Origin: Spirochaetota bacterium | GTDB taxonomy: Bacteria; Spirochaetota; UBA4802; JAGODF01 | Length of the DNA stretch: 64,000 nt | Direction of reading: 5' to 3' | Assembly (NCBI GenBank): GCA_036846345.1 | Contig: DAIUCD010000005.1 | Location: forward strand, 110,155-174,154 | Part shown: piece after piece, positions 1 through 64,000 of the stretch | Numbering within the stretch: position 1 is the stretch's first letter | Layout of the letters: the number at the start of each line of letters is the position of its first letter | The notes under the pieces: model-generated | Seen by the model: the letters and a program-made list of their open reading frames with translations, nothing else | Databases searched by the model: none | Told to the model about the DNA's origin: nothing | Translations under genes and position numbers: made by a program

Positions 1-196
1 GTATGGGGATGTTGCCGGTCTTGAGGGTATGCCTTCCCGGTCCAAAGGAATCCAGCGCCTGCCCCTCCCGGAAAAAGACCGCTTCCTGATTTTCCATGAC
101 AATGAGCTGAGCACCCAGGGATATGGCGCCCTCGGGGAACTTGTAGATGATTTCACCCTGTTGATTGTCCCATTTTACAACATCCAATAAGGCCAT
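1..196 (-). CDS. SPFH/Band-7-like (Band_7_1 family) protein, N-terminal fragment (gene continues beyond window start)
   Basis: Reverse translation starts at ATG (194-196) preceded by GGAGGTGA RBS; N-terminus MALLDVVKWDNQQGEIIYKFPEGAISLGAQLIVMENQEAVFFREGQALDSFGPG resembles the conserved N-terminus of YdjI-type SPFH proteins. Confidence 0.5.
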   Translation of the reverse strand, partial: MALLDVVKWDNQQGEIIYKFPEGAISLGAQLIVMENQEAVFFREGQALDSFGPGRHTLKTGNIPI

Positions 197-715
197 TTAA
201 ATCACCTCCAGTATCACATTTTTTCTATCGTCGAAGGATTTTTCGAAATCCTCCACCTTAAGTCGGACGGGTTTGATCTGGTCTGCCGTGAAGGCTTCCT
301 TCATCTTCTTGACCATGGCCTCCACCTCGTCTAGTCCGGTTATGAGTCGCCAGTCGTATTCCAGAAGGCGGTTGTTGTCATCCTGGGTTATCTGGGCCCT
401 GGAAAAGGAGGCGCTGGTGGTGTAATCAGCGTTTTTAACCTTTTTGTATATCCTTTCCAGAACGGTGTTGAGGGAATCCAGGTCGGAAAGGGCGCTTTTA
501 TCCCCTTTCTGAACGGTTTCACTCATGACAGCGCTGATGTCCCTTTTAAGGGTCAGAAGCCGTTCTGCAGTGAAGTTGCGTATGATCCGATCCGCCTCAT
601 ACATGGCACCCTTTTCGAAGTATCCTGTAAAGCCGGGAACCTTGGCCAGCAGCTTGTCTACGAAGTCCCTGCTGCCATCCAGCCGTTTTTTTACATTATC
701 AAGATCCGGTTGCAT
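197..715 (-). CDS. hypothetical protein, immediately upstream of the SPFH-like gene in the same operon
   Basis: 172-aa ORF; stop codon abuts the start of the downstream gene; no recognisable catalytic motif. Confidence 0.5.
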   Translation of the reverse strand: MQPDLDNVKKRLDGSRDFVDKLLAKVPGFTGYFEKGAMYEADRIIRNFTAERLLTLKRDISAVMSETVQKGDKSALSDLDSLNTVLERIYKKVKNADYTTSASFSRAQITQDDNNRLLEYDWRLITGLDEVEAMVKKMKEAFTADQIKPVRLKVEDFEKSFDDRKNVILEVI

Positions 716-1208
716 GACTACCTCCAGGCGTAATAATCAGGGGGAGGGTATCCACACCCTGTCAGCTTCCATTAGTATGTATACTTTCCTAAGAGTTACT
801 CCTTTCGGGACTTCTGTCAAGTAAATAATGGGGATTTTAATGCAAGGGAAGTCAGAGGGTAAGTTAGACACATGGCCTCAATGCCGTCATATTTCTGACA
901 GGGACAGGCTAAGCTCCTGAACTGGCGTACGGACTCGCCTTATGGAGGCTATGATTTCTCACAAACTCCTGTAAATGGTTCCTGCATATTCATCATTTAA
1001 CCGTCAGATGCCAGCGATAAATGCATTCAGGGGCAGGCGGAGAGATTTTCATGAATTATTTACTAAACATTTTGAGCCAATGTGTCGATACTTGGAACAG
1101 GAGCTGTTCATCCTGCGCTGGAAGTCTTTCATGATCGTGATGCCCCCGAGGGTGCAAGGGAGTATTGGGCGGCTTTGATTTCCCGGGGAAACGGCAATAG
1201 GGGGATGC

Positions 1209-3284
1209 ATGAGGTTTTCTATACAGGATATCAAACTCAGTATTCGTGCCAAATTGTTGGTCGGTTATATCGCTATCGGTCTTTTCCTGTATCTCGCTCT
1301 TGCTGTCGTGGGCTATTATACCGCCAGCAGCATCATCAGCAGTTCGATTACAAACGATCTGACGCATATTACAGACAACCTGCTTAATCTCTGTAAAACC
1401 ACCTATGATTTGAATCAGAGGACAGTCATCAATAATCTAAAGGTGGCGGATTATTTCGTTCGGGGTAAGGCCAGTATTGCCCCCCTCATCAACATCTCCA
1501 TGAAAATTGAAAACCAGGAAACGGGGACGGTTGCGGAAAAACGGATACCGTCCCTGAGAATAGGCGGATCTGACATGGCCTACAATTACGAACTGGTGGA
1601 TCGCATCACTGAGATGTGCGGGGGAACGGTGACCCTGTTCCAGAGGATTGAGGGGCCCAACGGACTGTTGCGCATATCCACCAGTGTGAAGCGGAACGAC
1701 GGTTCGAGGGCTGTCGGCACCTATATTCCGGAAAACTCCCCTGTGTATCAATCCATCATGAGGGGTGAGGAATACCATGGAGCAGCTTACGTGGTGAATA
1801 ACTGGTATATTACGGCTTACCGGCCTATTAAGGCCGGAGGTATCATCATCGGCGCCGTTTTTGTCGGGGTGAAACAGTCGGAACTAGACATACTGAGAGG
1901 TTCAATTATTGCCAACAGGATCGGTGAGAGGGGATTCGCGTCGGTGATAGACAATCACAAAAATTCCCGGGGACTGATGGTGATCCACCCGCACAGGGAG
2001 GGAAAAAACGTCTACGAAACCAAAGATGCCGACGGAATACCCTACGTAAAGCAGATGCTGGAGCGAAAAAACGGCCTCACCCGGCACTACCTTGCGGACG
2101 AAAAAGGCGAAACGCGGGAACGGCTCCTTTCGTACCGTTATCTGAAAGAGATGGACTGGCTTATCGTAGCTGAAGCCGATGTCGAGGAGATGTACTCCTC
2201 GCTGGGTACGCTGCGCAAACTCATGCTGTTCATCAGTGTCATTGCGGCCATCGTCATAGCTTTTGTCAGCCTTCATCTGTCCCGATCCTTCCAGATCGTG
2301 GTCGATGCCATGAGGAATCGCCTGAATCAGATGAAGGATGGACACTTTGAGGAAAAATTGACGGAAACCATAACAAACCGCGGGGACGAATTCGGGGAGA
2401 TGGCGGTTCATTTCAATCAGCTTATCGAGAACATCAGGGAAGTGCTGAAGAAGAATATAGAAAGCATCGAAGTGCTTTCCCGCTCCATTCAGGATCTGAC
2501 CGTGACCTCCAATGAGGTATCGACCACATCGAATCAGCAGGCCGCCTCAGTGAAGGAAATCGTCAGCACCATGGAGGATTCGGACCAGCTCTCCAAAAAG
2601 GTGGCGGCGCAGATTTCAGAAGTGGCGCGGATTGCCATGCGCAACCGGGAGCTGGTGGAGCAGGGTTACGTGCAGATAACGGGAAACATGGAAAAGATGG
2701 ACGAGATAAACCTGAGCAACACCGAGATGATGTCCAGCATCAGCAATCTGGGGGAACGAATCGAAAGCATCGGGGAAGTGCTGAAACTCATAAACAGCAT
2801 AGCCGATCAGACTAAAATCATAGCTTTTAATGCGGAGCTGGAGGCTTCGGCTGCCGGAGAGGCTGGTAAGAACTTCCAGGTCGTCGCCTCGGAGGTAAGA
2901 AGGCTTGCCGATAGTACCATGAAGGCTACGGCCGAGATCAGGGGCAGGATACAGGAAGTACAGGATTCCTCCCGAAAACTTGGTGTGTCTTCGGACATGG
3001 CCAATGTTCGTATCCGCGAGGGATACGAGTATACTCTGAAGGTAAAGGGTATCTTCGGCGACATACAGACTTCGTCGGAGGTTTCTGCCCGGTCCTCCGA
3101 ACAGATTGTGATGCTTGTGAAGGAACAGGTGTCAGCCTTCGAGCAGATACTCATTACCCTGCGTCAGATATCGGAATCGATAGATTATCTTACAATATCC
3201 ACAAAATCCACCAGCGGTGCGGCGGAAAGCCTCCAGGGCATCAGTATCGAGCTGCGCAAGCTCATGGAACACTACACCGTATAG
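1209..3284 (+). CDS. methyl-accepting chemotaxis protein with periplasmic Cache-like sensor, HAMP and MCP signalling domain
   Basis: N-terminal TM helix, second TM around residue 330, C-terminal MCP signature (IAFNAELEASAAGEAGKNFQVVASEVRRLADST). Confidence 0.9.
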   Translation: MRFSIQDIKLSIRAKLLVGYIAIGLFLYLALAVVGYYTASSIISSSITNDLTHITDNLLNLCKTTYDLNQRTVINNLKVADYFVRGKASIAPLINISMKIENQETGTVAEKRIPSLRIGGSDMAYNYELVDRITEMCGGTVTLFQRIEGPNGLLRISTSVKRNDGSRAVGTYIPENSPVYQSIMRGEEYHGAAYVVNNWYITAYRPIKAGGIIIGAVFVGVKQSELDILRGSIIANRIGERGFASVIDNHKNSRGLMVIHPHREGKNVYETKDADGIPYVKQMLERKNGLTRHYLADEKGETRERLLSYRYLKEMDWLIVAEADVEEMYSSLGTLRKLMLFISVIAAIVIAFVSLHLSRSFQIVVDAMRNRLNQMKDGHFEEKLTETITNRGDEFGEMAVHFNQLIENIREVLKKNIESIEVLSRSIQDLTVTSNEVSTTSNQQAASVKEIVSTMEDSDQLSKKVAAQISEVARIAMRNRELVEQGYVQITGNMEKMDEINLSNTEMMSSISNLGERIESIGEVLKLINSIADQTKIIAFNAELEASAAGEAGKNFQVVASEVRRLADSTMKATAEIRGRIQEVQDSSRKLGVSSDMANVRIREGYEYTLKVKGIFGDIQTSSEVSARSSEQIVMLVKEQVSAFEQILITLRQISESIDYLTISTKSTSGAAESLQGISIELRKLMEHYTV

Positions 3285-3382
3285 GCATGTTTTTTGGGCA
3301 TCGAAACCGTTACAGCTCCGGTAGGAAGATGTATTTGGGGTCGGGTTCTTCTTCAGTAAAAGTCTGCACGGACATTACTGAA

Positions 3383-4417
3383 TCATTCGTGCCGGACAAC
3401 ATGCAGGGAGTGGATCTGCCCGTATTTAGTGCCCGGAGGAACTTCCACCGGCACCTTTTTCATATTCTTCCAATAAAAAAGACCTCCGTCGGATGCCAAT
3501 GAGACGCTGCACCCCAGGTAGATATCCCCATTGACGGCAAACAGGGAACTGGCGGAAAGCTCCTTTTCCGCAAGAGGGAAGCGGGTCCCGTTTTTCCAGT
3601 AGAAGGTACCTGGTCCCTCCACAAGCAGATAGAGGTCTTTCCCGGTGCTGTATAGGTAACGTATTTCCGCGCCCTGGATGAAATCGACCCGCTTGCCGTT
3701 TTTCCAGTAGCAGGCGGTTTTATTACCGGCGCTATCAGACCAGTTGCCGGTGATGTAGGTATCCCGTCCAACAAGGTAAAGGTCCCGGAAGGCCGTGTAG
3801 CTCGCCCCGGCGGGTTTGGGGAGATTTACCCGGATGCCATTGCGTAGATAGAAGTAATGAAAGGATTCCTTTCGGGTGGTGTGGGACCCGAGGATATGCA
3901 CGGTGTTGCCGACTACAATGAGGGAGTATACGGTGGGATTAACCGCGCCTTCCGGAAGCCGGATATCGACCCGCTTGCCGTTTTTCCAGTAACAGGCGGT
4001 TTTCCTCCAATCCTTCTCGTAGGAACCGCCGATGTAGATGTCGTCCCCCTGAAGAAAGAGCGCATTGGCCTCCCCGAGGACGCTTTTGGGGGGCAGGCTG
4101 AGCAAATGCCTCCTGGTGTTTTTCCAGTAGCAGGGGGATTCGAGATGATAACCTTCCCGCAAACACTTTCCGATGATGTGAACGTCCTTTCCCCGGGGTA
4201 AAATCCTGATCGCCTCGGCTCCTTTGCCGAGGTCCACACGTCTGCCGTTTTTCCAATAACAGGCGGTCCTGCTGCCCTTTGCATCCAGGTAATAGCCGGT
4301 CAGATAGACGTCCGGATCCGGCCCGGGAGCGGCCGGAAGGCCGTTCAGGAGGAGAATGAGGGCTGTCAGGGCGGTCGTTAGAATAACCGGTAGCAGGAGT
4401 TGACTTTTTCGGCTCAT
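3383..4417 (-). CDS. secreted repeat protein with seven ~45-aa 'C/F-YWKNG-xR-V-D/L' repeats (predicted beta-propeller-like)
   Basis: Signal peptide MSRKSQLLLPVILTTALTALILLL; seven copies of the CYWKNGKRVDL/FYWKNGTRFPL motif, each followed by a V-Y-x-x-G segment. Confidence 0.7.
   Translation of the reverse strand: MSRKSQLLLPVILTTALTALILLLNGLPAAPGPDPDVYLTGYYLDAKGSRTACYWKNGRRVDLGKGAEAIRILPRGKDVHIIGKCLREGYHLESPCYWKNTRRHLLSLPPKSVLGEANALFLQGDDIYIGGSYEKDWRKTACYWKNGKRVDIRLPEGAVNPTVYSLIVVGNTVHILGSHTTRKESFHYFYLRNGIRVNLPKPAGASYTAFRDLYLVGRDTYITGNWSDSAGNKTACYWKNGKRVDFIQGAEIRYLYSTGKDLYLLVEGPGTFYWKNGTRFPLAEKELSASSLFAVNGDIYLGCSVSLASDGGLFYWKNMKKVPVEVPPGTKYGQIHSLHVVRHE
3585..4270. repeat. intragenic DNA repeats (~30 nt near-identical segments at ~3685-3721, 3967-4003, 4239-4270, plus degenerate copies) encoding the protein repeats
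   Basis: 'cgcttgccgtttttccagta(a/g)caggcggtttt' seen three times at ~275-280 bp spacing. Confidence 0.7.
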
Positions 4418-4587
4418 GGATTAGGCCTCTGTATTTTTTGGGTTTGGATTCCGCGTTTTAAAGAAGTGTTTTATGCAATAATGGGGGTGATGGGTATGAA
4501 TATCAAATCATTTTTCCCGGGGACCGTACCTTTTGACGGTTCGCGAACCTGTGGTTATCATCTGCATAAGGGGATGGGCCAGTTAGA

Positions 4588-5415
4588 TTATCCCGGGAGG
4601 CGAAGCTTGTCGATTTCACCGATTATGTATTCCCACACCGGCGGCCAGGCGCGGGTGAAGAAATGGTCCCGGGCCTGACTGATTTCCCGAAGGGAGATGC
4701 CGTATTCCCGGGCCTTGGCACGGGTCTCCTCCAGGGGATACCAGTGATCCTCCACCGCCAGGAGTATGTCCGTGCGGGATGCCTCCTTTTGGAGCAGGTT
4801 GAAGGCGTTGTGCCCCGGGATAAAGAGGTTTTCCAGAAAGGAGCCGATCTGCAGTTCCCCGGACTTCCCGTCCATATAGCGCCGCAGGTTCATTTCTCTC
4901 CAGTAATCCCCATCCATCCAGCGGCTGTCGTTCAGGTGTTCACTGATGACGTCTGTCTTGCCTGCCCGTAGAGCCAGGATGTCGTTGAACTCCCGGATAT
5001 TACCCTCCGCGTAGAGATACTCCAGGGAGCGGCGGGAGTCAAGCACCGGCGCCACCAGGAAGAAGCGGAGGAAGCTCTCTTTATCCGCGGCGTACTGCAG
5101 CAGGGCGTTGGCCCCGGCGCTGTGCCCTATACCCACGAAGGGGAGTCCGGTGAGGCCGTTTTTCGCCAACAGATGATCGACGTCCCGGAGGGCCAGGGAT
5201 ATCTCCATCTGGCCGCCGGAGGCGCCGTGGCCCCGGGGATTGAAGAGGACCACGGAGATTCCCCGTCTCAGAAATTCTTCTCGGGGGAAGCGGTACATCT
5301 GGAAACTGCCTCCCATGCAGGGCCAGAAGAGAACACCGGCCCGGGGTTTATTGGCAGCAAGCACATCCGCTTCGATTTTCGTTCCGTCAAAGGATAAAAA
5401 AAGGTTTCCCGTCAT
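4588..5415 (-). CDS. alpha/beta-fold hydrolase
   Basis: GHSAG nucleophile-elbow motif (GIGHSAGANAL), length 275 aa. Confidence 0.8.
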   Translation of the reverse strand: MTGNLFLSFDGTKIEADVLAANKPRAGVLFWPCMGGSFQMYRFPREEFLRRGISVVLFNPRGHGASGGQMEISLALRDVDHLLAKNGLTGLPFVGIGHSAGANALLQYAADKESFLRFFLVAPVLDSRRSLEYLYAEGNIREFNDILALRAGKTDVISEHLNDSRWMDGDYWREMNLRRYMDGKSGELQIGSFLENLFIPGHNAFNLLQKEASRTDILLAVEDHWYPLEETRAKAREYGISLREISQARDHFFTRAWPPVWEYIIGEIDKLRLPG

Positions 5416-5600
5416 AAAGAAATCCGCCTGTGTCTGATCTCATCCCAATCCGTTCCCGGCAGGGCATGATTGATGATTGACCCCCATACCCGGGTATCGT
5501 TTATGAGTCCCTGAAAGAAGGGCTATAGCAGGGGGAAGGGGAGTAAAGCACTTTTTTCCGTGGCACAGGAGGAGGCCGGTGTTCAACCGTGAGAAAACAG

Positions 5601-5630
5601 TTGACTGGACGTCTTCAGTTAGGGTAGAAT
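5601..5630 (+). promoter_or_regulatory. putative sigma70 promoter (TTGACT-18nt-TAGAAT) upstream of the DUF2652-like gene
   Basis: ttgactggacgtcttcagttagggtagaat, ~110 bp upstream of the start at 5738. Confidence 0.4.
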
Positions 5631-5737
5631 ACGGTATTCCCGGACTGATGATTAAGAGAGACAGCAGGGATCGGGGTTAAACAGGGCATTATTCAAAAAA
5701 ACGGCGATAGGAATCAGGATAATCCTGACTTTGATCC

Positions 5738-6505
5738 ATGGAACAGAAAGCGATTTTTATCATCCTAGACATCAGCGGTTATACCCGCTTCATGCTGTCC
5801 AAGGAGAAGCGGGCGCTGGCCCATGCCCAGATCATCATCTCCGAGCTGCTGGAGGAGGTGCTGAAGCATGTGGAGCTGCCGATGTTCGTCGCCAAGCTGG
5901 AGGGGGACGCCATATTCCTTTACGCAACGGAGGAGGGATTGGACCATTTTTCCCTCGCCATGAGGGCCTTCGTGGGGGAAAGGCTCCTGCTCTTCTTTGA
6001 CGTCTTTTATGCCCGCCTTGTTGATATCCGGGGACACATGGCCTCCTGCAACTGCGGCGGCTGCCGCAATGCCGACAAGCTCCGCATCAAGGCCGTCATC
6101 CACAGCGGGATGGCGCTCTTCTACCGCATAGGCCGCTTCGAGGAGGTGGCGGGACAGGATGTCATCCTGGTCCACCGTCTTTTGAAGAACTCTGTGCCCT
6201 CTAGGGAATACATCCTGATGACTAAGGAAGCCTACCGGGAGATCACCTTTCCCTGCAGGCTTCCCTTTACCGAGCATCGCGAAAATTACGAGGACGTGGG
6301 GGATGTTAAGGCCTTCGTCTTCATTCCCCCCTCCCGGGACGAGGAGCTGGACCGCTGCCTGGCCCGGTTTCATGAGGAGGAATCCGCATTAATGCGAGGC
6401 CTTAAGAAATTGAAGCATGTCGGTGTCGTCTTCTCCAAGTATCTCCTTCCTGTTTCTCTCAAGGTCCGCCGGTTGCGGCCTCTGAGAAATCTCAAAGAAG
6501 AATAG
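5738..6505 (+). CDS. DUF2652-like protein (distant class III nucleotidyl-cyclase-like fold)
   Basis: N-terminus IFIILDISGYTRFM resembles the cyclase metal-binding strand; Cys cluster CNCGGC. Confidence 0.5.
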   Translation: MEQKAIFIILDISGYTRFMLSKEKRALAHAQIIISELLEEVLKHVELPMFVAKLEGDAIFLYATEEGLDHFSLAMRAFVGERLLLFFDVFYARLVDIRGHMASCNCGGCRNADKLRIKAVIHSGMALFYRIGRFEEVAGQDVILVHRLLKNSVPSREYILMTKEAYREITFPCRLPFTEHRENYEDVGDVKAFVFIPPSRDEELDRCLARFHEEESALMRGLKKLKHVGVVFSKYLLPVSLKVRRLRPLRNLKEE

Positions 6506-6764
6506 GCGATCTTATCCCCCGAATGTGGGTTCTGGTCAAAATCTCTAGCGTTTAAGGGCATTTTGTACTCGTACCGGGCTGGAAAGCTGTTCATCGATCA
6601 ACATTACAAAAACAGGAACGCATTTCGTGCAACCCCTGCTTCGGGAGATCCTATTCTCTGGATCTGCTGCGCTCAACGGTAAGATTGCTGCCGCTTGCTT
6701 GACTCGGACAAAATGGGGAATAAACAAAGGCCTTGCGATGCAAAAGGAAGAGATCGGTCACGCC

Positions 6765-7577
6765 TCAGATATCGGGAAACACAGGTTTCTTCTTCTGAAG
6801 GAATGCCGACACGCCATGAAAACACTCTCCTGAGATGATGAGAGCAACCGCGCGGTCCGATTCCTCGGCCAGGGACTCGTTGTAGGTCCGGTTCCTGCTC
6901 TCCCGCAGGAGCGCCAGGGAGTGGCGGATCGCCTGCGGGCCGTTGCCGGCGATGGCCCGGGCCATCGCAACAGCTTCCCCGAGCGCAAGGCCGCGTTCGC
7001 ATATCCTGCTTACCAGTCCCATAGACAGGGCCTCCTCGGCTCCTACACGGCGTCCTGTGAGCACCAGGTCGGCGGCCCTGGAGGCTCCCACGAGACGCGG
7101 AAGCGCGGCGCCGCCGCCGTGATCCGGCATGAGGCCCAGGCTCACCTCGGAATAGCAGATAAAGGCACCCCGGACCATGACCCTGAGGTCACACCGTACA
7201 GCCAGCTCCGCACCTCCGCCGAAGGCGTTTCCGTTCAGGGCGGCGATGGTCGGCACAGGGAGCGAGCAGAAAGCGTCGATGACCTCCCGTATCCTGCTGA
7301 TGGCCTCTCTCGCCGGGACCTCGTCCTTTGCAGTGACTGCGTCGATGAGTCGTTTCATCATGGGATTGTCCGGCTGGACATCGAAACCCGCGCTAAAAGA
7401 CCTGTCGCCGCTTCCGGTGATGACGATTGCCCGAGGGGTGGCTTTGCGAAGTTCCCTGGTAACCTCCTCCAGAAGGGTCAGCATCCTGTCGTTAAAGGAG
7501 TGGTGCCTGTCGGGGCGGTCGAGGGTGACTACCGCGATGTTATCAATTCGATCAAGGGTGATGTTTCCGTCGTTCAT
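6765..7577 (-). CDS. enoyl-CoA hydratase/isomerase (crotonase family)
   Basis: ALNGNAFGGGAELAVRCDLRV oxyanion-hole/catalytic region; 270 aa. Confidence 0.9.
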   Translation of the reverse strand: MNDGNITLDRIDNIAVVTLDRPDRHHSFNDRMLTLLEEVTRELRKATPRAIVITGSGDRSFSAGFDVQPDNPMMKRLIDAVTAKDEVPAREAISRIREVIDAFCSLPVPTIAALNGNAFGGGAELAVRCDLRVMVRGAFICYSEVSLGLMPDHGGGAALPRLVGASRAADLVLTGRRVGAEEALSMGLVSRICERGLALGEAVAMARAIAGNGPQAIRHSLALLRESRNRTYNESLAEESDRAVALIISGECFHGVSAFLQKKKPVFPDI

Positions 7578-7649
7578 ATACTCTCCTCCCGTTATGGATT
7601 GCCGTGTACCCGAAACGCATGTGTCCCTCCGGGGCTCATGCGTCTATGG

Positions 7650-8657
7650 TCAGGACCGGTCTTTCAGAGTGACAACGTTCCTTCCGCGGTGTCGTCCGGC
7701 CTTCATGAGGGATAATACATCTTCCAGGCCATCCAGACCGATCTCATCTGCAAGTTCGTCAAGCCAGGGGAACTTCCAATCCCCGGCAAGATGTCCCCAG
7801 ACCTCCCTCCTTAGGGGCATGGGACAGTTCTGTGAGTCAATACCGAAGAGGGATACCCCGCGCAGGATGAAGGGATATACTGTCAAAGCGAGGTCGGGTG
7901 ATAGGACGTTGCCGCAACAGGTAACACCCCCCCCCGCTATGGTTGACTTGATGGCGTAGGTCAGCACCGGTCCCCCCACCGTGTCGATGCACCCCGCGAA
8001 GCGTTCCTTAAGCAGAGGCCGGTCGGTCACATCGGCGGCCTCATCTGAAGTCACAATCGATTTGGCGCCGCACTTAATCAGCAGGTCCGGTGCGTCCGCC
8101 GGTCCCTGAAGGGCGGCGATAGAATAGCCGAGGTGTGACAGGATGGAGACCGCTATACTCCCAACGCCGCCAGCAGCGCCTGTAACCAGAATTGGGCCGC
8201 GGTCGGGACTGCGCAGCCATCCCAGCAGGCGGTGTACAGAGAGACCAGCGGTAAGACCTGCGGTCCCGAAAATCATACTCTCACGAAGCGTCAATCCCGC
8301 TGGTTTTGGTACAGCCCACGCAGCGGGAACCCGTATGTACTGACCAAATCCACCGGAGGTGTTCATACCGAGGTCGTAGCTCGTGACTATAACCTCGTCA
8401 CCCAGTTTGAACGGGCCGTCTCCGCAGGAGACGACGATTCCCGCCGCGTCAATGCCGGGCGTGTGAGGATAGTTTTTCGTCACGCCCCGGTTGCCTGTTG
8501 CTGAGAGCATGTCCTTGTAGTTAAGCGACGAGTAGTGGACTTCCACGAGCAGGTCGCCTGCGGGCAGGTCATCAATGGTCCGCATCTCGATCTTCCGCAT
8601 AAAGGATTTATCCTCATTTTCCCGTACGACAAGGGCCTTGAACTGTTTTTGTATCAT
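7650..8657 (-). CDS. MDR-family NADPH-dependent oxidoreductase (YhdH/AcuI acrylyl-CoA reductase / quinone oxidoreductase type)
   Basis: KALVV...LLVEVHYSSLNYKD...TPGIDAAGIVV N-terminus typical of the YhdH subfamily; GGVG nucleotide motif; GGAGG RBS. Confidence 0.85.
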   Translation of the reverse strand: MIQKQFKALVVRENEDKSFMRKIEMRTIDDLPAGDLLVEVHYSSLNYKDMLSATGNRGVTKNYPHTPGIDAAGIVVSCGDGPFKLGDEVIVTSYDLGMNTSGGFGQYIRVPAAWAVPKPAGLTLRESMIFGTAGLTAGLSVHRLLGWLRSPDRGPILVTGAAGGVGSIAVSILSHLGYSIAALQGPADAPDLLIKCGAKSIVTSDEAADVTDRPLLKERFAGCIDTVGGPVLTYAIKSTIAGGGVTCCGNVLSPDLALTVYPFILRGVSLFGIDSQNCPMPLRREVWGHLAGDWKFPWLDELADEIGLDGLEDVLSLMKAGRHRGRNVVTLKDRS

Positions 8658-8723
8658 GATTCCTCCTTATAGGTCATAATGGATGATGCGATGTCAATGT
8701 ACCGGTGCGTATTAACGGCTATG

Positions 8724-9326
8724 TTATACGGAAACGTCATCTCCGCGTTGAATATCCTGCAGCGTCAGGATGAGGGATGCGATGGTCGTGTTCAGGTTAT
8801 TACGGGAATGGTCGAGATTGTAGATCACGCAGGCCCCCAGCAGTCCCGTGAAGATGATTTCCGTCACCCGGGCCGTGTCCGCCTCGGGCTTTGTGAATGC
8901 CGCTTCCTTTCCCTCATCAAGGAGACGCTGTATCATGCGTTGAAGCCTCGTGAAGCCCTCGTTCACCTCTGCTGCAAGCTCCGGGTTCTGGCCGGCCAGC
9001 TCCACGGCAAAGGTGACGAAGATGCATCCCCCGGGAAATGTATGGGAGTCGGTAAGGTAAAGGTCGCGGTAGTTTTCCAGGAGCTTTTGCAGCCGTTTCA
9101 GGGGGTTCCCGATCTCATCCAGCCCCGCCAGGTTTCTTTCGCGCCAGATCTTCCTGGCTCTCGAGAGGGCGGCGGTAAAGAGCTCCTCCTTCGTCTTAAA
9201 ATGGTTGTAGAAACCGCCCTTCGATGTCCCGGCAGCGGAGATGATCTCCGTGGTGGAGGTGCTTGCATACCCTTTGAGGGAAAAAAGCTTCAGGGCTTCG
9301 TCGATGATTCGATCTTTCAGTGTCAT
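8724..9326 (-). CDS. TetR/AcrR family transcriptional regulator
   Basis: N-terminal HTH (ALKLFSLKGYASTSTTEIISAAGTSKGGFYNHFKTKEELF). Confidence 0.9.
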   Translation of the reverse strand: MTLKDRIIDEALKLFSLKGYASTSTTEIISAAGTSKGGFYNHFKTKEELFTAALSRARKIWRERNLAGLDEIGNPLKRLQKLLENYRDLYLTDSHTFPGGCIFVTFAVELAGQNPELAAEVNEGFTRLQRMIQRLLDEGKEAAFTKPEADTARVTEIIFTGLLGACVIYNLDHSRNNLNTTIASLILTLQDIQRGDDVSV

Positions 9327-9345
9327 AGGTTTGTGTTGTGTTTAA

Positions 9346-9379
9346 CAGGGAAAACAGACCGACCGGTCTCCCTGTTTTT
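9346..9379 (+). other. GC-rich stem-loop followed by T5 (terminator-like or regulatory hairpin)
   Basis: caggg-aaaac-agacc-gacc-ggtct-ccctg-ttttt read directly from the sequence. Confidence 0.35.
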
Positions 9380-9409
9380 GACATTGCCATTTCACCTGCT
9401 TTGTGTCAA
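9378..9409. promoter_or_regulatory. inverted repeat TTGACA-N20-TGTCAA in the tetR / divergent promoter region; candidate operator or -35 elements
   Basis: ttgacattgccatttcacctgctttgtgtcaa; a TATTAT -10-like hexamer follows at ~9423. Confidence 0.3.
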
Positions 9410-10224
9410 GGAAAAAATGATTTATTATCAGGCCCCTGAGGAAACTGAGGCATGCCCGGGCCCTCTTCTCCATGCATCACCTTCATGTTTCTATAAGGAT
9501 CCGCCTTGGAGGGGGGATGCCTTTCCCATAGTTGATTCATATCTGAACATAATATTTGGTCGTTTTGTCTATATTTATGGGGGGAGAGATGCGGCGGGGT
9601 TAATAAGATGTTCAAAGCATTAAAATTTTGGTTTGGGAATTATCCGGAACTAAAAAAATTTTGTTAGATTTTAAGGCCCACTGAAGAGGGGTTTTTTGCC
9701 TGGGGGGTGTTAACTTCCCGGGTAGTGTATTTTTCATAGAGGCATTCTGTCGAGGAACATTTTGCATTGAAGGGATGGTAATTTCCTAGATATTCAAGGA
9801 GGTGGAGTACATCCCATTGCAACCCGACCCTAAAACCATCCGCCGAAGGCGGATACATGTCGCCTAACTGCAACGCGAAGGGCAGCACTACTGCAGCACT
9901 CAGGCGGGATGCCGTCGGGGTATCGCACTGAACCAAATCCTGCGAAGCAGGTTTGGTGAGTTTAGGCGTCAGGCACTCAGGCGACTGAGGAGAGCGTGGG
10001 GATGTGAAGGAGAGAATTTCGCCTAAAAACTCCTCCTTCGAAAGAGGTTCCTCCTCAGGAACAAGCCCCCCGCCCAGGGGACCAGTAAAGTAAACTCCCT
10101 GAAGTACTTATTGATCAAAGGATTAATCCCCCCAAAAGCAATTGTGCTGAAAATAGAAATCATCCCCCAATGTAATTAAAAAAAGGTTGTACGAAAACCG
10201 AAATCCTGTTTCTACTGTTGACAG

Positions 10225-11046
10225 ATGAAATCACCACCAGTCGAAGATAAGGCATGTATTGATAAAATGAAACCCATAAGAACACTGCCGATCCTACTGA
10301 TAATCCTCCTGGCGGCCTGCGCCACTGTGCCGCCCCCGCCTGTTCCCGAAAGCGAGCAGAGCTCTCTGATCGGCATGGCACTGGTCATCAGCAGCGAGGC
10401 GTATCAGCCGGACAGTCCCTCGGAGGTTCTCTTTATCCGGCTGGAGGAGGGCGATAAATCGTATTTAAGCGTTAATGAGGTCATCAGATCCCATTATGCC
10501 AGAGAGGGGCAGTATTACCTGCTGAACGCGAAGCCCGGGCGTTACATCGCCGTGGCAGCCTGCAGCAGAAGAGGGAAAGGAAAGGGGGACGGCGGGGCAT
10601 CCGCCGTAAAGCAGATGTATTATCTCCCTTTAAAAGTGATGCAGCTTTCCGATGTATCCCTGAAGGAGGGGGAAGCCGCTTTCATGGGCAAATACATGGT
10701 TCATCTGCCCTCCGGGTTTAAATTTTCCACCGGTCTGGCCAATCCGGATGAGGCCCAGTCTTTTTACTGCAAACGGTTCCAGCCGGATCAGCTCGTTCCC
10801 GGCACGGACGGCTATATCAAGGGGGTAATAAAGGGTATCGTCCGCCGAGAAGGAGACGCCGCCCATGCCGTTAAGCTTCAGGAATCTCATAAAGATGCCA
10901 AAAGCGAAATGGAATTCTGGCAAAAGGCCAAGGATCATTTCCGGGGGGATTCCCGGCAGAGAAAGGAATACGGGGATATCGTAGAGAAGAACCAGGTCTG
11001 GCTGAAGATCATCGACCGGCATCTGGATAAACTGAAAGGTCGATAA
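10225..11046 (+). CDS. lipoprotein of unknown function (alternative start at 10267)
   Basis: Signal peptide with lipobox LLAAC; no recognisable enzymatic motif. Confidence 0.6.
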   Translation: MKSPPVEDKACIDKMKPIRTLPILLIILLAACATVPPPPVPESEQSSLIGMALVISSEAYQPDSPSEVLFIRLEEGDKSYLSVNEVIRSHYAREGQYYLLNAKPGRYIAVAACSRRGKGKGDGGASAVKQMYYLPLKVMQLSDVSLKEGEAAFMGKYMVHLPSGFKFSTGLANPDEAQSFYCKRFQPDQLVPGTDGYIKGVIKGIVRREGDAAHAVKLQESHKDAKSEMEFWQKAKDHFRGDSRQRKEYGDIVEKNQVWLKIIDRHLDKLKGR

Positions 11047-11360
11047 CAGAGGATTTCACACGGCTTCCTGTCTCAAGCGGGATCTGATCAATCGGGGCGG
11101 CGGATTCGGCTTGAGGATCCCTCTAGCGGTTCATTAGGCCTGTACGGCGCCGTATGAATGCCGCGCCAACCCCTGGCCTCATAAGGATTCCCTGAAGGAG
11201 CAGCTTTCCCGCCGGATGAAAAAGTAATGGCATAAACATCCCCCCTCCCTTAGGATTGAACCCGGTCAGGACCATGAAAAGGCAAAAGGACAGGAAAGCC
11301 GGGACTGCCCCGGAGTGTTTGGAAGACCGTTCCTGCCGTAGGGGGAGGGATATATAAACA

Positions 11361-12443
11361 ATGGAAGCCCTTATCGGCATCGGAATTGGAATCACCTATT
11401 TCGGATTCGGGCTATGTCTTCTGCAGGCCCTGGAGCGGATACTGGAATCGCGCCGATGGGCGGTGCCGAGGGTTTTCTTCTATATTTTCAACAGCATCAT
11501 CATACTGGGGACAGGGCTCATTGCCGACGGGGTACCTCTTCGGGAGCCGGCCGCGCTGATCCTCTTCCCATCGTCCCTGGTGATCATCGGACCGCTTAAC
11601 CTCTTTTATTATCACTCGCTGCTCTATCCGGCCCGGCCCATCCCGTACCGTACCTGGCTTCATATGGTTCCCTTCCTGTTCAGCCTGGCCGCGGAGATAT
11701 GGTTTCAGGGGCAGACCCTGTCCTTCCGGCGGGAGTTCCTGGCGGCCTTTTTTCGTGATCCCGCGGGGCACGGCATGTTCTGGCCTCTCACGCTCATGGC
11801 CCTCCATGTGCTCGTCTATATGATCTATATCGCCAAGGTGTTTCTTATGGATCTGGGCTTCCGAAGTTCCCGCAGGGAATTCCGTTTCATCGGGTCCATC
11901 GGCGTATCGGTGCTCTTCGTCATCGCCCTGCTGTATACAGGGGTCGTTCGATCATCACCCCTCCTCTTTATTGCCGGGGGTGTCCTAAATGTGATGATCC
12001 ATGTCTACATCTATCTGGGGACACGGCTGTTCCCCCAGTTCTTTTCCTCGCTTAAAATCACCCTGGAAAAAAAGGGCTACGAGCGGTCCATGCTCTCCGG
12101 GCTCAACAAGGAGCTGATCGGACGGAAACTGATGAAGCTGATGGAGGAGGACAGGCTCTTCCTAGACTGTGACATCAGCCTGGCCTCGGTGGCCCGAGAG
12201 CTGTCTCTCACGCCTCATCAGCTGTCGGAGCTTCTGAACGGGCACCTGAAGACGGGCTTTAACGATTTCATCAACCGCTACCGGGTGGAAGAGGCCCGGA
12301 GGCTTCTCAGGGAAGGTCATGAGGCCAATATTACCTCCATCTGTTACCGGGTCGGATTTAACTCCAAATCCACCTTTAATGCGGCCTTCAAGCGGATCAC
12401 GGGATGCACACCCCGGGATTATCGGGAGATGCCTGCGGAGTAA
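11361..12443 (+). CDS. AraC-family transcriptional regulator with N-terminal multi-pass membrane domain
   Basis: ~230 aa hydrophobic N-terminal segment with several predicted TM helices, then C-terminal AraC HTH (ICYRVGFNSKSTFNAAFKRITGCTPRDYR). Confidence 0.85.
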   Translation: MEALIGIGIGITYFGFGLCLLQALERILESRRWAVPRVFFYIFNSIIILGTGLIADGVPLREPAALILFPSSLVIIGPLNLFYYHSLLYPARPIPYRTWLHMVPFLFSLAAEIWFQGQTLSFRREFLAAFFRDPAGHGMFWPLTLMALHVLVYMIYIAKVFLMDLGFRSSRREFRFIGSIGVSVLFVIALLYTGVVRSSPLLFIAGGVLNVMIHVYIYLGTRLFPQFFSSLKITLEKKGYERSMLSGLNKELIGRKLMKLMEEDRLFLDCDISLASVARELSLTPHQLSELLNGHLKTGFNDFINRYRVEEARRLLREGHEANITSICYRVGFNSKSTFNAAFKRITGCTPRDYREMPAE

Positions 12444-12566
12444 GTCCGGGAATTTGTGCGGATTTATAAGATCGGTCGACAGGTCCCTCGAGAAATGATA
12501 CATTCCTCTTGCGGTCACGAGGATTTCCCTTCCGCCGCGACGATATCAACGACAAGGAGTCATCCC

Positions 12567-13157
12567 ATGATGTTTCCGTCAATTTCCGGGGAGGAGAGCG
12601 CCTTCCTCAAATCCCTGCGCCTGCCGCCGGTGTCCCAGATCGGGATCATCGTGCCGGACCTGGCCAGAGCGGCCCGTTATTACGGCCTTCTGCTCAATAT
12701 CAAGAGATGGTATCATCCGCCAATCCGTGAAGCCGAGTGTGCCTACCGGGGAAAGCCCGTGGATCAGAGCCTGGAGATCGCGGTGGGATACAGCGGTGGG
12801 ATTCAAATCGAACTGATTCATCAGGAGTGCTCGGAGGAGAATATCTATAACGCCTTGCTCGGCAGGGGGGGCGGGGGCCTCCACCACCTGGGGGTGTCAG
12901 TGGGGGATATCGACCGACGGATGAAACTTCTCACGGGGGCCGGCCTTCGCCCTCTGCAGAGCGGGGTGATCCGTTTCGGCCGGGGTGGGGTGACCCGGTA
13001 TGTCTATCTGGATACCCGGGAACAGGCGGGCTTCATCCTGGAGCTGATCGAAACCCGGGCCTTCGGAATCAACCTGGGAATGCCGGAATGGGTCATGCGC
13101 CTGGGATTGCTCACAGGGGACACGGTGCCCCTGAAGATCCCCTCACAGGAGCAATGA
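12567..13157 (+). CDS. VOC (glyoxalase/bleomycin-resistance/dioxygenase) family protein
   Basis: Start chosen at the internal ATG after an AGGAG RBS; IGIIVPDLARAARYY and HHLGVSVGDIDRRMKLL paired beta-alpha-beta-beta-beta motifs. Confidence 0.65.
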   Translation: MMFPSISGEESAFLKSLRLPPVSQIGIIVPDLARAARYYGLLLNIKRWYHPPIREAECAYRGKPVDQSLEIAVGYSGGIQIELIHQECSEENIYNALLGRGGGGLHHLGVSVGDIDRRMKLLTGAGLRPLQSGVIRFGRGGVTRYVYLDTREQAGFILELIETRAFGINLGMPEWVMRLGLLTGDTVPLKIPSQEQ

Positions 13158-13158
13158 G

Positions 13159-14142
13159 ATGAAAATTCTGGTAACCGGCGCAACGGGATTCATCGGCTCC
13201 GTTCTCGTAAGGGAGCTTGCGGCAAAAGGGAATACGGTCAGGGCCCTGGCGTTGGCGGGAGAGAACACGTCCCTTCTGGATCGGGCGGGGATTGAGGTCC
13301 GGCGGGGCGATTTGAACGTCCGGGGAAGCCTCCGGGGGATATGTGACGGTATCGATGTCATCTTCCACTGCGCCGCCCGGGTGACCGACTGGGGCACAAA
13401 ACGGCAGTTTTATCGGGCTATTCTGGATGCGACCCAAAACCTTCTCGATGAGGCCCGGGGCCAGGCGTGCCGCTTTGTATATGTCAGCTCCATCGCGGCC
13501 CTGGGCATGGGGCGACATCTCAGGGGGGCAAAGGAGTCCGATGCTCCGCAATGGTCAGGAGTCCCGTACAACGATGCCAAAGCGGACACCGAGAGGCTCG
13601 TCCGGGAATTTCATGACCGTGGGGATATCTCCTGTACCGTTGTCCGCCCTGCCAATGTGACCGGGCCGGGGAGTGTCTGGGTAAGGGATATCCTGGACCA
13701 TATGAGCGGCTTCCTTGGTCTGCCGCTTATCGACGGGGGCCGTTACAGCTCCAGCTTCGTCTATGTGGATAGCCTGGTGGACGGCATGATACGGGCGGGC
13801 ACCCGGGAGAAAGCCGCCGGGAAGACCTACCATTTCCGCGATGACTGGAAGGTTTCCTGGGAAAAATACCTGAAGGACCTGGGGGCCTTTATCGGGAAGA
13901 GACCCCGGGGAAATTACCCCTTCCGCCTGGCATGGGGGATGGGGATGATCATGGAAAGGATCTGCAATCCTCTGCACCTGCGACCGTCAGTTACCCGGCT
14001 GGCGGTGGGAGTCATGGGCAGGGATAACGATGTGGATACGTCGCTGGCGAAAGCCGATCTGGAATGGAACACGACGACTCCCTACGAGGAAGCGCTGGAA
14101 AAAACGGGTCAATGGATACGGAGCCTATACAGGGTTCCGTGA
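13159..14142 (+). CDS. NAD-dependent epimerase/dehydratase family (SDR-extended) protein
   Basis: MKILVTGATGFIGSVLVREL Rossmann motif; start overlaps the upstream stop (ATGA). Confidence 0.85.
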   Translation: MKILVTGATGFIGSVLVRELAAKGNTVRALALAGENTSLLDRAGIEVRRGDLNVRGSLRGICDGIDVIFHCAARVTDWGTKRQFYRAILDATQNLLDEARGQACRFVYVSSIAALGMGRHLRGAKESDAPQWSGVPYNDAKADTERLVREFHDRGDISCTVVRPANVTGPGSVWVRDILDHMSGFLGLPLIDGGRYSSSFVYVDSLVDGMIRAGTREKAAGKTYHFRDDWKVSWEKYLKDLGAFIGKRPRGNYPFRLAWGMGMIMERICNPLHLRPSVTRLAVGVMGRDNDVDTSLAKADLEWNTTTPYEEALEKTGQWIRSLYRVP

Positions 14143-14182
14143 TGTATAGGCAGAGCGGGAAATATCAATCAAGGAGACGGTT

Positions 14183-14548
14183 ATGAGGTTCTCGATCTTG
14201 TTATTTGTGCTGTACCGCATTCTCAGAAGGGCCGCCAGAAAAAACCGGGCTTACGGGAATTACATCGGTTCCATACACAGCGTCCGGATCATGATCAAGA
14301 CGGAAAAGGGCGGCCGGGGTCGGCTTTTTCTCTTCGACAGGGGAACGGTGACGAGCCGGCGGGGAAGCGGCCATGCCTATGACGCTGCGATTGTATGGGC
14401 CGATGCCGGAACCGCCTTTCGGGTGATGTCCTCCCGGAGCGACGAGGCGGCCTTTCTGGCGGCTGCGGCGGGGAAGATGAAGCTCGACGGCATGGCCTTC
14501 TTCGCCCAGTGGTTCAACGACGGGGTTAAAATCGCCATGCCCGGTTAA
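14183..14548 (+). CDS. SCP2 sterol-carrier-like domain protein
   Basis: C-terminal AAAAGKMKLDGMAFFAQ resembles the SCP2 signature; 121 aa. Confidence 0.65.
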   Translation: MRFSILLFVLYRILRRAARKNRAYGNYIGSIHSVRIMIKTEKGGRGRLFLFDRGTVTSRRGSGHAYDAAIVWADAGTAFRVMSSRSDEAAFLAAAAGKMKLDGMAFFAQWFNDGVKIAMPG

Positions 14549-14655
14549 GCCCTAAAGGCGGTTGAGAGGGGGATGTTTATGATAACAACGAAAAACCCGC
14601 AGGGCCGGGACGATTGTTTCGAAAACGATATCACGCTTAGTGAAGGAGGATGAAT

Positions 14656-16329
14656 ATGGCAGCGATCAACGGAGGACATCTGGTTGGAAAGTACCTCAGG
14701 GAGGTGGAGAAGGTCGATATCGTTTTCGGCCTCTCGGGGGGGCATATTGAATCGATACTCGACGGATTCACTGAGTACGACATTCGGACTATAGACGTCC
14801 GTCACGAACAGGCGGCGGCTATGATGGCCCACGCCTGGTCAGTCTATACTGGAAGGACTGGTGTCTGCTTCGTGACGGCGGGGCCCGGTTTTACCAACGC
14901 GCTGACAGGGATAGCCAACGCTTATCTGGATAACGCGCCGATGGTCGTGCTCTGCGGGAGACACCCTCTTCGCGATGACCTGAAGGGAGCCCTCCAGGAA
15001 ATCAACCAGATCGACATGGTGAAACCCGTAGTCAAATGGGCAGCTACCTGCTATGATACCCGGAGGATCCCCGAGTACCTGTCCATCGCCTTCCGGCAGG
15101 CCGTGGAGGGACGGCCCGGACCGGTTTTCCTCGAACTGCCCCCGGATATCCTCAATATCACGGTGGAGGAGGCCGGGGTTCCCATGCCCGTACGTCCGGC
15201 ACGCCGGTACACGGTGCATCCCGATGACAGTGATCTCTCTGCTGCGGCGGATCTGATCAACAGCGCCCGCAAGCCCTTCTTCGTCGGAGGTACCGGAGTG
15301 GGCTTCAGCGTCTGCGGTTCCTGCCTGGCCGGGTTTATGGAAAAGACGGGAATGCCTTTTCAACTGCTCAATTACGGGAGGGGTGAGCTTCCTGACAAGC
15401 ATCCGCTCTCCCTTACCGAAACAGGCAGCATTGGGCTCATGACATCGATTCAGCAGGCCGATGTCATCGTTGCCGCCGGTCTCCGGTTCAACTGGATACT
15501 GCAGTCCGGGGCGATCATTCCTCCTTCAGCCAAGGTGGTACGGATCGATATCGATCCCCATGAAATAGACCGTAACCGCATGGCGGACGTCGGTCTTGTG
15601 GGAGACGTCGGATCGGTCCTCTCCCAGCTCACACCGCTGTTGAACCAGAGGGATCACAGCGGATGGATCGAAACGCTGAGAGCGGCGTCGAGTTCCCTGC
15701 TGGATTACGAAATCCGCATGAGGGCTAATCCCTCCGATCCCATTCATCCCCTGAGGCTCGTAGCCCGAATACAGGAATTTGCCGGAGAGGATGCGCTCTA
15801 CATCGCCGATGGCGGCGACACGGTCTATTTTGGCATAACGGGTTTTTCCTCCCGTCATCGGGCTGGGGTCATCGGGACCGCTTCGGGTCTGCTGGGATGC
15901 CTGGGTACGGGAATCCCCTTCGCCATGGCAGCCAAGCTCGCCAGGCCCGAGAGGAAAGTGATCCTCCTGAACGGCGACGGGTCCATGGGATTCAATGCCA
16001 TGGAATTCGATACTATGGTTCGTCACAATATCCCGATCGTCTGTGTCGTCAATAACGACTGCGCCTGGGGAATGATCAAACACAGCCAGGAACTCTCTCT
16101 GGGCAAGGAGCGTCTTCAATGTTCCGAGCTGGGCCTCCGGCATTATGAGAAGATGGTGGAGGGACTGGGGGGATACGGCGAGCTGGTGACCAGCGACGAT
16201 GAGATCGTGCCGGCGCTGGAAAGGGCTGTGGCTTCGGGGAAACCCGCCTGTATCAACGTGATCACTGATCCCACGGTCACCAGTCCTGCCACGCCGCTGT
16301 TCTATCAGTCCCTCAAGATGGACCAGTGA
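14656..16329 (+). CDS. thiamine-diphosphate-dependent enzyme (acetolactate synthase / oxalyl-CoA decarboxylase / 2-hydroxyacyl-CoA lyase superfamily)
   Basis: RHEQAAAMMA (Pyr domain), ThDP-binding GDGSMGFNAMEFDTMVRHNIPIVCVVNNDCAWGMI; start at the ATG 6 nt after AGGAGG. Confidence 0.85.
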   Translation: MAAINGGHLVGKYLREVEKVDIVFGLSGGHIESILDGFTEYDIRTIDVRHEQAAAMMAHAWSVYTGRTGVCFVTAGPGFTNALTGIANAYLDNAPMVVLCGRHPLRDDLKGALQEINQIDMVKPVVKWAATCYDTRRIPEYLSIAFRQAVEGRPGPVFLELPPDILNITVEEAGVPMPVRPARRYTVHPDDSDLSAAADLINSARKPFFVGGTGVGFSVCGSCLAGFMEKTGMPFQLLNYGRGELPDKHPLSLTETGSIGLMTSIQQADVIVAAGLRFNWILQSGAIIPPSAKVVRIDIDPHEIDRNRMADVGLVGDVGSVLSQLTPLLNQRDHSGWIETLRAASSSLLDYEIRMRANPSDPIHPLRLVARIQEFAGEDALYIADGGDTVYFGITGFSSRHRAGVIGTASGLLGCLGTGIPFAMAAKLARPERKVILLNGDGSMGFNAMEFDTMVRHNIPIVCVVNNDCAWGMIKHSQELSLGKERLQCSELGLRHYEKMVEGLGGYGELVTSDDEIVPALERAVASGKPACINVITDPTVTSPATPLFYQSLKMDQ

Positions 16330-16347
16330 TTCGGGTCAAGGGGGGAT

Positions 16348-17562
16348 ATGAAAGCGCTGATACTGCATGCCGAGCCCTGGCGTTACGGGCTTCTTCAGGG
16401 ACTGAGAGCTTTGAGCACGAAATTCTGCTATACCGGCCCGCTTTCCTCGTTGAAACTGGCAGATGTTCCGGAACCGGCGCTACCCTCTCCGGAATGGCTC
16501 AGGATCAGGACCCGGCTTTGCGGCTTCTGTGGCAGCGACCTGAACCTGATCCTGATGAAGGATTCCCCCACCGCTATGCCCTTCACCTCCTTCCCCTGCG
16601 TGCCCGGCCATGAGATCTGCGGCCAGATCGTCGAAAAAGGGCGCGAGGCAGGTGATTTTAAGCCGGGGGATCTGGTTGTCGTATCCCCCCAGCTCAACTG
16701 CGAAACCCGGGGCATCCATCCCTCCTGTTCCAGCTGCGCCGGCGGACACACCTCCAACTGCGAAAACTATGCTGAGGGCAGCCTGGCACCGGGACTGTTT
16801 ACGGGCATATGCCGGGACATCAACGGGGGATTTGCCCCTTACCTGGTGGCTCATCGAAGCCAGCTCTTCCGTGTCCCGGCCGGGACGACACCGGAATCGG
16901 CAGTTCTCACCGAACCCCTGGCCGTAGCCCTTCAGGCGGTGCTGGACAACCGGCCGCACGATGAGGAAAGTATTCTGGTAATCGGAGGTGGTGTGATCGG
17001 CCTCCTGGTGGTCCGGGTCATCCGGTCCCTGGGCTGTCAATGCCGCATTACCGTCGCAGATCCGTCCTCCCTTGCGACGGAGTATGCCGTTAACAGCGGG
17101 GCGGATAAGGTCATTTCCGGGAATATCATCGATGCAGCCGTGGAGATTACGGGGGGGCGCACCTATAAACCCCTTCTGGGGGAGCCTATCGTGATGGGGG
17201 GATTTCACCGCATCTACGATACCGTGGGATCCCGGCAGACCCTTCACCGCGCCATGCGGATTCTGGCAACGGCGGGCGTCCTCTCCGTGCTGGGCATAGG
17301 GGGGCATGTGAAACTTGACCTGACGCCGCTATGGCTTAAGTTGCAGTCCATACGAGGCTGCTACGGGTACGGGTGGCATAAGACCGGCAGGACTATGAAT
17401 CCCGTTTTCGGGATGGCCCTGGATATGATAGCCTGGAAAAAAGTTTCCGTAATGGATATGCTGACTCATACCTATCCCCTGGAGGAATATCGAACCCTGA
17501 TAGATGTAAATCTCAATAAAGGGAAGAACCGTGCCATGAAAACGGCGTTTCTATTTGATTAA
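16348..17562 (+). CDS. zinc-dependent alcohol dehydrogenase (MDR family)
   Basis: GHEICGQIVEKG zinc-ligand motif, GGGVIGLLVV Rossmann motif. Confidence 0.85.
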   Translation: MKALILHAEPWRYGLLQGLRALSTKFCYTGPLSSLKLADVPEPALPSPEWLRIRTRLCGFCGSDLNLILMKDSPTAMPFTSFPCVPGHEICGQIVEKGREAGDFKPGDLVVVSPQLNCETRGIHPSCSSCAGGHTSNCENYAEGSLAPGLFTGICRDINGGFAPYLVAHRSQLFRVPAGTTPESAVLTEPLAVALQAVLDNRPHDEESILVIGGGVIGLLVVRVIRSLGCQCRITVADPSSLATEYAVNSGADKVISGNIIDAAVEITGGRTYKPLLGEPIVMGGFHRIYDTVGSRQTLHRAMRILATAGVLSVLGIGGHVKLDLTPLWLKLQSIRGCYGYGWHKTGRTMNPVFGMALDMIAWKKVSVMDMLTHTYPLEEYRTLIDVNLNKGKNRAMKTAFLFD

Positions 17563-17606
17563 ACCCTGATACCAGTTTGTCCTCCCAATAAAATTATAAA
17601 AAAATG

Positions 17607-17635
17607 AATAATATGGTTGACTTTCCCCTGAAAGT
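17607..17635 (+). promoter_or_regulatory. putative sigma70 promoter (TTGACT -35; weak TTTATT -10)
   Basis: ttgactttcccctgaaagtatattttatt upstream of the acyltransferase gene. Confidence 0.3.
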
Positions 17636-17647
17636 ATATTTTATTGA

Positions 17648-17663
17648 TGGATAATATGACTGA
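17648..17663. promoter_or_regulatory. perfect 7-bp-arm inverted repeat GACTGAC-tg-GTCAGTC (candidate operator)
   Basis: Lies between the putative promoter and the start codon at 17699. Confidence 0.4.
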
Positions 17664-17698
17664 CTGGTCAGTCTAATATCGTGTGAAAGGCAGGGGAT

Positions 17699-18532
17699 AT
17701 GATCAACTTCGACGGTATTCAGTCACGGGTTCATTTCGTATCCAGGTACATCACCGAGATGAGGGTCAAGGCTCTTGAGGAGATCAGACCTCTCCGGGAA
17801 AACAAGTTTCTTCTGGGGCTCTATCAGGTTTACAAGTGGATAATCTATATCCCCTTCCTCGTCGTGAGCACGACGGCTCTGGGGACCGCTGCAACGGTGC
17901 TGGCCATCGTCTTCGGCGGCAGGATCGCCTCCCTCATGGGGGTCCTTTGGTCCAAGCTCAACAGCTACATGACACCAATGTTCGTGGATGTCATCGGTAA
18001 AGAGAAAATTGATCGACGCCAGTCCTATGTCATTGTGGCCAATCATCAGAGCCAGTTCGATATCTTCGTCATTTACGGATGGATGCCTGTGGATTTCCGC
18101 TGGGTGATGAAAATTCAGTTGAGGAAGGTGCCTTTCCTGGGCTACAGCTGTTACCGGATCGGGCATGTATTCATCGACCGGTCCCATCCCGATAAGGCCA
18201 AGGCCAGCATCAACGAAGCCAGGGAGCGTATCAAGGGCGGAACCTCCATAATGTTCTTCCCCGAAGGGACCAGGAGCGATGACGGACAGCTCATCGAGTT
18301 TAAGAAGGGAGCCTTCAAGTTTGCCATGGACATGGGTCTGACGGTACTGCCCGTGACCATCGTGGGGACCCGGAATATCCTGCCGGCCAGATCGATGAAA
18401 CTCTTTCCCGGCTATGCCAGGCTCGTCATCCACGATCCCATCGACATCAGGGGTTATACGGAAGAGAACATGGATGAGCTCGTGAGGACAGCACGGTACC
18501 GCATTGATCAGGGTCTTAGGCAGTATTCCTGA
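17699..18532 (+). CDS. plsC: lysophospholipid (1-acyl-sn-glycerol-3-phosphate) acyltransferase, PlsC family
   Basis: NHQSQFD (HX4D) and FPEGTRS motifs; N-terminal TM. Confidence 0.8.
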   Translation: MINFDGIQSRVHFVSRYITEMRVKALEEIRPLRENKFLLGLYQVYKWIIYIPFLVVSTTALGTAATVLAIVFGGRIASLMGVLWSKLNSYMTPMFVDVIGKEKIDRRQSYVIVANHQSQFDIFVIYGWMPVDFRWVMKIQLRKVPFLGYSCYRIGHVFIDRSHPDKAKASINEARERIKGGTSIMFFPEGTRSDDGQLIEFKKGAFKFAMDMGLTVLPVTIVGTRNILPARSMKLFPGYARLVIHDPIDIRGYTEENMDELVRTARYRIDQGLRQYS

Positions 18533-18595
18533 TAGTTGGACATATCTCCCGGCTGACCCGAGGGCTGGCCGGGATTGCCACAATCCCTCTTCCCC

Positions 18596-19066
18596 TCACT
18601 TGCCCTGATAATCCGTCAAAAACGGGTAGATACCCTGAGGTATGTACTGTCCGTAAACAGCCTGCCGGAAGAGGAATATGGTCCGCATATCAATATACTT
18701 TTCTCTTCGGAATATGGGGTAATCCTTTTTGCTGACAACGTAAATGATGTTGGTTCCTACCTGGCAGGGATCGTTCGTACTGCTGCTCACGTTATAACAG
18801 GCAGAATTGTAGTAGCGGCGTTTCACGGAAGCGAGGATTTTAACCAGAATACAGATCTGCCTGTCAGGATGGAAACCCGTTTTTGCCAGCTCCTTTTTGG
18901 TCATATCTGAAAAGTTACCGTAGGGGAGGGTTCTGATGTAGGAAATCCGTATCTCGCCGTCCCTGTCGGCCCGGGCTTCCGGGAGTATCGGGAATGCCGT
19001 CATGGAGAGGATGATACCCAGGAGGGCTGTGGACATAAACGGGGCTGATTTTGTTTGTATCATCAT
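18596..19066 (-). CDS. secreted hypothetical protein
   Basis: Signal peptide MMIQTKSAPFMSTALLGIILSMTAFPILPEA; no known motif. Confidence 0.45.
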   Translation of the reverse strand: MMIQTKSAPFMSTALLGIILSMTAFPILPEARADRDGEIRISYIRTLPYGNFSDMTKKELAKTGFHPDRQICILVKILASVKRRYYNSACYNVSSSTNDPCQVGTNIIYVVSKKDYPIFRREKYIDMRTIFLFRQAVYGQYIPQGIYPFLTDYQGK

Positions 19067-19381
19067 GACCTTCCTTGAAGATATTGTATATTTATGCCAT
19101 GGTTAAGAAAGCCCGACAAGGTTTTTTTGATCTTCTTGAGGATTATCCCGGTTCTTTTTTCCCGGATTAGGAAAAAACCTGAAACAGGTATCATATCACA
19201 TAAACCCCTGAGATTTTTGTTTGAAAGAGATAGGGAACCATGTTATACTGGGCTTACCCCTTGAATAAACATGAGAACATTCCCTGAGAAAATTGCTCCC
19301 GGAACGTTTGCAACAGGAAACTGACAGGAAAGGATTTCTGTGAGGGGGTGATGAAGTACATTCCTTAATGGGAGGGATCCT

Positions 19382-20314
19382 ATGGATTTTACGAAATCTC
19401 TGTTCCGCAAAGAATTCTTCATAAAGGCCTTTCAGGTGATCTCGGGTCTGATTATTCTACCCCGAATAAGTCCTCTGTCCCGGCTTTTTGCCGCAAGGAA
19501 TGACGCCCTTGTGGTCATCAGGGGGGCCGATCTTTCCAAGGGCACCATTGAGAATATGGTGAAAAAGGGTTTCGAGGCCATGGGAGGCATCGACCGGTTC
19601 ATCAAGAAAGGAATGAAAGTGGTCATCAAGCCCAATATAGGCTGGAACTCGCCTCCGGAGAGAGCGCATAATACCAACCCGTATATTGTGGAGACGGTGG
19701 CCCGGATGTGCCGGGAGAGGGGCGCCCGGGTGCAGGTCTTCGACCGCACTTGCAACAAGGCGAGCCTCTGTTACGTGAACAGCGGGATCCGCAAGGCGGC
19801 CAAGAATGCCGGCGCCGCTATCGAATATATCGATTCCCGCCGTTACCGCAAGGTTCCCGTTAAGAAGGGCCTCAAGCAGAAATACCTCTACGTCTATGAG
19901 GATATGATCAAGGCGGATTTCGTCATAAATATCCCCATCGCCAAGCATCACAGCCTGGCTCAGCTCACCCTGTCCATGAAGAATCTTATGGGTGTCCTGG
20001 GGGGCAACCGGGGGGATTATCATCATAACATGGACGAGAACATCGTGGATTTTACCAAGGCTATACGGACGGACCTGACGATCATGGATGCCACCCGCAT
20101 CCTTACGGATCACGGTCCCAGCGGGGGGACGCTGGATGATGTGAAGGTGATGAAGACGATCATCTTCGGCAAAAATCCCGTGACCGTGGACGCTTACACG
20201 ACTACGCTCTTCGGCAGGGAGCCCCGCTCCATCGGATACATCAAGCTGGCGGGAGCCGAGGGGATGGGGGAGATCAATGTGAAGAAGATGCGTATTACCC
20301 ATAAAACCGTATGA
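19382..20314 (+). CDS. DUF362 domain protein
   Basis: VVIKPNIGWNSPPERAHNTNPYIVETVARMCRERGA matches the conserved DUF362 core. Confidence 0.7.
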   Translation: MDFTKSLFRKEFFIKAFQVISGLIILPRISPLSRLFAARNDALVVIRGADLSKGTIENMVKKGFEAMGGIDRFIKKGMKVVIKPNIGWNSPPERAHNTNPYIVETVARMCRERGARVQVFDRTCNKASLCYVNSGIRKAAKNAGAAIEYIDSRRYRKVPVKKGLKQKYLYVYEDMIKADFVINIPIAKHHSLAQLTLSMKNLMGVLGGNRGDYHHNMDENIVDFTKAIRTDLTIMDATRILTDHGPSGGTLDDVKVMKTIIFGKNPVTVDAYTTTLFGREPRSIGYIKLAGAEGMGEINVKKMRITHKTV

Positions 20315-21945
20315 AGAGCCCCCGCTGGTCACAACTGCGTGCCCTTGCTCAACTGGCTCTCTGGCTGGCGTTCCTCCTTTTCATCGTGACGCTTCGCTTT
20401 CCCGTGGAGAACGAGGGTGCCTATGCCCTGGTGCCGCGCCTCTCGCCTCATCTCGCACTGACGGCCTCTCTATCGACCCGGGAAGCTCTGACGGTCTTTT
20501 ATCCCGCCCTGATCGTTCTGATCCTGACTCTGGTTTTGGGGCGTTTCTTCTGCGGATGGATCTGCCCTCTGGGGATCACCCTGGACGGGACCGACAGGAT
20601 CGTAAAAACCGGCGGGAACCATCTGCAGTTCGGTAAAAGCGGAGAGAAGGATCTGCGGTACGGGAAGTACCTGGTCCTCACGGGGTCCCTGATCCTCGCC
20701 CTGGCGGGATTTCAGGCGGCGGGGCTTATCGATCCCCTCTCACTGGTTGTGCGCAGCTACGGTCTTGTTGTGTATCCCTATCTGGATTTTTCTCTCAAAG
20801 GTATATTTCAGGCCCTGGGGCATATCCCGGGGGTATCCCACGCGTCGGAACCCCTGTTTTCCCTGCTGAAGGGGTCGTTGCTGGATCTCAATCCCATACT
20901 CTTCTCCGGTCATATCACCGTGCTGCTCTTTTTCCTTGTTCTTCTCCTCCTTTCGCGGATGGCCCGGCGCTTCTGGTGCCGGTCGCTCTGTCCCCTGGGG
21001 GCCGTGCTGGCCCTGACCTCGCGTTTTTCCTTCTTTCGAAGGAAAGTATCCGTGGAAAAATGCACCCATTGCCTGAAGTGCCAGCGGGACTGCCGCATGG
21101 GGGCCATCGAGGGGAAGGGCCTTGCCACCCGGGAAGAGGAATGCATCAAGTGTTTCGAATGCCTGCAGTCCTGCTCCTATGACGCCATTTCCTTCGGCTT
21201 CGGCAATCCCTTCGCCAAAGAGCAGGCCGTTCCCCGGGAGGAGGGGGATGAGAAGGCGGAGCCGGAGGCCTCACCGGGAGGGCTGACGCGGAAAAGGCTG
21301 CTGGCGGGGGTCGTCTCCTCCGCGGCGCTGGTGCCGGTTCTTAAAATCAACGCCCAGTACCGCGCCGATTTCTCCCATCTCATCAGGCCCCCCGGCGCCC
21401 TGCGGGAAGAGGATTTCCTGGACCGGTGCATCCGCTGCGGCGAGTGCATGAAGGCCTGTCCCACCAACGGTTTGCACCCGGCGCTTTTGGAAGCGGGTGT
21501 GGAAGGGCTCTTTACACCGCGCCTGATCCCCCGGCTGGGCTGGTGTGAAAAGAACTGCAATCTCTGCACCCTGGTCTGTCCCACCGGCGCCCTCAAGAGG
21601 CTCGAACTGGCGGACAGGGAGACGACGGTGATCGGGACAGCCTATTTTATTCATGATCTCTGCATCCCCTGGTCGGAAAACCGGGAATGCCTGGTTTGCG
21701 AGGAGATGTGTCCCACCCAGACGAAGTCCATACGCTTCCGGGAGGAGACGGTGCTGGACAGGAAGAACCGGACGGTGCGGATCAAGCGTCCCTACGTGGT
21801 GGAGGATATCTGCATCGGCTGCGGGATCTGCGAAAACAAATGTCCGGTCCCGGGAAGCGCGGCCATAAGGGTGAGAACCCCCAAGAACGTGCCCCTCTCG
21901 GCCCTCACATCCCAGAAGGGCGAAGGCGGCTATGGAGGGGAATGA
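20311..21945 (+). CDS. membrane-bound polyferredoxin (NapH/MauN-like N-terminus plus six 4Fe-4S ferredoxin motifs)
   Basis: TM helices with FFCGWICPLG, then CxxCxxCxxxCP repeated six times; start overlaps the DUF362 stop (ATGA). Confidence 0.8.
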   Translation: MKSPRWSQLRALAQLALWLAFLLFIVTLRFPVENEGAYALVPRLSPHLALTASLSTREALTVFYPALIVLILTLVLGRFFCGWICPLGITLDGTDRIVKTGGNHLQFGKSGEKDLRYGKYLVLTGSLILALAGFQAAGLIDPLSLVVRSYGLVVYPYLDFSLKGIFQALGHIPGVSHASEPLFSLLKGSLLDLNPILFSGHITVLLFFLVLLLLSRMARRFWCRSLCPLGAVLALTSRFSFFRRKVSVEKCTHCLKCQRDCRMGAIEGKGLATREEECIKCFECLQSCSYDAISFGFGNPFAKEQAVPREEGDEKAEPEASPGGLTRKRLLAGVVSSAALVPVLKINAQYRADFSHLIRPPGALREEDFLDRCIRCGECMKACPTNGLHPALLEAGVEGLFTPRLIPRLGWCEKNCNLCTLVCPTGALKRLELADRETTVIGTAYFIHDLCIPWSENRECLVCEEMCPTQTKSIRFREETVLDRKNRTVRIKRPYVVEDICIGCGICENKCPVPGSAAIRVRTPKNVPLSALTSQKGEGGYGGE

Positions 21946-21948
21946 GTA

Positions 21949-22725
21949 CTACTTCCGTTTTCCCCGGCCTCTAATCTTTCCGTACAGGCTCAGATAAAGC
22001 CTGTCGTTGGGGGAGAGCATCAGGGCCTCCTCCATGTACGGAAGAGCTTTCTTCATGTCCTTCTTGTCCTTGTAGTAATAGTAGGCCAGATCGAAGAGGA
22101 TGATGTGCCGGAATTTTCTTTCCCTGAAGGGCCTCTTCAGGGCCTCCTTCCAGGCATGCAGGGCCTTGTCCCTCTTCTTTTGCAGATAGTATATATGTCC
22201 CAGCCGCCAGTGCAGGGCGGCATCGTCTTTCAGGGTGATGGCCCTGAGAAGGGCTTCTTCAGCCTCCCGGGGTTTTTTCTGCAGATAGAGGAGGTATCCC
22301 ATGTTTCCTGTCAGTGCGGCTTTCAGATCGTTCCCGGGGGCCAGTTTCAGGGCCCTGTCGTAATTGAGCGCGGCCATGTCGTAGAGTTTGCGCTGGAGGA
22401 ATATCTCCGCCATGCCCTTGTAGCCGCCGTAATACTCCGGGTCCATCCGCAGACACTGCTCAAAATCCGAGGCGGCCATCGCCTGCTTCCCCAGGAGGAG
22501 TTGAGACCAGCCCCGGTAGTAGAAGAGCCGCACATCGTCCGGGTCTGAGCGCATAAACTCGGTAGCCCTCTCGACGGCTTCACTGTAGCGTTCCTGAAGG
22601 TTCAGCCTTTCCAGAAGGGCCGCTTTGTCCTTTTTTTGCTCCCCGCAGGCGGGCAAAAGGATCTGGATTAGGAGCAGGGGAATTAGGGCCTTTCGCATAT
22701 TCATGGTAAAACCTCCTTTTTTCAT
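21949..22725 (-). CDS. tetratricopeptide-repeat lipoprotein
   Basis: Lipobox LLPAC; multiple TPR-like W-LG-Y-A repeats. Confidence 0.75.
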   Translation of the reverse strand: MKKGGFTMNMRKALIPLLLIQILLPACGEQKKDKAALLERLNLQERYSEAVERATEFMRSDPDDVRLFYYRGWSQLLLGKQAMAASDFEQCLRMDPEYYGGYKGMAEIFLQRKLYDMAALNYDRALKLAPGNDLKAALTGNMGYLLYLQKKPREAEEALLRAITLKDDAALHWRLGHIYYLQKKRDKALHAWKEALKRPFRERKFRHIILFDLAYYYYKDKKDMKKALPYMEEALMLSPNDRLYLSLYGKIRGRGKRK

Positions 22726-22873
22726 CTCCGAACTATCCCTTCCCGGAAGGCTTATGTCAACTGAAAAGCGACGTTTCGGTACTCACTTAACGGGTCGGGA
22801 GGGAAAATAATGATTGAATTTCCTGGTGCACCCACCACAATGACATCATTCCTGTCCATTTTTGTGCGGCACC

Positions 22874-24025
22874 ATGAAAAGTATTACCGTTAAAATAGAT
22901 AAAGCGGTTTACGGAGGTTATGGTCTCGGGTTCCACGAGGGTAAGGCGGTTCTGGTCCTTCACGGCCTGCCCGGTGACGTGGCGGAGATCGGCGTTACGG
23001 AGGAGAAGAAGGACTATCTCTCCGGAGTCGTCAACAAGATCCACGAGCCCTCTGAAGGCCGCACAATCCCTTCCTGCCCGAATTTCGGGAACTGCGGCGG
23101 CTGCGATTATCTCAACTCATCCTACGAACACGAGCTGGAGATCAAGAAAGGCGTTCTTCTGGACTGTCTGAGGCGTATTGCCAAGACCCCTGCCGATTCT
23201 CTTCCCGACATACATACAGTGAGCGGGAACCGCCTGCATTACCGGAGTCATGCCTCCATAAAGGCGGATCCGGCGGGGAGGGTGGGTTTCTATGCCCGGG
23301 GTACCTCGGAGCTGGTGCCCTTTCCCGGACAGGGCTGTTCTCTTCTCTCGGAGGATGTTCTCGACGGTCTTTCCGTGTCCCCGGCTGCGGGAGGTGGGGA
23401 TTTCCGTGTAGCGGTGGGCATGGACAGCGTGCCCCGTTTCTCTTTCGGAAGGGATCAGATGGTCAGGGAGATGGAAAAGGATGTTCTCTATGAGCGGGAT
23501 ATTCAATGCTTCTTTCAGTCCAATCACTTTCTCCGCTCCAAGCTTCTCAGGATAACCGGGGATTACGCGGAATTGGCGCCGGGAGAAAGTTTCCTGGATC
23601 TCGGCTGCGGGGTCGGTTTCTTTACCCTCTACCTGGCCGGACGATGTACGGGAGGGGTGGGAGTGGACATAAGCAGCCGGAACATCGTATGGGCCAATCA
23701 CAATAAGAAAATCAACAACATGGATCACGTGGCCTTCCGAAACGCTGATGTAACCACCGCCAGTTTCGAGGATCAGAAACCGGAAGCCATCATCGTCGAT
23801 CCTCCGAGGGCCGGGATTGCCCCCAGCGCCCGGAAGCGCATCCTCTCCCTGCACCCTGAGCGTCTGGTCTATATCTCCTGCAATCCGTCAACCTTCGCCC
23901 GTGATTCCCTCGAATTCCGGGAAGGCGGGTACGAATTGAAAAAGCTCACCCTTATCGACATGTTCCCGGGCACCTGCCATATCGAGGTCATCAGCCAGTT
24001 CGTGCGCAGCGGTAAAATCCTCTGA
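22874..24025 (+). CDS. 23S rRNA (uracil-C5)-methyltransferase RlmD/RumA family (TRAM + [4Fe-4S] + class I SAM MTase)
   Basis: TRAM-like N-terminus, CPNFGNCGGCD cluster, LDLGCGVGFFTLYLA SAM motif, C-terminal DPPRAG. Confidence 0.85.
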   Translation: MKSITVKIDKAVYGGYGLGFHEGKAVLVLHGLPGDVAEIGVTEEKKDYLSGVVNKIHEPSEGRTIPSCPNFGNCGGCDYLNSSYEHELEIKKGVLLDCLRRIAKTPADSLPDIHTVSGNRLHYRSHASIKADPAGRVGFYARGTSELVPFPGQGCSLLSEDVLDGLSVSPAAGGGDFRVAVGMDSVPRFSFGRDQMVREMEKDVLYERDIQCFFQSNHFLRSKLLRITGDYAELAPGESFLDLGCGVGFFTLYLAGRCTGGVGVDISSRNIVWANHNKKINNMDHVAFRNADVTTASFEDQKPEAIIVDPPRAGIAPSARKRILSLHPERLVYISCNPSTFARDSLEFREGGYELKKLTLIDMFPGTCHIEVISQFVRSGKIL

Positions 24026-24132
24026 TGATGCCCCGGGACCCGGGAATAATTTGATTGACTTTTCCGATTCTTTCTGATTACCTTATTAATGCAATAATGA
24101 TTCGATATCTATGCGTTGCGGGGGTATGCCTC

Positions 24133-24456
24133 ATGAGAAAGACCATGGTTATTGCTGCGGCTGTTTTCTTAATAGCGTTTATCAACGTATCTTCACCGGC
24201 CAAGGGGAAGAAGAGCGCGGCCAGCTTTTACGGCGAGGTGGTAAATTTCACAGGGGAGTACGTGGAGCTCAAGAAGGGCAAGAAGGAGATGGTTCTTTAT
24301 TTTACCGACAAGACCGTCTTCGTCTCCGGCTCTGAGGAAAAAGCCGGCAAAGAGCTGCTTCAGCCCTGCCAGATGGCTCGGGGCTATTACCGGGTTTCCG
24401 GAGGGAAAAAGGAGTTGATCAAACTGGTCATAGTGAAAAAAGGACGGTGTCCGTAG
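24133..24456 (+). CDS. small secreted hypothetical protein
   Basis: Signal peptide MRKTMVIAAAVFLIAFINVSSPA; Lys-rich. Confidence 0.45.
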   Translation: MRKTMVIAAAVFLIAFINVSSPAKGKKSAASFYGEVVNFTGEYVELKKGKKEMVLYFTDKTVFVSGSEEKAGKELLQPCQMARGYYRVSGGKKELIKLVIVKKGRCP

Positions 24457-24488
24457 ACCGGGTGGGAGATCAATCGGGAGAAAGGAAA

Positions 24489-24518
24489 GCAGAAGAATAC
24501 TCCTTCTGCTTTTTTTAT
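24489..24518 (+). terminator. rho-independent terminator (stem GCAGAAG/CTTCTGC + T8)
   Basis: gcagaagaatactccttctgctttttttt directly after the small ORF. Confidence 0.6.
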
Positions 24519-24721
24519 TGTGTCGACTCAAAGTTCTTACCCCCCGGGGGTATGAGAATAGATAAACCTTTTTTGATTGCTTTTTTTTGAACTCCTCCCA
24601 CTATGCTATGATCCTTTCGGTTAGCAGGATATTATTATGACGGCGATGCGGGCGGGAATGCCCCCACGCCTCCGCAGGATGGTCAGGAATGCTGCAAAGA
24701 GAGAGTATCAAGGATATCTAC

Positions 24722-26125
24722 ATGATCGGCATCTGCGGGGTGGCCATGGGCAGCCTGGCAGGGATGCTCCGTCAGTCGGGCTTTAACGTACGGGGATCGG
24801 ATGAACATGTCTATCCACCCATGAGCGACATGTTGAGGAGCTGGGGTATTGACGCCAATGACGGTTTCGATCCCGGGCGGATAGGCCGGCCGGACATCAT
24901 CATCGTGGGAAACGCAATAAGTCGGGGCAATCCCGAGGTGGAGCATGTGCTCAACGGGAGAATCCCCTACATCTCCATGGCTCAGGGACTCTATGAATTT
25001 TTTCTAAGGGACCGTGAGGTGATCAGCGTCTCCGGGACACACGGCAAGACTACCACGACGGCACTTCTGGCCCATATCCTTGAAACCGCCGGTGAGGAGC
25101 CTTCCTTCTTCGTCGGGGGTGTAACGAAGAACTACAATTCCAATTTCAAACTGGGGCGGGGCAGGTACTTCGTCATAGAGGGGGATGAGTATGATTCCGC
25201 CTTCTTTGAGAAGACACCCAAATTCCTCGCCTATCGCCCCCAATATGCCCTTCTCACCTCCCTGGAGTACGATCATGCGGATATCTACGGCAGTCTCGCG
25301 GAGATCGAGCTCTGGTTCCGACGGCTGGTCAACCTCATCCCCGCCAACGGGCGTATACTCTACTGCCGGGAATATCCCAATCTCCGGGATATCACCGCCC
25401 GGGCCTTCTGCCCCTGTAACTCCTACGGCCGGGAAGGGGCCGATTACACCTATGACTATGATGGCTTTGAAAATGGGGTCAACCGCATTACACTGCGCAT
25501 GCCGCAGGGAGACCGGCTGAAAGCTTTAACGGGTCTCATGGGGGATTTCAATTACACCAATATTGCCGGGGCGGCTGCCATGGCGCTCACCCTGGGGGTA
25601 AGCCGAGAGGATGTTGTCCGGGGGATAGCCGGATTCCAGGGGGTCCGGCGCCGGCAGGAACTGTTATTCCAAAAGGGAAACATCACCGTCTATGAAGATT
25701 TCGCTCATCATCCCACCGCCGTCGGGGCGATGCTCCGGGAGATACGTCAGCGATATCCCCGGCACGTCATCTGGGCCCTCTACGAACCCCGCTCGGCCAC
25801 CAGCCGGCGCAGGGTATTTCAGGAGGAATTGCCTGAGGTCTTCCGTATGGCGGACCATGTGCTGAGCAAGACGCCCTACCGCCTTGAGGCCATTCCGGAG
25901 GATCAGCGAATTGATATGAACCGGGTCATGCATCTCCTGAGGGAAAAGGGGGTTGATGCGGCTCTCCTGGATAACGTGGAGACGATACTGGACCATCTCT
26001 TCCAGGGGCTGGACGAGACACACGAGCATGTGATCGTGATCATGTCCAACGGGGGATTTGACGGTATATACGGTAAAATTCTGCAAAGGGCGGAGGAATA
26101 TTTTTCCAAGATCACCGCGGTATGA
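24722..26125 (+). CDS. mpl: UDP-N-acetylmuramate:L-alanyl-gamma-D-glutamyl-meso-diaminopimelate ligase
   Basis: MIGICGVAMGSLAGML N-terminus and GTHGKTTTTALLAHIL P-loop typical of Mur-ligase Mpl. Confidence 0.85.
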   Translation: MIGICGVAMGSLAGMLRQSGFNVRGSDEHVYPPMSDMLRSWGIDANDGFDPGRIGRPDIIIVGNAISRGNPEVEHVLNGRIPYISMAQGLYEFFLRDREVISVSGTHGKTTTTALLAHILETAGEEPSFFVGGVTKNYNSNFKLGRGRYFVIEGDEYDSAFFEKTPKFLAYRPQYALLTSLEYDHADIYGSLAEIELWFRRLVNLIPANGRILYCREYPNLRDITARAFCPCNSYGREGADYTYDYDGFENGVNRITLRMPQGDRLKALTGLMGDFNYTNIAGAAAMALTLGVSREDVVRGIAGFQGVRRRQELLFQKGNITVYEDFAHHPTAVGAMLREIRQRYPRHVIWALYEPRSATSRRRVFQEELPEVFRMADHVLSKTPYRLEAIPEDQRIDMNRVMHLLREKGVDAALLDNVETILDHLFQGLDETHEHVIVIMSNGGFDGIYGKILQRAEEYFSKITAV

Positions 26126-28398
26126 GATTGCCTGTCGAAAGGAGCTGTCTGGTCAGGATCGTCCTGACGGTGGCGGCACTGATGATCCTCTTTATGGCCC
26201 CGATAAAAGCTTATTCGGCTGCGGGTAAGGCCGGAGGAGTGATCATCGACAGGCAGACCAATCGCGCTCTGAGCGGCGTAACCGTGGGGGTCTATGAGAC
26301 CCGGGAGATCGTCGTAACCGATGATTTTGGAAGGTTTTTTCTTAATCTGACCGAAGGGAAAAACTACACTCTCCTCCTTTCCATGCCGGGATACAAGACC
26401 CGGAAAATCCCAATAAAATCCTTCAGGGCCTCGCAGATCGCGAAAATCTACCTGGACCAAGTGCTGGTTTCCGGGGAGGAGATCGTCGTGACCGCAAAAA
26501 AGGACAAGCCCAACATCAGCCGCCGCACTGTCAAGCGTGAGGAGCTAAAACGGGTTCCCGGGGCCGGGGGCGATATCATGCGCACCATTCAGGCGCTGCC
26601 CGGGGTGGCCACAGCCAGCGATTTTTCCGGAGAACTGTATGTGCGGGGCAACGGTCCTTATGACAATAAGATACTCTTCGATAAATTCTGGCTTCCTCAG
26701 GCCTATCACTTCGGCGGCTTCGTTTCGGTAATTAATTCGGATTTCATAGACAGCATCGATTTCTACAGCGGAGGTTTTCCCGTCTATTACGGAGAGGCCA
26801 CCGGGGCCATACTGGAGATCAGTTCACGGGAAAAGCTGGAACCCACCTGGGGGGGAAAGATCAACGTCAATCTCCTTACCGCCGATGCCGTCCTGGAAGC
26901 GCCTTTTCTGGACAACGGCTATATCCTCCTTTCCGGGAGAAGGAGCTATTTCGATCTCTACGCGAAGAAGATGATCAGTGAAATCGAAGAAGTAGAGCTT
27001 TCGGTGTTGCCGGTCTTCTGGGATTATCAGGCCAAGATCGGTTATTATTTCACAAAGAGCAATCTCATCGAGCTGCTCTTTTACGGATCGGGGGACAAGA
27101 TAGGGCTCACCTTCCGGGATAATGAAAAGACCGATGTGGATTTTGCCAATAAGAGCTTCGATTACGGCAATCTATTCCACGGTCAGGGGATAACCTGGAA
27201 GTACACCCCTTCCCGGAAGCTTCATTCCTCCTTTAAAGTGGGGGGATATGAGCAGAAACAGCGGTTGTTTTTCGGGGAATACCTGAACATGGATTTAATG
27301 ATCAACGGGGGGATTATCCGGGAAGACCTCTCCTTTCTGCTGTCTAAATATTTAGAGTTGGATGCAGGAGCGGAGTATCTCTATGCAGCTCTGGATCTGG
27401 ATGCTCAGGTCCCCGTAGTCCGGCAGGGGGTGACCGCGAATCCCAATTTCCCCGAGGATTTTAATTTCTATACCTTAAGGCTGAAAGGATTATCGTATCA
27501 TCACTACTCCAGTTACCTGCAGGGGACTGTGCGCCTCTCTCCCGTGAAGTGGGTGCTGGGGGGACGGTATGATCTCCATAAGGACGTGGTCTCCTTTCAA
27601 TACGTGAGTCCCCGGACATCCCTGGAATTTGCTCTCACCGACCGCGACAGGATCACTCTGGCAACGGGCCTTTTTCAGCAGGCGCATGATATCTACTTTA
27701 CCAACGATGTTTTCGGCAACCAAGATCTGACTACATCCAAGGCAATCCATTATGTAGCGGGATACGCTCATGATTTTGACAGTCACACTTCCTTGTCCCT
27801 GGAAGGTTATTACAAGAGGCTATGGGATCTGATAGTATCCGGAGGCCCCAAAACCTTCGACGATAACGGCACGGGCCGGGTCTATGGGGGCGAAGTCCTC
27901 CTCAGGCGAACGCTGACCCGCAGATTTTTTGGCTGGTTCAGCTACGGTTACTCAGTTTCGAAGAGGAATGATCAAGACGACAAAGGGGAGTACTTCTTCG
28001 ATTACGACCGCACTCATATAGTCAATATCATCGCCAGCTATAAATTCAATCACTGGTTCCAGATGGGCGCCAAATGGCGGTATGCCACGGGCCTGCCGAC
28101 AACAGCTGTCGTGGGTTCCCGCTATGACCCGGCCCAGGGGGAACATTTCCCTCTCTATTCAGACGATTTCAACGGTTCCCGGCTCCCCGCCTATCACAAG
28201 CTGGATATCCGTTTCGATTTCTTTACGAAATGGTTCGGCGTAGACTGGGACTTCTATCTCGAGGTCCTTAACGCCTATAACAACAAGAACATCTATCAGC
28301 GGGATTTCAATCAACGGGAACCCTATTCTGACAGCAATCCGAAAGATGTCCGGGATCTGCCGTTTTTACCCTATTTCGGCGTAGAAGTCCGTTTTTAG
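26122..28398 (+). CDS. TonB-dependent outer-membrane receptor with N-terminal carboxypeptidase-regulatory-like domain
   Basis: Signal peptide, CarbopepD_reg-like IIDRQTNRALSGVTVGVYE, plug region, C-terminal aromatic residue (…FGVEVRF). Confidence 0.8.
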   Translation: MRLPVERSCLVRIVLTVAALMILFMAPIKAYSAAGKAGGVIIDRQTNRALSGVTVGVYETREIVVTDDFGRFFLNLTEGKNYTLLLSMPGYKTRKIPIKSFRASQIAKIYLDQVLVSGEEIVVTAKKDKPNISRRTVKREELKRVPGAGGDIMRTIQALPGVATASDFSGELYVRGNGPYDNKILFDKFWLPQAYHFGGFVSVINSDFIDSIDFYSGGFPVYYGEATGAILEISSREKLEPTWGGKINVNLLTADAVLEAPFLDNGYILLSGRRSYFDLYAKKMISEIEEVELSVLPVFWDYQAKIGYYFTKSNLIELLFYGSGDKIGLTFRDNEKTDVDFANKSFDYGNLFHGQGITWKYTPSRKLHSSFKVGGYEQKQRLFFGEYLNMDLMINGGIIREDLSFLLSKYLELDAGAEYLYAALDLDAQVPVVRQGVTANPNFPEDFNFYTLRLKGLSYHHYSSYLQGTVRLSPVKWVLGGRYDLHKDVVSFQYVSPRTSLEFALTDRDRITLATGLFQQAHDIYFTNDVFGNQDLTTSKAIHYVAGYAHDFDSHTSLSLEGYYKRLWDLIVSGGPKTFDDNGTGRVYGGEVLLRRTLTRRFFGWFSYGYSVSKRNDQDDKGEYFFDYDRTHIVNIIASYKFNHWFQMGAKWRYATGLPTTAVVGSRYDPAQGEHFPLYSDDFNGSRLPAYHKLDIRFDFFTKWFGVDWDFYLEVLNAYNNKNIYQRDFNQREPYSDSNPKDVRDLPFLPYFGVEVRF

Positions 28399-28460
28399 TG
28401 GTTGACAGGCCTGGATGGTCATTTTAGGGGGAATATATTATATTACAGTAAGGAAAGGGC

Positions 28461-29306
28461 ATGAATTCATCGAATAAAATCCTCCTTTTTAAGATATTGC
28501 CGAAATCGCTTATCTCCCGATGGTTTGGCTATCTTTGCCTCATTCCCCTGCCGCGGTTTCTCCTCACCGGATGTATCAACTGGTATAGCGCCCATTACGG
28601 GGTCAATCGGGAGGAGATCGATTATCCGGAAAAGGGTTTCCGCAATTTCAACAGTTTCTTCATCCGCCGGCTCAAGCCGGGGGTGCACAGGATCGATCCC
28701 GATACAAAGAGCATCGTTTCCCCGGTGGATGCCAGGGTGGATCAATACGGGAAAATCGAGCATACCTCAATACTGCAGGCGAAAGGTGTGGATTATTCCC
28801 TGAGCGATCTGATCCCCTCGCCGCGATACGAGCAGTTCATCGGCGGGGATTTCATCACCCTCTATCTGTCTCCGGCGGATTATCACCGCATCCATACCCC
28901 CGTAAACGGAGAGGTAGCCGGGTTCTTCTATCTGCCTGGAAAACTACATACCGTCCAGGAGTTCATGGTTCAGGGATTGAAGGGGCTCTTCTCCCTGAAT
29001 GAGAGGCTGATAACCTATGTAAATACGGAAAGAGGGCCCGTTGCCGTTTGTAAGATCGGTGCCATGAATGTGGGGCGAATCTCTGCGGTTTACGACCCTG
29101 TTGAGACCAATAAAACCTTTCGGAAAAGACTTGAAAAGCTTTTCCCGGAGGGGAAACGCCGTATTATCGCCAAAGGAGACGAGCTGGCCCGTTTCAACCT
29201 TGGCTCGACAGTGATCCTCCTCTTTCCCAAAGACACCATCCGGTTTGAGAAGATGTCATTGGGAATAAAGGTGAGGGTAGGGGAGAGGATTGCCAGCTGG
29301 AGATAG
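28461..29306 (+). CDS. psd: phosphatidylserine decarboxylase proenzyme
   Basis: LSPADYHRIHTPV motif and LGST self-cleavage site (FNLGSTVILLFP). Confidence 0.9.
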   Translation: MNSSNKILLFKILPKSLISRWFGYLCLIPLPRFLLTGCINWYSAHYGVNREEIDYPEKGFRNFNSFFIRRLKPGVHRIDPDTKSIVSPVDARVDQYGKIEHTSILQAKGVDYSLSDLIPSPRYEQFIGGDFITLYLSPADYHRIHTPVNGEVAGFFYLPGKLHTVQEFMVQGLKGLFSLNERLITYVNTERGPVAVCKIGAMNVGRISAVYDPVETNKTFRKRLEKLFPEGKRRIIAKGDELARFNLGSTVILLFPKDTIRFEKMSLGIKVRVGERIASWR

Positions 29307-29403
29307 GATTATTGTCTGTGGGAGTAAAAATAGTTTGCTTTTCTTGTCCTTCCGGTCAATAATAATTCATTAACTCCAACGAGGATAAGATGAGAGGCAT
29401 GTC

Positions 29404-30162
29404 ATGACAGAAAAGCTCTACAGGAATATCGAAAAGCACATAACGTCACAAATCAAGTTCTGGTCCGAGCAGAATAAAGATCTGGATTCGAGAGGCCTCA
29501 AGAGTGCCGCCCCTTCGCGGAGCACGGAAAGAGATGTCGTGCTCCCCTTCGTAACGGTTTCCCGGGAATACGGCTGCGGTGGGTATGAAGTAGCGGAGAG
29601 ATTGGCCACCCTGCTTAATGAGGATTACTATAAAAGGGATCTGTGGGTTGCCTATGACCGCAAGGTCCTCGAGACCATAATGAAGGACATGGGCCTCTCC
29701 CATCAATTGGCGGAAACCATGACGTTGACCGCCCGGAAGACCATGACCAATTTTTTCCAGACCACTTTCAGCAAGTTCCCTCCTCAGGTGGCCGTTTACA
29801 AAAAGCTTACAGAAACGGTCATGACCATTGCCTCCAACGGATACGGTATAATCGTAGGCCGCGCCGGCAATGCCATTACCCGCGATATGGAGTGCGGCTT
29901 TCATGTACGGCTCGTGGCCTCCATGGAGTGGAAGATAAACAGGATCTCCGAACTCATGAACCTGAAGAAGAAAGATGCGGAGGCCCTCATCCTTGAAAAG
30001 TCCCGCCAGAGGGATGAGTTCCTGAGGGAATTCGTCCGATTTGACAACTCGGACGTCCTGAACTATCACCTGGTTATCAACAATGCCCGGTACAATTCCG
30101 AGGAGGCTGCGGCGATTATCGCCAAGGGTATGTTGTCCAAGGGGCTGGTTAAGGCCAAGTAA
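29404..30162 (+). CDS. cytidylate-kinase-like family protein
   Basis: VTVSREYGCGGYEVAERLA P-loop-like N-terminus characteristic of the CMP-kinase-like family. Confidence 0.65.
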   Translation: MTEKLYRNIEKHITSQIKFWSEQNKDLDSRGLKSAAPSRSTERDVVLPFVTVSREYGCGGYEVAERLATLLNEDYYKRDLWVAYDRKVLETIMKDMGLSHQLAETMTLTARKTMTNFFQTTFSKFPPQVAVYKKLTETVMTIASNGYGIIVGRAGNAITRDMECGFHVRLVASMEWKINRISELMNLKKKDAEALILEKSRQRDEFLREFVRFDNSDVLNYHLVINNARYNSEEAAAIIAKGMLSKGLVKAK

Positions 30163-30242
30163 GCCCAGATGGAACCCCCCACCTTCTGGATGTCCCTCAC
30201 GGTCATTCTCTGCCCTGTTATGTCAGGGGATACTGGGGAATC

Positions 30243-30749
30243 ATGAGCAGCGGTGACCTGGTGCTGGCGTTTCAGATGCAGGAAACATGGCTTCAGTTCG
30301 AACCGGAGAAGTCCATTCTCTTGTGCCGTGCAAGGGATGATGCCGGCAAAAAGCTGTGGGCCAAAAAGATTCCCGATGCTCTGCATATCGACAATGTCCT
30401 GGAAGACGATGCGAGATATTATCTTGCCGTGGAGTTTGACGAAACCAGCGGTCAGTTTCTTGCCCTGTCGAAGGAGGGCGGAAACACATTCTGGTTCATA
30501 CCGGGTAAATCCTTTCTCCAACTGCTTTACCAGGGCTCCCTCTATTTCATCTTTATCGATCAGCAGGATGAGCATTATCTTATAAAGGTCAATCCGGTAA
30601 ACGGTTCCAAGTTCTGGCATCACAGGGTGGAGCAAGATCTCCGAGAATATCTCTTCCTGAAAAAGACCGTGGAACTGCGATATGCCTCAGGGCGGCGAGA
30701 ATTTTTATCACTGGAAACCGGAAAACCGGACGACACTGTAATTAAGTAG
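30243..30749 (+). CDS. hypothetical protein
   Basis: 168-aa ORF co-oriented with its neighbours; preferred over the overlapping antisense ORF 30066-30635. Confidence 0.4.
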   Translation: MSSGDLVLAFQMQETWLQFEPEKSILLCRARDDAGKKLWAKKIPDALHIDNVLEDDARYYLAVEFDETSGQFLALSKEGGNTFWFIPGKSFLQLLYQGSLYFIFIDQQDEHYLIKVNPVNGSKFWHHRVEQDLREYLFLKKTVELRYASGRREFLSLETGKPDDTVIK

Positions 30750-30804
30750 TACAGACGCAATCCCCCAGTTCATCGGTGGTTGCACACCCGGCAAGGAGGA
30801 GGTA

Positions 30805-32052
30805 ATGATTTTGCTCGCGAAACGGGCAAAATTTGTCATTATACTGGCAGTTATCGTCATGGCCGTCGGAACGGCATTCCTCGTCGCCCATCGGCGCGGC
30901 TGGGACTATCACTCCGTGCTTCGGTCCCTCCATAAGGAACCACATCAGGGTCTTCTTTCCATTATCGATAACCAGAGGGGACGGATAAACGATTTCCAGT
31001 CTCTTATGGAGGAAAAGATCCGTCTCTCCCGGGAATCCCGTAAGAAGCTCTATGACAGCTATGTGCAAACCCTGAGAGATGCCACCAGACCCAGGACATA
31101 CACCCCCGCGATGCCCATCAGGGAAAAAAGCGTGGTAACGCCTCTGCGTAGTGATTCCGGGGGAGAGAAGAAGTCGGGGCTGATTTCAATGCCGGAAAAA
31201 GTTCCCTATGGGGAGGACCAGGAATTTAAAAACCGGTTGGGGATCGATTCCGGTCATGAGGTCCCGAAAAAGAAAATGTCCCATGAGAAAAGGGTTGATA
31301 AAGCTCCTGATATTAAACCGGGGAAGAAACCGAAGGGAGGAGTTTTTGATAAAAAAAAGAATGTACGCCTCAAGGGAGACACTCAAAAGAAAAGATCGGC
31401 TCTGGCATCGCTTTATCCCTATTATTCGGGAAAGGGGGCGGTCCATTATCATGGGGCACGGTCGGAAAAACGGGTGGCCCTAACCTTCGATGCGGGGGAT
31501 GTGAACGATTCCGAGGAGAACATAACGAGCATACTGGACACCCTCGTCCGTACGGAAACACCGGCCACCTTTTTCCTCTCCGGGCGATGGATAGAAAAAC
31601 GCAGGGAACAATCCCGCCGGCTGGCCAATGTTAAGTATTTCGAGTTGGGAAACCATACCTACCGGCATCCGGATCTGACAAAACTCTCTGCAGGCGGCAT
31701 AAGGAGGGAGATGGAATCCACACAGAGAATCATACAGAGGGTTACCGGGAAGGTACCATCGCTCTTCCGGCCGCCATTCGGGCGGTATGATAATCGGGTC
31801 AGAAAGGAGGCACGCCGGTTGAAGCTCTCCCTCGTGCTATGGGATGTCGGCTCTGATGATTATCTGGCGAAAAAAACCAGCGATGACATCGCCGGAGCCA
31901 CATTGAAACATCTGAGTAACGGATCCATAGTCCTGCTCCATATCAACGGGGACGCGAAGAACACCCACAAGGCGCTTCCAGGAATCATCGAGGGAATCCG
32001 CAAGAAGGGGTATCGGATGGTTACCGTCAGCCAACTGCTTTCCGGTGATTAG
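30805..32052 (+). CDS. polysaccharide deacetylase (NodB-homology) with N-terminal membrane anchor
   Basis: LTFDAGD…NHTYRHPDL NodB motifs; N-terminal TM; Lys-rich linker. Confidence 0.8.
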   Translation: MILLAKRAKFVIILAVIVMAVGTAFLVAHRRGWDYHSVLRSLHKEPHQGLLSIIDNQRGRINDFQSLMEEKIRLSRESRKKLYDSYVQTLRDATRPRTYTPAMPIREKSVVTPLRSDSGGEKKSGLISMPEKVPYGEDQEFKNRLGIDSGHEVPKKKMSHEKRVDKAPDIKPGKKPKGGVFDKKKNVRLKGDTQKKRSALASLYPYYSGKGAVHYHGARSEKRVALTFDAGDVNDSEENITSILDTLVRTETPATFFLSGRWIEKRREQSRRLANVKYFELGNHTYRHPDLTKLSAGGIRREMESTQRIIQRVTGKVPSLFRPPFGRYDNRVRKEARRLKLSLVLWDVGSDDYLAKKTSDDIAGATLKHLSNGSIVLLHINGDAKNTHKALPGIIEGIRKKGYRMVTVSQLLSGD

Positions 32053-32148
32053 GTTCGGCTGAATTATTTCAGTCCTTATTAAAAAGTGTTTGAAAATATC
32101 CAACCTGCATAGCATTATTCTGGGCTATAAGGGCAGGAGTTTCACCGA

Positions 32149-35100
32149 GTGCCATCATCCCTGCCAGGCCAGGAGCATGTCATGGACATCACCGGCGAGA
32201 TCATCCAAAAGCGTTACAGGATCACCAGCCCCATTGCTGAGGGAGGCATGAGTTATGTCTTCATGGCTGAGGATCTGGAGAAGACCGGAAGCACCGTGGC
32301 CGTGAAGATCCTGAAACGGAAGGGGACATCAAGAAGGATCGAGGATGTGATTCGGTTCCATTCTGAAGCAACCACAATTTCCCGCATAAACCATCCCAAT
32401 ATCATTAAAATCCATGAGGTCGGGGAGACCGACTCTCCCTCGATGCCGGGGATGCACTATATCGTGATGGAGTACATCCGCGGAGGAAATCTCTTCGAGA
32501 TGGTATCTCGGAAGAGGTTTCCAGATTGGAAGACCGCCCTCGTGATCATTTCAGGCCTTTGCCGTGCTCTGAGCCATATCCACGATAACGGTATCATACA
32601 CCGGGACATCAAGCCGGGAAACATCATGATTTTACAGAATGGAGGCATGCTGAAGACGGATCAGATAAAACTGATCGATTTCGGTCTGGCTCAACTGAAG
32701 GAATTTGCGGACATGGGAGATATCGAGGAGGTCTTAGGAACTTTTAGCTACATGTCTCCCGAGCAGACGGGACTTGTGAAGAAGAACGTAGATGAGCGAA
32801 GCGATCTCTATTCACTCGGCGTCGTCTTCTACCAGCTTCTCACCGGTGAACTTCCTTTCAAGGGTGAGGATGTGAGTTCTCTTATCCACCAGCATGTGGC
32901 CCAGATGGCCCGGCCACCGGCGGATCTAAACCGCGATTTGCCCGTAGTGGTAAGCAAGATGGTGATGAAACTCATGGAAAAGGACCAGGAGAAGCGCTAT
33001 CAGAGCGCGGAGGGGCTGCTGAAGGACGTAGAAAAGGTTTTAAACGACCGCTATGATTTCATGCCGGGGCAGGAGGACAGGAGAGTAAGGCTAACCTTTC
33101 GGACAGGACTCATCGGACGCGAGCAGGAGATGAAGAGCCTTAGGGATCTGGCGGACCGGGCCATAAGCGGCGAGGGCCGGGCGGTCTTTATTGGGGGCGA
33201 AGCCGGGAGAGGGAAAACCCGTCTGCTGGAGGAACTGAAAGGATATGTCATCTCCCTTGGCGGTGTTTTCCTGACAGGAAAGTGTTTTGCCGGCGAGAAT
33301 AAGACGCCATACGGACCTTTCCGTGATCAGCTGAGTTTCTATCTCAAGCTTTTCAACAGGTATACGGAAAACAAGAAACAGGCTGTAAAAAAACAGATAC
33401 AGAACCGGATTGGCGGACTCGGCAGGGTCATTCTCCAGCTGAGCAAGGAAATGGAAGTTCTGCTGGGCGATTGTCCTGAGCTGGTAGGTCTTGAGCCGGA
33501 CCGTGAAAACGAGCGGTTCCTCATCGCCTCGGGTCAATTTTTTCAACATATCGCCGAAATCGAAAAGCTCATGGTCCTCGTCTTCGATGACCTCCAGTGG
33601 TCGGATGAGGGCAGCTTTACCCTGATGAGGGAGATTATAGGACAGTTCGATAGGTCTCGGATACTCATCGTGGGCACTTACCGGGATAATGAACTCTACG
33701 AGTATCACACACTCCAGAAGATGATCAACCTTTACGTCCATGACAAGCGAGTCGAGTTGATGAGCCTGGGGCTATTTGACCGGCATAAAATGGAAGGCTT
33801 TATCTCCAGTTTGCTCTTCACGGACGATGAGTCCATAAAGGATATCTCCGAGTTCATACTGAACAAGAGCCGGGGAAATCCATTTTTCGCCCTGGAGATA
33901 CTGAAGCAGCTGGTTAATGAAAATGCACTCTTTTATGCGGGAAACCGTTGGAATATCAGTTATGATGTCTTGGGGACCATCGAGATATCCCCTACTGTAA
34001 TCGATGTTATCCTGAACCGCATATCCCAGCTGGATGAACGGGAGATGAAGGTTCTCTCACTCGCTTCTGTGATCGGAAGAAGGTTTACATTGGATCTGCT
34101 TTTTAGGCTGCTGGATTACGAAAAGGGAGATATCGTCAGTATGATCGACAAGGCCCTGCATCTGCAGTTCCTGGAAACGGAGCCTGATGAAAAAGGGATA
34201 TTATATTTCGCTCATGATAGGATCAAGGAAGCCTTTTATTCCCGGCTCAGGACGGAGGAGAGGAAGCAGAGTCATCTTCATATTGCAAAAATGATGGAGC
34301 GCAATTACAAAGAGGATGAGGAATCCCTCCTTTTCGATCTTGCACATCATTATATTGAGGGTAATAATCCTGAGAAATCCCTTACTTACGCCTTCCCCGC
34401 AGGTGTAAAGGCAAAAGAAAAATATGCCAACGAGGAGGCGATCAAGTATTATTCCCTCGTGCTCAAGCTGCTTGGGATATCTCTCTCGGGGCTTGCAGAA
34501 GACAAGAGGGAGATGTGGATTCGGACTAGAGAGGACCTGGGAGAAATCTATCAGACGATCGGAAAAAACGACGAGGCAATCGCTCTTTTCAACGAGCTTC
34601 TCGATAATTCTATCGAACTGCTGAAAAAGGCCGACTACAACAAAAACATAAGCCGTGCCTATTTCAAAAAAGGGGATTGGAAAAATTGCGAGGAATACGG
34701 CCGTCGGGGTCTCGAAATCCTGGGGGAAAGACTGCCAACTGGTACCTTGAGGGTCGTTCCGAGTGCCCTGAGAGAGCTGTTCGTCCATTTCGTTCAGGAG
34801 CTGTTCCACTCCCTCTTTACCGGCATGAGGAATAGGGATAAGAAAGATCAAATTATCGTCTGGTTCTATCTTACGCTCAACTGGATGTATATCCTGAGCG
34901 ATATAAAGAAATTCATCCGCTCCATCATGCGAATGCTCAACATCTCCCAACGGCGACTGGGCATATCCCGGGAGTTGGGAATCAGCTTGGGGGCCTATGC
35001 CAGCCTGCAGATGGCGTTGCCCCTCTTCGCAAGATCCATCCGCAATCAAAACCGGGCCATTGAGATCAAGAAGCTCTTTAAGGATGAGTGGGGAATAGCC

Positions 35101-37413
35101 CAGTCCCTGCAGTTCCTGGGTTTCTGTTATGAGTGGAAGGGGGATTATTCTAAAAGTCTTGAGTGCTTTGAACAGAGCAGCGCCATTTTCCGCAAGATCG
35201 GGGATCTCCGGGAGCTTGGCATGACCCTGAACGGGATGATACATGTCCAGTATTTCCTGGGTAACTACAACAGCGCCCAGAAGATCAATCATGAATATTA
35301 CGATATCGTTGGACGCTCACGGGATAATTACGGGATCAGCGTGTCGATGATTTACAGCGCCCAGTACAATATTGAAAGGGGCAATTACGAGGGGGCGGAG
35401 GAGCTGGTCAGAAACGCCAGGGATTTGAGCAAGAAGCATGATATCACCTTTGTCTACTGCGAATCCCTCATCAATGAAGGCCGGCTCTTACAGGAAACCG
35501 GGCAACTGGAGGATGCTGTTATCTGTCTTGAGGAGGCACGGGAGATCATCGAGAAAAATGATTTTCTCAAGCAGTATACGGTTTATCTCTATCCCTACCT
35601 TGCCGCGGCTTATCTGAAACAATGGGCCGAGGACAGGAAGGATCTCAGCCCTGGGGAGAAGCTGGCCCTTCGTCTGAAAGCCGAGAAGACCGTTAAAAAG
35701 GCTCTCCGGATCACGAAATCATGGCCAACCCACTACGGTACGGCCCTGAGAATAGCCGGAAAATATTATGCCGCCATGCAAAGGGACAAGCGAGCGGAAA
35801 AATATCTCCTAAGGGCTATCAATCACTGTGCCGAATATCTCCGAAAATACGAACTGGGGATGGGATTCTTCGAGTACGGCAGATACCTGGACCATACGGG
35901 CAGGCTGGAGGCGGCCCGGGGCAGACTGGAATCGGCCTATCGGATATTCAAGGAGATAGGATCCCGGGTTAATCTTCAGAAAACTGCGGAGATGATGGGG
36001 GTCAACTACGAGGAGGAGTCCACCACGGTACAAAGACTTGTGGACAAACAGAAGATTTCATCCATAATCAAGGTGAGCCAGGATATCAGTTCCATCCTCA
36101 ACCTGGATGAGTTGCTGGAGCATGTCATGGCGAAGGCCATAGAGGTGACCGGGGCCCAGCGCGCCTACCTCCTCATCAAAAATGATGAAGGCCTGCTTCA
36201 GCTCAAGGCCTCGAAGAACATCATCAATCCTGACAGGGAGGAATACTCCAGCAGTATTGTCGATGAGGTCATTAAAAGCGGGAACCCGGTAATTACGCTC
36301 AACGCCAGGGAAGAAAGGTTTGCTGAGATGAAAAGCGTTGTGGAATATGATCTGAAGTCCGTTCTCTGCATACCCATACGGCATCATGAGGAAATCATAG
36401 GGGTATGCTATCTTGACAATCAGCTGTCCAGCGGCGTATTTACCCAGGAAGACGCCAGCCTTTTGAGCGTCTTCATGACACAGGCGGCTATTGCCATCGA
36501 GAATGCCTCCTTTTATCAGAGACTGGAGACGCGAGTGGAGGAGAGAACACAGGAACTGGCCAGGAAGACATCGGAACTGGCACGGCGATCCAGGGAACTG
36601 AGTATAACCAATGAGGAGCTGATCGAGGCATATTCCAAGCTGAACGTAACTTATGAGGAGCTGAACAAGGCTTACAAGACCATTAAAGAGGATCTGGCCC
36701 TGGCCAAAAGAATACAGGAGAACATCCTGCCCGGCCGTATGGAACAGTCCGGAAAACTGGAGACGGAGGTTATATACCGTCCCATGGGGGAAGTCGGGGG
36801 AGATATTTACGATATCTTCGAGGTGAGACCCGGGGTCGTCAGAATATTCCTGGCTGACGCGACGGGGCATGGGGTACAGGCTGCCCTGGTGACCATGATC
36901 ATCAAGGGGGAATTTGAAAAGATAAAGATGAGCGATGATCAGCCTTCGATTCTTCTGGAACAGATGAACAGCACCTTCGTCGAGACTTACAAGACACTGA
37001 AGATGTTCTTTACCTGCATAGTGTTGGACGTTGACTATAATGAGCATAGTATAAATTATGCCTCTGCCGGTCATCCCACGCAATACATGGTGACCGGGGC
37101 GGGTTTAAGGGAATTGCCACGGACCGGCCGCATGGTGGGTCTGATCGAGGTGGTCTCCTACAGGAATGTTCAGATGGATTTCTGTGAGGGGGATAAGCTC
37201 ATTCTTTTTACCGACGGTATTTTCGAGGAGTTCAACAGCCGGGGAGAGGCCTATGGTGAGGACCGCATGAAAGGGATCATTCAGGATAAACGGAATTTGA
37301 GAGTGCAGGGGATCATCGAAGAGATATTCCAGGATCTGCAGGGTTTTATGGGAAATGACCGCCCTGTCAACGACAACGACGACATCACCGTGATCGGTCT
37401 TCAATACCTGTAG
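32149..37413 (+). CDS. multidomain signalling protein: Ser/Thr protein kinase – AAA(+)/STAND ATPase – TPR – GAF – coiled coil – PP2C/SpoIIE phosphatase
   Basis: Kinase motifs HRDIKPGN / DFG / SPE; Walker A GEAGRGKT; GAF near residues 1290-1440; C-terminal FLADATGHG…SAGHP…FTDG PP2C motifs. Start could be the GTG at 32149 or the ATG at 32182. Confidence 0.85.
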   Translation: MPSSLPGQEHVMDITGEIIQKRYRITSPIAEGGMSYVFMAEDLEKTGSTVAVKILKRKGTSRRIEDVIRFHSEATTISRINHPNIIKIHEVGETDSPSMPGMHYIVMEYIRGGNLFEMVSRKRFPDWKTALVIISGLCRALSHIHDNGIIHRDIKPGNIMILQNGGMLKTDQIKLIDFGLAQLKEFADMGDIEEVLGTFSYMSPEQTGLVKKNVDERSDLYSLGVVFYQLLTGELPFKGEDVSSLIHQHVAQMARPPADLNRDLPVVVSKMVMKLMEKDQEKRYQSAEGLLKDVEKVLNDRYDFMPGQEDRRVRLTFRTGLIGREQEMKSLRDLADRAISGEGRAVFIGGEAGRGKTRLLEELKGYVISLGGVFLTGKCFAGENKTPYGPFRDQLSFYLKLFNRYTENKKQAVKKQIQNRIGGLGRVILQLSKEMEVLLGDCPELVGLEPDRENERFLIASGQFFQHIAEIEKLMVLVFDDLQWSDEGSFTLMREIIGQFDRSRILIVGTYRDNELYEYHTLQKMINLYVHDKRVELMSLGLFDRHKMEGFISSLLFTDDESIKDISEFILNKSRGNPFFALEILKQLVNENALFYAGNRWNISYDVLGTIEISPTVIDVILNRISQLDEREMKVLSLASVIGRRFTLDLLFRLLDYEKGDIVSMIDKALHLQFLETEPDEKGILYFAHDRIKEAFYSRLRTEERKQSHLHIAKMMERNYKEDEESLLFDLAHHYIEGNNPEKSLTYAFPAGVKAKEKYANEEAIKYYSLVLKLLGISLSGLAEDKREMWIRTREDLGEIYQTIGKNDEAIALFNELLDNSIELLKKADYNKNISRAYFKKGDWKNCEEYGRRGLEILGERLPTGTLRVVPSALRELFVHFVQELFHSLFTGMRNRDKKDQIIVWFYLTLNWMYILSDIKKFIRSIMRMLNISQRRLGISRELGISLGAYASLQMALPLFARSIRNQNRAIEIKKLFKDEWGIAQSLQFLGFCYEWKGDYSKSLECFEQSSAIFRKIGDLRELGMTLNGMIHVQYFLGNYNSAQKINHEYYDIVGRSRDNYGISVSMIYSAQYNIERGNYEGAEELVRNARDLSKKHDITFVYCESLINEGRLLQETGQLEDAVICLEEAREIIEKNDFLKQYTVYLYPYLAAAYLKQWAEDRKDLSPGEKLALRLKAEKTVKKALRITKSWPTHYGTALRIAGKYYAAMQRDKRAEKYLLRAINHCAEYLRKYELGMGFFEYGRYLDHTGRLEAARGRLESAYRIFKEIGSRVNLQKTAEMMGVNYEEESTTVQRLVDKQKISSIIKVSQDISSILNLDELLEHVMAKAIEVTGAQRAYLLIKNDEGLLQLKASKNIINPDREEYSSSIVDEVIKSGNPVITLNAREERFAEMKSVVEYDLKSVLCIPIRHHEEIIGVCYLDNQLSSGVFTQEDASLLSVFMTQAAIAIENASFYQRLETRVEERTQELARKTSELARRSRELSITNEELIEAYSKLNVTYEELNKAYKTIKEDLALAKRIQENILPGRMEQSGKLETEVIYRPMGEVGGDIYDIFEVRPGVVRIFLADATGHGVQAALVTMIIKGEFEKIKMSDDQPSILLEQMNSTFVETYKTLKMFFTCIVLDVDYNEHSINYASAGHPTQYMVTGAGLRELPRTGRMVGLIEVVSYRNVQMDFCEGDKLILFTDGIFEEFNSRGEAYGEDRMKGIIQDKRNLRVQGIIEEIFQDLQGFMGNDRPVNDNDDITVIGLQYL

Positions 37414-37532
37414 CAATGCACGAACTGGTATTTCTGCAGTCAGCTTGTATATTCCGGTATTTTGCTTGATTTTTTATCAAGGTGATGAATCCTCTCCCTG
37501 GTAATCAACATTATTCGTGATAAGGAAAAGAG

Positions 37533-38471
37533 ATGGAATTTTTTACCAAGGACATTATGGAATCCTTCACTTTTGAGCGGTTCAAAAAAAGCTTTTTAAT
37601 TACATGGTTTTATCTGATGATCGGTCTCATCCTCTTCCTGTTCTTCCTGATACTTTCGGGCCTTATACCCAAGGAAAGCTTCTTCTACTACTTTCTGCAG
37701 AACATCGGAATGTTCATTCTCTTTACCTCGCTCCTAATGTCCTATGCCGGCGTCTATCGTATTAATCAGTATGAAAATGCTGCGGAGGTTAAAACCTCAG
37801 TTATTTTCAGGGATGTGTCCCGTCGGTCCCACTATCTCCTGGGAGTCGCTTTTATCACTCTAATCCTTATCGGGGTGATCATTTTCATCGAAGTGGGCAT
37901 AACGGCCCTGTCCTATATCCCTTACGCAGGTCCGGTGCTGATAGCTGTTCTTACGATACCTTTCCTGATGATCAATGTGGCCTGCGTGATTATGGCCTTC
38001 TGTATCTTTGCCGTCATGCCGGCGGTCATAAGCGCCTCTACGAGCTTCAAGGAGGGACTGAAGGAAATGCTCTATTTAATACGGAACAAGTGGCTCAACG
38101 TCATTATCTATCTTGTGATATCCCTTTCCTTTCTCTTTCTCTCCATGCTGGTGGTCTATTATCTCGTCATATATTCCGTGGGGATTACCTGGGCTTTGCA
38201 GTGGAAGATCAATGTGGCCTATCCTCAGGTCATCAGCAACATGGCCTTCAAGTCCTATCTCGTGGAGCTGATCAGGGGGATTACTCCTAAGCCTGATCCC
38301 ATCGGCGCCTATCAGACCTACGGACAGAGCGTCTTCACTTTTATCGATATTTTGCGGTATTGCATCGCTATTTCCTATATGTTCGTCTTCTCCTTTGTGG
38401 TGTCCTTTCCCTTTGCAGCCTATTTCAATATATCTTCACGCTTTTTCAGCAATATCAAGAAGGGCGAATGA
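37533..38471 (+). CDS. multi-pass integral membrane protein of unknown function
   Basis: At least six hydrophobic helices; no motif. Confidence 0.55.
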   Translation: MEFFTKDIMESFTFERFKKSFLITWFYLMIGLILFLFFLILSGLIPKESFFYYFLQNIGMFILFTSLLMSYAGVYRINQYENAAEVKTSVIFRDVSRRSHYLLGVAFITLILIGVIIFIEVGITALSYIPYAGPVLIAVLTIPFLMINVACVIMAFCIFAVMPAVISASTSFKEGLKEMLYLIRNKWLNVIIYLVISLSFLFLSMLVVYYLVIYSVGITWALQWKINVAYPQVISNMAFKSYLVELIRGITPKPDPIGAYQTYGQSVFTFIDILRYCIAISYMFVFSFVVSFPFAAYFNISSRFFSNIKKGE

Positions 38472-38507
38472 TATAAATCTATAGAACATAGGATTGAAGG
38501 AGGAATT

Positions 38508-39416
38508 ATGTCTGACATCCGTTTCGATGGACTGGTTGCGGTCATAACAGGCAGCGGCAGGGGATTGGGGCGCAGCTATGCCCTCGAATTCGCAAGGAGG
38601 GGGGCCAAGGTCGTAGTAAACGATCTGGGGGGCTCCAGGGACGGCGGCGGAGGGGACCACAGCGCCGCCGATGATGTCGTGAAGGAAATTAAAAACGGCG
38701 GCGGTGAAGCCGTGGCTAACTACGATTCTGTTTCCACTGTCGATAGCGGGCAGAAGATCATTCAGGCAGCCCTGGACAGTTTCGGGAGCGTCGATATCCT
38801 GGTAAACAACGCCGGAATCGTAATGGACCGGAGCATCGTCAAGATGACGGAAGACGCCTGGGATACGGTGATCAACGTACACCTGAAGGGGGCCTTCTGT
38901 GTGACGAAACCGGCTTTTGCCGCCATGAAGGAAAAGGGTTTCGGACGCATAATCATGACCGCGTCCGGTGCAGGACTGTATGGAAATTTTGGACAATCCA
39001 ATTACAGCGCGGCCAAAATGGCGCTCGTCGGCCTGATGAATACCCTCTCAATCGAAGGGGGGAAGTACAATATCAAATGCAATACCATCGCGCCGGTGGC
39101 GGCATCACGGATCACTGAGGATGTGCTTCCTCCGGAAATCTATAAAAAGCTGAAGCCTGAGTTCATCGTCCCGCTGGTGCTCTATCTCGCGTCCAGGGAG
39201 AATCAGGATACCAGTATGATCTTCAACTGCGCCGGCGGATGGTACAGTCGGACGGCGGTCATGTGCGCCCCGGGGATAGTCCTGGGTGACGGGCAGAGAG
39301 AGGTGAAACCGGAAGAGATCGCAGCCAACTGGCAGAAAATTACAAATCTGGAGGATGCCAGGGTCCTATCCAGCATCGTGGAATCCTTTTCCTTCATGGC
39401 ACCGATCCTTTCCTGA
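38508..39416 (+). CDS. SDR-family (3R)-hydroxyacyl-CoA dehydrogenase, peroxisomal MFE-2 (HSD17B4) N-terminal-domain type
   Basis: From memory of the human HSD17B4 N-terminus, strongly collinear: RFDG-V-V-TG-G-GLGR-YAL-FA-RGA-VVVNDLGG…YGNFGQ-NYSAAK…NTIAP. Confidence 0.85.
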   Translation: MSDIRFDGLVAVITGSGRGLGRSYALEFARRGAKVVVNDLGGSRDGGGGDHSAADDVVKEIKNGGGEAVANYDSVSTVDSGQKIIQAALDSFGSVDILVNNAGIVMDRSIVKMTEDAWDTVINVHLKGAFCVTKPAFAAMKEKGFGRIIMTASGAGLYGNFGQSNYSAAKMALVGLMNTLSIEGGKYNIKCNTIAPVAASRITEDVLPPEIYKKLKPEFIVPLVLYLASRENQDTSMIFNCAGGWYSRTAVMCAPGIVLGDGQREVKPEEIAANWQKITNLEDARVLSSIVESFSFMAPILS

Positions 39417-39444
39417 GGGATGGACAAAACAGTAGGAATCCCTG

Positions 39445-40083
39445 TCAGGCAAGATCGGACCGGGCGGTCCAGTTGGATTCGTTGATGATGAAGTCGGAAA
39501 AGACTGACGGGGCTTCCCGATGCATGTGTCTGAGCATCTCCAGGCAGACCCTGCGGATTTCCCACTGCGCGGTAATGTGGAGCCTGAGCTGAAATATATG
39601 CCGGAGCTCCCGGAAGTTTGCAGTGAATACGATCTGGCTCTCCAGGGCATTGGGCAGTACAAACCGGGCGTCCTCCTTTCGGACTTTCAATTCCTTGAGT
39701 TGGTTGTAGGTCTTGCGTGTGGTTTCCATGAAATCCCGAAACAGGGCATAGGCCTTTTCATTGTTCAGGATCTCGGGAGGCACAATGTAATTGAACTCCG
39801 ATTCATTAACATAGCGCTGGGATTGCTGGGAAAAGCTGGCCACGCGATGACGTACGAGCTGATGCGTGAAAGCCCTGGAGGCTCCCCGGATTCGGAATGT
39901 GGCTGACGCGTGTTCCAGGATGGAATGGTGCCCGTTGCGAATGCAGCGGCGGATGAAATTCGCTTCGCTGTCCCCCGTCATCTTGTCCAGGGAAAGATAG
40001 CATGTACGGCCCGCCTCTTCGATCAGTTTTTCCGCCTGGGGAGTAACGGCAAGCAGCTGAACTTCGGGCTTGTGGTATTCCAT
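39445..40083 (-). CDS. thyX: FAD-dependent thymidylate synthase
   Basis: ThyX signature RHRVASFSQQSQRY (RHRxxSxxxxSxR), HHSILEH. Confidence 0.9.
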   Translation of the reverse strand: MEYHKPEVQLLAVTPQAEKLIEEAGRTCYLSLDKMTGDSEANFIRRCIRNGHHSILEHASATFRIRGASRAFTHQLVRHRVASFSQQSQRYVNESEFNYIVPPEILNNEKAYALFRDFMETTRKTYNQLKELKVRKEDARFVLPNALESQIVFTANFRELRHIFQLRLHITAQWEIRRVCLEMLRHMHREAPSVFSDFIINESNWTARSDLA

Positions 40084-40239
40084 GATAAAACCTCATTATG
40101 GATAAAGGTGTTTAGGCTGATTTTCTGCTTTTACTCTATGTGGGGAGCTCTTGTAAAGTGAAAAAAGAAAAAACATTATACCGAGAGAAGTGACTGGTCA
40201 TTCTTTTAAAATGTAAAAAGTCATAAAAAGGGGGATGTT

Positions 40240-41211
40240 ATGATTCAACAGTATCGGCCCCGAAGATTGAGATCCCTGCCGGTGCTCCGGGATCTGGTCG
40301 CGGAAACCCGGATATCCCGGGATAAGCTCATCATGCCGCATTTCATCGTAGAGGGAAACGGACAACGGCAGGGGATCGCATCCATGCCCGGGATAGAGCG
40401 TGTTTCCACAGACAACCTCCTCCGGGACCTGGAGAGCGATTTCACCCTGGGAATAAAGAGCGTTCTCCTCTTCGGCATACCGGAAATGAAAGACAACCGT
40501 GCAACATCGGCCTATGACGAACAGGGGGTGATACAAAAAGCCCTTCGGGCTATCAGGGAAAAATTTCCTAATATCATCGTCATCACCGATGTATGCCTGT
40601 GCGAATACATGAATCATGGTCATTGCGGTCTTGTGGAGGAAGGACGCATACTGAACGATCCTTCCCTGGATCTGCTGGCCCGGACAGCGCTCTCCCATGC
40701 CCGTGCCGGCGCCGATATCGTAGCGCCCTCCGACATGATGGACGGCAGGGTGGAGGCCATAAGAAATGCCCTGGACAGGGAAAGTTTCCAGGACATCCCG
40801 ATCATGGCCTATTCGGCAAAATACGCCTCGTCTTTCTACGGTCCCTTTCGGGATGCAGCGGGCAGTACCCCGCAATTCGGCGACAGGAAGACCTACCAGA
40901 TGGATTTCCGCAATGCACTGGAAGCGGAGAGGGAAGTGGAACTGGATATCGAGGAAGGAGCGGATATCGTCATGGTCAAACCGGCCCTCTCCTATCTGGA
41001 CATCATCCGCCGCGTAAAGGATCGGGTATGTCTCCCGGTCTGCGCCTACAACGTCAGCGGCGAGTATTCCCTGGTCAAGGCAGCAGCAGAGAGAGGCTGG
41101 GTCAACGAGGAATCCATGGTGCGGGAGATCATAACCTCGATTTTCAGGGCCGGGGCGGATATGGTCATATCCTATCATACCCGGGATATTTATAAACAGG
41201 GGTGGTTCTGA
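40240..41211 (+). CDS. hemB: porphobilinogen synthase (delta-aminolevulinate dehydratase)
   Basis: RPRRLR N-terminus, active-site lysines, metal-binding Cys cluster DVCLCEYMNHGHCG. Confidence 0.95.
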   Translation: MIQQYRPRRLRSLPVLRDLVAETRISRDKLIMPHFIVEGNGQRQGIASMPGIERVSTDNLLRDLESDFTLGIKSVLLFGIPEMKDNRATSAYDEQGVIQKALRAIREKFPNIIVITDVCLCEYMNHGHCGLVEEGRILNDPSLDLLARTALSHARAGADIVAPSDMMDGRVEAIRNALDRESFQDIPIMAYSAKYASSFYGPFRDAAGSTPQFGDRKTYQMDFRNALEAEREVELDIEEGADIVMVKPALSYLDIIRRVKDRVCLPVCAYNVSGEYSLVKAAAERGWVNEESMVREIITSIFRAGADMVISYHTRDIYKQGWF

Positions 41212-41214
41212 TAC

Positions 41215-42507
41215 ATGAATACTGCAAGATCTAGGGAGCTTTACAGCAGAGCGCTGGAGCTGATGCCGGGAGGGGTCAATTCTCCCGTAAGGGCCTTTCG
41301 TTCCGTGGGGGGTGATCCTCTGTTCATCCGGAGCGGAAAAGGCCCAAACTTCAGGGATGTCGATGGGAATGAGTATGTAGATTACTGTATGTCCTGGGGG
41401 CCCATGATTCTGGGGCATGCCGATGAAGATGTCGTCGCCTCCCTTCTGGAGGGGGTGGGGATGGGTACGAGCTTCGGGACACCCAATGAATACGAAGTAG
41501 AACTGGCGGAGATGGTTCTCCGCCGTTTTCCCTCCATGGATAAGATACGTTTCGTCAATTCCGGCACCGAGGCCACCATGAGTGCCATACGGCTCGCCCG
41601 GGGGTTTACAGGACGCGAGAAGATCATCAAATTCGACGGGTGCTATCATGGCCACGCGGATCACCTCCTCGTCGCGGGAGGATCCGGCCTGGCAACCTTC
41701 GGAACGCCGGACTCAGCAGGGGTCAACAGGGATAATGTGAAGGATACCATCGTTATCCCCTTTAACAATCTTCCTCTGCTGGAGTCGCTGCTCCAGAGGG
41801 AGGGCGGCACTATCGCCGCGGTCATCATGGAGCCGGTCCCCTGTAATTACGGTCTCATCATCCCGAACAAAGAGTTCCTCACAGGCGTACGTGAACTCTG
41901 TACACGCCATGATATACTGCTCATCTGGGACGAGGTCATCACCGGATTGCGTTTGGCTCCGGGAGGGGCACAGGAGTATTACGGCATCAGGGCGGATATC
42001 ACGACGCTGGGTAAAATCATAGGCGGGGGCCTTCCGGTAGGGGCCTATGGCGCCTCAAAGGAAATCATGGCCCTGGTAGCCCCTGACGGTCCCGTCTATC
42101 AGGCCGGAACGCTTTCCGGCAACCCCCTTGCCATGCGGGCGGGGATAGCCACGCTCAAGAAGATGGAGAATCTGGACGGATACATAAAACTGAGCGAGCG
42201 GGGGGATATCTTCGAGTCAGGGGTCCGTCCCGTTGCCCGGGAATACCAGGGGCGGCTGCTCTTTACACGACTGGAATCCATTTTCTGTATTTATTTTACC
42301 GGCAGGGACCGCATCGGCGATGTTGATCAGGTGCGGGAATCCGACATGAAGCTGTTCGCACTTTTTCATCGGGCCATGCTGGAAAAGGGGATCTATCTCT
42401 CGCCCTCCGGTTACGAGGTCGGATTTCTCTCCACGGCCCATGGGACGGAGGAGATCAGCAAGACGGTGGATGCCCTTCGCCTGTCCCTTAAGGAGGTGCT
42501 GGGCTGA
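41215..42507 (+). CDS. hemL: glutamate-1-semialdehyde 2,1-aminomutase
   Basis: Class III aminotransferase with PLP-lysine region TLGKIIGGGLPVGAYG; adjacent to hemB. Confidence 0.95.
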   Translation: MNTARSRELYSRALELMPGGVNSPVRAFRSVGGDPLFIRSGKGPNFRDVDGNEYVDYCMSWGPMILGHADEDVVASLLEGVGMGTSFGTPNEYEVELAEMVLRRFPSMDKIRFVNSGTEATMSAIRLARGFTGREKIIKFDGCYHGHADHLLVAGGSGLATFGTPDSAGVNRDNVKDTIVIPFNNLPLLESLLQREGGTIAAVIMEPVPCNYGLIIPNKEFLTGVRELCTRHDILLIWDEVITGLRLAPGGAQEYYGIRADITTLGKIIGGGLPVGAYGASKEIMALVAPDGPVYQAGTLSGNPLAMRAGIATLKKMENLDGYIKLSERGDIFESGVRPVAREYQGRLLFTRLESIFCIYFTGRDRIGDVDQVRESDMKLFALFHRAMLEKGIYLSPSGYEVGFLSTAHGTEEISKTVDALRLSLKEVLG

Positions 42508-43617
42508 TCAGCGGGAGAGCCTTTTCTCCTTTGGAATGGATATACGGAAGAGGAGGCGGTTTTTATTGTCCATGTTCGTCTGAATGATCCCGCCGTGAAG
42601 TATGATCAGCCTCTGGGCGATAGCCAGATCGAAGTCGACATTCTGCGTGGAGAGGGAATAAAAGGGATTGAAGATGAAGTGGACATCCTCTTCCTTCAGC
42701 TTATTGGTTGTCAGTTCAATTTTCAGGGATATCTCATAGGGCGCGAAACGGAGGCTGATCACCACCGGCCTGTCCGGGAGGGAGAGCAGCAGTGAGTGCC
42801 GCAGCAGGTTCTTGATGGCGGTGCTGAACTTGGAGCGGTCAATATAGATCGGGTATTCCTCCAATTCGATAGGGGGGGTTTCCAGGGTGATTTTTTCCTT
42901 TTGTGAGATCTTTTTGGCATAACGAAAAATCTCCTGAAACACGGTTACCGTATTTTCCCTCTGAAATTTGATATCAGAGATATCCGAATACCTTTCCACC
43001 TGGTTGACGATATGATTCAGCCGTTCGGCGTCTTCTTTGATGTAGGTGATGTATTTTTTCAGTTCCTCCAGATCCCTTCCGTCTTTCAGAGCGCATTTTC
43101 TTAGAAGGAGATTGGCATATCCACCGATGGAAACGATCGGATTTCGGACTTCATGAGCGACGGAATCGGCTATTTGTCGCAGAGTCTCCATCTGATCAAT
43201 ATAACGGTTCTTTATCTGATAGATAAGCCTTTTCTCCTTCAGGTGGAGCTTCCAGATTTCCGTAATGTCTTTGATGATGATCGAAAAGTGAGGCTTCCCT
43301 CCATTGCCCGGCGCGGGCGGGAGGAGGGTTATCATCAGCTTGAGTTCTCTCTCCTTCTTTTGTATAAAGGTCATCTCGTGATGGCTTACAAAGCGGTTAT
43401 CCTTTATGCTCTGGGAGAGAAATCTGTAAAAGCCGGGATTGGAGCTTTCCAGGAGGGAAGACAGTGATCCGTGGTGGTTTTTCCGCTGATTGAGGCCGAA
43501 AGCCCTTTTGGCATAACGGTTGATGAAGATCACCCTTTCTCTGGTGTCGACGAGAAGGACACCTTCATCCAAGTGGTTGAGTAGATTATGAGGATGTGGG
43601 GCATTCCAGTTTATCAT
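42508..43617 (-). CDS. PAS-domain sensor histidine kinase (cytoplasmic)
   Basis: H-box SVAHEVRNP, HATPase region; convergent with hemL; the two stop codons abut as TGATCA. Confidence 0.8.
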   Translation of the reverse strand: MINWNAPHPHNLLNHLDEGVLLVDTRERVIFINRYAKRAFGLNQRKNHHGSLSSLLESSNPGFYRFLSQSIKDNRFVSHHEMTFIQKKERELKLMITLLPPAPGNGGKPHFSIIIKDITEIWKLHLKEKRLIYQIKNRYIDQMETLRQIADSVAHEVRNPIVSIGGYANLLLRKCALKDGRDLEELKKYITYIKEDAERLNHIVNQVERYSDISDIKFQRENTVTVFQEIFRYAKKISQKEKITLETPPIELEEYPIYIDRSKFSTAIKNLLRHSLLLSLPDRPVVISLRFAPYEISLKIELTTNKLKEEDVHFIFNPFYSLSTQNVDFDLAIAQRLIILHGGIIQTNMDNKNRLLFRISIPKEKRLSR

Positions 43618-43894
43618 AAGGGTTTTATACGGACTATCTTGTATATTGAAACATTATAAGCCCGGGGACTAAAATAATCAAAGAAAAAATGAGGGGCAAT
43701 CAGGGGAAAAATAAGTATCTGAGGTGGCCTTTCCAGCCGCTGAGGGTCTCCGGAATATTTCTCCAGTATAATGCAAGCATATGATCAAAAAATCGTTGAT
43801 GATAATTGGCAATCCATCATAGTATGGTCCTTTCTTCGAAATTTCCTATCAGCAAATAATCTATCATCCAGCAGCATTGGAACAGGAGTGTGTC

Positions 43895-45082
43895 ATGATA
43901 CAGGATAATGATGCGGTAATCGTCAGTTCGATACGGACAGCCCTGGGTGCCTATAATGGGACCCTGTCTTCCATGGATGCTACGGATTTGGGTGCCATTG
44001 TGATCCGCGAGGCGGTTAAGAAGGCCGGGATTCAAAAGAGCGATGTCCAGGAGATTATTATGGGGATGGTTCTTCCCTGCGGTTATGGTCAGAACCCGGC
44101 GAGACAAGCCGCCATAAGGGCGGAAATGCCGATGGAGCCGGGGGGGCTTACCGTTAACAAGGTATGCGGATCGGGTCTCATGTCTGTCGTACTGGCATCG
44201 GAGCTCATCAAGTCTGGGTATGCCGAGGTTGTTGTCGCGGGGGGCATGGAAAACATGAGCAAAGCGCCCTACTATCTCCCCAATGCCCGCTGGGGGGCTA
44301 GAATGGGGGACAGTCCGTTAATGGATCATATGGTGCACGACGGCCTCTGGGATATCAACAACAACTATCATATGGGGACGACTAACGACATCATCAGTCG
44401 GGAATGGGAGATCAGCCGGGAGGATCAGGATAAATATGCTCTTGGCTCCTACGACAAAGCTCTCAAATCCATCCGGGAAGGGGTCTTTAAGGACGAGATT
44501 GTGCCGGTGGTCATGAAATCAAAAAAGGGGGATGTCGTTTTCGACACCGATGAATGCCCTCGGGCGACGAGTCTCGAATTATTATCTAAAATGAAACCTG
44601 CCTTTACCAAGGATGGCTTTGCCACTGCCGGGAATGCTTCGGTCATAAGCGATGGTGCTGCAGCGGCCGTTGTTATGAGTTATAAAAAGGCGAAAGCTCT
44701 GGGGCTTAAACCTCTGGTGAAAATCGTTGCCTCCGGCTCGGCAGGGGTCGATTTGCCTCATGTTTTGATGGCACCCATAAAATCCATTCCTCATGTATGC
44801 AGAAGGGCGGGGATCGAAATCAAGGATATAGGCCTTCAGGAGATCAATGAGGCTTTTTCCGGTTCTACTCTGGCAGTCATGAAGGAATTAAAGCTGGACC
44901 GGGAGATCGTCAATGTCAACGGAGGGTCGGTGGCGCTGGGGCATCCCATAGGAGCTTCCGGGGCCCGGGTCCTGGCAACCCTGATACATGAGATGAAACG
45001 CAGGAAGACAAAGCTGGGCGCAGCCTCTCTATGCCTTGGTGGGGCTGAGGCCGTTACTATGATTGTTGAGAATATAGAATGA
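43895..45082 (+). CDS. acetyl-CoA C-acetyltransferase (thiolase II)
   Basis: [12 protein letters not shown] active-site Cys region, C-terminal GGAEAVTM; ATG after an AGGAG RBS. Confidence 0.9.
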
Positions 45083-45512
45083 GCTCTATCCCCGCTTCTT
45101 CTATCATCTCCTCTGCGAGGCTGTCTTTGTAAGGGTTTTTGAAGACGAAGCGATCTATGCCGCTGTTAATGAGCATCTTGGTGCAGATGGAGCAGGGCTG
45201 GTGAGTGATGTAAATCCAGGCTCCCTTGATGGAAACCCCGTGAAGGGCGGCCTGGATGATCGCGTTCTGCTCGGCATGCAGCCCGCGGCAGAGTTCGTGC
45301 CGTTCCCCTGATGGGATGTTGTATTTCGATCTCAGACAGCTTTCCGTCGTACAGTGAGATATTCTTGAGGGAACCCCGTTGTATCCCGTCGTAAGGATTC
45401 GCTTATCTTTAACCACTACAGCCCCTACCTTCCTTCGGACGCAGGTTGCCCGGGTGGACACGTCTTCGGCAATGGTCATGAAGTAATCATCCCAACTGGG
45501 TCGTTGACTCAT
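45057..45512 (-). CDS. dCMP deaminase (cytidine/deoxycytidylate deaminase family)
   Basis: HAEQNAI…PCSICTKML zinc-binding CDA motifs. Confidence 0.85.
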
Positions 45513-46144
45513 AAATCAACCTCATATTTGAAATTAAGATATGTTGATACCGGTTCCCCGGAATTGAGTGTAATCACTGCCTGAAGGGGGATATGCCTCA
45601 CATCAAGCGGTATAAGGGATTTCTGCTGGGGAATGATGCATTGAGGGTTTTCCAGAGCAAAGGTGCGGATAACTTCGCGATCCAGGGATTTCATAAAGGA
45701 TTTGGCCTCCTGTGTTTTCAAAAGCAGTATACCCGGCTTTTCACCCACTTCGAATGTAGTGATGGTCTGATCCATGTATTTTATCTTTACGGTAAGTATC
45801 GAAAGCCCCTTAAAGGGCAGGGTGATGTCTTTTAGGCTGTTGGAATTGATGGTGAGGGAGAAAATATACTGATCCGATTTTTTCCTGCGGGAGACGGTAT
45901 AACGGAAACTGGCATTCCTGTAGCTCAGGCTCGTTGTAAAATAGGGACTATCGGAATGCTCTGATTTGAAAAGATAGATGATAGTCAGGACAAGAAGGAG
46001 ATTTATGAAAAGAAGGAACCCGGGAACTTTCCTCTTATTCGATGGCCGTTTCTCTTTCTTATCAGAATAGATTCTGTCAAGAAGCTCTTTTGTCAGTGGA
46101 CTCTTTGGTTCCATATTCACCTGGTTTAATGAAAACCGTAACAA
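45509..46144 (-). CDS. single-pass membrane hypothetical protein
   Basis: TM helix at residues ~40-60; start overlaps the dCMP deaminase stop; AT-rich. Confidence 0.45.
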
Positions 46145-46373
46145 TTAACAATTTTACCAGAAATAAGATTATTGTAAACGACTTTCCCTGTCAATCAACT
46201 CTAAGGACTCTGCGGAAAAACTTATAGTAACGAAAATTATAATCAGAAAATTTACTTGATCTTTTGATCAGAATGTGTTTGACTTGTAAAGTCGCAAATC
46301 ATGTGTTTGATTGCCGGTATCATTGATCTCCTCGATTATTGGAATCGGAATACATTATACTTGATCAATATGA

Positions 46374-48102
<1,729 letters not shown>

Positions 48103-48178
48103 GTGGGGCCGAAAACTCCCACTGTTTGCGGAAACATGATAACCGGATGGGTCTTCCTTATCCCTATATACAATCAAA

Positions 48179-48739
48179 ATGAAAATTGAATATCAGAAAA
48201 CCACTCAAGAGGACGAGAATGTCATCAAAAGGCAGTTAAATGCTGCCCATGTACGCTCTATGGGGATTGTTGAAAAATGCCGTCATGGATATCCGCGAAT
48301 AATCCTTCTCTCACCCATGGCAAGTCTCAATAATGAGGAGATTAATTACGAGGCCATCAGCAACGTCTTTTGGCTGACTTGTCCCTATCTGAATGACAGG
48401 ATACACCGTATAGAATCTGACGGATTATCGGTCAGAATATCCGATTTCGTTCATAATGACCTGATGTTTCGTGGTATAATGAACAGGGCACATGCGCATT
48501 TTTATTATCTACGAAAAAATCTGTTCCAGGATTATTTTAAAACTTCGTTGCCAGAAAGCAAAATGAGGGTTTTCAACACGGGAATCGGGGGAAGCCGCGA
48601 CGTTAATTCCCTGAAATGTCTGCATATCCAGTATTGCCATTATAGAGTCTTCACGGAAAACATAACGGGCAGAATTATATCGGAGTTGCTAAACAACGTC
48701 ATTGATTGTAAAGGGGTGATTTGTAAACATGCAGGTTAA
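48179..48739 (+). CDS. DUF501-like protein
   Basis: Weak motif resemblance plus the conserved eno-ftsB-DUF501 synteny recalled from actinobacteria. Confidence 0.45.
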   Translation: MKIEYQKTTQEDENVIKRQLNAAHVRSMGIVEKCRHGYPRIILLSPMASLNNEEINYEAISNVFWLTCPYLNDRIHRIESDGLSVRISDFVHNDLMFRGIMNRAHAHFYYLRKNLFQDYFKTSLPESKMRVFNTGIGGSRDVNSLKCLHIQYCHYRVFTENITGRIISELLNNVIDCKGVICKHAG

Positions 48740-49370
48740 GTCGGCTCAGATTATCTCTATCAAAAAACTGAAAAAGGACGGTTCTTTCGGCACCGATATT
48801 ATTCAGCGGATTATTGAGGCATTACTGAATAATCAGAATGTGCTTATGCCCATCGATAACGTTTACGGCATAGCAGGTTTAAACCTTAATGATTTGCAGG
48901 AAAGATTCTCCTTCGATAATACGACGAATCATGATCATATGGAGTGCCTCATATCTTCCTTCCGCATGCTGGATGACATTGCGGATTATAGTAAATCGGA
49001 TTATGATTTTCTAAACAGGATATGGCCGGGCGAAGTGAGCGTTGTCTTTAACTGTAAAAATGGCCTTAAGAAGAAGAAACCATTAAAGGTCCGGTATCCC
49101 AAAACGCGATTTTTCCAGTATGTTGTAGAGGAAATTAATAAACCCCTATACTATTTACCTGCGCTGAAGGATTTTAATAAACCGGTTTATAAAAAAAGTG
49201 AACTTATTAAATATTACGGGGACAGAGCCGATTGTATGGTGCTAATCGATGAGCTGTGCAAAAAACACCCTTTGCCCACATTGATTGATATTAAAGACGG
49301 AAAGCTGATGATCCTCCATGAAGGAAAAATCTCCTCGGACGAAATCAAATCGCTCTATTTTTTAGGTTGA
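48729..49370 (+). CDS. YrdC/Sua5-domain protein (L-threonylcarbamoyladenylate synthase TsaC-like)
   Basis: LMPIDNVYGIAG, IWPGEVSVVF, LKVRYP motifs, collinear with my recollection of E. coli YrdC. Confidence 0.6.
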   Translation: MQVKSAQIISIKKLKKDGSFGTDIIQRIIEALLNNQNVLMPIDNVYGIAGLNLNDLQERFSFDNTTNHDHMECLISSFRMLDDIADYSKSDYDFLNRIWPGEVSVVFNCKNGLKKKKPLKVRYPKTRFFQYVVEEINKPLYYLPALKDFNKPVYKKSELIKYYGDRADCMVLIDELCKKHPLPTLIDIKDGKLMILHEGKISSDEIKSLYFLG

Positions 49371-50192
49371 ATACTCCTCAGCCCCCATAGTGAAGAATAT
49401 ATGCTTAATTCCGAACAACTTCACATAACCTTTTGCAGATATATTCAAATGGAATGGTGATATTTTCATACTGACCCAATCCCTTCTTGCCATGATTTTC
49501 TTGCCCATTTTATCAGCAGCATAGCAATATGCACCATTGTCAGTTGTTACTAATAGAAAATAATTGTTTTTTTGATGTAGTGATCCGGAGCTTGGAAAAA
49601 AATCAATGACCGAATAGAATATCCCCCCATGCTCCACCGAAACGATCTGATCTCTTTCGTGATACTGTGTCTTGGCAGATCTGGCTTCAATAATTTCAAT
49701 TTCAGCAAATGGGGTAATGAACCAGGAATTTTTCCTTTGAAAGGTGATCCATTTGAAGGGAAGGATCGTCTCAGCATCCTTCAGATTATTTCGTGATCTC
49801 GATGGATTCTTATGCAGACATTGTTTTTTTTCTTGATTCTGCCTAAAACCCTCCTCCCGTAATTCCGTCACCTTCTGATGCAGATAGTAAATGACATTGA
49901 AATTTATCCCTTCGTGCGTGTACCGTTTATAATATTCCTTCAAGGTTGCCCTGAGTTTATATAAGTATTCTATTCCATTAAGATTATTGAAGCTGGAATA
50001 GAGGGAAATGAGGACGTCGATATGATCGAGAAGGGCGTCATAGAGGCCTTGGAAGTCCCGGTATTCATTTTCCAGTTTAAAGAGAAACTGTTCAATCGTA
50101 TGAGTTAGCTCTTCAATTGAATGGAAACTGTTTTGCCAGAAATCCGCGACGAGATGAGTTTTATCCAGAAACTGTTTCATGTGTGATATCAT
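49362..50192 (-). CDS. hypothetical protein with C-terminal CheW-like domain
   Basis: C-terminal ~130 aa follows the CheW hydrophobic pattern (WFITPFAEIEIIEA … YFLLVTTDNGAYCYAADKMGKKI). Confidence 0.4.
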   Translation of the reverse strand: MISHMKQFLDKTHLVADFWQNSFHSIEELTHTIEQFLFKLENEYRDFQGLYDALLDHIDVLISLYSSFNNLNGIEYLYKLRATLKEYYKRYTHEGINFNVIYYLHQKVTELREEGFRQNQEKKQCLHKNPSRSRNNLKDAETILPFKWITFQRKNSWFITPFAEIEIIEARSAKTQYHERDQIVSVEHGGIFYSVIDFFPSSGSLHQKNNYFLLVTTDNGAYCYAADKMGKKIMARRDWVSMKISPFHLNISAKGYVKLFGIKHIFFTMGAEEYST

Positions 50193-50556
50193 TCAATGAA
50201 TTGGGCATGAATAAATACTCTAATAATAATGCAATAATGGATATCCGGATAAGTCAATACTTTCTTTACTTGATAATAAAATCAACATTTATGGTTGGAT
50301 GGATTCATCTCCTGCCATAGGGACGGGACATGCATCTAAAGAGTTGGGATTGCTCATAGTTTCTGATGTATCTCTTGAAAAGTTTAATGTGAATTAACGA
50401 TATAAAAAAACTGTAATTTATGCATTCTATGTAGTATACTAAATGTAAGTTAGTTCCTGATAAAGTCTGTATCATGGGATTGCAGCCATTAGTAAAATTA
50501 TAATAAATATATACATTTTCTTTGCGGGATATAATTACTTTAACAGGAGATGACCC

Positions 50557-53500
50557 ATGGCCGGAAAAAAGATCAAGAAATCGATGGATGGAAACATGGC
50601 AGCTGCTCATGTGGCCTATGCTTTTACTGAAGTGGCCGCCATTTATCCCATCACACCTTCCTCTCCCATGGCCGAACATATTGATGAGTGGTCTGCAGGC
50701 GGACGGACAAATATATTCGGCAACCTTGTCAAAGTGGTGGAAATGCAGTCAGAGGCCGGGGCGGCTGCCGCATTGCATGGATCTCTGCAGGCGGGAAGCC
50801 TGAGCAGTACTTTTACGGCTTCTCAGGGACTTTTGCTCATGATTCCCAATATGTACAAGATGGCAGGAGAGTTGCTTCCGGCGGTTTTTCATGTTTCAGC
50901 AAGGAGTTTGGCAACACATGCCCTCTGTATATTCGGGGACCATTCCGATATTTATGCCACAAGACAGACCGGCTTTGCGCTTCTGGCCAGCGGAAGCGTT
51001 CAGGAGGTGATGGATCTGGCTGGCGTGGCTCATGCGGCTGCACTGAAATCAAGGATTCCCTTCCTGCATTTTTTTGATGGTTTCAGGACCTCCCACGAAA
51101 TTCAAAAAATCGAGGTTATTGATTATCAGGATTTGGCCGGGATGATCGATCATAAAGCCTTGGAAAAATTCCGAAGCAATTCCATGAATCCCGAGAATCC
51201 CGTCACCCGGGGCACTTCTCAAAATCCTGATGTCTTTTTTCAGACGCGGGAGGCTTCCAATCTCTATCATGATGCTGTTCCCGATATAGTAAATCAAACA
51301 ATGCTGGACTTCAGTAAAATTACCGGACGTGAATATCAGCCGTTTAAATATTATGGTGCTTCCGATGCGGAAAGTATTATTATCTCCATGGGTTCCGTAA
51401 CGGAAACCATTGCGGAAACGGTTGATTATCTTCTCTCCCAGGGAAATAAGGTGGGTATGGTTTCCGTGCATCTCTACAGACCGTTTTCTCCAAAATATTT
51501 ACTGGAAGCCATACCCAAGTCCGTTAAAAGGATCGCCGTACTTGATAGAACAAAGGAACCGGGTTCGAATGGTGAGCCGCTCTATCTGGATGTGAGAAAT
51601 GCATTTTATGGAAAAACCGATGTCCCCCTGATTGTCGGCGGTCGTTACGGTCTGGGATCAAAAGACACCAATGCCGGTGACATCCTGGCAGTTTATGAGA
51701 ATTTGAAAGCTGCTGAGCCCAAAGATGGATTTACAATCAGCATCATAGATGATGTCACTTATAAATCCCTGCCTTCCCGGGAACCGAAAACGCTGGCTCC
51801 ATCAGGAACCTTCGCGGCGAAATTCTGGGGGATTGGGGCTGACGGTACCGTAGGTGCCAATAAGAACTCTTTGAAGATCATTGGGGATACAACAGAAAAG
51901 TATGCACAGGCCTATTTCGCCTATGACGCAAAGAAATCCGGCGGGGTTACCATATCCCATCTGAGGTTTGGAGATTCGCCGATCAAATCCACCTATCTGA
52001 TCAATCATCCACAGTTCGTTGCCTGCCATGTACCAGCTTATATTTATCAGTATGATGTATTGCAGGGGCTCAACAGGGGGGGGACCTTCCTGCTGAACAG
52101 TATATGGGATGAGAGGGAAATAAAGGAGAAACTGCCGGATTCAATGAAAAGGTATCTGGCGGAGATGGAGATAAAGTTTTATATCATAAACGCAACGAAA
52201 ATTGCCGAGGAATTGGGTTTGGGCACCCGAACGAACAGTATAATGCAGGCTGCATTTTTTAAATTAGCCGATGTCATCGCCTATGATGATGCCGATAAGC
52301 AGATGAAGGAAGCCGTAAAAAAGACCTACGGGCACAAAGGGGATAATATCGTAAAAATGAACTATTCTGCCATTGATCTGGGCGGCGAGGGTATTATAAG
52401 AATTGATGTGCCTGAGGAGTGGAAAAGCATTACGGCTGTTCCATATAAGTCCGTCGGTGATAAGCCGGATTTTATTGAGAAAATAGCCGATCCCATGAAC
52501 CGGCAGGAAGGGCATCTACTCCCTGTCAGTGCATTTTACGAGTGGGCGGATGGAACCTATCCCCCGGGAACTACTGCATACGAAAAGAGAGGAATTGCGG
52601 TCAACGTTCCTGAGTGGCAGCCGGCAAACTGTATACAATGCAATCAGTGCGCCTATGTATGTCCCCATGCTGTGATTAGACCGTTCCTCCTTGATGAAGA
52701 GGAGGTGGCAATAATGCCTGCCAATACTCAGGTCATAGATGCCAAGGGAAAAGGGCTGGAGGGACTTAAGTTTAAAATACAGGTGAGTGTTCTCGATTGT
52801 ACCGGATGCGGCAATTGTGCTGATACATGCCCTGCCAGGGAGAAGGCTCTCATTATGAAACCCCTGGAATCACAAAGGGAAGAGATCCCCAGGTGGGAGT
52901 ATTTCAGCACTAAGGTCTCGTACAAGGATAAACTGATGCCCAGAAACACGGTCAAGGGGAGCCAGTTCTGCAGGCCATTATTTGAGTTTTCCGGTGCCTG
53001 CGCCGGGTGTGGTGAAACACCTTATATAAAGCTTATAACTCAATTATTCGGTGACCGGATGATGATTGCCAATGCAACCGGCTGTTCTTCCATATATGGG
53101 GGATCAGCGCCATCTACACCCTACTGTAAGAATGAGAAGGGATGCGGTCCTGCATGGAACAATTCCCTGTTCGAGGATGCTGCGGAATTCGGTTTTGGTA
53201 TGATGATCGGTATTTCTCATATGCGCAAACGAATCGAGGATTATGCAGAAAAATGTATTCAGGGGAATGTCTCATCGGAGCTGAAGGAAGCATTGATGAA
53301 ATGGATTGAGAATAAAAATGATTCTGAAAACTCCAGGGAAATCACTGATACTCTTACTCTATTGCTGGAAAAAACGGATCATCCATATGCCCGGGAAATA
53401 CTTAATCTTAAACAGTATCTGATAAAGAAATCGGTATGGTCCTTCGGAGGAGACGGATGGGCTTACGATATCGGTTATGGTGGTCTGGATCATGTTCTGG

Positions 53501-54084
53501 CCTCTGGGGAGGATATTAATCTGCTAGTGTTGGACACCGAGGTCTATTCCAATACCGGGGGGCAGTCATCCAAGGCAACCCCGATGGCGGCTGTCGCAAA
53601 ATTTGCCGCAGCAGGGAAGAGGATACGTAAAAAGGATCTTGGTTTGATGGCTACCACTTATGGATATGTTTATGTGGCTCAGGTCGCCATGGGAGCCAGT
53701 CAGGCACAATACATCCGTGCCCTGACGGAAGCTGAGGCGTATCCGGGCCCCTCTTTGATCATTGCTTATGCCCCCTGTATAAATCATGGTTTGCGCTCCG
53801 GCATGGGTAAGACTCAACAGGAAGAGAAAAATGCCGTTGAATGCGGCTATTGGCACCTCTGGAGATATAATCCTCAACTGGAAAAAGAAGGTAAAAACCC
53901 ATTCATCCTGGATTCAAAGGAGCCAAAATGGGAAAAATTTCAGGAGTTTCTGAAAGGGGAGGTCCGCTATACATCATTAAAGGAATCCTTTCCGGAAGTT
54001 GCGGATAACCTTTTTAAAGCAGCGGAAGATAATGCCCGTTGGCGGTATGCACAGTATAAACGCCTGTCAGAAATCATTTATTGA
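50557..54084 (+). CDS. por: pyruvate:ferredoxin (flavodoxin) oxidoreductase, single-polypeptide PFOR
   Basis: 1175 aa; two 4Fe-4S ferredoxin motifs (CIQCNQCAYVCP, CTGCGNCADTCP); ThDP domain GDGW…LVLDTEVYSNTGGQ. Confidence 0.95.
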   Translation: MAGKKIKKSMDGNMAAAHVAYAFTEVAAIYPITPSSPMAEHIDEWSAGGRTNIFGNLVKVVEMQSEAGAAAALHGSLQAGSLSSTFTASQGLLLMIPNMYKMAGELLPAVFHVSARSLATHALCIFGDHSDIYATRQTGFALLASGSVQEVMDLAGVAHAAALKSRIPFLHFFDGFRTSHEIQKIEVIDYQDLAGMIDHKALEKFRSNSMNPENPVTRGTSQNPDVFFQTREASNLYHDAVPDIVNQTMLDFSKITGREYQPFKYYGASDAESIIISMGSVTETIAETVDYLLSQGNKVGMVSVHLYRPFSPKYLLEAIPKSVKRIAVLDRTKEPGSNGEPLYLDVRNAFYGKTDVPLIVGGRYGLGSKDTNAGDILAVYENLKAAEPKDGFTISIIDDVTYKSLPSREPKTLAPSGTFAAKFWGIGADGTVGANKNSLKIIGDTTEKYAQAYFAYDAKKSGGVTISHLRFGDSPIKSTYLINHPQFVACHVPAYIYQYDVLQGLNRGGTFLLNSIWDEREIKEKLPDSMKRYLAEMEIKFYIINATKIAEELGLGTRTNSIMQAAFFKLADVIAYDDADKQMKEAVKKTYGHKGDNIVKMNYSAIDLGGEGIIRIDVPEEWKSITAVPYKSVGDKPDFIEKIADPMNRQEGHLLPVSAFYEWADGTYPPGTTAYEKRGIAVNVPEWQPANCIQCNQCAYVCPHAVIRPFLLDEEEVAIMPANTQVIDAKGKGLEGLKFKIQVSVLDCTGCGNCADTCPAREKALIMKPLESQREEIPRWEYFSTKVSYKDKLMPRNTVKGSQFCRPLFEFSGACAGCGETPYIKLITQLFGDRMMIANATGCSSIYGGSAPSTPYCKNEKGCGPAWNNSLFEDAAEFGFGMMIGISHMRKRIEDYAEKCIQGNVSSELKEALMKWIENKNDSENSREITDTLTLLLEKTDHPYAREILNLKQYLIKKSVWSFGGDGWAYDIGYGGLDHVLASGEDINLLVLDTEVYSNTGGQSSKATPMAAVAKFAAAGKRIRKKDLGLMATTYGYVYVAQVAMGASQAQYIRALTEAEAYPGPSLIIAYAPCINHGLRSGMGKTQQEEKNAVECGYWHLWRYNPQLEKEGKNPFILDSKEPKWEKFQEFLKGEVRYTSLKESFPEVADNLFKAAEDNARWRYAQYKRLSEIIY

Positions 54085-54144
54085 AAACTGGTTTCGATTT
54101 GGATAAAAAACGAGAATTTGCACTGAGTGTCATTGGATAAGCTG

Positions 54145-55164
54145 TTATAAGTGATCCACGATGAATTGTTTGAGGATTCGTGCACCTGCTTCAGAGATAT
54201 CCATGAATTTCAAGGTGTAATAGTGCGTGTTCTCTTCGTGAATAGTTTTATCAGCTATCACTTTTGATGTGATTCCCATTTTGAAATCGGAAATTTCAAA
54301 GTTGATGATATAGTTCAATTTATAGTCAATGGATTGATTTAGTCTTATAACGGTTTCATTTTCATTAATTTTGAAGATGTTGCCGTAAACGTCTTTATGC
54401 TTTTCCTGTTCGGCAATCGGAAGTCCGTCTTTAACTGGAATGAGTCTGCAGGGCAACATGACCTCTATGTACGGGTGCCGTACTTCTTTTCCACGGACAA
54501 CTGTATCTGGCATGACTATTTTTAGAAACTGTGTATCGTTCGAGATGATCTGGGCATCGAAGGTATATTCGGCATCTCCGGTCCTCCAGATATAACCTTT
54601 TATGGGCTTGCCTGCAAGGTTTTGCAGATTTCTGGGATGTCTGAATAATTGCAACGTGATGCTGTTCTCTTCTTTGTTTATCAACTTGCCGATATAAACA
54701 TCCTTGTTTTCCACTACGAAACAGAGAAGAATGTTATCCTCAATGTCATGTATGGTTTCCAGAGGTTTTTTATAAGTTGTGAAGTGATAGATCTTTTCAT
54801 ATGTGATAATGATGTCTTTACAGATTGCGGAAAGGGACTCCTCATTCTCATTCTTATCGCGAAGATATTGAAGAAAAGAACCGATGGATGACTCAAAATA
54901 GACAGCATTGTCAAGAATTTTATTAGGATCCTTCAAACCCAGGTTCTCGATGACTCCGCTGAGGATCTTGAACTGATAATTTGTCAGTCCGAGTTGTTTG
55001 GTTTTAAAGAGAAAAAGCTGTTGTTCATGGATGATTCTACGGTTAAGAATGTAATTGTAGCGAAGAAGCAGAAGAAATGCAGTAATGACTGCAATTATCA
55101 GCAGGATGATGAGTATTTGGGTTAAATCAGGTGTTGGCCAGTCGAATCCGAATATTGTTTTCAT
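54145..55164 (-). CDS. membrane-anchored hypothetical protein; possible degenerate PilZ-like C-terminus (weak)
   Basis: N-terminal TM; C-terminal DISEAG resembles the PilZ D-x-S-x-x-G motif, but the RxxxR motif is not at canonical spacing. Confidence 0.4.
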   Translation of the reverse strand: MKTIFGFDWPTPDLTQILIILLIIAVITAFLLLLRYNYILNRRIIHEQQLFLFKTKQLGLTNYQFKILSGVIENLGLKDPNKILDNAVYFESSIGSFLQYLRDKNENEESLSAICKDIIITYEKIYHFTTYKKPLETIHDIEDNILLCFVVENKDVYIGKLINKEENSITLQLFRHPRNLQNLAGKPIKGYIWRTGDAEYTFDAQIISNDTQFLKIVMPDTVVRGKEVRHPYIEVMLPCRLIPVKDGLPIAEQEKHKDVYGNIFKINENETVIRLNQSIDYKLNYIINFEISDFKMGITSKVIADKTIHEENTHYYTLKFMDISEAGARILKQFIVDHL

Positions 55165-55436
55165 AATTCTCTAATAAAAAATAATTGCAAAAACCCGCGA
55201 ATGCCGTGTAGGTAATAATTTTTGAACCTGTTTACACAGGTGGGTTTCCTCATGTTGAATTCAACCTTCTCTCGTGAAAGAGTATGGTTTTCTTGAACAG
55301 ATTTAGAATCCCTTTTCATATAATATTGGTACAAAAATGTTGATACCTATCTCGAGCATCGCAGGCTATACTCAAATAAACAACAGAGAAGACATAATTT
55401 CAACTATTTTTTACAAGTTAAACGGGGATGTGAGTC

Positions 55437-56579
55437 TTGAATCATGATTATTTTACAATAGGGCCCCGGAAAGACATTAGGGATATCAAAATAGTTCTCT
55501 ATAATGAAAAGGAGATCAGTAATTCACTGGTAAAAAGGTTTTTGACCTGTGAGGGGTATTCATTCAGATGCATTTCCTATCAAGATGAATCGGATTTGGG
55601 AACAAAGATCCAGTCTTTCATCCATGAGGGAGCAGAATCAAAAGAGGTATTGATATTAAAGGACAACCGGGGACGCTTTGTACAGAAATGTCCCGGTTCC
55701 CCCGGGGTCATTTGCTGTAATTACTGGGTTGTTAATACCTGTTTCAATTGTCTATATGATTGTTCCTATTGTTATCTAAACACATACCTAAATTCCTTCG
55801 GAATTGTCCAGTTCTCCAATCTGGAAGTGCTTTACAGGGATCTGTGTGAATTCTCGAAAAAAAACGAAAACAGAGTTTGCCGCATCGGGACCGGGGAATA
55901 TACGGACTCGCTCATGATGGATCAGATTACCGGTATCGCTTCCGAGCTCATCAGTATTACATCAAAAAACAGGAATATCTTTCTTGAATTAAAAACAAAA
56001 TCCCATAATATAAATCATTTGCTGAACATCGGTGATAAAGGGAATACTGTCCTTGCTTGGAGCCTGAACACTCAGCGTAATATTGATAAACACGAGTCAG
56101 GAACGTCTTCCCTGGCAGAAAGACTGGCTTCGGCCAAGGAGGCATCAAAAAGTGGTTATCATACCGCTTTTCACTTCGATCCGATTATTATTTATGAGGG
56201 ATGGCAGGATGACTATCGAAAGACAATCAATGATCTGTTCAATGCCGTCCCTGCCGGGAATATATGCTGGATTTCTCTCGGCGGATTCAGATATACCCTG
56301 GCTTTTAAGGAATATATGAAAGAATATGGAAAAGACAGGGAAATCTTTGTGGAAGAATTTCTTCCGGGAATAGATGGTAAATACCGGTATTTCAAAAAGA
56401 ATAGGCTTGAAATTTATACCCATATAATACAATGCATAAGAGATCATTCCAGAGACGTATATTTATATTTCTGCATGGAAAGTGCTGATATCTGGTTGTC
56501 TGCATTAGGTAAAAGGTTTTCGGAATCCGAGGATCTTGAAAATGATATGATCAAACATCTGACCCAAAGTTATTTATAA
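55437..56579 (+). CDS. radical SAM protein of the spore-photoproduct-lyase (SplB-like) family
   Basis: CLYDCSYC (CxxxCxxC) radical-SAM cluster motif in an SplB-like context; TTG start per the ORF track. Confidence 0.65.
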   Translation: MNHDYFTIGPRKDIRDIKIVLYNEKEISNSLVKRFLTCEGYSFRCISYQDESDLGTKIQSFIHEGAESKEVLILKDNRGRFVQKCPGSPGVICCNYWVVNTCFNCLYDCSYCYLNTYLNSFGIVQFSNLEVLYRDLCEFSKKNENRVCRIGTGEYTDSLMMDQITGIASELISITSKNRNIFLELKTKSHNINHLLNIGDKGNTVLAWSLNTQRNIDKHESGTSSLAERLASAKEASKSGYHTAFHFDPIIIYEGWQDDYRKTINDLFNAVPAGNICWISLGGFRYTLAFKEYMKEYGKDREIFVEEFLPGIDGKYRYFKKNRLEIYTHIIQCIRDHSRDVYLYFCMESADIWLSALGKRFSESEDLENDMIKHLTQSYL

Positions 56580-56632
56580 TATTAAAATTATTCCCAATAG
56601 TAATTCTACGATACTGATTATGAGGTAAAACA

Positions 56633-57751
56633 TTGGAAGAACGAGATTATAGAGAAAGGAAAAGGGATCTGGAAGAACTTATCGGCAAAATTGACGATCT
56701 CTATCAATCATTGAATCTGGATTCATTAAGAGCCAAAATCATGCTATTGGAGCAGGAGACCCTCAAAGATGATTTCTGGACCAATAAAGAGCAGGCCGCA
56801 AAGATTAATTCTGAAATCAGTCAAATGAAAAAAAGGATTGATCCTCTCGGTAAACTATATGCCGAGGTCCAGGAAGCGATTGAGCTGATGGAATTGGCTA
56901 TGAAGGAAGATGACGAGGGACTGCTGAATGATATTAGCACTCAGATCGATGGTTACATGAAAACCTTCGATATGCTGGAAACTCTCGAATTGCTATCCGG
57001 TGAAGATGATGTTCGTAGTGCTTTCCTGACCGTACACCCAGGAGCCGGCGGCACGGAGTCCCAGGACTGGGCCAGTATGTTATTCCGGATGTATTTACGA
57101 TGGGCTGAAAAAAATGAGTATACCATCAGTGTAATTGATTATATGCCGGGTGAAGAAGCGGGCCTCAAAACGGCTACTGCATTAATTAACGGTGATTTTG
57201 CGTTCGGATTGCTTAAGTCCGAAAGGGGGATACATCGGCTGGTGAGGATTTCTCCTTTTGATGCCAATAAAAGACGCCATACTTCATTTGCAGCTGTTGA
57301 GATAATCCCGGAGGTCCCGGATGATGTGGATATTGAGATTAACGAATCGGATCTACGTATAGATACCTACCGTGCTTCAGGCGCGGGCGGCCAGCATGTT
57401 AACAAGACCGACTCAGCGGTTCGAATAACACACATACCATCGGGCATTATCGTGCAATGCCAGAATGAAAGATCGCAGCATAAAAACAAGGCTTTTGCGC
57501 TCAAGGTATTGCAATCGAAACTTTATCAATTGAAACGCAAGGAGATGGATGAGAAAAAGCTGGAAAAGATGGGGGAAAAGAAAGATATATCCTGGGGCAA
57601 TCAGATTAGATCCTATGTCTTTCAACCATATACCCTTGTCAAAGATCATAGGACTGGGGAAGAAACAGGTTCCATAGATTATGTATTGGACGGTGAGATT
57701 GACCGTTTTATCTATACCTATCTCAAAACATTAAAGGGCCAGCAGTTATAG
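56633..57751 (+). CDS. prfB: peptide chain release factor 2
   Basis: SPF and GGQ motifs (SGAGGQHVNKTDSAVRITH); TTG start after a GAGGT RBS; contiguous ORF with no programmed +1 frameshift. Confidence 0.9.
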   Translation: MEERDYRERKRDLEELIGKIDDLYQSLNLDSLRAKIMLLEQETLKDDFWTNKEQAAKINSEISQMKKRIDPLGKLYAEVQEAIELMELAMKEDDEGLLNDISTQIDGYMKTFDMLETLELLSGEDDVRSAFLTVHPGAGGTESQDWASMLFRMYLRWAEKNEYTISVIDYMPGEEAGLKTATALINGDFAFGLLKSERGIHRLVRISPFDANKRRHTSFAAVEIIPEVPDDVDIEINESDLRIDTYRASGAGGQHVNKTDSAVRITHIPSGIIVQCQNERSQHKNKAFALKVLQSKLYQLKRKEMDEKKLEKMGEKKDISWGNQIRSYVFQPYTLVKDHRTGEETGSIDYVLDGEIDRFIYTYLKTLKGQQL

Positions 57752-57849
57752 AGCTAGTTATTTTATTTCCAATTAATGAGTTTTATTCTTGAAAATTATC
57801 TCCCTTCATAATATTAAAAACCAAATAATATATAGTTAAAAATTATATC

Positions 57850-58710
57850 ATGAAAGTTGGTATTGATAAAATTCGAAATATAATGAATAAATACCCCAAT
57901 GAATTCTATTGCAGGTATTACTATGATATGATGGTCAAAGGGAGGAAATTCCACTCAGAGAACCCGGTTACTCTTGATGATCTGGATTATCTCCATAAAC
58001 AGGGATTTCTAGAGATCGACATCATCTATACTGTAACGGTTTATGAATACCTCTCCCATGAATACCCCATCGAATTCAGGAAACCATACAAAATGGCTGA
58101 ATTTATGGATATTGATAAATACCTTGAAGCCCTCAATCGTGTAAATGCTCAATCCAAGCGTAAACGTTGCATCTACATAATCGGAGATGTCTATACACAG
58201 GACAGTAAATCAGGGAACAGGCAGACTGTTGTGGGCCACAATGAAATGCTGGATTATAAAAAATGGAACGAGATAAAAAGGGATTTATCCAAGGATCAGA
58301 AATTTTTGTATAGAAATTCCGAGAACGGGATCATTGTTTTTATCAACATGATGCCCGATGCGGAAACGAGCTATATGGAAAGGTTCAGAAAGAATACGGA
58401 TTTGATTACCTCCATGGTGTCACGAAAGAAAAATATCAACATTGAGATCGCACCGGATTTTATATCCACTGAAGACGTTATTTCCGTAACTGATCCGGAA
58501 AAATTGCTGGATCAGTACATCGTCAATAATGCACGGCTGATTATAATTGGAGAAAACATATCTGAATCCTATAAAAAGGCTTTACTTCAGGTTAAGCAAT
58601 ATGATAAATTTGTCAGGATGATGATTGTACCCTTGATCGACATGACCAATCTGGAACATTTTCTGATGCAGGTGAAATTATTCTATAACTCCAATCGCTG
58701 GACCGAATAA
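57850..58710 (+). CDS. hypothetical protein (unknown family)
   Basis: 286-aa AT-rich ORF with a strongly AT-rich upstream region; no motif recognised. Confidence 0.5.
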   Translation: MKVGIDKIRNIMNKYPNEFYCRYYYDMMVKGRKFHSENPVTLDDLDYLHKQGFLEIDIIYTVTVYEYLSHEYPIEFRKPYKMAEFMDIDKYLEALNRVNAQSKRKRCIYIIGDVYTQDSKSGNRQTVVGHNEMLDYKKWNEIKRDLSKDQKFLYRNSENGIIVFINMMPDAETSYMERFRKNTDLITSMVSRKKNINIEIAPDFISTEDVISVTDPEKLLDQYIVNNARLIIIGENISESYKKALLQVKQYDKFVRMMIVPLIDMTNLEHFLMQVKLFYNSNRWTE

Positions 58711-58723
58711 GAGGTAGATTCCT

Positions 58724-59647
58724 TTGAAGAAGAAAACCCCGAAAAAATCCCTTTTCAAATATTTTGAACCCATTGATATGACTGATTTTATCAATGACGA
58801 GGGGAAAACCGGCAGCATAGAGGATAGCTTCGGATATTTTGCCTTTACGCCTAATAAGGACAATCTTTTTCTCAATAGGTTTTCCAAGGATGATCTGATG
58901 ACCATCATTAATAAGGTGGGGATGCTGGATCATCTGAACAAACGGGGGTTTGATAACATCATACTGGATATTGAAAAGGACGAGACACTGATCCATTATC
59001 TTAAGATTTATTATGGTGAGAAAAAGCCCAATAACATTCTTGTGGATCTCCGTCTTTCTGAATCGAGGTTTTTACCGGATTCAAAATACTTTCCCGAGGA
59101 TATTGAGGCTGTTACCTACGACATGATTGTCATCGAATGGCTGGCCTCTCAAAATCCTCATACAGATTTTTCAAACAACCGTCCCCAGCTGCCAGGTCAG
59201 AAAAAACCAGGGCTGGGTATTTTGAATTTTATGATGGAGATGATGTATATTGTCGGGCGAGAAGTGATCAAAGACGGCTTCATGGATGTTCCCGACCATA
59301 TGCACGGGGCTATAATGTACTCTAAAAAATTCAAGTTCTTTAACCCTTCCCATGAAGCCATTCTGCAGGCAATAGTAAGGGATCTTTCCAATTATCCGCT
59401 TATTGATATATCCTGGGGAATGCTGACCAATACGATTTATGATGCTGAAACCGGCAATCCGCAGGAATACGATCCGTCCGAACAGATATTTCCACTCTCC
59501 AGGCGCATTAGAAAGTATTTTAACTCGAAGATGTACAAAGAAAGATTGAGATATGTATATAAGAAAAAAAGGTACAAGTTCGATTATAACCGAATGCTCG
59601 AACTGAAGTCGGAAATGTTAAAGAATAAGAGTGTTGTCGATTTTTAG
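58724..59647 (+). CDS. hypothetical protein, possibly GNAT-like fold
   Basis: 13-nt gap from the upstream gene (operon); QLPGQKKPGLG loosely resembles the GNAT Q/R-x-x-G-x-G/A acyl-CoA motif. Confidence 0.45.
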   Translation: MKKKTPKKSLFKYFEPIDMTDFINDEGKTGSIEDSFGYFAFTPNKDNLFLNRFSKDDLMTIINKVGMLDHLNKRGFDNIILDIEKDETLIHYLKIYYGEKKPNNILVDLRLSESRFLPDSKYFPEDIEAVTYDMIVIEWLASQNPHTDFSNNRPQLPGQKKPGLGILNFMMEMMYIVGREVIKDGFMDVPDHMHGAIMYSKKFKFFNPSHEAILQAIVRDLSNYPLIDISWGMLTNTIYDAETGNPQEYDPSEQIFPLSRRIRKYFNSKMYKERLRYVYKKKRYKFDYNRMLELKSEMLKNKSVVDF

Positions 59648-60090
59648 GAATTTTGGTCCCACTTCAGTTTGTTGAGACGAGAAAGGGAGTTGATGTCCCT
59701 GTTCATCCCCTCAAGACGGCGCTCTATCATCTCAATCAACTCCAGCCGGCTCTTTGAGAGCGAGTCCATGCTGCTGAGTATTCTAGTTTCTGCGTCATGC
59801 ATTTCCTTTATTTCATGAGTTGGGGATAGGCGGTCATAGGAAAACTGGTCCATGCCGGCGATAGCGGCAATCTGGTGTTTTATTTGCTGTATATCAAAGT
59901 CCAGTAATTCTATCTGTTCCATGCAATCCTGATCTTTCTGCAGTAAATCGAGGAGTTGCTGTGAGTTATCGGTGGGTATTAAGTATCTCTTTTCGGTTTC
60001 TGATTGTTTGATGATATTGATAAGCTCCATCTTCCTGTTTATAAGGCACTTGGCCTCCGAAAGCAGGGAGCTGATATCATCCCTCAACAC
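59644..60090 (-). CDS. coiled-coil protein, FliT-like candidate (downstream partner of fliS)
   Basis: 148 aa, predicted all-helical; position and size fit fliT after fliS; no sequence motif. Confidence 0.35.
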   Translation of the reverse strand: MLRDDISSLLSEAKCLINRKMELINIIKQSETEKRYLIPTDNSQQLLDLLQKDQDCMEQIELLDFDIQQIKHQIAAIAGMDQFSYDRLSPTHEIKEMHDAETRILSSMDSLSKSRLELIEMIERRLEGMNRDINSLSRLNKLKWDQNS

Positions 60091-60511
60091 TAAAGCTGCC
60101 TTTGGAATCGATATTCTGTCCGTCTGATTTGACCTCTTTTGCGGATATCTTATTCCAAGCCTCCCTCAAGTCCTTTAAATATGACACAACCTCCTGTATG
60201 ATTTCGGAGCTCTTCTGTATGTTGGCCTCGAGAAGCCTCTTTTTAAAATACATATAGAGATTAAACAAATTGCGTGAGAATTCCCCCCCGTCATCCATAT
60301 TAAGGGACATGAGAAGTTCGGTTATGATGTCCTGAGCTTTTAAAATATTACTGTTTACTAAATCGTAGGTCTTGGGATTCATATTCTCAATGGCAATATT
60401 CAGGAACTTGATAGCGCCATCGTAAAGCATTACGATAAGTTTACCCTGGTTTGCAGTATTAATCTCGGTCTGTTTGTATTTATCGTAGGGATTTTTCTGA
60501 GGTAAGGCCAT
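60077..60511 (-). CDS. fliS: flagellar export chaperone FliS
   Basis: LIVMLYDGAIKFL…GGEFSRNLFNLYMYFKKRLLEAN…EVVSYLKDLREAWNKI, collinear with E. coli FliS as I recall it. Confidence 0.75.
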   Translation of the reverse strand: MALPQKNPYDKYKQTEINTANQGKLIVMLYDGAIKFLNIAIENMNPKTYDLVNSNILKAQDIITELLMSLNMDDGGEFSRNLFNLYMYFKKRLLEANIQKSSEIIQEVVSYLKDLREAWNKISAKEVKSDGQNIDSKGSFSVEG

Positions 60512-60675
60512 TTAAGTCCTCCCGATTATTATATCGAAATGATTTCACAGCGCATAATAATAATATTATCGACAAAACAATTAAATGACTTGATACTATA
60601 ACCGATGACCAAAACAGTTGAAAACCGCTAACCTCGATAGAAATACCTGGAGCATGGTGAGAATTGTTGAATCTT

Positions 60676-61554
60676 TTAAAAAATATGTTTAATTTTGCTG
60701 TAAATTTCCTGATACTTTTCCTGTGTTCTGAAAATGATTTCATCCGGGAGGGGAGGGGGAGGTGAATTTTTGTCCCAGCTAGTCGTGTTCAGATAGTCTC
60801 TTATAAACTGCTTATCATAGCTGACAGGAGAGGTTCCGATCTGATAACTGGCCTCGTCCCAAAAACGTGAGCTATCAGGAGTTAGAACCTCATCAATTAA
60901 TACTATTTCATTGCGAATAAAACCGAATTCAAATTTGGTATCCGCGAGGATGATACCCGCCTTTTTCAGCTTCTCTCTCCCGAAGTCGTAGATCTGAAGT
61001 GTTAATTCTCCCAGTCGGTCGGCTACATCCGAATCCAGTTTTTTTCTCATGACATCAATGGAGACATTGATATCATGACCCCTTTTAGCCTTAGTGGCTG
61101 GGGTAAACAGGGGATGGGGAAGCTTCTGAGCCATCTGTAGGCCGTCCTCCATCTTGATTCCGCAAACTGATCCAGTTTTTATGTAATCTTCCCAGCCGCT
61201 TCCAATCAAATAACCCCTTGCAACACATTCAAAATCAATTCTTTCTGCTTTTTTTACAATTACTGATCGGTCTTTCAATTCCGGGATATCTGAAAAAGGT
61301 TTTGGGAAATTTGCTATATTTGACTCAACAATATGATTTTTTAAAAACTTAATGTTCGAAAACCATATATTAGAAATTTTATTTAAAAGTAACCCTTTCC
61401 CGGGAATTCCATTGGGAAAGACATGGTCAAATGCTGATATTCTGTCTGTAGATACTATCAGATAATGGTCTGGGTCAACCAAATAGACATCACGCACCTT
61501 GCCGCTGAATAGTTTTTTTGCGCCCTGGATTTTGAGATTCGTGATTGCTTCCAT
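60676..61554 (-). CDS. purC: phosphoribosylaminoimidazole-succinocarboxamide synthase (SAICAR synthetase)
   Basis: GKVRDVY N-terminal motif; 292-aa long-form PurC. Confidence 0.9.
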   Translation of the reverse strand: MEAITNLKIQGAKKLFSGKVRDVYLVDPDHYLIVSTDRISAFDHVFPNGIPGKGLLLNKISNIWFSNIKFLKNHIVESNIANFPKPFSDIPELKDRSVIVKKAERIDFECVARGYLIGSGWEDYIKTGSVCGIKMEDGLQMAQKLPHPLFTPATKAKRGHDINVSIDVMRKKLDSDVADRLGELTLQIYDFGREKLKKAGIILADTKFEFGFIRNEIVLIDEVLTPDSSRFWDEASYQIGTSPVSYDKQFIRDYLNTTSWDKNSPPPPLPDEIIFRTQEKYQEIYSKIKHIF

Positions 61555-61590
61555 CGTAGACCTCTAATTTCTATTACGGTGGGTGATCAA

Positions 61591-63051
61591 TTATTGGGAT
61601 AATTTCTTTAAGAGTAAATCATTGACAATCTGGGGATTTGCCTTGCCCTTGGACTCTTTCATGATCTGGCCGACTAAAAATTTGAGGGCCTTATCCTTAC
61701 CATTCCTGTAATCGGATACTGATTCAGGATTATCTTGTATGATCTGTTCCACGATTTTTTCAATTGCAGTAACGTCTGTTACCTGTTTTAGACCCTTGGT
61801 TTCTACTATCGTCTCGGCTGCATTACCGCTGGTGATCATCTCTTCAAAAACAACCTTTGCAATTTTTCCGCTTATGGTATTATTGTCTATGAGTTTTATC
61901 AGTCCTGCAAGCATCTCAGGCGTGACAGGAAAGATTGAAATCTTTTCAGAATCATCAATGCGCCCGAGAAGCTCACTCATAATCCAGTTTGAAATACGTT
62001 TGGGATTAGCTCCAACGGCTACAGCCGCTTCATAGTATTCCGCCAGAGGTTTGGTTGATGTCAGCACATCTGCATCATACTCCGGTATTTCGTAATCCCG
62101 TACGATCCTGGCTTTCCTCTCATCAGGCAATTCAGGGAGCATGTTCCTGATATGATTAATATAAATATCATCAATGATTATGGGAGGTAGATCCGGTTCG
62201 GGAAAGTATCTGTAATCATGCGCTTCCTCCTTGGAACGCATGCTGAAGGTCTCACAACGCTGGGAATCCCATAAACGTGTTTCCTGTACAATGACTTCAC
62301 CCTCATCAAGCATGCGGGCCTGTCTTTCGATCTCGTAATCCAGGGATGCTTTTACAGCCTTGAAGGAATTGAGATTTTTGATTTCAACCTTTTCCCCGAA
62401 TTTCTCCTGGCCGAATTCCCTTAGAGATATGTTTACATCACACCGGAGACTCCCTTCCTCCATGTTGCAGTCGGATACTTCGAGGTATTTCATTATAATT
62501 TTCAATTTTTGCAGGTAGTTATAAGCTTCCTCGGAACTTCTAATGTCAGGTTCCGAAACGATCTCGATGAGAGGAACTCCTGTTCGGTTGAAATTGACCA
62601 TAGAGATCTTGTGAGATGGGTTCTCTGAATGGATGGATTTACCGGCATCCTCCTCGAGATGAAGCCTGGTAATACCAATTCTTTTAAGGCCTTGGGATGT
62701 GTTGACGACGATGTGTCCCTCATGGCAAATCGGTTTATCATACTGGGAAATCTGATAAGCCTTCGGGAGATCAGGATAGAAATAATTCTTCCTGTCGAAT
62801 TTGCTGTAATGGGATATATGACAGTTTAGGGACAATCCGGCCAATATGGCTTTAGTTAATACCTCACTATTGAAAACGGGAAGTACGCCTGGAAGGCCGA
62901 GGCACACAGGGCATGTCTGTGAATTGGGATCGTTTCCGAATTTTGTGGAACATCCGCAAAAAATCTTAGTCTCAGTGTTGAGCTGAATATGCACTTCCAA
63001 GCCTATCACAGGTTCATACTTCATTTTATCCTCATGGATCGGATCGGTCAA
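61591..63051 (-). CDS. gatB: Asp-tRNA(Asn)/Glu-tRNA(Gln) amidotransferase subunit B
   Basis: Full-length GatB with VIGLEVHIQL N-terminus and C-terminal YqeY-like domain. Confidence 0.95.
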   Translation of the reverse strand: MTDPIHEDKMKYEPVIGLEVHIQLNTETKIFCGCSTKFGNDPNSQTCPVCLGLPGVLPVFNSEVLTKAILAGLSLNCHISHYSKFDRKNYFYPDLPKAYQISQYDKPICHEGHIVVNTSQGLKRIGITRLHLEEDAGKSIHSENPSHKISMVNFNRTGVPLIEIVSEPDIRSSEEAYNYLQKLKIIMKYLEVSDCNMEEGSLRCDVNISLREFGQEKFGEKVEIKNLNSFKAVKASLDYEIERQARMLDEGEVIVQETRLWDSQRCETFSMRSKEEAHDYRYFPEPDLPPIIIDDIYINHIRNMLPELPDERKARIVRDYEIPEYDADVLTSTKPLAEYYEAAVAVGANPKRISNWIMSELLGRIDDSEKISIFPVTPEMLAGLIKLIDNNTISGKIAKVVFEEMITSGNAAETIVETKGLKQVTDVTAIEKIVEQIIQDNPESVSDYRNGKDKALKFLVGQIMKESKGKANPQIVNDLLLKKLSQ

Positions 63052-63145
63052 TTGATTGCCAGCGTTTGAAAAATTGCATCCGAAGTCGGAATTGAAAGTA
63101 AATATTTGTTGAAATATTGAGTTTATCTATTTCACTGTTTATAAT

Positions 63146-63685
63146 TTGTCAACTAGAAAGGTTTCAATTGAAAAAAAACTATCTTTGGTCCCAATGAGAA
63201 TATTTAAAGTGCCGATAATTGCTCTCCTCCTGTTCATCTCAGGTTTTACAGCAGGCAGTTTGCTGAAAAAACAGTTTTTTATTGAGTTTTTAGGTATGGG
63301 GAGTAATTACCTGTATTTGATATACCGTCCGGTTCATCAATTTGTAAGAATTCGTTATGAATTGTATAGTAATAATAAACTGGAGCGACTTAAAGCCTAT
63401 TATGCCCTGTATGATTATAATTACATCGATGTGGATTTCCTGGCTGAGAGATACAGGCTGGAAGATTCTCATTTGAATAAAAGGACTATAGTCTGGATTC
63501 TGGGCAATGCACCTGATCGGGATAAAGTGAAAAGATTCATCAATAAAGAGTTTGAGCCGGCTGAGAGAGATGTACAATTGGAAATGCTTGGTGTGCTGAA
63601 CAGGATGGGACAAGGGGTTTTGAGGGATTTTATTCAGGAGAGGCATATCCCGAAGGCGCTGTACAGGATAATCCTGGGTAATTAA
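63146..63685 (+). CDS. hypothetical membrane-anchored protein
   Basis: N-terminal TM (VPIIALLLFISGFTAGSLL); helical-repeat-like C-terminus. Confidence 0.4.
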   Translation: MSTRKVSIEKKLSLVPMRIFKVPIIALLLFISGFTAGSLLKKQFFIEFLGMGSNYLYLIYRPVHQFVRIRYELYSNNKLERLKAYYALYDYNYIDVDFLAERYRLEDSHLNKRTIVWILGNAPDRDKVKRFINKEFEPAERDVQLEMLGVLNRMGQGVLRDFIQERHIPKALYRIILGN

Positions 63686-63764
63686 TGATGATAACGGTAA
63701 GTAGTTTGACTAATTTAAGGATACCGTATCATTTTGTTGAAATATTTATTAACGGGTTACTATT

Positions 63765-64000
63765 ATGAAAGAGTACATTGAAAATTTATGCATAAAGAGT
63801 AGGCTGGCATCACGATATATTGCAAATCTCACTACCAATCAGCGCAATGATATATTGATGGCTATTGCTGATAAACTAAGAGAAAGAAGCAGTTTTATTA
63901 TCGAAGAAAACCGGAAGGATTTGGATATCGCGGATACTTCAGGGGTTAACAGTGCTTTTCGGGACAGGCTGTTGCTTAATGTCGACCGTATAGAAGGTTT
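63765..64000 (+). CDS. proA: gamma-glutamyl phosphate reductase, N-terminal fragment (continues past window end)
   Basis: N-terminus MKEYIENLCIKSRLASRYIANLTTNQRNDILMAIADKLRE…NRKDLDIA collinear with ProA. Confidence 0.7.
   Translation, partial: MKEYIENLCIKSRLASRYIANLTTNQRNDILMAIADKLRERSSFIIEENRKDLDIADTSGVNSAFRDRLLLNVDRIEG

Follow-up and report, generated by a model that had tools for sequence, protein, structure and literature searches.

Between positions 6765 and 18532 of the 64,000-nucleotide stretch of Spirochaetota DNA analysed here (the window), genes for an acyltransferase, acyl-CoA enzymes, an SCP2-fold protein and a ThDP-dependent enzyme lie close together, and the question raised by this locus is whether they form one island devoted to an acyl-CoA or lipid substrate, as held by the original prediction, or whether some of them are neighbours by accident.

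Gene content and layout of the region

All of the genes listed in the original prediction are present, as judged from Pfam and NCBIfam matches or, in the case of the SCP2-fold protein, from an AlphaFold model:

6765-7577 (-), enoyl-CoA hydratase (ECH; Pfam/NCBIfam)
7650-8657 (-), YhdH/AcuI-family enoyl/acrylyl-CoA reductase (TIGR02823, 403 bits vs cut-off 297)
8724-9326 (-), TetR regulator (Pfam/NCBIfam)
9351..9378, imperfect 14+14-nt palindrome, AAAACAGACCGACC / GGTCTCCCTGTTTT (79% complementary), 25 nt ahead of the tetR start codon
10267..11046 (+), lipoprotein with signal peptide and lipobox L-A-A-C (start 10267 by gene caller)
11361..12443 (+), AraC-family regulator, N-terminal domain embedded in the membrane (HTH_18/HTH_AraC at residues 278-356)
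12567..13157 (+), VOC / Glyoxalase_4 protein, 196 aa (PF13669, E = 1.6e-15)
13159..14142 (+), extended SDR, a 3beta-HSD / NSDHL / OleD / HpnA-like NAD(P) oxidoreductase
14183..14548 (+), SCP2-fold protein, 121 aa (AlphaFold2 and Foldseek)
14656..16329 (+), ThDP-dependent enzyme, 557 aa (TPP_enzyme_N/M/C; real start 14656)
16348..17562 (+), Zn-dependent medium-chain dehydrogenase (Zn-ADH), 404 aa (ADH_N and ADH_zinc_N)
17658-17673, palindrome GACTGAC-TG-GTCAGTC, close behind a -10-like hexamer, with the plsC ATG 25 nt further on
17699..18532 (+), PlsC-type lysophospholipid acyltransferase (PF01553; TIGR00530, 114 bits vs cut-off 103)

The acyl-CoA flavour attributed to the region is firm only for ECH and YhdH. 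Conservation, followed through 80 related genomes and 80 metagenome loci, divides the region into four units:

6765..9326 (-), tetR–yhdH/acuI–ech, a small operon, which recurs elsewhere alone
10267..11046 (+), the lone lipoprotein gene
11361..17562 (+), the cassette (membrane-)araC–VOC–SDR–SCP2–ThDP–ADH
17699..18532 (+), plsC, preceded by a promoter-like site and a palindrome of its own and unlinked to the cassette elsewhere

The 12-kb region is best read as at least these four units brought side by side by chance. The only genes repeatedly found together in relatives are those for SCP2, ThDP, ADH, SDR and VOC, joined in some cases by the membrane AraC, and the claim of one island does not hold. 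It is very improbable that TetR and AraC govern the whole region as a single regulon serving an acyl-CoA or lipid substrate: the genes are physically close in the present genome and in identical metagenome contigs, and operator-like palindromes precede both tetR and plsC, but the units lie on opposite strands, with a 940-nt gene-less gap and the unrelated lipoprotein gene between them, and ECH, YhdH, the present TetR, the lipoprotein and PlsC accompany the cassette in none of the 80 loci or in two at most (0-2/80), so that ECH, YhdH, the lipoprotein and PlsC are not retained as members of its pathway. Dual control by TetR and AraC is likewise unsupported, since TetR heads the separate tetR-yhdH-ech unit (internal gaps of 66 and 72 nt), a triad missing from all 80 cassette loci and seen in about 6 of the 80 metagenome loci with YhdH relatives, none of which carries the cassette; the palindrome at 9351..9378 is a candidate TetR operator. 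The lipoprotein has no known domain in the domain search and no homologue among the 80 cassette loci.

As for plsC, whose product has hydrophobic segments at its N-terminus in the hydropathy profile, the gene is set off from the cassette by a gap of 136 nt and stands beside it in only one of 80 loci, on the opposite strand there. The palindrome predicted before it was found, and occurs once in the window, against a chance expectation of 0.12 for this exact pattern; it may act as a regulatory site of the operator type.

A conserved cassette of anaerobic bacteria

The tight co-directional string from VOC to ADH described earlier was recovered, with gaps of 1, 40, 107 and 18 nt, and its conservation was followed in 80 cassette loci, 45 of which (full loci) have 3.5 kb or more of sequence on either side. 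In the full loci SCP2 and the ThDP gene are neighbours in 44/45, with SCP2 directly upstream, and Zn-ADH is found in 42/45, SDR in 20/45 and VOC in 10/45; the corresponding counts over all loci are 77/80 for SCP2, 70/80 for ADH, 34/80 for SDR, 15/80 for VOC and 6/80 for the membrane AraC. In the 45 full loci the cassette genes are always co-directional, even where their order is rearranged; Desulfobacterales loci, for example, have the same members in the alternative order ADH>SCP2>ThDP>SDR>VOC. Median intergenic gaps across loci are 63, 9 and 49 nt, and the pairwise identities of SCP2, ThDP and ADH correlate (r = 0.81-0.85), so that the grouping of these three, which indeed corresponds to no canonical beta-oxidation operon, is borne out in Desulfobacterota and Spirochaetota MAGs.

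The cassette is a widely conserved, uncharacterised putative operon of anaerobic bacteria, self-contained and mobile, with a core made of the SCP2-fold protein, the ThDP enzyme and a Zn-dependent polyol-type dehydrogenase; SDR and VOC are often companions of this core. Its distribution among genomes is patchy, its flanks differ between genomes and hold unrelated genes, and its regulators vary by locus (TM-AraC, Arabinose_bd-AraC or TetR). Genes for CoA ligases, CoA transferases, formyl-CoA handling or thioesterases are not conserved beside the cassette in related loci, nor is a fatty-acyl reductase or another aldehyde-generating gene, and neither an acetolactate decarboxylase nor an ACT-type small subunit occurs with it. 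The pairing of SCP2 with a ThDP enzyme was not found described in the literature searched.

The SCP2-fold protein and the companion proteins

The SCP2-fold protein has no Pfam or NCBIfam match, even at E = 10. Its AlphaFold2 model (pLDDT 90.9) matches only SCP2 folds in the PDB by Foldseek, the best being UbiJ-SCP2 (E = 9e-6, TM 0.68-0.70); TT1886, AF1534, SCP2 and the SCP2 domain of an alkylsulfatase are also among the matches. Distant relatives are fused to other oxidoreductases, and one of them, a dehydrogenase fusion, reaches the PF02036 threshold; such fusions fit a substrate-presenting accessory domain. Gene adjacency suggests that the SCP2-fold protein and the enzyme may interact directly. 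UbiJ and UbiT are small SCP2 proteins offering a hydrophobic substrate to soluble enzymes (PMC9499169), but they share 9-13% identity with the present protein, no Ubi genes lie near the cassette, and the partner here is a ThDP enzyme.

The AraC-family regulator has about 6-7 hydrophobic segments within residues 1-220; its gene holds the equivalent position in Spirochaete-labelled relatives (6/80 loci, plus L085), and it is likely the local regulator of the cassette here. The VOC protein, an accessory member whose start is probably 12567 according to the gene call on an identical metagenome contig, is encoded upstream or downstream of the other genes depending on the locus; its closest solved relative is 3gm5 (52 bits), methylmalonyl-CoA epimerases reaching only about 23 bits. 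The SDR, which contains YxxxK, scores 109 bits for Epimerase, 72 for 3Beta_HSD and 67 for NAD_binding_4, and stays under the cut-offs of the HpnA and OleD models. The closest solved relatives of the Zn-ADH are 4ej6, 3ip1, threonine DH and (R,R)-butanediol DH; the C/H/E ligands of the catalytic site and the four cysteines of the structural Zn site can be seen in its alignment. It is of the vicinal-polyol type, kin to threonine, sorbitol and butanediol dehydrogenases. The SCP2 fold, an SDR resembling 3beta-HSD and OleD, and an AraC with a membrane-embedded domain make a hydrophobic substrate, as originally suggested, plausible.

Placement of the ThDP enzyme

The ThDP enzyme represents a separate subfamily within the clade of benzaldehyde lyase (BAL), 2-hydroxyacyl-CoA lyase (HACL) and oxalyl-CoA decarboxylase (OXC), about 34% identical to BAL and to AcHACL (the actinobacterial HACL) and 29% to OXC. 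In a phmmer search of PDB sequences AcHACL (281 bits), HACL/S, BAL and OXC all rank above ALS, solved HACL and BAL scoring 262-281 bits vs about 200 or less for solved ALS/AHAS, and the best 50 Foldseek matches of the model (a moderate one, pLDDT 74.5, with low-confidence active-site loops) are all HACL/S, BAL/formolase, AcHACL or OXC, with no ALS among them. The CoA-dependent HACLs come first in both searches by a small margin, while the HMM of the family itself scores BAL highest (351 bits), followed by AcHACL (336) and OXC (315). Clustering with acetolactate synthases, an outcome that would have counted against the earlier proposal, is not observed. There is hardly any likelihood that the cassette is an ordinary acetolactate/acetoin-type module, with an acetolactate synthase, a butanediol-type dehydrogenase and otherwise incidental genes: JGI annotation does label the ThDP relatives 'acetolactate synthase large subunit', the best NCBIfam match, PRK05858, is itself labelled acetolactate synthase (actinobacterial HACL being second), and the ADH resembles (R,R)-butanediol dehydrogenase; however, besides the rankings above, every ALS model scores under its cut-off, and in place of a decarboxylase and small subunit there is a strictly conserved SCP2 partner.

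The active site and the question of CoA

Residues were compared in 75 family members, in alignments at about 30-34% identity. The acyl-CoA-binding arginines are R266/R408 in OXC, equivalent to R260/R400 in HACL/S (PMC11271303), and R273/R362/R417 in AcHACL (PMC8760513); in 73-75 of the 75 members these positions hold L/I/M, Y, G, F/L and L, and they are likewise non-basic in BAL. The catalytic E493 of AcHACL is replaced by I/V, and the family further differs from HACL/S, AcHACL (= HICL) and OXC, its top sequence and structure matches, by lacking the F/Y-E and G-I-P motifs and the long lid of AcHACL, the C-terminal tail being of OXC-like length. It has in common with them the ThDP-activating Glu, with AcHACL the L-Q pair, and with HACL/S and OXC two ADP-site arginines (R153, R277). 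With these replacements and no conserved CoA ligase or transferase nearby, the proposed acyl-CoA substrate is not upheld for the core enzyme, which is probably CoA-independent as far as its residues can tell, although CoA might be bound in another way.

BAL is a CoA-independent, reversible acyloin lyase. That of Pseudomonas fluorescens (PDB 2ag0) resembles the family in its three-domain ThDP fold, clade, 34% identity and conserved H29, E50, L112-Q113 and Y397; H29 and Q113 have no power to tell BAL from HACL, because AcHACL has both. A480, H286, H415 and W163 of BAL give way to M/L/S/P in the family, whose active-site helix carries K475-H476 without exception, and no SCP2 partner or linked dehydrogenase is known for BAL.

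Proposed function of the cassette

For the anatomy observed, the chemistry that we infer, tentatively and at a little less than an even chance, is that of a probably CoA-independent lyase or carboligase that works with an SCP2 carrier and two dehydrogenases on a hydrophobic acyloin or vicinal diol. The SCP2-fold protein would keep a poorly soluble substrate and pass it to the enzymes, as UbiJ/UbiT do with ubiquinone intermediates; the polyol-type MDR, and the SDR if present, would convert a secondary alcohol or vicinal diol into the matching alpha-hydroxy-ketone or aldehyde and back; the ThDP enzyme would reversibly cleave or form the C-C bond beside the carbonyl, in an acyloin-type reaction as in benzaldehyde lyase and probably without a CoA thioester; and the VOC protein may act on the alpha-hydroxy-carbonyl as an epimerase or isomerase, via an enediolate. 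Control would fall to whichever regulator the host offers locally, here the membrane-embedded AraC; the variety of ligand-type regulators (AraC, TetR) speaks for an inducible role in catabolism or detoxification rather than for housekeeping biosynthesis.

A true 2-hydroxyacyl-CoA lyase/synthase, splitting long or branched 2-hydroxyacyl-CoA into formyl-CoA and an aldehyde (bacterial alpha-oxidation) or running the reverse one-carbon elongation, is unlikely, if still a serious candidate; the ADH would then take the aldehyde, SCP2 would carry acyl-CoA as in peroxisomal alpha-oxidation, and VOC would be an acyl-CoA epimerase. The phmmer, NCBIfam and Foldseek rankings, the ADP-site arginines, the weak similarity of VOC to methylmalonyl-CoA epimerase and the presence of ECH and an acrylyl-CoA-reductase-family gene 4-7 kb off in the window all speak for it, but these two genes are non-conserved neighbours, no CoA-metabolising genes are linked to the cassette, scores lie below every curated cut-off and far from it (353 vs 600, 414 vs 587), and the enzyme has neither of the acyl-CoA-binding arginines, nor the HACL/S motifs F-E and G-I-P, nor E493 and the long C-terminal lid of AcHACL.

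Less probable again is a biosynthetic cassette for an unusual membrane or signalling lipid; fatty aldehydes might, for instance, yield a long-chain acyloin or vicinal diol that PlsC then acylates. BAL-type enzymes are reversible carboligases, the SCP2 fold is joined by an OleD/HpnA/NSDHL-like SDR, and plsC with its palindrome lies directly downstream in the window; against this stand the rarity of that adjacency, the lack of a conserved source of aldehyde nearby, and the patchy distribution and substrate-type regulators, which are typical of catabolic modules.

Relation to other known systems

Peroxisomal alpha-oxidation combines a ThDP lyase (HACL1) and an SCP2 carrier with downstream aldehyde oxidoreduction. 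The cassette shares with it a lyase of the same clade (PMC11271303 for HACL), a lipid carrier and the oxidoreductases, and differs in that the peroxisomal route runs on CoA esters and depends on a 2-hydroxylase and an acyl-CoA synthetase; neither is linked to the cassette, and the CoA-binding residues are absent as well. In the acetone activation of Desulfococcus biacutus and Desulfosarcina cetonica, a ThDP enzyme has been proposed to form a 2-hydroxyacyl product from the ketone, and D. biacutus has an inducible Zn-dependent 'threonine-type' dehydrogenase (PMC4103992, PMC7888143). An anaerobe's ThDP enzyme and a Zn-dependent dehydrogenase are common to both systems; the acetone cluster has its own B12 mutase, MeaB and SDR, which are absent around the cassette, and its ThDP protein, with 685 aa and only 22% identity to AcHACL (PMC7176365), probably belongs to a different family.

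Gene content and layout of the region

The ORF listing and profile searches bore out the gene list of the original prediction, in which positions 6765-18532 had been read as one island of lipid/acyl-CoA metabolism; the genes, with the basis of each assignment, are as follows:

6765-7577, minus strand: enoyl-CoA hydratase (ECH); profile search
7650-8657, minus strand: YhdH/AcuI-family reductase; TIGR02823, 403 bits against a cut-off of 297
8724-9326, minus strand: TetR regulator; profile search
10267-11046, plus strand: lipoprotein gene; start taken from the gene call on an identical metagenome contig; lipobox LAAC
11361-12443, plus strand: AraC regulator; six to seven hydrophobic segments in the first ~220 residues
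Probably 12567-13157, plus strand: VOC/Glyoxalase_4 protein; profile search
13159-14142, plus strand: extended SDR; profile search, YxxxK
14183-14548, plus strand: 121-aa ORF with SCP2 fold; AF2 and Foldseek
14656-16329, plus strand: three-domain ThDP enzyme, 557 aa; database protein P0001 100% identical over 557 aa
16348-17562, plus strand: Zn-dependent MDR (ADH), 404 aa; Pfam ADH_N and ADH_zinc_N
17699-18532, plus strand: PlsC-type acyltransferase; profile search

The genes from VOC to ADH follow one another at 1, 40, 107 and 18 nt, the true start of the ThDP gene lying two codons after the start of a 559-aa ORF. The 136-nt gap between the ADH gene and plsC holds -10/-35-like hexamers and the palindrome that had been noticed there (GACTGAC-TG-GTCAGTC, 25 nt before the plsC ATG), and a second, imperfect palindrome of 14+14 nt is found just upstream of tetR; terminator and promoter scans gave no excess over shuffled expectation. 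Between tetR and the lipoprotein gene there is a stretch of 940 nt (9327-10266), unusually long for a bacterial intergenic region, in which neither a credible ORF nor a product with a Pfam domain was found and to which Rfam gave no match (best E = 0.28, a viral UTR); Rfam likewise revealed no riboswitch or other RNA in or near the cassette, that is, the plus-strand set running from the AraC gene to the ADH gene.

Conservation of the cassette

A scan for the ThDP enzyme with one genome per species returned 570 relatives, the best 80 of which were used for locus counts; these 80, 68-82% identical and all from MAGs, are mostly labelled Desulfobacterota (about 55, among them Smithella, Syntrophales, Desulfomonilia, Desulfobacterales and Desulfatiglandales), with 15 Spirochaetota or Leptospirales and a few under other labels. 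The window proteins were then searched against the 80 loci.

Table. Neighbours of the ThDP gene in the best 80 of 570 loci
SCP2 protein, immediately upstream: 77/80
ADH: 70/80
SDR: 34/80
VOC: 15/80
Membrane AraC: 6/80
ECH, PlsC: 1-2 of 80
YhdH, window TetR, lipoprotein: 0/80

The association of SCP2 protein, ThDP enzyme and ADH, which the original prediction had proposed to look for in relatives, is thereby upheld; indeed, most loci in which one of the cassette genes is missing are cut off by a contig end, and in the 45 loci whose flanks reach 3.5 kb or more to either side the genes are always co-directional (SCP2 protein in 44, ADH in 42, SDR in 20, VOC in 10, AraC in 4). The window order, araC(TM)-VOC-SDR-SCP2-ThDP-ADH, recurs exactly in Spirochaetae HGW-1, and the gene set is kept despite reordering in some Desulfobacterales (ADH>SCP2>ThDP>SDR>VOC); the median intergenic gaps are 63, 9 and 49 nt. 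Pairwise identities of the three core proteins (SCP2-fold protein, ThDP enzyme and ADH) correlate across loci at r = 0.81-0.85, so that the three are passed on or transferred as a set. When all ORFs in the neighbourhoods were clustered de novo, no further conserved partner emerged except alternative regulators: 15 loci have a TetR other than that of the window, and 5 an AraC of the Arabinose_bd type. Since this set is conserved and the flanks in the annotated neighbourhoods of three long contigs are unrelated, the cassette is a self-contained module dropped into varied contexts.

The genes around the cassette belong to other units. In a metagenome scan for YhdH, which returned 80 loci with proteins 57-80% identical to that of the window, TetR and ECH homologous to those flanking the window YhdH accompany it in roughly 6 loci (L089, L101, L139, L143, L145 and L158), at 55-75% identity and in the same order and orientation; the cassette is present in none of the 80, the single ThDP match being 25% identical. 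Because this triad recurs without the cassette, tetR-yhdH-ech forms a small unit in its own right, split from the cassette in the window by the 940-nt gap and an orphan lipoprotein gene. It is reminiscent of the acuR-acuI handling of acrylyl/enoyl-CoA (acrylate detoxification), with an added enoyl-CoA hydratase; the window YhdH belongs to the TIGR02823 subfamily and scores below the AcuI equivalog NF051456 (271 against a cut-off of 440). Since the TetR heads this separate unit and PlsC is not conserved alongside the cassette, neither the dual TetR/AraC control nor the single island that had been suggested is supported, and the apparent lipid island is mostly a coincidental gene neighbourhood.

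The SCP2-fold protein

For the 121-aa protein, neither Pfam (PF02036 included) nor NCBIfam gives a match even at E = 10, and a profile of its 36 homologues found no match among PDB sequences. An AlphaFold2 model built on the alignment of these homologues (pLDDT 90.9, pTM 0.85) gave SCP2 folds in all of the 42 best Foldseek matches in the PDB, the best being UbiJ-SCP2 (E = 9e-6, TM 0.68-0.70), with TT1886, AF1534, animal and yeast SCP2 and the SCP2 domain of alkylsulfatases among the others. Searched with a profile, 1.84 billion representative proteins yielded 260 relatives, of which only a distant fused one (P0260) reaches the PF02036 threshold, with 23 bits against a cut-off of 21.3; the fold matches, for the window protein obtained through AF2 and Foldseek alone, and this fused relative together vindicate the earlier naming of the protein as SCP2. 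A possible role of its N-terminal helix as membrane anchor was rejected, the hydropathy being below threshold and the helix part of the fold in the model. No homologue was found in a plasmid collection.

In some of the relatives (database proteins P0260, P0272, P0299 and P0356, of about 420 aa, and P0342, P0344 and P0374) the domain stands N-terminal to beta-hydroxyacid/3-hydroxyisobutyrate dehydrogenases or to molybdopterin oxidoreductases resembling the large subunit of pyrogallol transhydroxylase; it thus looks like a reusable accessory presenting poorly soluble substrates to anaerobic oxidoreductases.

The ThDP enzyme

The ThDP enzyme falls below the curated cut-off of every NCBIfam model, including those for ALS (TIGR00118, 330 bits against 538) and actinobacterial HACL (NF058623, 353 against 600), and its relatives carry no annotation beyond 'acetolactate synthase', 'thiamine pyrophosphate-binding protein' or 'hypothetical protein'. 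By sequence, the solved structures closest to it score 262-281 bits (actinobacterial HACL 281, HACL/S 265, BAL 263), ahead of OXC (223) and ALS (at most 202); every one of the best 50 Foldseek matches of its AF2 model (pLDDT 74.5) is a HACL/S, BAL/formolase, AcHACL or OXC structure, and none is an ALS. Firm clustering with ALS, which had been named as the outcome that would speak against an unusual pathway, is therefore not observed, and the enzyme belongs to the BAL/HACL/OXC clade. Within this clade, identities to the window enzyme (BAL 34.3%, AcHACL 34.1%, OXC 29.4%) and scores of the family HMM (351, 336 and 315 bits, respectively) follow the same order; whole-protein and structure scores are too close to decide between BAL and HACL, and only the comparison of residues is informative.

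For this purpose, 75 members of the family were aligned with AcHACL, BAL (2ag0) and OfOXC (2c31), the AcHACL sequence being taken from a printed alignment and those of BAL and OfOXC each matching the PDB entry exactly; family residues are numbered as in the window protein. The catalytic residues of BAL, His29 and Gln113, and its cofactor glutamate, Glu50, align with H30 (74/75), Q114 (75/75) and E51 (75/75). More generally, H29, E50, L112-Q113 and Y397 of BAL are conserved in the family; AcHACL shares all of them except Y397, so that H29, Q113 and E50, common to both enzymes, do not discriminate between them.

In HACL/S, acyl-CoA is bound by two arginines (R260 and R400 in ApbHACL/S, R266 and R408 in OfOXC), and the active site comprises an F/Y-E pair at 116-117 and a G-I-P loop at 31-33 (PMC11271303). 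In the family, the first arginine column holds L/I/M/V and the second Y (74/75), while the pair and the loop are L113-Q114 (75/75) and G-G-H (G29, H30), as in BAL and AcHACL. The ADP-binding arginines of HACL/S (R156/R276, OfOXC R160/R282; PMC11271303) are kept as R153 and R277, invariant in 75/75 members; since BAL also has the second of them, they are weakly diagnostic. The C-terminal covering peptide of HACL/S contacts acyl-CoA through R, K, Q and W (PMC11271303); in the family the tail (...TSPATPLFYQSLKM) is conserved and similar in length to that of OXC, with no confident alignment to that peptide and low pLDDT in the model. As to AcHACL, its catalytic E493 on the active-site helix, its CoA contacts R273, R362 and R417 and its C-terminal lid (556-590) are known (PMC8760513); the family has I/V in place of E493, G, F/L and L/I in place of the three arginines, conserves Q128 and lacks the long lid, the window protein ending near the equivalent of AcHACL-572.

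Basic residues are thus absent from the known CoA-binding positions. The family has an invariant pair of its own in the active-site helix (AWGMIKHSQ), K475-H476, in the place of AcHACL R494, BAL L482-H483 and OXC Y483, which is a candidate catalytic or substrate-binding feature. Judged from these alignments, at about 30-34% identity, the family appears as a distinct branch of the BAL/HACL/OXC clade, with a substrate-binding signature that looks more like that of the CoA-independent BAL than that of any CoA-dependent member.

The dehydrogenases and the VOC protein

The ADH is of the polyol type: it has the catalytic Cys/His/Glu ligands and a four-Cys structural zinc site (CGFCGSD, PGHE and C-x9-C-x2-C-x7-C in the alignment to 4ej6), reaches no NCBIfam equivalog cut-off and is closest to threonine, sorbitol/iditol, galactitol-1-phosphate and (R,R)-butanediol dehydrogenases and to two uncharacterised structural-genomics proteins. 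Dehydrogenases of these kinds oxidise a secondary alcohol beside a heteroatom-bearing carbon. The SDR is closest to 3beta-HSD/NSDHL, OleD and HpnA-type enzymes, which act on lipidic 3-hydroxy/3-oxo groups. Between the VOC protein and methylmalonyl-CoA epimerase there is only a weak similarity (35 bits, with the cut-off at 115, and 23 bits to the solved enzymes), which is not to be taken as evidence for a CoA substrate.

Proposed function and alternatives

As to both substrate and pathway direction, we tentatively infer that the cassette may convert a hydrophobic vicinal diol or alpha-hydroxy-carbonyl compound. The putative SCP2 carrier would solubilise and channel the substrate, the dehydrogenases would set the oxidation state (diol to acyloin, or aldehyde to alcohol), the VOC protein may act on the acyloin as an epimerase or isomerase by way of an enediolate, and the ThDP enzyme would reversibly cleave the C-C bond adjoining the carbonyl. 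Such a logic would parallel butanediol/acetoin catabolism, growth on benzoin by means of BAL, and the degradation of cyclohexane-1,2-diol, in which two dehydrogenases work with a ThDP C-C hydrolase. Since the regulators are variable and of ligand type, including the membrane-embedded AraC, a role in catabolism or detoxification under induction is favoured; a biosynthetic lipid role, beside which the lipidic substrates of the SDR's relatives may be set, is very doubtful. A genuine HACL reaction on 2-hydroxyacyl-CoA is rather unlikely: the sequence scores to HACL and the retained ADP-site arginines are compatible with it, and the loss of the arginines that hold acyl-CoA argues against it. Scarcely credible are the ALS-type reading, which shares its name with the annotation of relatives and is at odds with the structural matches, and that of the whole island, which the proximity of the genes had suggested and the locus counts contradict.

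A bolder reading, distinctly improbable in our estimate, makes the SCP2 protein the obligate small subunit of a new type of ThDP lyase; in place of a CoA handle, this subunit would supply the BAL-like site with long-chain or other water-insoluble substrates, be they aldehydes, acyloins or vicinal diols. If so, strict anaerobes would cut or make lipid C-C bonds independently of O2 and CoA, by an unrecognised enzyme architecture and pathway spread horizontally between Desulfobacterota and Spirochaetota.

Comparison with known systems

BAL/HACL-clade ThDP lyases are prized tools in one-carbon and acyloin chemistry, and to our knowledge few natural subfamilies have been characterised. In the literature searched there was no SCP2 partner for a ThDP enzyme and no account of the cassette, and nothing relevant on a Smithella acetolactate synthase or on BAL operons in anaerobes. 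We rate the cassette enzyme as a new subfamily of these lyases with a dedicated lipid-carrier partner; it is well conserved, at about 70-84% identity over two phyla and in hundreds of loci, lacks the CoA-binding signature and is accompanied by the SCP2 protein and a polyol-type dehydrogenase, and the routine annotation of the cassette proteins ('acetolactate synthase', 'hypothetical protein') is corrected accordingly. Were the pairing functional, it would point to an anaerobic route for hydrophobic alpha-hydroxy-carbonyl compounds and offer a natural means of supplying a carboligase with substrates that do not dissolve. The degree of conservation is striking, and the enzymology would be directly testable and of biotechnological relevance.

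A link to the acetone-activating ThDP enzyme of D. biacutus, found in the membrane fraction (685 aa; PMC4103992, PMC7176365), was considered and dropped. Judged from its published description, its length is about that of the SCP2 and ThDP proteins of the cassette summed; it is, however, only 22% identical to AcHACL (PMC7176365), no SCP2-ThDP fusion occurs among the best 150 matches in the 1.84 billion representatives, and its gene sits in a B12-mutase cluster, whereas neither mutase nor MeaB-like gene families are conserved around the cassette, be it within -8 to +10 kb across the 80 loci or in those neighbourhoods that are annotated.

Other features of the window

Downstream of plsC, at 19382-21945 (plus strand), a DUF362 gene overlaps by 4 nt the start of a second gene, whose 544-aa product has Fer4_5 and several 4Fe-4S motifs; DUF362 homologues (24-38% identity) lie about 4-7.5 kb from the cassette in 4/80 loci, probably by coincidence. 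The G+C content drops near 46-48 kb, from about 0.48-0.60 (1-46000) to about 0.38-0.45 (~46000-64000), the low-GC part carrying housekeeping genes (enolase, 46386-47690; PFOR, 50557-54084; gatB, 61591-63051); this means either a chimeric contig or a foreign composition of much of the window, positions 6765-18532 among it. The stretch 6765-18532 itself has the G+C of its 40-kb surroundings. The sole Rfam match at gathering threshold in the window is a full-length 6S (SsrS) RNA gene at 55188-55370 (minus strand; 97 bits against a gathering score of 46), and a very large ORF of 1754 aa occupies 32149-37413 (plus strand).

Follow-up and report, generated by a model that had tools for sequence, protein, structure and literature searches.

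Our analysis suggests that the intergenic gap between tetR and a divergently placed lipoprotein gene in an uncultured member of the Spirochaetota is probably a composite region, in which a supported function is confined to the left ~100 bp and the rest is strain-specific filler. The left end very likely constitutes, as judged from its sequence, an autoregulatory tetR promoter plus operator of AcuR/NemR type, and the ~840 bp to the right of this control region are particular to the strain and contain a single gene fragment that can be identified. All positions refer to the window, by which we mean the whole stretch of 64 kb that was analysed.

The gap spans 898 bp (9327-10224), flanked by tetR (8724-9326, minus strand) on the left and by the lipoprotein open reading frame (ORF; plus strand) on the right, and it extends to 940 bp if the lipoprotein gene starts at ATG 10267. 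By a rough codon-usage gene call it is the longest gap of the window, the next being 493 bp and the median 96 bp, and its length is beyond chance, in agreement with an earlier note on this DNA that had called the gap unusually long. Each of the motifs listed in that note is present in the gap, including several hairpins in a GC-rich stretch and a TATTAT hexamer (9423-9428), which belongs to a weak promoter-like site on the plus strand (TTGTGT-16-TATTAT, 9401-9428; 4/12 mismatches). A duplicated motif is also there, the 11-mer GCACTCAGGCG occurring at 9896 and 9973, but it is not significant, with an estimated ~0.1 such repeats expected by chance per 900 bp. Neither ARAGORN nor Tandem Repeats Finder detected any feature in the gap.

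The putative TetR operator is the palindrome AGACCGACCGGTCT (AGACCG-AC-CGGTCT, 9356-9369), which lies 29 nt upstream of the tetR ATG. The exact 14-mer is found directly upstream of tetR in 21 related loci, five of which carry a second copy after tetR, and it occurs once in the window; given this single exact copy, the idea that another TetR operator lies close to the lipoprotein gene was rejected. An alignment of the 130 nt upstream of tetR from 15 relatives contains two conserved elements, TTGACA and, ~30-45 nt downstream of it, the palindrome AGACCG-NN-CGGTCT. Across loci both arms of the palindrome stay the same and the two central bases vary between GT and AC, a pattern that fits a symmetric dimer-binding site, and because the palindrome is conserved across relatives, its occurrence is beyond chance. 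The same sequence forms the core of a GC-rich stem-loop followed by T5 at 9346-9379 that had been pointed out before. This hairpin, a GC-rich stem followed by a U-run, does exist (dG -13.1 kcal/mol), but it was rejected as an intrinsic terminator, there being no plus-strand gene upstream of it and its place being in the tetR 5' region on the minus strand. Because it lies in this 5' region, and because relatives retain the palindrome and not the T-run, we interpret the stem-loop as the putative operator. A false lead is thereby removed, the apparent terminator being a well-conserved operator of the AcuR/NemR type.

The earlier note had instead proposed an inverted repeat, TTGACA-N20-TGTCAA, as the TetR operator or a pair of -35 boxes. 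Both arms are present (TTGACA at 9378-9383 and, after 20 bases, TGTCAA at 9404-9409), and the right arm, read on the minus strand, is the conserved -35 box TTGACA of the tetR promoter, found as such or as a one-off variant in 12 of the 15 aligned relatives. The left arm, however, is not conserved, and the closest relative (L007) has CAGTATCC at that place. The left end of the gap thus does hold TetR control elements, as had been claimed, but the operator role falls to the palindrome at 9356-9369 and not to the TTGACA/TGTCAA repeat. A weak candidate -10 element, CAATGT (9381-9386, minus strand), would lie 17 nt from the -35 box; among the aligned relatives the -10 region is poorly defined. In our model of the control region (9327 to ~9425), the minus strand would thus carry in order the TTGACA -35 box, the weak -10 element and, between promoter and start codon, the palindrome AGACCG-NN-CGGTCT. 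A dimer of the neighbouring TetR repressor most likely binds the palindrome, thereby shutting off its own operon, and an electrophilic or acrylate-like inducer would free the repressor, as with AcuR and NemR.

Gene content and gene order are in line with this type of regulation. The TetR-family repressor, with matches to Pfam TetR_N and TetR_C_13, is encoded by the first gene of an operon in which it is followed by an acrylyl-CoA-reductase-family gene, scoring 403 bits against TIGR02823 (YhdH/AcuI acrylyl-CoA reductase family; cut-off 297), and by a gene for an enoyl-CoA hydratase. This three-gene block is syntenic with that of six relatives (L007-L012), and relatives of the TetR protein are found in genome bins of uncultured Spirochaetota and Leptospirales (82% identity in L007, 72-76% in L008-L012), with more distant ones also in other phyla. 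In R. sphaeroides, the AcuR operator TAATAGAC/n6/GTCTATTA has been mutationally proven (PMC3017554). The AcuR system and the system in the window have in common that the repressor gene heads its own operon, with a reductase gene of the YhdH/AcuI family next in line, that an inverted repeat with the core AGAC-N6-GTCT forms the (here putative) operator at the promoter, and that tetR lacks a Shine-Dalgarno sequence. They differ in that AcuR is the second-best NCBIfam match of the window's protein, at 53.3 bits, far from the curated cut-off of 247 bits of the AcuR equivalog NF051457; in that the third gene here encodes an enoyl-CoA hydratase and is not dddL; in the host, an uncultured Spirochaetota member; and in that the operator here lies downstream of the -35 and -10 elements, 29 nt before the ATG, making a short leader likely rather than a leaderless mRNA.

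The E. coli site upstream of nemR, TAGACCGACTGGTCTA as read from the genome, is nearly identical to the palindrome in the window, and in both cases the site lies between the promoter and the start codon of the repressor itself (in E. coli, that of nemR-nemA-gloA). The name 'NemR box' and its footprinting reportedly go back to Umezawa et al. 2008. The two proteins are only 20% identical and the regulated enzymes are not the same; in a comparison with PDB 4yze the window's TetR protein gave E = 3e-8, and the entry ranked behind other TetR proteins. Cys101 of the window's TetR nevertheless aligns with the NemR sensor residue Cys106. The latter has been reported to sense HOCl, and electrophiles inactivate NemR via cysteine modification (PMC3739934). 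By analogy, we conclude that the window's TetR appears to work like AcuR or NemR, without classing it as an ortholog of the one or the other. The AcuR/NemR operator type would thereby extend to uncultured Spirochaetota and Leptospirales with an operon of tetR, an acuI-like gene and an enoyl-CoA hydratase gene.

Beyond the control region, the gap has no counterpart in the collections searched. The closest relative, whose TetR is 82% identical, matches the window up to ~9421-9431, where similarity ceases; 200 bp from its tetR lies a divergent gene of another kind. Other relatives, on contigs long enough to measure, have gaps of ~80-650 bp upstream of tetR that show no sequence resemblance to this one. 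When 155 tetR-related loci, taken from genomes and metagenomes, were searched with 9400-10266 by blastn, tblastx and nhmmer, no homolog came up, the operator/promoter region being the only match of the gap to these loci, and plasmid and phage collections gave no match to the gap. Conservation in relatives, which the earlier note would have expected of a structured RNA or leader, is thus absent as far as the data reach. This absence of homologs is weak evidence because the lineage is barely sampled: the nearest TetR is 82% identical, and the nearest homolog of the nearby DUF2652 protein is 52% identical, which also made synteny via DUF2652 of no use for context. With no homologous sequence in the collections searched, conservation and covariation cannot be shown. 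The Rfam scan that had been proposed for the gap gave no match at gathering thresholds, the best hits within 9200-10400 reaching E = 0.31 and belonging to implausible families. Elsewhere in the window, a 6S RNA at 55188-55370 is the sole Rfam match at gathering thresholds.

The identifiable part of the strain-specific DNA is a decayed copy (9431-9509, plus strand) of the 3' coding end (6396-6475) of the DUF2652 gene, located beyond the tetR operon; by blastn the two match at 76% over 71 nt (E = 1.4e-8). With nhmmer the fragment reached E = 6e-23, a value that is circular in that the two-copy profile includes the gap sequence. Translated in frame, the gap copy is 41% identical to DUF2652, and the C-terminal tail of DUF2652 is weakly conserved in its 250-aa homologs; together these indicate that the gap copy is a decayed gene fragment. 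The possibility that this 79-nt repeat is an RNA element was rejected, the consensus folds being weak (-7.2 and -5.2 kcal/mol) and no fold being conserved. The fragment begins ~10 nt past the point at which synteny with the relatives ends, and we suggest that the filler (~9430-10266) probably arrived as a whole with the rearrangement by which synteny was disrupted at the tetR promoter. From left to right, it would then consist of the copied DUF2652 3' end, an AT-rich stretch closing with a terminator-like hairpin on the plus strand (9696-9735), ~330 nt with the GC content of coding DNA that are most likely decayed or acquired DNA with incidental hairpins, and an AT-rich stretch that presumably holds the promoter of the lipoprotein gene. 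With pseudogene fragments and rearrangement scars the gap shares a 79-nt stretch copied from the 3' end of a neighbouring gene and since decayed, the synteny break falling at that copy, and DNA of coding-level GC with neither open frame nor homolog. It differs from them in that no parent gene was found for the 330-nt GC-rich part, which makes an origin in decayed coding sequence a conjecture.

This GC-rich part, an orphan segment of ~330 nt at 9796-10125, is set off from the left AT-rich part of the gap by the hairpin at 9696-9735, which has a 13-bp stem followed by a U-run (dG -19.8 kcal/mol, z = -4.0) and may act as a terminator. As had been noted, the segment stands out from the AT-rich spacers that flank it (0.31-0.45 GC), but its 0.52-0.60 GC (57% for the segment) is merely the level of coding DNA here. 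In a genome of 57% GC, where such DNA has coding-level composition, great length and a GC-rich core do not by themselves speak for a structured RNA in a gap. The segment contains several hairpins, at 9838-9854 (dG -10.7), 9932-9957 (dG -13.5), 9976-9989 (dG -7.2, with a GCGA loop of the GNRA type) and 10047-10062 (dG -6.8). Folds of 9780-10130 (351 nt) compared with shuffled sequences gave z = -2.75 for the plus and -3.1 for the minus strand, and the 330-nt segment alone gave z = -1.8 for the plus strand and -2.8 for the minus strand. In a background set of 142 330-nt windows drawn from these 64 kb, treated with the same shuffling and consisting mostly of coding DNA, 9% and 2% of windows, respectively, were at least as low, and ordinary windows reached z = -3.2. 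The structured character of the GC-rich segment is therefore marginal, its z-scores lying within the tail of ordinary windows.

We have weighed these features against the suggestion of the earlier note that the gap holds a structured non-coding RNA or a regulatory leader of the lipoprotein gene. In this reading, the ~330-nt segment would be a structured RNA peculiar to the lineage, whether as a small RNA that stands alone or within a ~465-nt 5' leader of the lipoprotein gene that is transcribed from a promoter-like site at 9767-9794 (TTGAAG-16-GATATT) and acts via alternative helices. The segment does fold better than shuffled sequences, it is devoid of coding signal and it has strong hairpins, one with the GCGA tetraloop; the succession CGCCTAA / TTAGGCG / CGCCTAA and two copies of CACTCAG with one CTGAG could pair alternatively; and the hairpin at 9696-9735 on the plus strand would insulate the segment as a unit of its own. 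Set against this, the fold z-scores are unremarkable beside those of real windows, the two strands fold about equally well so that no strand is favoured, the promoter-like site is weak (4/12 mismatches), neither end of the segment has a terminator on either strand, and 140 nt of unstructured AT-rich sequence separate the segment from the start codon. Scans for sigma-54 and sigma-28 motifs gave poor matches only, and no plus-strand promoter-like site was better than the two weak ones at 9401-9428 and 9767-9794. With riboswitches and long 5' leaders the gap shares a long, partly GC-rich and hairpin-bearing stretch upstream of a gene in which alternative pairings are conceivable; it differs from them in having no Rfam family or conserved aptamer and no terminator or helix that hides the ribosome-binding site at the start codon. 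With no Rfam match and no homolog, and hence no covariation shown, with ordinary fold scores and with an unstructured start region, the suggestion is unsupported, and we regard a structured RNA or leader here as unlikely. Were it one, it would be a new RNA of a barely sampled spirochaete lineage and, in the form of a ~465-nt leader, might control the lipoprotein gene through competing CGCCUAA / UUAGGCG helices, an outcome that we consider at least as doubtful.

We consider it highly improbable that small proteins, one or several, have gone unannotated in the gap; no convincing ORF is present, as the earlier note had said of the GC-rich stretch. The longest stop-free frame of the gap comprises 147 codons on the minus strand (9667-10107) and holds a TTG-started 90-aa ORF (9664-9936) that was predicted by one gene caller in one assembly; by estimate, however, ~0.2 stop-free stretches of this length are expected in the gap by chance. 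Codon scores are 0.03 per codon for the frame and -0.04 for the 90-aa ORF versus 0.275 +/- 0.114 for real genes, GC3 is 0.53-0.54 for the two (0.54 for the ORF) versus 0.64-0.75 in real genes, and a dicodon scan detected no frame with sustained gene-like scores, the peaks being no higher than those of the tetR shadow frame. The 90-aa ORF thus has non-coding codon usage, and it also lacks a usable ribosome-binding site. Two protein libraries, one of 5.8 billion word-indexed proteins and one of 1.84 billion searched by full HMMER, held no homolog of it, the 147-codon frame matching only the same-strain ORF. Back-translated pattern scans of this frame in JGI metagenomes and IMG/VR found no relative, and ten stop-free frames gave no meaningful match to Pfam. 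A second candidate is an ORF of 16-18 aa after the strong Shine-Dalgarno-like AAGGAGGTG at 9796-9804, which sits at the left edge of the GC-rich segment and counts against our reading of the segment as filler; translation from it would require an ATC start, or a TTG 14 nt off. The third, a 19-aa ORF at 9608-9667, could be followed in strain variants. Contigs of the same strain are 100% identical, and two near-identical variant contigs, L164 and L165, were found via the AraC protein cluster. L164 has six SNPs at 9597-9656. Three of the four that fall within the 19-aa ORF are at third codon positions, as a coding sequence would have it, but the fourth makes a stop codon and the two further SNPs destroy the putative ribosome-binding site.

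The gene to the right of the gap is itself an orphan. The lipoprotein ORF opens at 10225, and ATG 10267 is its likelier start, giving MKPIRTLPILLIILLAAC with a signal peptide and a LAAC lipobox (gene at 10267-11046, plus strand). Its codon score of 0.274 per codon is the same as that of real genes (0.275 +/- 0.114). Among 5.8 billion proteins the lipoprotein found only itself, it has no relative in GTDB genomes or IMG/VR, and it gave no match in Pfam, NCBIfam, PHROGs or PADLOC. The AT-rich unstructured stretch before it (10126-10266, GC 0.34-0.40) is presumed to hold its own promoter; no sigma-70 consensus site in this stretch passed the scan, and the sites that were found are weak. As no strong promoter was found near the start, there is still room for a long leader. 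The 240 nt around the start (10060-10300) fold with z = -1.1, no plus-strand terminator was found between 9740 and 10266, and no helix hides the ribosome-binding site at the lipoprotein start.

An imperfect inverted repeat, with arms at 9508-9540 and 11216-11248, brackets the orphan DNA together with the lipoprotein gene. The arms are complementary at 24 of 33 positions, their outermost 12 bases match exactly and each is flanked by CTT, and the left arm begins directly after the DUF2652 fragment, which raises the question whether 9508-11248 is an inserted cassette with 33-nt inverted repeats that brought the orphan DNA and the lipoprotein gene in together. None of the content between the arms has homologs, and shuffled sequence contains fewer pairs of this kind within 2.1 kb (0.09 per window, versus two in the actual window). 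Yet the only other comparable pair of the window lies inside a 1754-aa ORF, indicating that such pairs arise without mobility, and we therefore treat the pair at 9508/11248 as unexplained and its significance as uncertain. The putative cassette moreover contains no transposase or integrase and was not met again, either elsewhere in the window or in the collections searched, the codon usage of the lipoprotein gene is native, and the sequence past the right arm has no similarity to the DUF2652 3' flank and does not continue it. We consider insertion of a cassette improbable; as an account of origin, it would be compatible with our preferred reading of this DNA as filler.

The strain variants bear on the filler reading in both directions. 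L164, with its six SNPs at 9597-9656, has none between 9657 and 11275, and this counts against filler. In L165, which represents a sister strain with ~99% identity in genes, there are ~12 differences in the 314 nt of a GC-rich spacer at 11047-11360 (~4%) versus 7 in 1,500 nt of coding sequence. Neither variant has a SNP in the segment at 9796-10125, and the variants therefore give no test of its constraint; the orphan segment would matter only if transcripts or homologs later showed such constraint. The spacer at 11047-11360 is the other one with coding-level GC beside the lipoprotein gene, and its divergence, exceeding that of coding sequence, indicates that such DNA evolves fast here and without visible constraint.

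A flanking direct repeat suggests that the tetR operon (6765-9326, minus strand) reached its present position by duplicative rearrangement. With its genes for a repressor resembling AcuR, a reductase of the YhdH/AcuI family (403 bits) and an enoyl-CoA hydratase, the operon has the appearance of a unit for detoxifying acrylate or acrylyl-CoA, and in five relatives (loci L016, L020, L089, L090 and L092) a second exact copy of the palindromic operator found upstream of tetR lies directly downstream of that gene. The direct repeat, ~80 nt long and on the plus strand (6396-6475 and 9431-9509; 76% identity between copies), flanks the tetR/acuI-like/enoyl-CoA hydratase block on both sides. The left copy is the 3' coding end of a DUF2652 gene; the right one, a fragment in decay, lies immediately past the break in synteny with the closest relative. 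It is this arrangement that suggests a duplicative origin for the operon's position.

An imperfect inverted repeat of 33 nt (9508-9540 and 11216-11248; 24/33 matching) encloses the lipoprotein gene together with the orphan DNA, the portion of the gap that lacks homologs. The outer 12-mer of its arms, GGAGGGGGGATG, is exact, CTT flanks both arms, and inverted repeats of this kind are rarer in shuffled sequence than in the window; searches for a transposase or for a second copy of the repeat found neither. The enclosed lipoprotein gene (10267-11046, plus strand) has native codon usage, yet a search of 5.8 billion proteins gave no homolog and none of four libraries places it in a family, which makes it a true orphan gene of a lineage that has been poorly sampled. 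Downstream of it lies a second non-coding spacer (11047-11360) with a GC content of 0.56, the coding level. Compared with the sister strain ERR14964780 (L165 1-350), this spacer carries ~12 differences in 314 nt, whereas coding sequence shows 7 in 1,500 nt, a disparity by which the spacer appears unconstrained.

In the AT-rich left part of the gap, a 19-aa ORF (MFKALKFWFGNYPELKKFC; 9608-9667, plus strand) is followed on its 3' side by a strong plus-strand hairpin (9696-9725; dG -19.8 kcal/mol, z = -4.0) and then a run of U residues, the whole feature extending to 9735. Together with the TATTAT at 9423-9428, these elements could form a unit of ~300 nt on the plus strand, divergent from tetR, although the ORF is cut short by one strain SNP. 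The co-occurring strain variant ERZ724081 (L164 45-104) has six SNPs within 60 nt of this AT-rich part (9597-9656) and none over the following 1.6 kb. Mosaicism through recombination may account for the cluster, as may chimeric assembly at low coverage. In the GC-rich part of the gap, CGCCTAA (9861-9867 and 10020-10026) and CACTCAG (9897-9903 and 9974-9980) each occur twice on the same strand with one complementary partner, TTAGGCG (9963-9969) and CTGAG (9985-9989), respectively. The motifs are short, but competition for the lone partner in each set could conceivably give mutually exclusive helices.

Elsewhere, the sole Rfam match at gathering thresholds within the window is a full-length 6S RNA gene (55188-55370, minus strand; RF00013, 97 bits, E = 3e-18). 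Finally, we note that a 42-nt unit (core GTTTTTCCAGTAGCAGG) occurs five times at 3572-4270 on the plus strand with irregular spacing of 108-282 nt, probably representing a repeated protein motif within a gene.

Follow-up and report, generated by a model that had tools for sequence, protein, structure and literature searches.

Two adjacent genes on the + strand of the window, the 64,000-nucleotide stretch of Spirochaetota DNA analysed here, encode a small protein of 121 aa, hereafter S120 (14183..14548), and a ThDP-dependent enzyme of 557 aa (14656..16329). The preliminary description had read the pair as an SCP2 carrier next to a lyase- or decarboxylase-like enzyme, and both open reading frames proved to be real. 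S120, which is preceded by an AAGGAG ribosome-binding site rated good, is classified as a divergent SCP2-family protein through profile-linked homology and synteny. The ThDP enzyme contains all three of the domains PF02776, PF00205 and PF02775, with E-values from 1e-27 to 1e-38, and carries the motifs VRHEQAAAMMAHAW and KGALQEINQIDM that had been quoted from it. Its gene likely starts at 14656 rather than at 14650, because 14656 follows a GAAGGAGG ribosome-binding site at a distance of 8 nt and an identical database protein, P0001, also comprises 557 aa.

The ThDP gene is followed by the gene of a zinc MDR dehydrogenase, ADH (16348..17562, + strand; 404 aa; ADH_N and ADH_zinc_N domains), which is of the polyol/threonine/butanediol dehydrogenase type. 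Its nearest relatives in NCBIfam and the PDB are scyllo-inosose, threonine, galactitol-1-P, (R,R)-butanediol and sorbitol dehydrogenases, and by sequence ADH falls, together with the butanediol, sorbitol, threonine and inosose dehydrogenases, in the MDR branch whose members oxidise secondary alcohols flanked by another oxygen function.

Upstream of S120, likewise on the + strand, lie three further genes. The nearest (13159..14142) encodes an extended SDR of the 3beta-HSD/HpnA/OleD-like kind, with Epimerase and 3Beta_HSD domains; its NCBIfam matches are HpnA-, OleD- and SdmB-like, all below cut-off, and sterol-4alpha-carboxylate 3-dehydrogenase is among its PDB matches. Before it stands the gene of a VOC (glyoxalase-fold) protein with a Glyoxalase_4 domain and weak similarity to methylmalonyl-CoA epimerase (12567..13157). 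The VOC reading frame is open from 12456, but homologues begin at Met 12567, the start being inferred from a 189-aa homologue in L001, and a promoter-like site is found in this region at 12476-12504. The third gene (11361..12443) encodes an AraC-family protein whose N-terminal part is long and hydrophobic and whose residues 278-356 match the HTH_18 and HTH_AraC domains; this protein is probably the regulator of the module. An Rfam scan of the gene cluster detected no riboswitch.

Two other genes of the window were considered and rejected as parts of the module. A PlsC-type acyltransferase (17699..18532, + strand; PF01553, TIGR00530) comes 136 nt after ADH, with a weak terminator-like site before it (17531-17548); a homologue occurs in a single one of the 84 related loci described below, on the opposite strand, and the gene probably lies outside the module. 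The MFE-2-type SDR at 38508-39416, which the preliminary description had mentioned alongside the pair, is 22 kb distant, behind unrelated housekeeping and signalling genes, and is neither syntenic nor part of the conserved neighbourhood.

The conserved gene neighbourhood

The gene order was compared across 84 related loci, all from metagenome-assembled genomes, which represent different uncultured species of Spirochaetota, Syntrophales/Smithella, Desulfobacterales, Desulfomonilia and Bacillota. In 83 of them, tblastn located an S120 gene immediately before the ThDP gene, the sole exception being cut off by a contig end, and this pairing goes far beyond chance. ADH adjoins the ThDP gene in 73 of the 84 loci, roughly half of them have an SDR beside the module, and about one third have a VOC gene, which may lie on either side of the core. 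Regulators of the AraC or TetR families often flank the module: homologues of the window's AraC protein, at 48-60% identity, hold the same position in spirochaete loci, and elsewhere the module has another AraC protein or a TetR whose gene is transcribed divergently. When the open reading frames of the 84 loci were clustered, only S120, the ThDP enzyme, ADH, SDR, VOC and the regulators recurred. The pairwise distances of S120, the ThDP enzyme and ADH covary (Mantel r 0.82-0.85, p 0.001), with r 0.83-0.85 for ADH against the ThDP enzyme and S120.

The conserved partners of the module are alcohol/ketone oxidoreductases and a VOC protein. No IlvN or IlvH homologue was found in the window and the 84 loci (1.24 Mb), and there are no ilv genes near the module. 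Frc-like genes, of the formyl-CoA transferase type, occur in 2 of the 84 loci only, and no acyl-CoA ligase, fatty-acid 2-hydroxylase or formyl-CoA enzyme recurs among the neighbours. An alpha-oxidation module, as had been suggested from the window, does not match these surroundings of dehydrogenases and VOC proteins.

The ThDP enzyme itself belongs to a large family, with at least 570 relatives confirmed among GTDB species representatives in a genome scan and 7151 protein clusters matching it at E<=1e-20. Identity between phyla within the family is 68-84%.

The small protein S120

Queried directly, S120 gives no Pfam match even at E=10 and no NCBIfam match, so that an SCP2 identity is not readable from S120 itself. 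A search with the S120 family profile gathered 252 representative clusters, and among 73 family members scanned individually, 20 matched PF02036 (SCP2; best E 2.9e-8) and 7 matched the SCP2-fold Alkyl_sulf_C domain; P0261 reached 23.0 bits against PF02036, for which the gathering threshold is 21.3. An hhalign comparison of the S120 family with human SCP2, the sequence of which was verified against PDB 1qnd, returned an E-value of 9.3e-5 and a probability of 59% over 82 columns, the alignment spanning the C-terminal G-K-L/M-K-x-x-G motif. Because family members and the hhalign comparison match, while S120 itself has no Pfam match, S120 is assigned to the SCP2 family as a very divergent member and by transitive homology only; in this sense, the earlier description of the small protein as SCP2-like holds.

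Structure-based comparisons were less informative. The S120 profile met PDB sequences only in a chance CAP match (E 1.3), and AF2 models had a pLDDT of 45 from the single sequence and a mean pLDDT of 57, still of low confidence, from a 36-sequence alignment. The element order of this low-confidence model, H-H-E-E-E-E-H-H, is compatible with SCP2; a Foldseek search of the model against the PDB gave nothing significant, the best full-length match being UbiJ-SCP2 (6h6o) with a TM of 0.43.

Set against known SCP2 proteins (PF02036, including bacterial UbiJ/UbiT-type partners), S120 agrees in size, in predicted element order and in the C-terminal G-K-x-K-x-x-G, whereas the window protein misses the Pfam model completely. 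Its conservation, at 50-80% identity between phyla and with 20 invariant columns across 36 homologues, is much higher than that of a generic carrier, and, unlike known SCP2 proteins, S120 has a ThDP enzyme as its fixed partner. To our knowledge, there is no precedent for an SCP2-type protein paired with a ThDP enzyme, and a literature search for such a pairing found none.

Distant S120-like proteins occur in other settings as well. One relative sits amid acyl-CoA dehydrogenase, START-domain and enoyl-CoA hydratase genes, and S120-like domains are found fused with dehydrogenases and with molybdenum oxidoreductases, contexts that offer general lipid and redox hints only.

Placement and active site of the ThDP enzyme

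Database labels of the ThDP homologues read “acetolactate synthase large subunit”, the family goes by “acetolactate synthase” almost everywhere, and ALS models score the window enzyme at 260-330 bits. These scores fall short of the ALS cut-offs (330 vs 538 for TIGR00118, the other ALS models being missed too), and the enzyme stays under every other NCBIfam cut-off, including those of the HACL model NF058623 (353 vs 600 bits) and the OXC model TIGR03254 (240 vs 739). Its best NCBIfam matches are PRK05858 and an actinobacterial HACL model, and the mycobacterial protein of PRK05858 is regarded as a putative HACL (PMC13327070). Among PDB sequences, AcHACL scores 281 bits, HACL/S 265, BAL 263 and OXC 223, with ALS at no more than about 200.

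In the tree, for which bootstrap support was computed on splits, the family of the window enzyme is monophyletic (100%), and it lies outside both a clade of OXC with HACL/S (100%) and a split that unites ALS, Gcl and PoxB (98%). Its sister group among BAL, AcHACL and HACL2 receives less than 30% support in every grouping, with 3% for the family with BAL and 28% for the family with HACL2, AcHACL and BAL. Scores and tree place the enzyme on the HACL/OXC/BAL side of the superfamily rather than on the ALS side, where it represents an uncharacterised subfamily of its own with BAL, AcHACL and HACL2 as relatives, and the “acetolactate synthase” annotation of the family appears to be wrong. The preliminary description had named clustering with ALS and the presence of an ALS small subunit as signs against its reading, and neither was found.

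The cofactor-activating Glu53, in the column of AcHACL E65, is present in 80 of 80 family members. Gly31, His32, Thr76, Leu115 and Gln116 are kept in 79-80 of the 80, His32 (the BAL H29 column) in 79 and Gln116 (the BAL Q113 column) in all; Leu115 and Gln116 occupy the OXC active-site columns of OfOXC Y120/E121. In AcHACL, the residues G43, H44, T88 and Q128 position the C-beta hydroxyl of the substrate (PMC13327070). The window enzyme retains these hydroxyl-handling residues as G31, H32, T76 and Q116, and the same columns hold A28, H29, T73 and Q113 in BAL. The histidine H29 has a catalytic role at the BAL active site, and a His at this position is typical of hydroxy-carbonyl lyases, not of 2-oxoacid-decarboxylating ligases.

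The residues that bind acyl-CoA in the relatives are lost. These are the arginines R273 and R417 of AcHACL, equivalent to R260 and R400 of ApbHACL/S (PMC8760513, PMC11271303). The first is kept in AcHACL, TbHACL/S, OfOXC, EcOXC and HsHACL2; its column holds a gap or Gly in 79 of the 80 family members, the Gly of the window enzyme and its relatives sitting inside an ALS-like GxxG loop. At the second position, the window enzyme has Ile and the family Leu, Gln, Ile or Phe, never Arg, and human HACL2 likewise lacks this arginine. Both are missing in BAL and ALS also.

BAL of Pseudomonas fluorescens (PDB 2ag0) shares the three-domain ThDP fold with the window enzyme at 33.5% identity and 254-263 bits, and its His29, Thr73, Leu112 and Gln113 coincide with His32, Thr76, Leu115 and Gln116. 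Neither enzyme has the CoA-binding arginines, and both have a short C-terminus. They differ in the loop at the first arginine position, which is ALS-like in the window enzyme but not in BAL, and at Met475/Ile476, which are A480/T481 in BAL; we know of no SCP2-like partner of BAL and of no link between it and a polyol-type dehydrogenase. Since no sister group reaches 30% bootstrap support, “BAL-like” is used here for a few active-site columns and the absent arginines, not for a phylogenetic relationship. AcHACL (7pt1) is the highest-scoring solved relative, and its hydroxyl site is kept; however, AcHACL and HACL/S (8vz*) have both CoA-binding arginines and the window enzyme neither, and AcHACL has a long C-terminal lid and E493, of which the window enzyme lacks both, with Ile at the latter position as in human HACL2.

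Possible functions of the module

Our preferred reading, which we hold tentatively, is that S120, the ThDP enzyme and ADH form an inducible module built around a BAL-like, CoA-independent lyase or carboligase of alpha-hydroxyketones with a hydrophobic substrate. This core would be compact, horizontally mobile and substrate-inducible, with SDR, VOC and AraC or TetR genes often attached. ThDP would attack the carbonyl of an alpha-hydroxyketone (acyloin) and the His32/Gln116/Thr76 site would handle the hydroxyl next to it, with the C-C bond being cut to give two aldehydes, or the reverse reaction taking place. ADH would interconvert the matching vicinal diol and alpha-hydroxyketone, while SDR and VOC, where present, could add ketone/alcohol conversions and enediol-type reactions (epimerase or tautomerase). 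S120, perhaps permanently attached to the lyase as its small subunit, would bind or present a lipid-like substrate of poor solubility.

A lyase is suggested because the closest solved relatives, AcHACL and BAL, cleave alpha-hydroxy-carbonyl compounds, and its independence of CoA because both arginines are absent and no formyl-CoA transferase or acyl-CoA ligase is a conserved neighbour. We infer a hydrophobic substrate since S120 is SCP2-like and the SDR resembles the lipid- and sterol-acting 3beta-HSD, OleD and HpnA enzymes; the lipid-related setting of a distant S120 relative and the fusions of S120-like domains to oxidoreductases point in the same direction. The flanking AraC or TetR regulators give the module an inducible, catabolic look, and it may act in the catabolic direction.

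A biosynthetic carboligase is a possible but unlikely alternative. It would make an acyloin from a long-chain aldehyde and a second unit, either another aldehyde or a 2-oxoacid after decarboxylation, and ADH and SDR would reduce this acyloin to a diol while S120 holds the lipid; the product would be a membrane lipid or an alpha-hydroxyketone signal, esterified in the window by the neighbouring PlsC-type acyltransferase. BAL-type and ALS-type enzymes readily carboligate, the loop that replaces the first CoA-binding arginine is ALS-like, the module comes with two reductase-type genes, and the acyltransferase gene lies after that of ADH. Yet this acyltransferase is not conserved, flanking AraC/TetR regulators are typical of inducible catabolism, no aldehyde-generating or acyl-ACP/CoA reductase is linked, and the His in the BAL H29 column is the one expected of a lyase.

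The reading from which the analysis set out, a true 2-hydroxyacyl-CoA lyase that works with an SCP2 carrier as a bacterial alpha-oxidation (C1-shortening) module and releases formyl-CoA, is improbable, although its kinship part stands. HACLs are the top matches in the PDB, the putative HACL of PRK05858 and an actinobacterial HACL model are the best ones in NCBIfam, the Gly/His/Thr/Gln site is common to AcHACL, human HACL2 shares the Ile at the E493 position and the missing second arginine, and SCP2 domains accompany peroxisomal lipid-CoA enzymes. Against it, the first arginine, which all five CoA-dependent references share, gives way to Gly or a gap in 79 of the 80 family members and the second never occurs, every curated HACL or OXC cut-off is missed, the family lies outside the OXC and HACL/S clade, and the module is linked to alcohol/ketone oxidoreductases rather than to genes of formyl-CoA metabolism. 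Because the residues by which its relatives hold coenzyme A are lacking, the ThDP enzyme is probably neither a 2-hydroxyacyl-CoA lyase nor an enzyme of alpha-oxidation; as HACL2 also does without the second arginine, CoA may conceivably be bound through other residues or through S120.

Activation of acetone or other short ketones in the manner of Desulfococcus biacutus, where a ThDP enzyme formylates the ketone to a 2-hydroxyacyl-CoA, is very unlikely. What recalls that system is that some hosts are anaerobic Desulfobacterota, that the ThDP enzyme bears an ALS label and that acetone induces a zinc threonine-dehydrogenase-like protein in D. biacutus, but the ThDP protein of D. biacutus has 77.6 kDa and is clustered with genes for a B12 mutase, MeaB and 3-hydroxybutyryl-CoA dehydrogenase, none of which recurs in the 84 loci, and its zinc dehydrogenase and ThDP enzyme are encoded in separate gene clusters. 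With the CoA-binding arginines also absent here, and with a ThDP protein of another size and obligatory B12 mutase genes there, the acetone-activation cluster of Desulfococcus/Desulfosarcina was rejected as a model. That the enzyme is simply an acetolactate/acetohydroxyacid synthase serving branched-chain amino acid or acetoin synthesis, with an unrelated small ORF beside it, is effectively refuted, since, for all the database labels, the shared superfamily, the GxxG loop and a small protein encoded beside the catalytic subunit, the enzyme misses the ALS equivalog cut-offs widely and lies outside the ALS clade, no IlvN/IlvH or ilv genes are near, and the small ORF is conserved, syntenic and SCP2-like instead of an ACT-domain regulator.

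The preferred reading, that of a CoA-independent acyloin lyase or carboligase, can be taken a step further, to a version that we regard as rather doubtful. S120 would then be an obligate SCP2-type small subunit taking the role that CoA has in HACLs, namely to keep the substrate, long and hydrophobic, in position at the ThDP site, and the module would cut C-C bonds of lipid-like vicinal diols or acyloins in anaerobes, independently of both CoA and oxygen. Its substrates could be, for example, long-chain or alicyclic diols, hopanoid polyol side chains or ether lipids attacked at their glycerol end. Such a system, if real, would be an anaerobic, carrier-protein-assisted counterpart of alpha-oxidation.

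Many hosts of the module are uncultured anaerobes. They include Smithella and other Syntrophales, Desulfobacterales and uncultured spirochaetes, and dominate methanogenic digesters, peat, aquifers and sediments. With its fixed partners, the ThDP enzyme and the diol-type dehydrogenase, S120 marks out a pathway in these organisms that is unstudied and open to testing, and at the level of the genome, an SCP2-type protein can be the dedicated partner of a ThDP enzyme. If hydrophobic acyloins are cleaved or formed in it without CoA, the module would extend the known anaerobic ways of cleaving C-C bonds in lipid-like compounds by a new step and supply a new scaffold for the biocatalytic carboligation of long-chain aldehydes.

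A conserved gene unit

The ThDP enzyme (ORF from 14650, probable start 14656, end 16329) lies in a tight run of plus-strand genes at 11361-18532, in which Pfam and NCBIfam searches also recognized an AraC-type regulator (11361-12443), a VOC (glyoxalase-fold) protein (ORF 12456-13157, probable start 12567), an extended SDR (13159-14142), a 404-residue zinc MDR dehydrogenase, ADH (16348-17562), and, after a gap of 136 nt, a PlsC-type acyltransferase (17699-18532). The 121-residue protein S120 is encoded at 14183-14548. The spacers separating the VOC, SDR, S120, ThDP, and ADH genes measure 1-107 nt and contain no convincing terminator. A promoter-like site follows the AraC gene, ahead of the probable VOC start; VOC through ADH would form one transcript. 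In the AraC regulator, domain searches recognized only the C-terminal HTH, and the approximately 250 N-terminal residues look less like a soluble ligand-binding domain than like a series of hydrophobic helices, suggesting a membrane-embedded sensor.

Close relatives of the ThDP protein are 68-84% identical and occur in hosts labeled Spirochaetota/Leptospirales, Smithella/Syntrophales, Desulfomonilia, Desulfobacterales, Desulfatiglandales, and Bacillota, all homologous loci coming from metagenome-assembled genomes of uncultured organisms. In 83 of 84 loci the ThDP gene is immediately preceded by the S120 gene, the remaining locus being cut by a contig end, which confirms the preliminary description of an SCP2-like gene beside a ThDP lyase-like gene and places the pairing beyond chance. 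The ADH gene adjoins in 73 loci, and the pairwise distances of S120, ThDP enzyme, and ADH co-vary (Mantel r 0.82-0.85, p 0.001). Given this linkage and strong distance correlation, the three genes move as one unit. About half of the loci have an SDR, and roughly one-third a VOC protein. When their 1171 ORFs were clustered all against all, the only further neighbors shared more widely were regulators: a TetR (15 loci) and two kinds of AraC (8 and 6 loci). The MFE-2-type SDR at 38508-39416, previously cited in support of the module, is unrelated to it by position.

Other genes appear nearby more sporadically. A DUF362 protein and, after it, a membrane polyferredoxin are encoded about 4.7 kb beyond the ThDP gene (19382-21945, plus strand). 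DUF362 genes, with or without ferredoxin, recur at a distance of a few kb on the module's downstream side in several Smithella loci, and in L014 directly after the VOC gene; the positions recorded are L011 13163-15676, L014 11769-12926, and L024 15393-16424. They may represent an occasional redox accessory. On the opposite strand, upstream of the module (6765-9326), are genes for an enoyl-CoA hydratase, another zinc MDR dehydrogenase, and a regulator of the TetR type; a few of the other loci also have hydratase and TetR homologues close by. Farther away are a 1754-residue signaling protein with Ser/Thr kinase, AAA_16 ATPase, TPR, GAF, and SpoIIE/PP2C phosphatase regions (32149-37413, plus strand) and a full-length 6S (SsrS) RNA (RF00013, 55188-55370, minus strand, 97 bits), the only hit of an Rfam scan of the window. 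G+C content falls from ~0.50-0.59 to ~0.38-0.44 at roughly 46-48 kb (1-46000 versus about 46000-64000), which could mark an island, another genomic region, or a join in the assembly.

Placement and active site of the ThDP enzyme

The motifs originally pointed out for this protein are both present, as RHEQAAAMMA and GALQEINQ. The enzyme scores below every curated NCBIfam threshold (best models: PRK05858, 414 versus 587; actinobacterial HACL, 353 versus 600; ALS TIGR00118, 330 versus 538), and against solved structures it ranks AcHACL first (281 bits), followed by bacterial HACL/S (265), benzaldehyde lyase, BAL (263), OXC (223), and ALS (at most 205). We built a neighbor-joining tree with split-based bootstrap from AcHACL, TbHACL/S, and OfOXC (PDB alignments), BAL (identical to 2ag0), E. 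coli Oxc, IlvI, IlvB, Gcl, and PoxB (K-12 genome), and human HACL2 (confirmed by exact look-up). The ThDP family is monophyletic (100%) and falls outside both OXC+HACL/S (100%) and ALS+Gcl+PoxB (98%), its order relative to BAL, AcHACL, and HACL2 having no resolution in this tree. No IlvN/IlvH-like small subunit was found in the window or related loci. The earlier preference for HACL/OXC over ALS was therefore right; by scores and tree splits the family is not an ALS but a subfamily of its own among the lyase-side members of the superfamily. Database labels of its homologues read "acetolactate synthase I/II/III large subunit" or "thiamine pyrophosphate-binding protein"; scores, tree, and context do not support the former. 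In one spirochaete locus, L020, a second, divergent ThDP paralogue (991-2700, minus strand) lies a few kb from the module and branches at the family base, also missing the CoA Arg.

Crystal structures identify two arginines as the main residues holding acyl-CoA. In AcHACL they are R273 and R417 (PMC8760513); for ApbHACL/S the pair is R260 and R400, which PMC11271303 calls "conserved in HACL/Ss." In our alignment, the first is kept in all five CoA-dependent references, including HACL2; the window enzyme and its family have Gly in its place, in a longer GxxG loop such as ALS, Gcl, and PoxB carry. The second is kept in four of the five (Ala in HACL2); the window enzyme has Ile at this position, and family members have Leu, Gln, Ile, or Phe. 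The further AcHACL CoA contacts Q255, R362, and D561 are unconserved. Genes for Frc-type CoA transferases were present in just 2 of the 84 loci. The proposed CoA-dependent HACL module for alpha-oxidation thus finds support in neither CoA-binding residues nor gene context.

The AcHACL residues that position the substrate alpha-hydroxyl, G43, H44, T88, and Q128 (PMC13327070), correspond to G31, H32, T76, and Q116, kept in 79-80 of 80 family members. BAL has A28, H29, T73, and Q113 in these columns, and the catalytic E493 of AcHACL is Ile in the window enzyme, as in HACL2. His29 of BAL has a catalytic role. Since the CoA arginines are lost while the hydroxyl-positioning residues are retained, the simplest reading of the sequence is BAL-like alpha-hydroxy-carbonyl lyase/ligase chemistry on a substrate that would not be a CoA thioester.

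S120 as a putative divergent SCP2-family protein

The "SCP2" label fails when S120 is searched directly, with no Pfam or NCBIfam match up to E=10, but holds through its family profile. The family is tight (~120 residues, 50-80% identity), with 20 invariant columns among 36 aligned sequences, and its profile retrieved 252 representative clusters from 1.84 billion proteins. Of 73 full-length representatives, 20 individually match Pfam SCP2 (best E 2.9e-8) and seven the SCP2-fold C-terminal domain of alkylsulfatases. Using hhalign, the family aligns with human SCP2 (confirmed against PDB 1qnd) at E 9.3e-5 over 82 columns, covering the C-terminal G-K-L-K-I-x-G region. An AF2 model from the alignment reproduces the SCP2 helix/strand order at a pLDDT of only 57, and a fold search with this model gave no significant match. 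On the profile evidence, we accept S120 as a putative divergent SCP2-family protein.

Among database proteins, S120-like domains are fused N-terminally to 3-hydroxyisobutyrate-dehydrogenase-like enzymes or AhtL-like, pyrogallol-hydroxytransferase-type molybdopterin oxidoreductases; the fusion proteins are P0261, P0273, P0296, and P0352 (~420 residues) and P0339, P0342, and P0378. A more distant relative that is a separate protein has genes for acyl-CoA dehydrogenase, a START-domain protein, and enoyl-CoA hydratase around its own. These arrangements fit an accessory domain that would present substrate to oxidoreductases acting on hydrophobic compounds.

Proposed chemistry

Its NCBIfam and PDB relatives place ADH in the MDR branch whose members include butanediol, sorbitol, threonine, inosose, and galactitol-phosphate dehydrogenases and oxidize a secondary alcohol beside another oxygen function; ADH would produce an acyloin from a vicinal diol. 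The SDR is similar to the lipid- and sterol-acting 3beta-HSD, OleD, and HpnA enzymes, and the VOC protein to methylmalonyl-CoA epimerase and glyoxalase, both of which use enolate/enediol chemistry. The gene cluster with which sulfate reducers activate acetone is a different one. S120 and the lyase may form a physical complex. The regulators, AraC with its long hydrophobic N-terminal region here and TetR elsewhere, suggest induction by substrate. Together with the SCP2-like partner, the neighboring genes point to a hydrophobic diol or acyloin as the probable substrate, for which catabolism appears somewhat more likely than biosynthesis.

Follow-up and report, generated by a model that had tools for sequence, protein, structure and literature searches.

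The question raised by this locus is whether an abrupt fall in GC content, across DNA that carries core genes on both sides, belongs to the organism or to the assembly. The window analysed here is a stretch of 64,000 nucleotides within a 232-kb metagenome contig assigned to the Spirochaetota. An earlier note on this DNA had offered three explanations: a chimeric join, a genuinely mosaic composition and expression-linked codon bias. Of these the mosaic composition is favoured by our analysis, as the step is a true border between two long-standing compositional domains on one uncultured spirochaete chromosome.

Size and position of the compositional step

The GC content was 53.1% over positions 1-45,470 and 41.5% over 45,471-64,000, a fall of 12 points. 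GC at third codon positions (GC3) went from 0.664 left of the change point to 0.472 right of it, and intergenic GC fell by 14 points, from 0.472 to 0.328. The direction, approximate location and significance of the drop noticed earlier were borne out, but not its size, which had been put at 15-20 points. Similarly, the first 42 kb or so had been described as 55-70% GC, whereas 2-kb windows gave 0.48-0.60 across the first 42 kb and 0.38-0.47 past 46 kb. The 60-nt lines sampled for those figures lay in the high and low tails of the 60-nt distributions, which had a mean GC of 0.533 on the left (5-95%: 0.38-0.67) and 0.414 on the right (5-95%: 0.28-0.55).

The features of the two domains and of the zone between them were as follows.

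1-45,486, no strand: GC-richer domain (GC 0.53, GC3 0.66, intergenic GC 0.47), with genes for an MCP, enoyl-CoA hydratase, acrylyl-CoA reductase, a TPP enzyme, plsC, rlmD, mpl, psd, a 1754-aa Ser/Thr kinase, thyX, hemB, hemL, a histidine kinase, thiolase and dCMP deaminase
40,240-42,507, plus strand: hemB-hemL (GC3 0.66-0.67), what is left of the clade's hem cluster
42,505-42,510, no strand: TGATCA, where the stop codons of hemL and the convergent histidine-kinase gene abut
42,508-45,082, both strands: histidine kinase (minus; GC3 0.62) and thiolase (plus; GC3 0.59)
45,057-45,512, minus strand: dCMP deaminase (ComEB-like; GC3 0.625), the last gene of left-type composition
45,470-45,512, no strand: change-point interval (maximum likelihood for GC at 45,470-45,510 and for GC3 at 45,486), holding an ATGA overlap
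45,487-64,000, no strand: AT-richer domain (GC 0.415, GC3 0.47, intergenic GC 0.33), with eno, a ftsB/DivIC-like gene, DUF501, a Sua5-like gene, PFOR, 6S RNA, a SPL-like radical SAM gene, prfB, fliS, purC and gatB, and beyond the window, to 68.1 kb, a proA-like gene, nadD, LytR_C and rsfS
45,509-46,144, minus strand: ORFan, a membrane-anchored protein (GC3 0.50) whose gene lies upstream of the deaminase gene and overlaps it
46,145-46,385, no strand: divergent AT-rich intergenic region upstream of eno, the end of synteny with the closest relative, L007
46,386-59,647, plus strand: eno to a 307-aa hypothetical gene, in an order common to the Leptospiraceae-labelled genome L007
55,437-63,051, no strand: SPL-prfB-hyp-hyp-hyp-fliS-purC-gatB, in an order common to GCA_016929135.1 (H) and ERZ28669879 ctg35388 (Lo)

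The earlier gene calls for eno, PFOR, prfB, purC, gatB, hemL, the histidine kinase and thiolase were confirmed. Accessory and housekeeping genes are intermixed in the GC-richer domain.

The third-codon-position change point had a 2-lnL support interval of 44,425-45,507 and a lnL gain of 300. When 1-kb blocks were shuffled the largest gain was 94, as compared to an observed gain of 359. Per-gene GC3 was 0.667 ± 0.053 for 34 genes on the left and 0.471 ± 0.045 for 17 genes on the right (Mann-Whitney p = 1e-8). A step (logit -0.65) fitted far better than a linear gradient, and the top-fitting model was a step with a gentle downward slope; the GC3 contrast of about 16-19 points was reached within 1-3 kb. 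By composition against its flank (GC3 0.66 vs 0.47), the region is atypical, as a genomic island would be; every site class and every gene shift jointly per region, as in regionally structured genomes or domains of GC-biased gene conversion (gBGC). In total 73 kb of the genome was examined, in which the high-GC state reached at least 4.7 kb left of the window start and the low-GC state reached at least the 68.1-kb position, past the window end. As one public contig (ERZ724080 NODE_1288) runs to about 78 kb, the AT-richer domain is probably at least 32 kb long, with its composition read to 68.1 kb only.

The change point falls on a pair of intact, co-oriented genes. In the ATGA at 45,509-45,512 the stop codon of the ORFan overlaps the start codon of the dCMP deaminase, and this overlap suggests that the two genes are translationally coupled. 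No homologue of the ORFan was found among 5.8 billion proteins. The intergenic region next to the ORFan (46,145-46,385) is the most natural physical border between the blocks, because synteny with L007 stops there. The histidine kinase and thiolase segment lies at the bottom of the left-type GC3 range and is flanked by two synteny breakpoints. One of these is the TGATCA, since in relatives hemA comes after hemL. This abutment, noticed earlier as a candidate join, is present, but it is not the compositional boundary, which falls near 45,486. The compositional border coincides with lineage-specific synteny breakpoints.

Contiguity of the sequence across the step

In the earlier note a chimeric join within about 42.5-46 kb was raised as one possibility. 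However, eight independently assembled contigs span 45.5 kb colinearly and without gaps at 99.9-100% identity: five from metaSPAdes (ERZ724081, -82, -83, -84 and -87) and three from Logan (SRR3330207, -08 and -11), the latter running unbroken through this point. Two assemblers and no fewer than five distinct read sets lie behind them. The organism's DNA is continuous across the step.

Some observations did fit a join. The single-sample contig ERZ724080 NODE_1288 terminates at 45,471, precisely at the change point, and tetranucleotide (TETRA) similarity between the blocks was not above that between related genomes. Coverage taken from contig headers in three low-coverage samples was 4.85-4.90 vs 6.17, 2.90 vs 3.91 and 3.56 vs 3.13 (left vs right), so that the left was about 20-25% lower in two of the three; the comparison, which had been proposed as a check, nevertheless showed similar values on the two sides. 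Against a join stand, besides the eight contigs, the intact ATGA-coupled gene pair at the change point and the equal taxonomic level of the matches on both sides, Spirochaetota at about 70% identity, as found with another check that had been suggested. The unaligned ends of two contigs (L090 and L097) were Illumina adapter and not alternative junctions. Moreover, two relatives also have hemBL close to the prfB cluster; by our own rough estimate, the chance of a random join restoring this arrangement is about 1-2%. We therefore consider an assembly chimera of two different organisms highly improbable. The locus resembles chimeric contigs of metagenome-assembled genomes (MAGs) in having a GC step in a long contig and in the ending of one single-sample contig at that step. 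It differs from them in that the junction is repeated in eight independent contigs, within an overlapping gene pair, and in that coverage is similar and taxonomy agrees across the sides. GC steps this large in MAG contigs are routinely taken as contamination or chimerism; here the step is real, and decontamination by GC would mistakenly break up a true genome.

Relatives, gene order and composition on the two sides

The best non-self matches were at 70% identity for hemL on the left and 70% for prfB on the right, and the identity distribution was flat at 63-70%, with nearly all matches that carry an organism name belonging to the Spirochaetota. For hemL, prfB and eno, the best matches were almost all Spirochaetota where named, at 68-70% (eno 83%). 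No relative closer than about 70% was found for either block among the 5.8 billion proteins. The closest relatives with sequenced genomes are Spirochaetota MAGs, with a protein identity of about 70%, and the one nearest on the right side is labelled Leptospiraceae (L007; eno 83%, PFOR 73%, prfB 69%). When the identity of the window organism to relatives was divided by that between relatives, two left genes gave identity ratios of 0.90-1.07 and ten right genes gave 1.02-1.55. These ranges overlap, and no phylogenetic incongruence between the blocks was detectable in these 12 genes.

The AT-rich block from eno to gatB and rsfS consists of core genes with their order kept in L007, H and Lo, and is a vertically conserved syntenic housekeeping cluster. 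For this reason it is not a classical island, in line with the earlier note, and the scans agree: no tRNA and no repeats were found, and no integrase or transposase in NCBIfam or Pfam scans. The GC-rich block is rearranged, accessory-rich and poor in synteny, yet it retains the old neighbours hemB-hemL. Judged by accessory content, the AT-rich block does not look like an island and the GC-rich block partly does. In three relatives hemL and prfB are both on a single contig, and in two of them the hem (hemBL) and prfB clusters lie about 26 kb apart on the same contig. The hemBL-prfB neighbourhood is ancestral.

The same neighbourhood was compared for composition. The two relatives had a GC3 of 0.78 vs 0.71 and 0.295 vs 0.258 in the hem and prfB regions, so the hem region was GC-richer in both, and the prfB region was lower by 5 points in GC1, 2-4 in GC2 and 4-8 in GC3. 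L007, the closest relative, showed no contrast across the equivalent point. As the GC3 contrast between equivalent regions of relatives is only 0-8 points, most of the step is specific to the lineage of the window organism.

These comparisons bear on codon bias linked to expression or function, according to which the right block would be AT-rich owing to the kind of genes it carries. Gene content does give part of the contrast, as the prfB region is lower at all three codon positions in both relatives. However, all 17 right-block genes are shifted, hypothetical genes included, the intergenic DNA falls by its 14 points, and codon positions 1 and 2 also shift in conserved orthologues in an orthologue-controlled comparison. 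In addition, eno and PFOR, which are likely highly expressed, have some of the highest GC contents in the AT-rich block, and the contrast is absent from the same orthologues in L007 and only about one third as large in the other relatives. Expression-linked bias, as raised earlier, was excluded because the shift extends to all genes, to the spacers and to the first two codon positions of conserved orthologues, and an explanation by the kind of genes is very unlikely.

Origin of the two domains

The genome signature was intermediate. A codon dialect (NCC, GAT/CAT/TAT, CAG, CTG), an excess of CC/GG and a deficit of AC/GT are common to both blocks. The Karlin delta* between left and right was 47, lower than against any of 72 other loci (minimum 62), yet roughly double the baseline of 19-29 that equal-sized segments gave within the genomes of relatives. 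The TETRA correlation between the blocks was 0.63, as compared to 0.79-0.88 within genomes, and the left block had a higher correlation, 0.70-0.73, with a GC-rich relative than it had with the right block; in oligonucleotide usage the right block was like an AT-rich relative. GC at codon positions 1 and 2 tracked GC3 in each block, near the GC12-GC3 line of the clade in the orthologue-controlled comparison, with no clear signature of amelioration. As positions 1 and 2 follow GC3 in this way, the domains are long standing.

We tentatively favour the explanation that both regions evolved in place under different substitution regimes. The flexible region, often recombining and rearranged, may have been pushed GC-rich, for example by gBGC, and the conserved core cluster, if poor in recombination, would drift AT-rich under the usual AT-biased mutation; the sharp step would then be the edge of the flexible region. 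In bacteria, GC3 is higher in genes that show signs of recombination (PMC4450053). The contiguity, the same-lineage matches, the shared codon and dinucleotide biases, the GC12-GC3 balance and the contrast in the same direction in both relatives are in favour of in-place evolution. On the opposing side, the sampled population was essentially clonal, and bacterial genomes usually show regional effects of mutation or gBGC as gradual changes of a few points, as compared to 19 here.

The doubled delta*, the low TETRA correlation, the better match of the left block to a GC-rich relative, the sharp step that far outfits a gradient and the absence of contrast in L007 count against in-place regimes. 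They are instead consistent with import or introgression, in which one block, or much of it, came from a related spirochaete lineage with another GC content and replaced the homologous neighbourhood, with partial amelioration or none at all. Compositionally different donors do exist, as GC3 spans 0.26-0.78 in the clade at only about 30-35% protein divergence with conserved gene order. In addition, the transition is abrupt and coincides with synteny breakpoints, and the delta* and TETRA values fall between the within-genome and between-genome ones. Import is nevertheless opposed by the best match of 70% for both blocks; neither has a closer relative, and therefore both donor and recipient would need to be unsampled. 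Neither hemL nor prfB has a second copy, and the lack of mobility genes, tRNA and repeats, the ancestral neighbourhood, the common codon dialect and the lack of detectable incongruence in identity ratios are also against it. We regard import as the second candidate, somewhat less likely than evolution in place.

Horizontally acquired genomic islands and their amelioration were reportedly described by Lawrence and Ochman in 1997. The window resembles such islands in its sharp compositional step on a scale of tens of kb, its border at a synteny breakpoint and the ORFan at the edge. It differs in that the AT-rich side holds single-copy housekeeping genes in an order kept in three relatives, with no tRNA, integrase, transposase or flanking repeat, in that both sides are equally related to known genomes, and in the balance of positions 1 and 2 with GC3.

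Regional GC3 structuring is said to have been reported along bacterial chromosomes by Daubin and Perriere in 2003 and in Mycoplasma genitalium by Kerr, Peden and Sharp in 1997. The likeness lies in the joint shift of site classes and genes of a region whatever their function, and in the gentle slope atop the step. Known cases change gradually, across hundreds of kb, and their amplitude is smaller, whereas here about 16-19 GC3 points are passed within 1-3 kb. No origin or terminus was found in the window. GC3 differences between gene classes that are linked to gBGC usually seem smaller than the amplitude here. Within one genome, heterogeneity by gBGC does predict that recombining (flexible) genes are GC-richer and non-recombining ones AT-richer (Lassalle et al. 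2015, PMC4450053).

It is unusual for adjacent blocks, both with housekeeping genes, to differ by about 19 GC3 points. It is conceivable, although on balance unlikely, that a free-living spirochaete keeps sharp-bordered, isochore-like domains in one chromosome, with a putative recombination-active GC-rich region beside an AT-drifting, recombination-poor core. If so, the contrast would reach protein composition. Members of the clade range from 28% to 60% GC with gene order kept, and the clade is a good natural system for studying what drives rapid GC change in bacteria, with mutation bias, biased gene conversion and large-scale exchange between relatives as candidate drivers.

Size and shape of the GC step

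The sliding GC profile showed an overall drop of 12 points, from 0.531 (1-45,470; left block) to 0.415 (45,471-64,000; right block), and maximum likelihood placed the change point at 45,470-45,510. GC3 was 0.664 in the left and 0.472 in the right block, with a change point at 45,486 (2-lnL support interval 44,425-45,507; lnL gain 300), and the per-gene values were 0.667 ± 0.053 and 0.471 ± 0.045 (p = 1e-8). Intergenic GC was 0.472 on the left and 0.328 on the right, the drop being greater at neutral-like sites (GC3, intergenic) than in overall GC. An earlier note on this DNA had described a fall from 55-70% to 32-50%, or 15-20 points. The drop itself was borne out by the profile and the change point, but its size was overstated, as GC in 2-kb windows spanned 0.48-0.60 in the left block and 0.38-0.47 in the right block. 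The GC of 60-nt lines has a standard deviation of 0.08, and therefore the hand-picked lines behind the extreme values had fallen in the tails.

A single dominant step was supported by shuffling, segmentation and model comparison. When 1-kb blocks were shuffled, the largest gain was 94 compared to 359 observed. The step model exceeded a linear gradient by 73 lnL units, and the best model was a step with a gentle downward slope. Recursive segmentation found just one further step, a weak one inside the GC-rich domain at ~26.6 kb (~26,620; GC3 0.687 before and 0.637 after; lnL gain 18). A ramp at 42-49 kb, seen in sliding GC3, was considered as extra segments and received no support from the segmentation. 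Public contigs showed that the GC-rich state runs at least 4.7 kb further left and the AT-rich state to at least 68.1 kb.

Gene content and contiguity across the border

Genes were annotated with NCBIfam and Pfam. The left block encodes MCP, beta-oxidation-type enzymes, a TPP enzyme, plsC, rlmD, mpl, psd, thyX, hemB, hemL, a histidine kinase, thiolase and dCMP deaminase, and the right block eno, a DivIC/FtsB-like protein, DUF501, a Sua5-like protein, PFOR, an SPL-like radical SAM protein, prfB, fliS, purC and gatB. Housekeeping genes are therefore present on both sides. No tRNA, integrase or transposase was found in the window. Four features were recorded in more detail:

32149-37413, plus strand: multidomain signalling protein of 1754 aa, with N-terminal Ser/Thr kinase, NTPase/TPR-like, GAF and PP2C/SpoIIE-like parts read by eye from the translation
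45509-46144, minus strand: ORFan, 201-211 aa; N-terminal membrane anchor; unmatched in Pfam and NCBIfam
55188-55370, minus strand: 6S RNA (ssrS, RF00013), full-length model match, 97 bits (gathering score 46)
56633-57751, plus strand: prfB, one uninterrupted ORF matching RF2 model positions 2-353

The 6S RNA is flanked by a hypothetical gene (54145-55164) and the gene for the SPL-like radical SAM protein. A programmed +1 frameshift is common in bacterial prfB genes; the window copy appears, from its reading frame, to do without one, and the homologues called in relatives are 371-377 aa long. For the ORFan no homologue was found among 5.8 billion proteins, and a positional homologue was sought but not found in L007, a MAG labelled uncultured Leptospiraceae.

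The change point falls at an ATGA overlap, in which the stop of the ORFan lies over the start of the dCMP deaminase gene (45057-45512), both on the minus strand. No repeats were found at the junction. The thiolase and dCMP deaminase ORFs are convergent, and their 3' ends overlap by 26 nt (45057-45082).

The earlier note had raised a chimeric join of two organisms at 42.5-46 kb. Exact-protein look-ups yielded contigs of this organism that had been assembled independently from a set of samples. Eight of them were colinear through the change point at 99.9-100% identity, five from metaSPAdes (ERZ724081, -82, -83, -84, -87) and three from Logan (SRR3330207, -08, -11), and the longest crossing contig (41,140-52,059) spanned the whole suspect interval. 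Logan contigs are non-branching paths built with small k (~31), and a join via sequence common to two genomes would have broken them. Contig-header coverage of left-only and right-only contigs was similar, though low, within each of three samples (4.85-4.90 vs 6.17, 2.90 vs 3.91 and 3.56 vs 3.13). The proteins tested from both sides were all on one 232,186-bp NCBI contig, from which the window presumably comes. In favour of a join, one contig ends right at the change point: ERZ724080 NODE_1288 (32,615 bp, 100% identical to the window) stops at 45,471, at most 15 nt from the GC3 change point. This end, at 6x coverage, may reflect chance or an accident of low coverage, an effect of GC on coverage, or a structural variant carried by that sample. 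With the eight crossing contigs, the intact ATGA overlap and the same lineage on both sides (see below), an assembly chimera is essentially excluded.

The unaligned ends of two other public metaSPAdes contigs (L090, 1-43; L097, 3503-3532) had been considered as alternative junctions and were rejected as Illumina TruSeq adapter, so the deposited metaSPAdes assemblies carry untrimmed adapter. SNP comparison of the public contigs showed mismatches bunching at low-coverage contig ends and an essentially clonal population.

Relatives and gene order

The earlier note had proposed comparing the taxonomic best hits of each side, and these did not differ: both hemL and prfB hit Spirochaetota at ~70%. 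The best non-self matches of hemL among 5.8 billion proteins were at 68-70%, with organism names nearly all Spirochaetota. For prfB the best was at 70% in a flat 63-70% distribution with Spirochaetota names, the L007 copy being at 69%. The best match of eno was L007 (83%), followed by Spirochaetes MAGs. Homologues of hemL and prfB were found on one contig in three relatives, as matched by the lengths of the contigs (107,731, 181,436 and 103,955). In two of these, a GC-rich one (H, GCA_016929135.1) and an AT-rich one (Lo, ERZ28669879 ctg35388), both regions were compared and the hem and prfB clusters lie ~26 kb apart. From the equal hit levels and this linkage, both sides belong to one lineage and the neighbourhood is old. 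By a rough estimate, a random join or insertion would have a ~1-2% chance of recreating the hem-prfB neighbourhood. Identity ratios, with two left-block genes compared, showed no detectable phylogenetic incongruence between the blocks.

In H and Lo the prfB cluster is ordered SPL-prfB-hyp-hyp-hyp-fliS-purC-gatB-hyp-(proA)-nadD-lytR-rsfS-eno, and the right block keeps this order. The window and L007 have in common a derived order, eno-ftsB-DUF501-Sua5-hyp-PFOR-SPL-prfB. The eno gene has been relocated: in two relatives (Lo, locus L103, 19627-20919; H, locus L104, 20491-21122) it stands last in the prfB-gatB cluster, after rsfS, and in the window (46386-47690) and L007 it instead heads the block running to prfB.

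Two synteny breaks were specific to the window. At the first, relatives have hemA after hemL, whereas in the window hemL directly abuts a convergent histidine kinase gene (TGATCA, zero spacer), as pointed out in the earlier note. At the second, the gene order shared with L007 ends just upstream of eno. The kinase, thiolase, deaminase and ORFan lie in the 3.6 kb that separate the two breakpoints. The hem cluster of the window (40240-42510) is truncated to hemB-hemL alone, whereas relatives (L087 of H, L088 of Lo, and L105) have hemC and hemD/cobA upstream and hemA and alternative-haem-pathway-like radical SAM genes downstream. The compositional border lies at lineage-specific rearrangement breakpoints. 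It is genuine and separates two compositional domains of one spirochaete chromosome; the conserved syntenic core makes up the AT-rich one.

Origin of the compositional difference

In H, region-wide GC3 was 0.78 for the hem region and 0.71 for the prfB region (p = 1e-4). The corresponding values were 0.295 and 0.258 in Lo (p = 0.05), and 0.667 and 0.471 in the window. The prfB region of H and Lo was also lower in GC1 and GC2, by 5 and 2-4 points. L007 had no contrast over the equivalent point (GC3 0.576 vs 0.567). By this comparison roughly a third of the window contrast belongs to these genes or regions, and the remaining 12-14 GC3 points are lineage-specific, along with 3-4 points at codon positions 1 and 2. 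The bulk of the contrast is, as judged from these sequences, not ancestral.

The shift was not confined to silent sites, as right-block proteins had more K, N and I and less G, A, R and V. Expression-linked codon bias, which the earlier note had offered as an alternative, is likewise essentially excluded, since hypothetical genes and spacers shift too, and within the AT-rich block eno and PFOR are among the genes highest in GC.

On an orthologue-controlled axis of GC at codon positions 1+2 (Lo = 0, H = 1), right-block proteins were at ~0.18, and hemB and hemL at ~0.72. In each block positions 1+2 deviated by no more than 0.01-0.02 from the GC12-GC3 line of the clade itself, and each therefore looks compositionally equilibrated. 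Either the difference is old or each block still mirrors the genome where it was equilibrated. Convergence of two origins, by the Lawrence-Ochman comparison of GC12 with GC3 against a GC-rich and an AT-rich relative, was first suggested and then dropped, because the deviations were only 0.01-0.02 and the absolute Muto-Osawa offsets are a baseline shared by the clade.

Both blocks preferred NCC, GAT/CAT/TAT, CAG and CTG, and had an excess of CC/GG and a deficit of AC/GT. Karlin's delta* between them was 47, whereas the values to 72 other loci were all at least 62. As a one-genome baseline, segments of equal size from a single contig were compared in H, Lo and L007 and gave delta* 19-29 and TETRA r 0.79-0.88, so the blocks (delta* 47, r 0.63) were about twice as different as expected. 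The TETRA correlation of the left block was higher with H than with the right block, and the left-right r of 0.63-0.68 (15-20 kb segments) overlapped the values between related genomes.

These intermediate distances, the sharp step and the clade's enormous GC range would suit homologous import of the neighbourhood from a related lineage of different GC. Such an import would need two unsampled lineages and would have left no mobility traces, and we regard it as plausible but somewhat less likely than the reading that follows. We tentatively favour, at somewhat less than even confidence, regional substitution regimes acting in situ in the two domains. The flexible, rearranged and presumably recombination-active left region would be driven GC-rich, and the recombination-poor core cluster would drift AT-rich in place. 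Regional regimes fit the reported association of recombination with GC3 in bacteria (PMC4450053), and also the codon preferences common to both blocks, the ancestral neighbourhood and the fact that both sides are equally related to known genomes.

The remark in the earlier note that this is not the usual horizontally acquired island was upheld: unlike a classical genomic island, the window has no mobility genes, the content of the AT-rich block is core and syntenic, and the taxonomic affinity of the best hits is the same on both sides. The step resembles islands and regional GC3 structuring in behaving as a compositional domain boundary, and we file it as intragenomic compositional heterogeneity, a kind of feature already known. 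Its amplitude and sharpness seem to go beyond those familiar from regional structuring and gBGC. It serves mainly as a verified caution against 'decontaminating' MAGs by GC.

The step also draws attention to a clade of spirochaetes whose GC evolves very fast. Between H and Lo the gene order was the same in both regions and identity was 47-76% over twelve protein pairs (65-76% for well-conserved ones). GC was 55-60% vs 33-37% and GC3 0.71-0.78 vs 0.26-0.30, which indicates very rapid change of GC in this clade.
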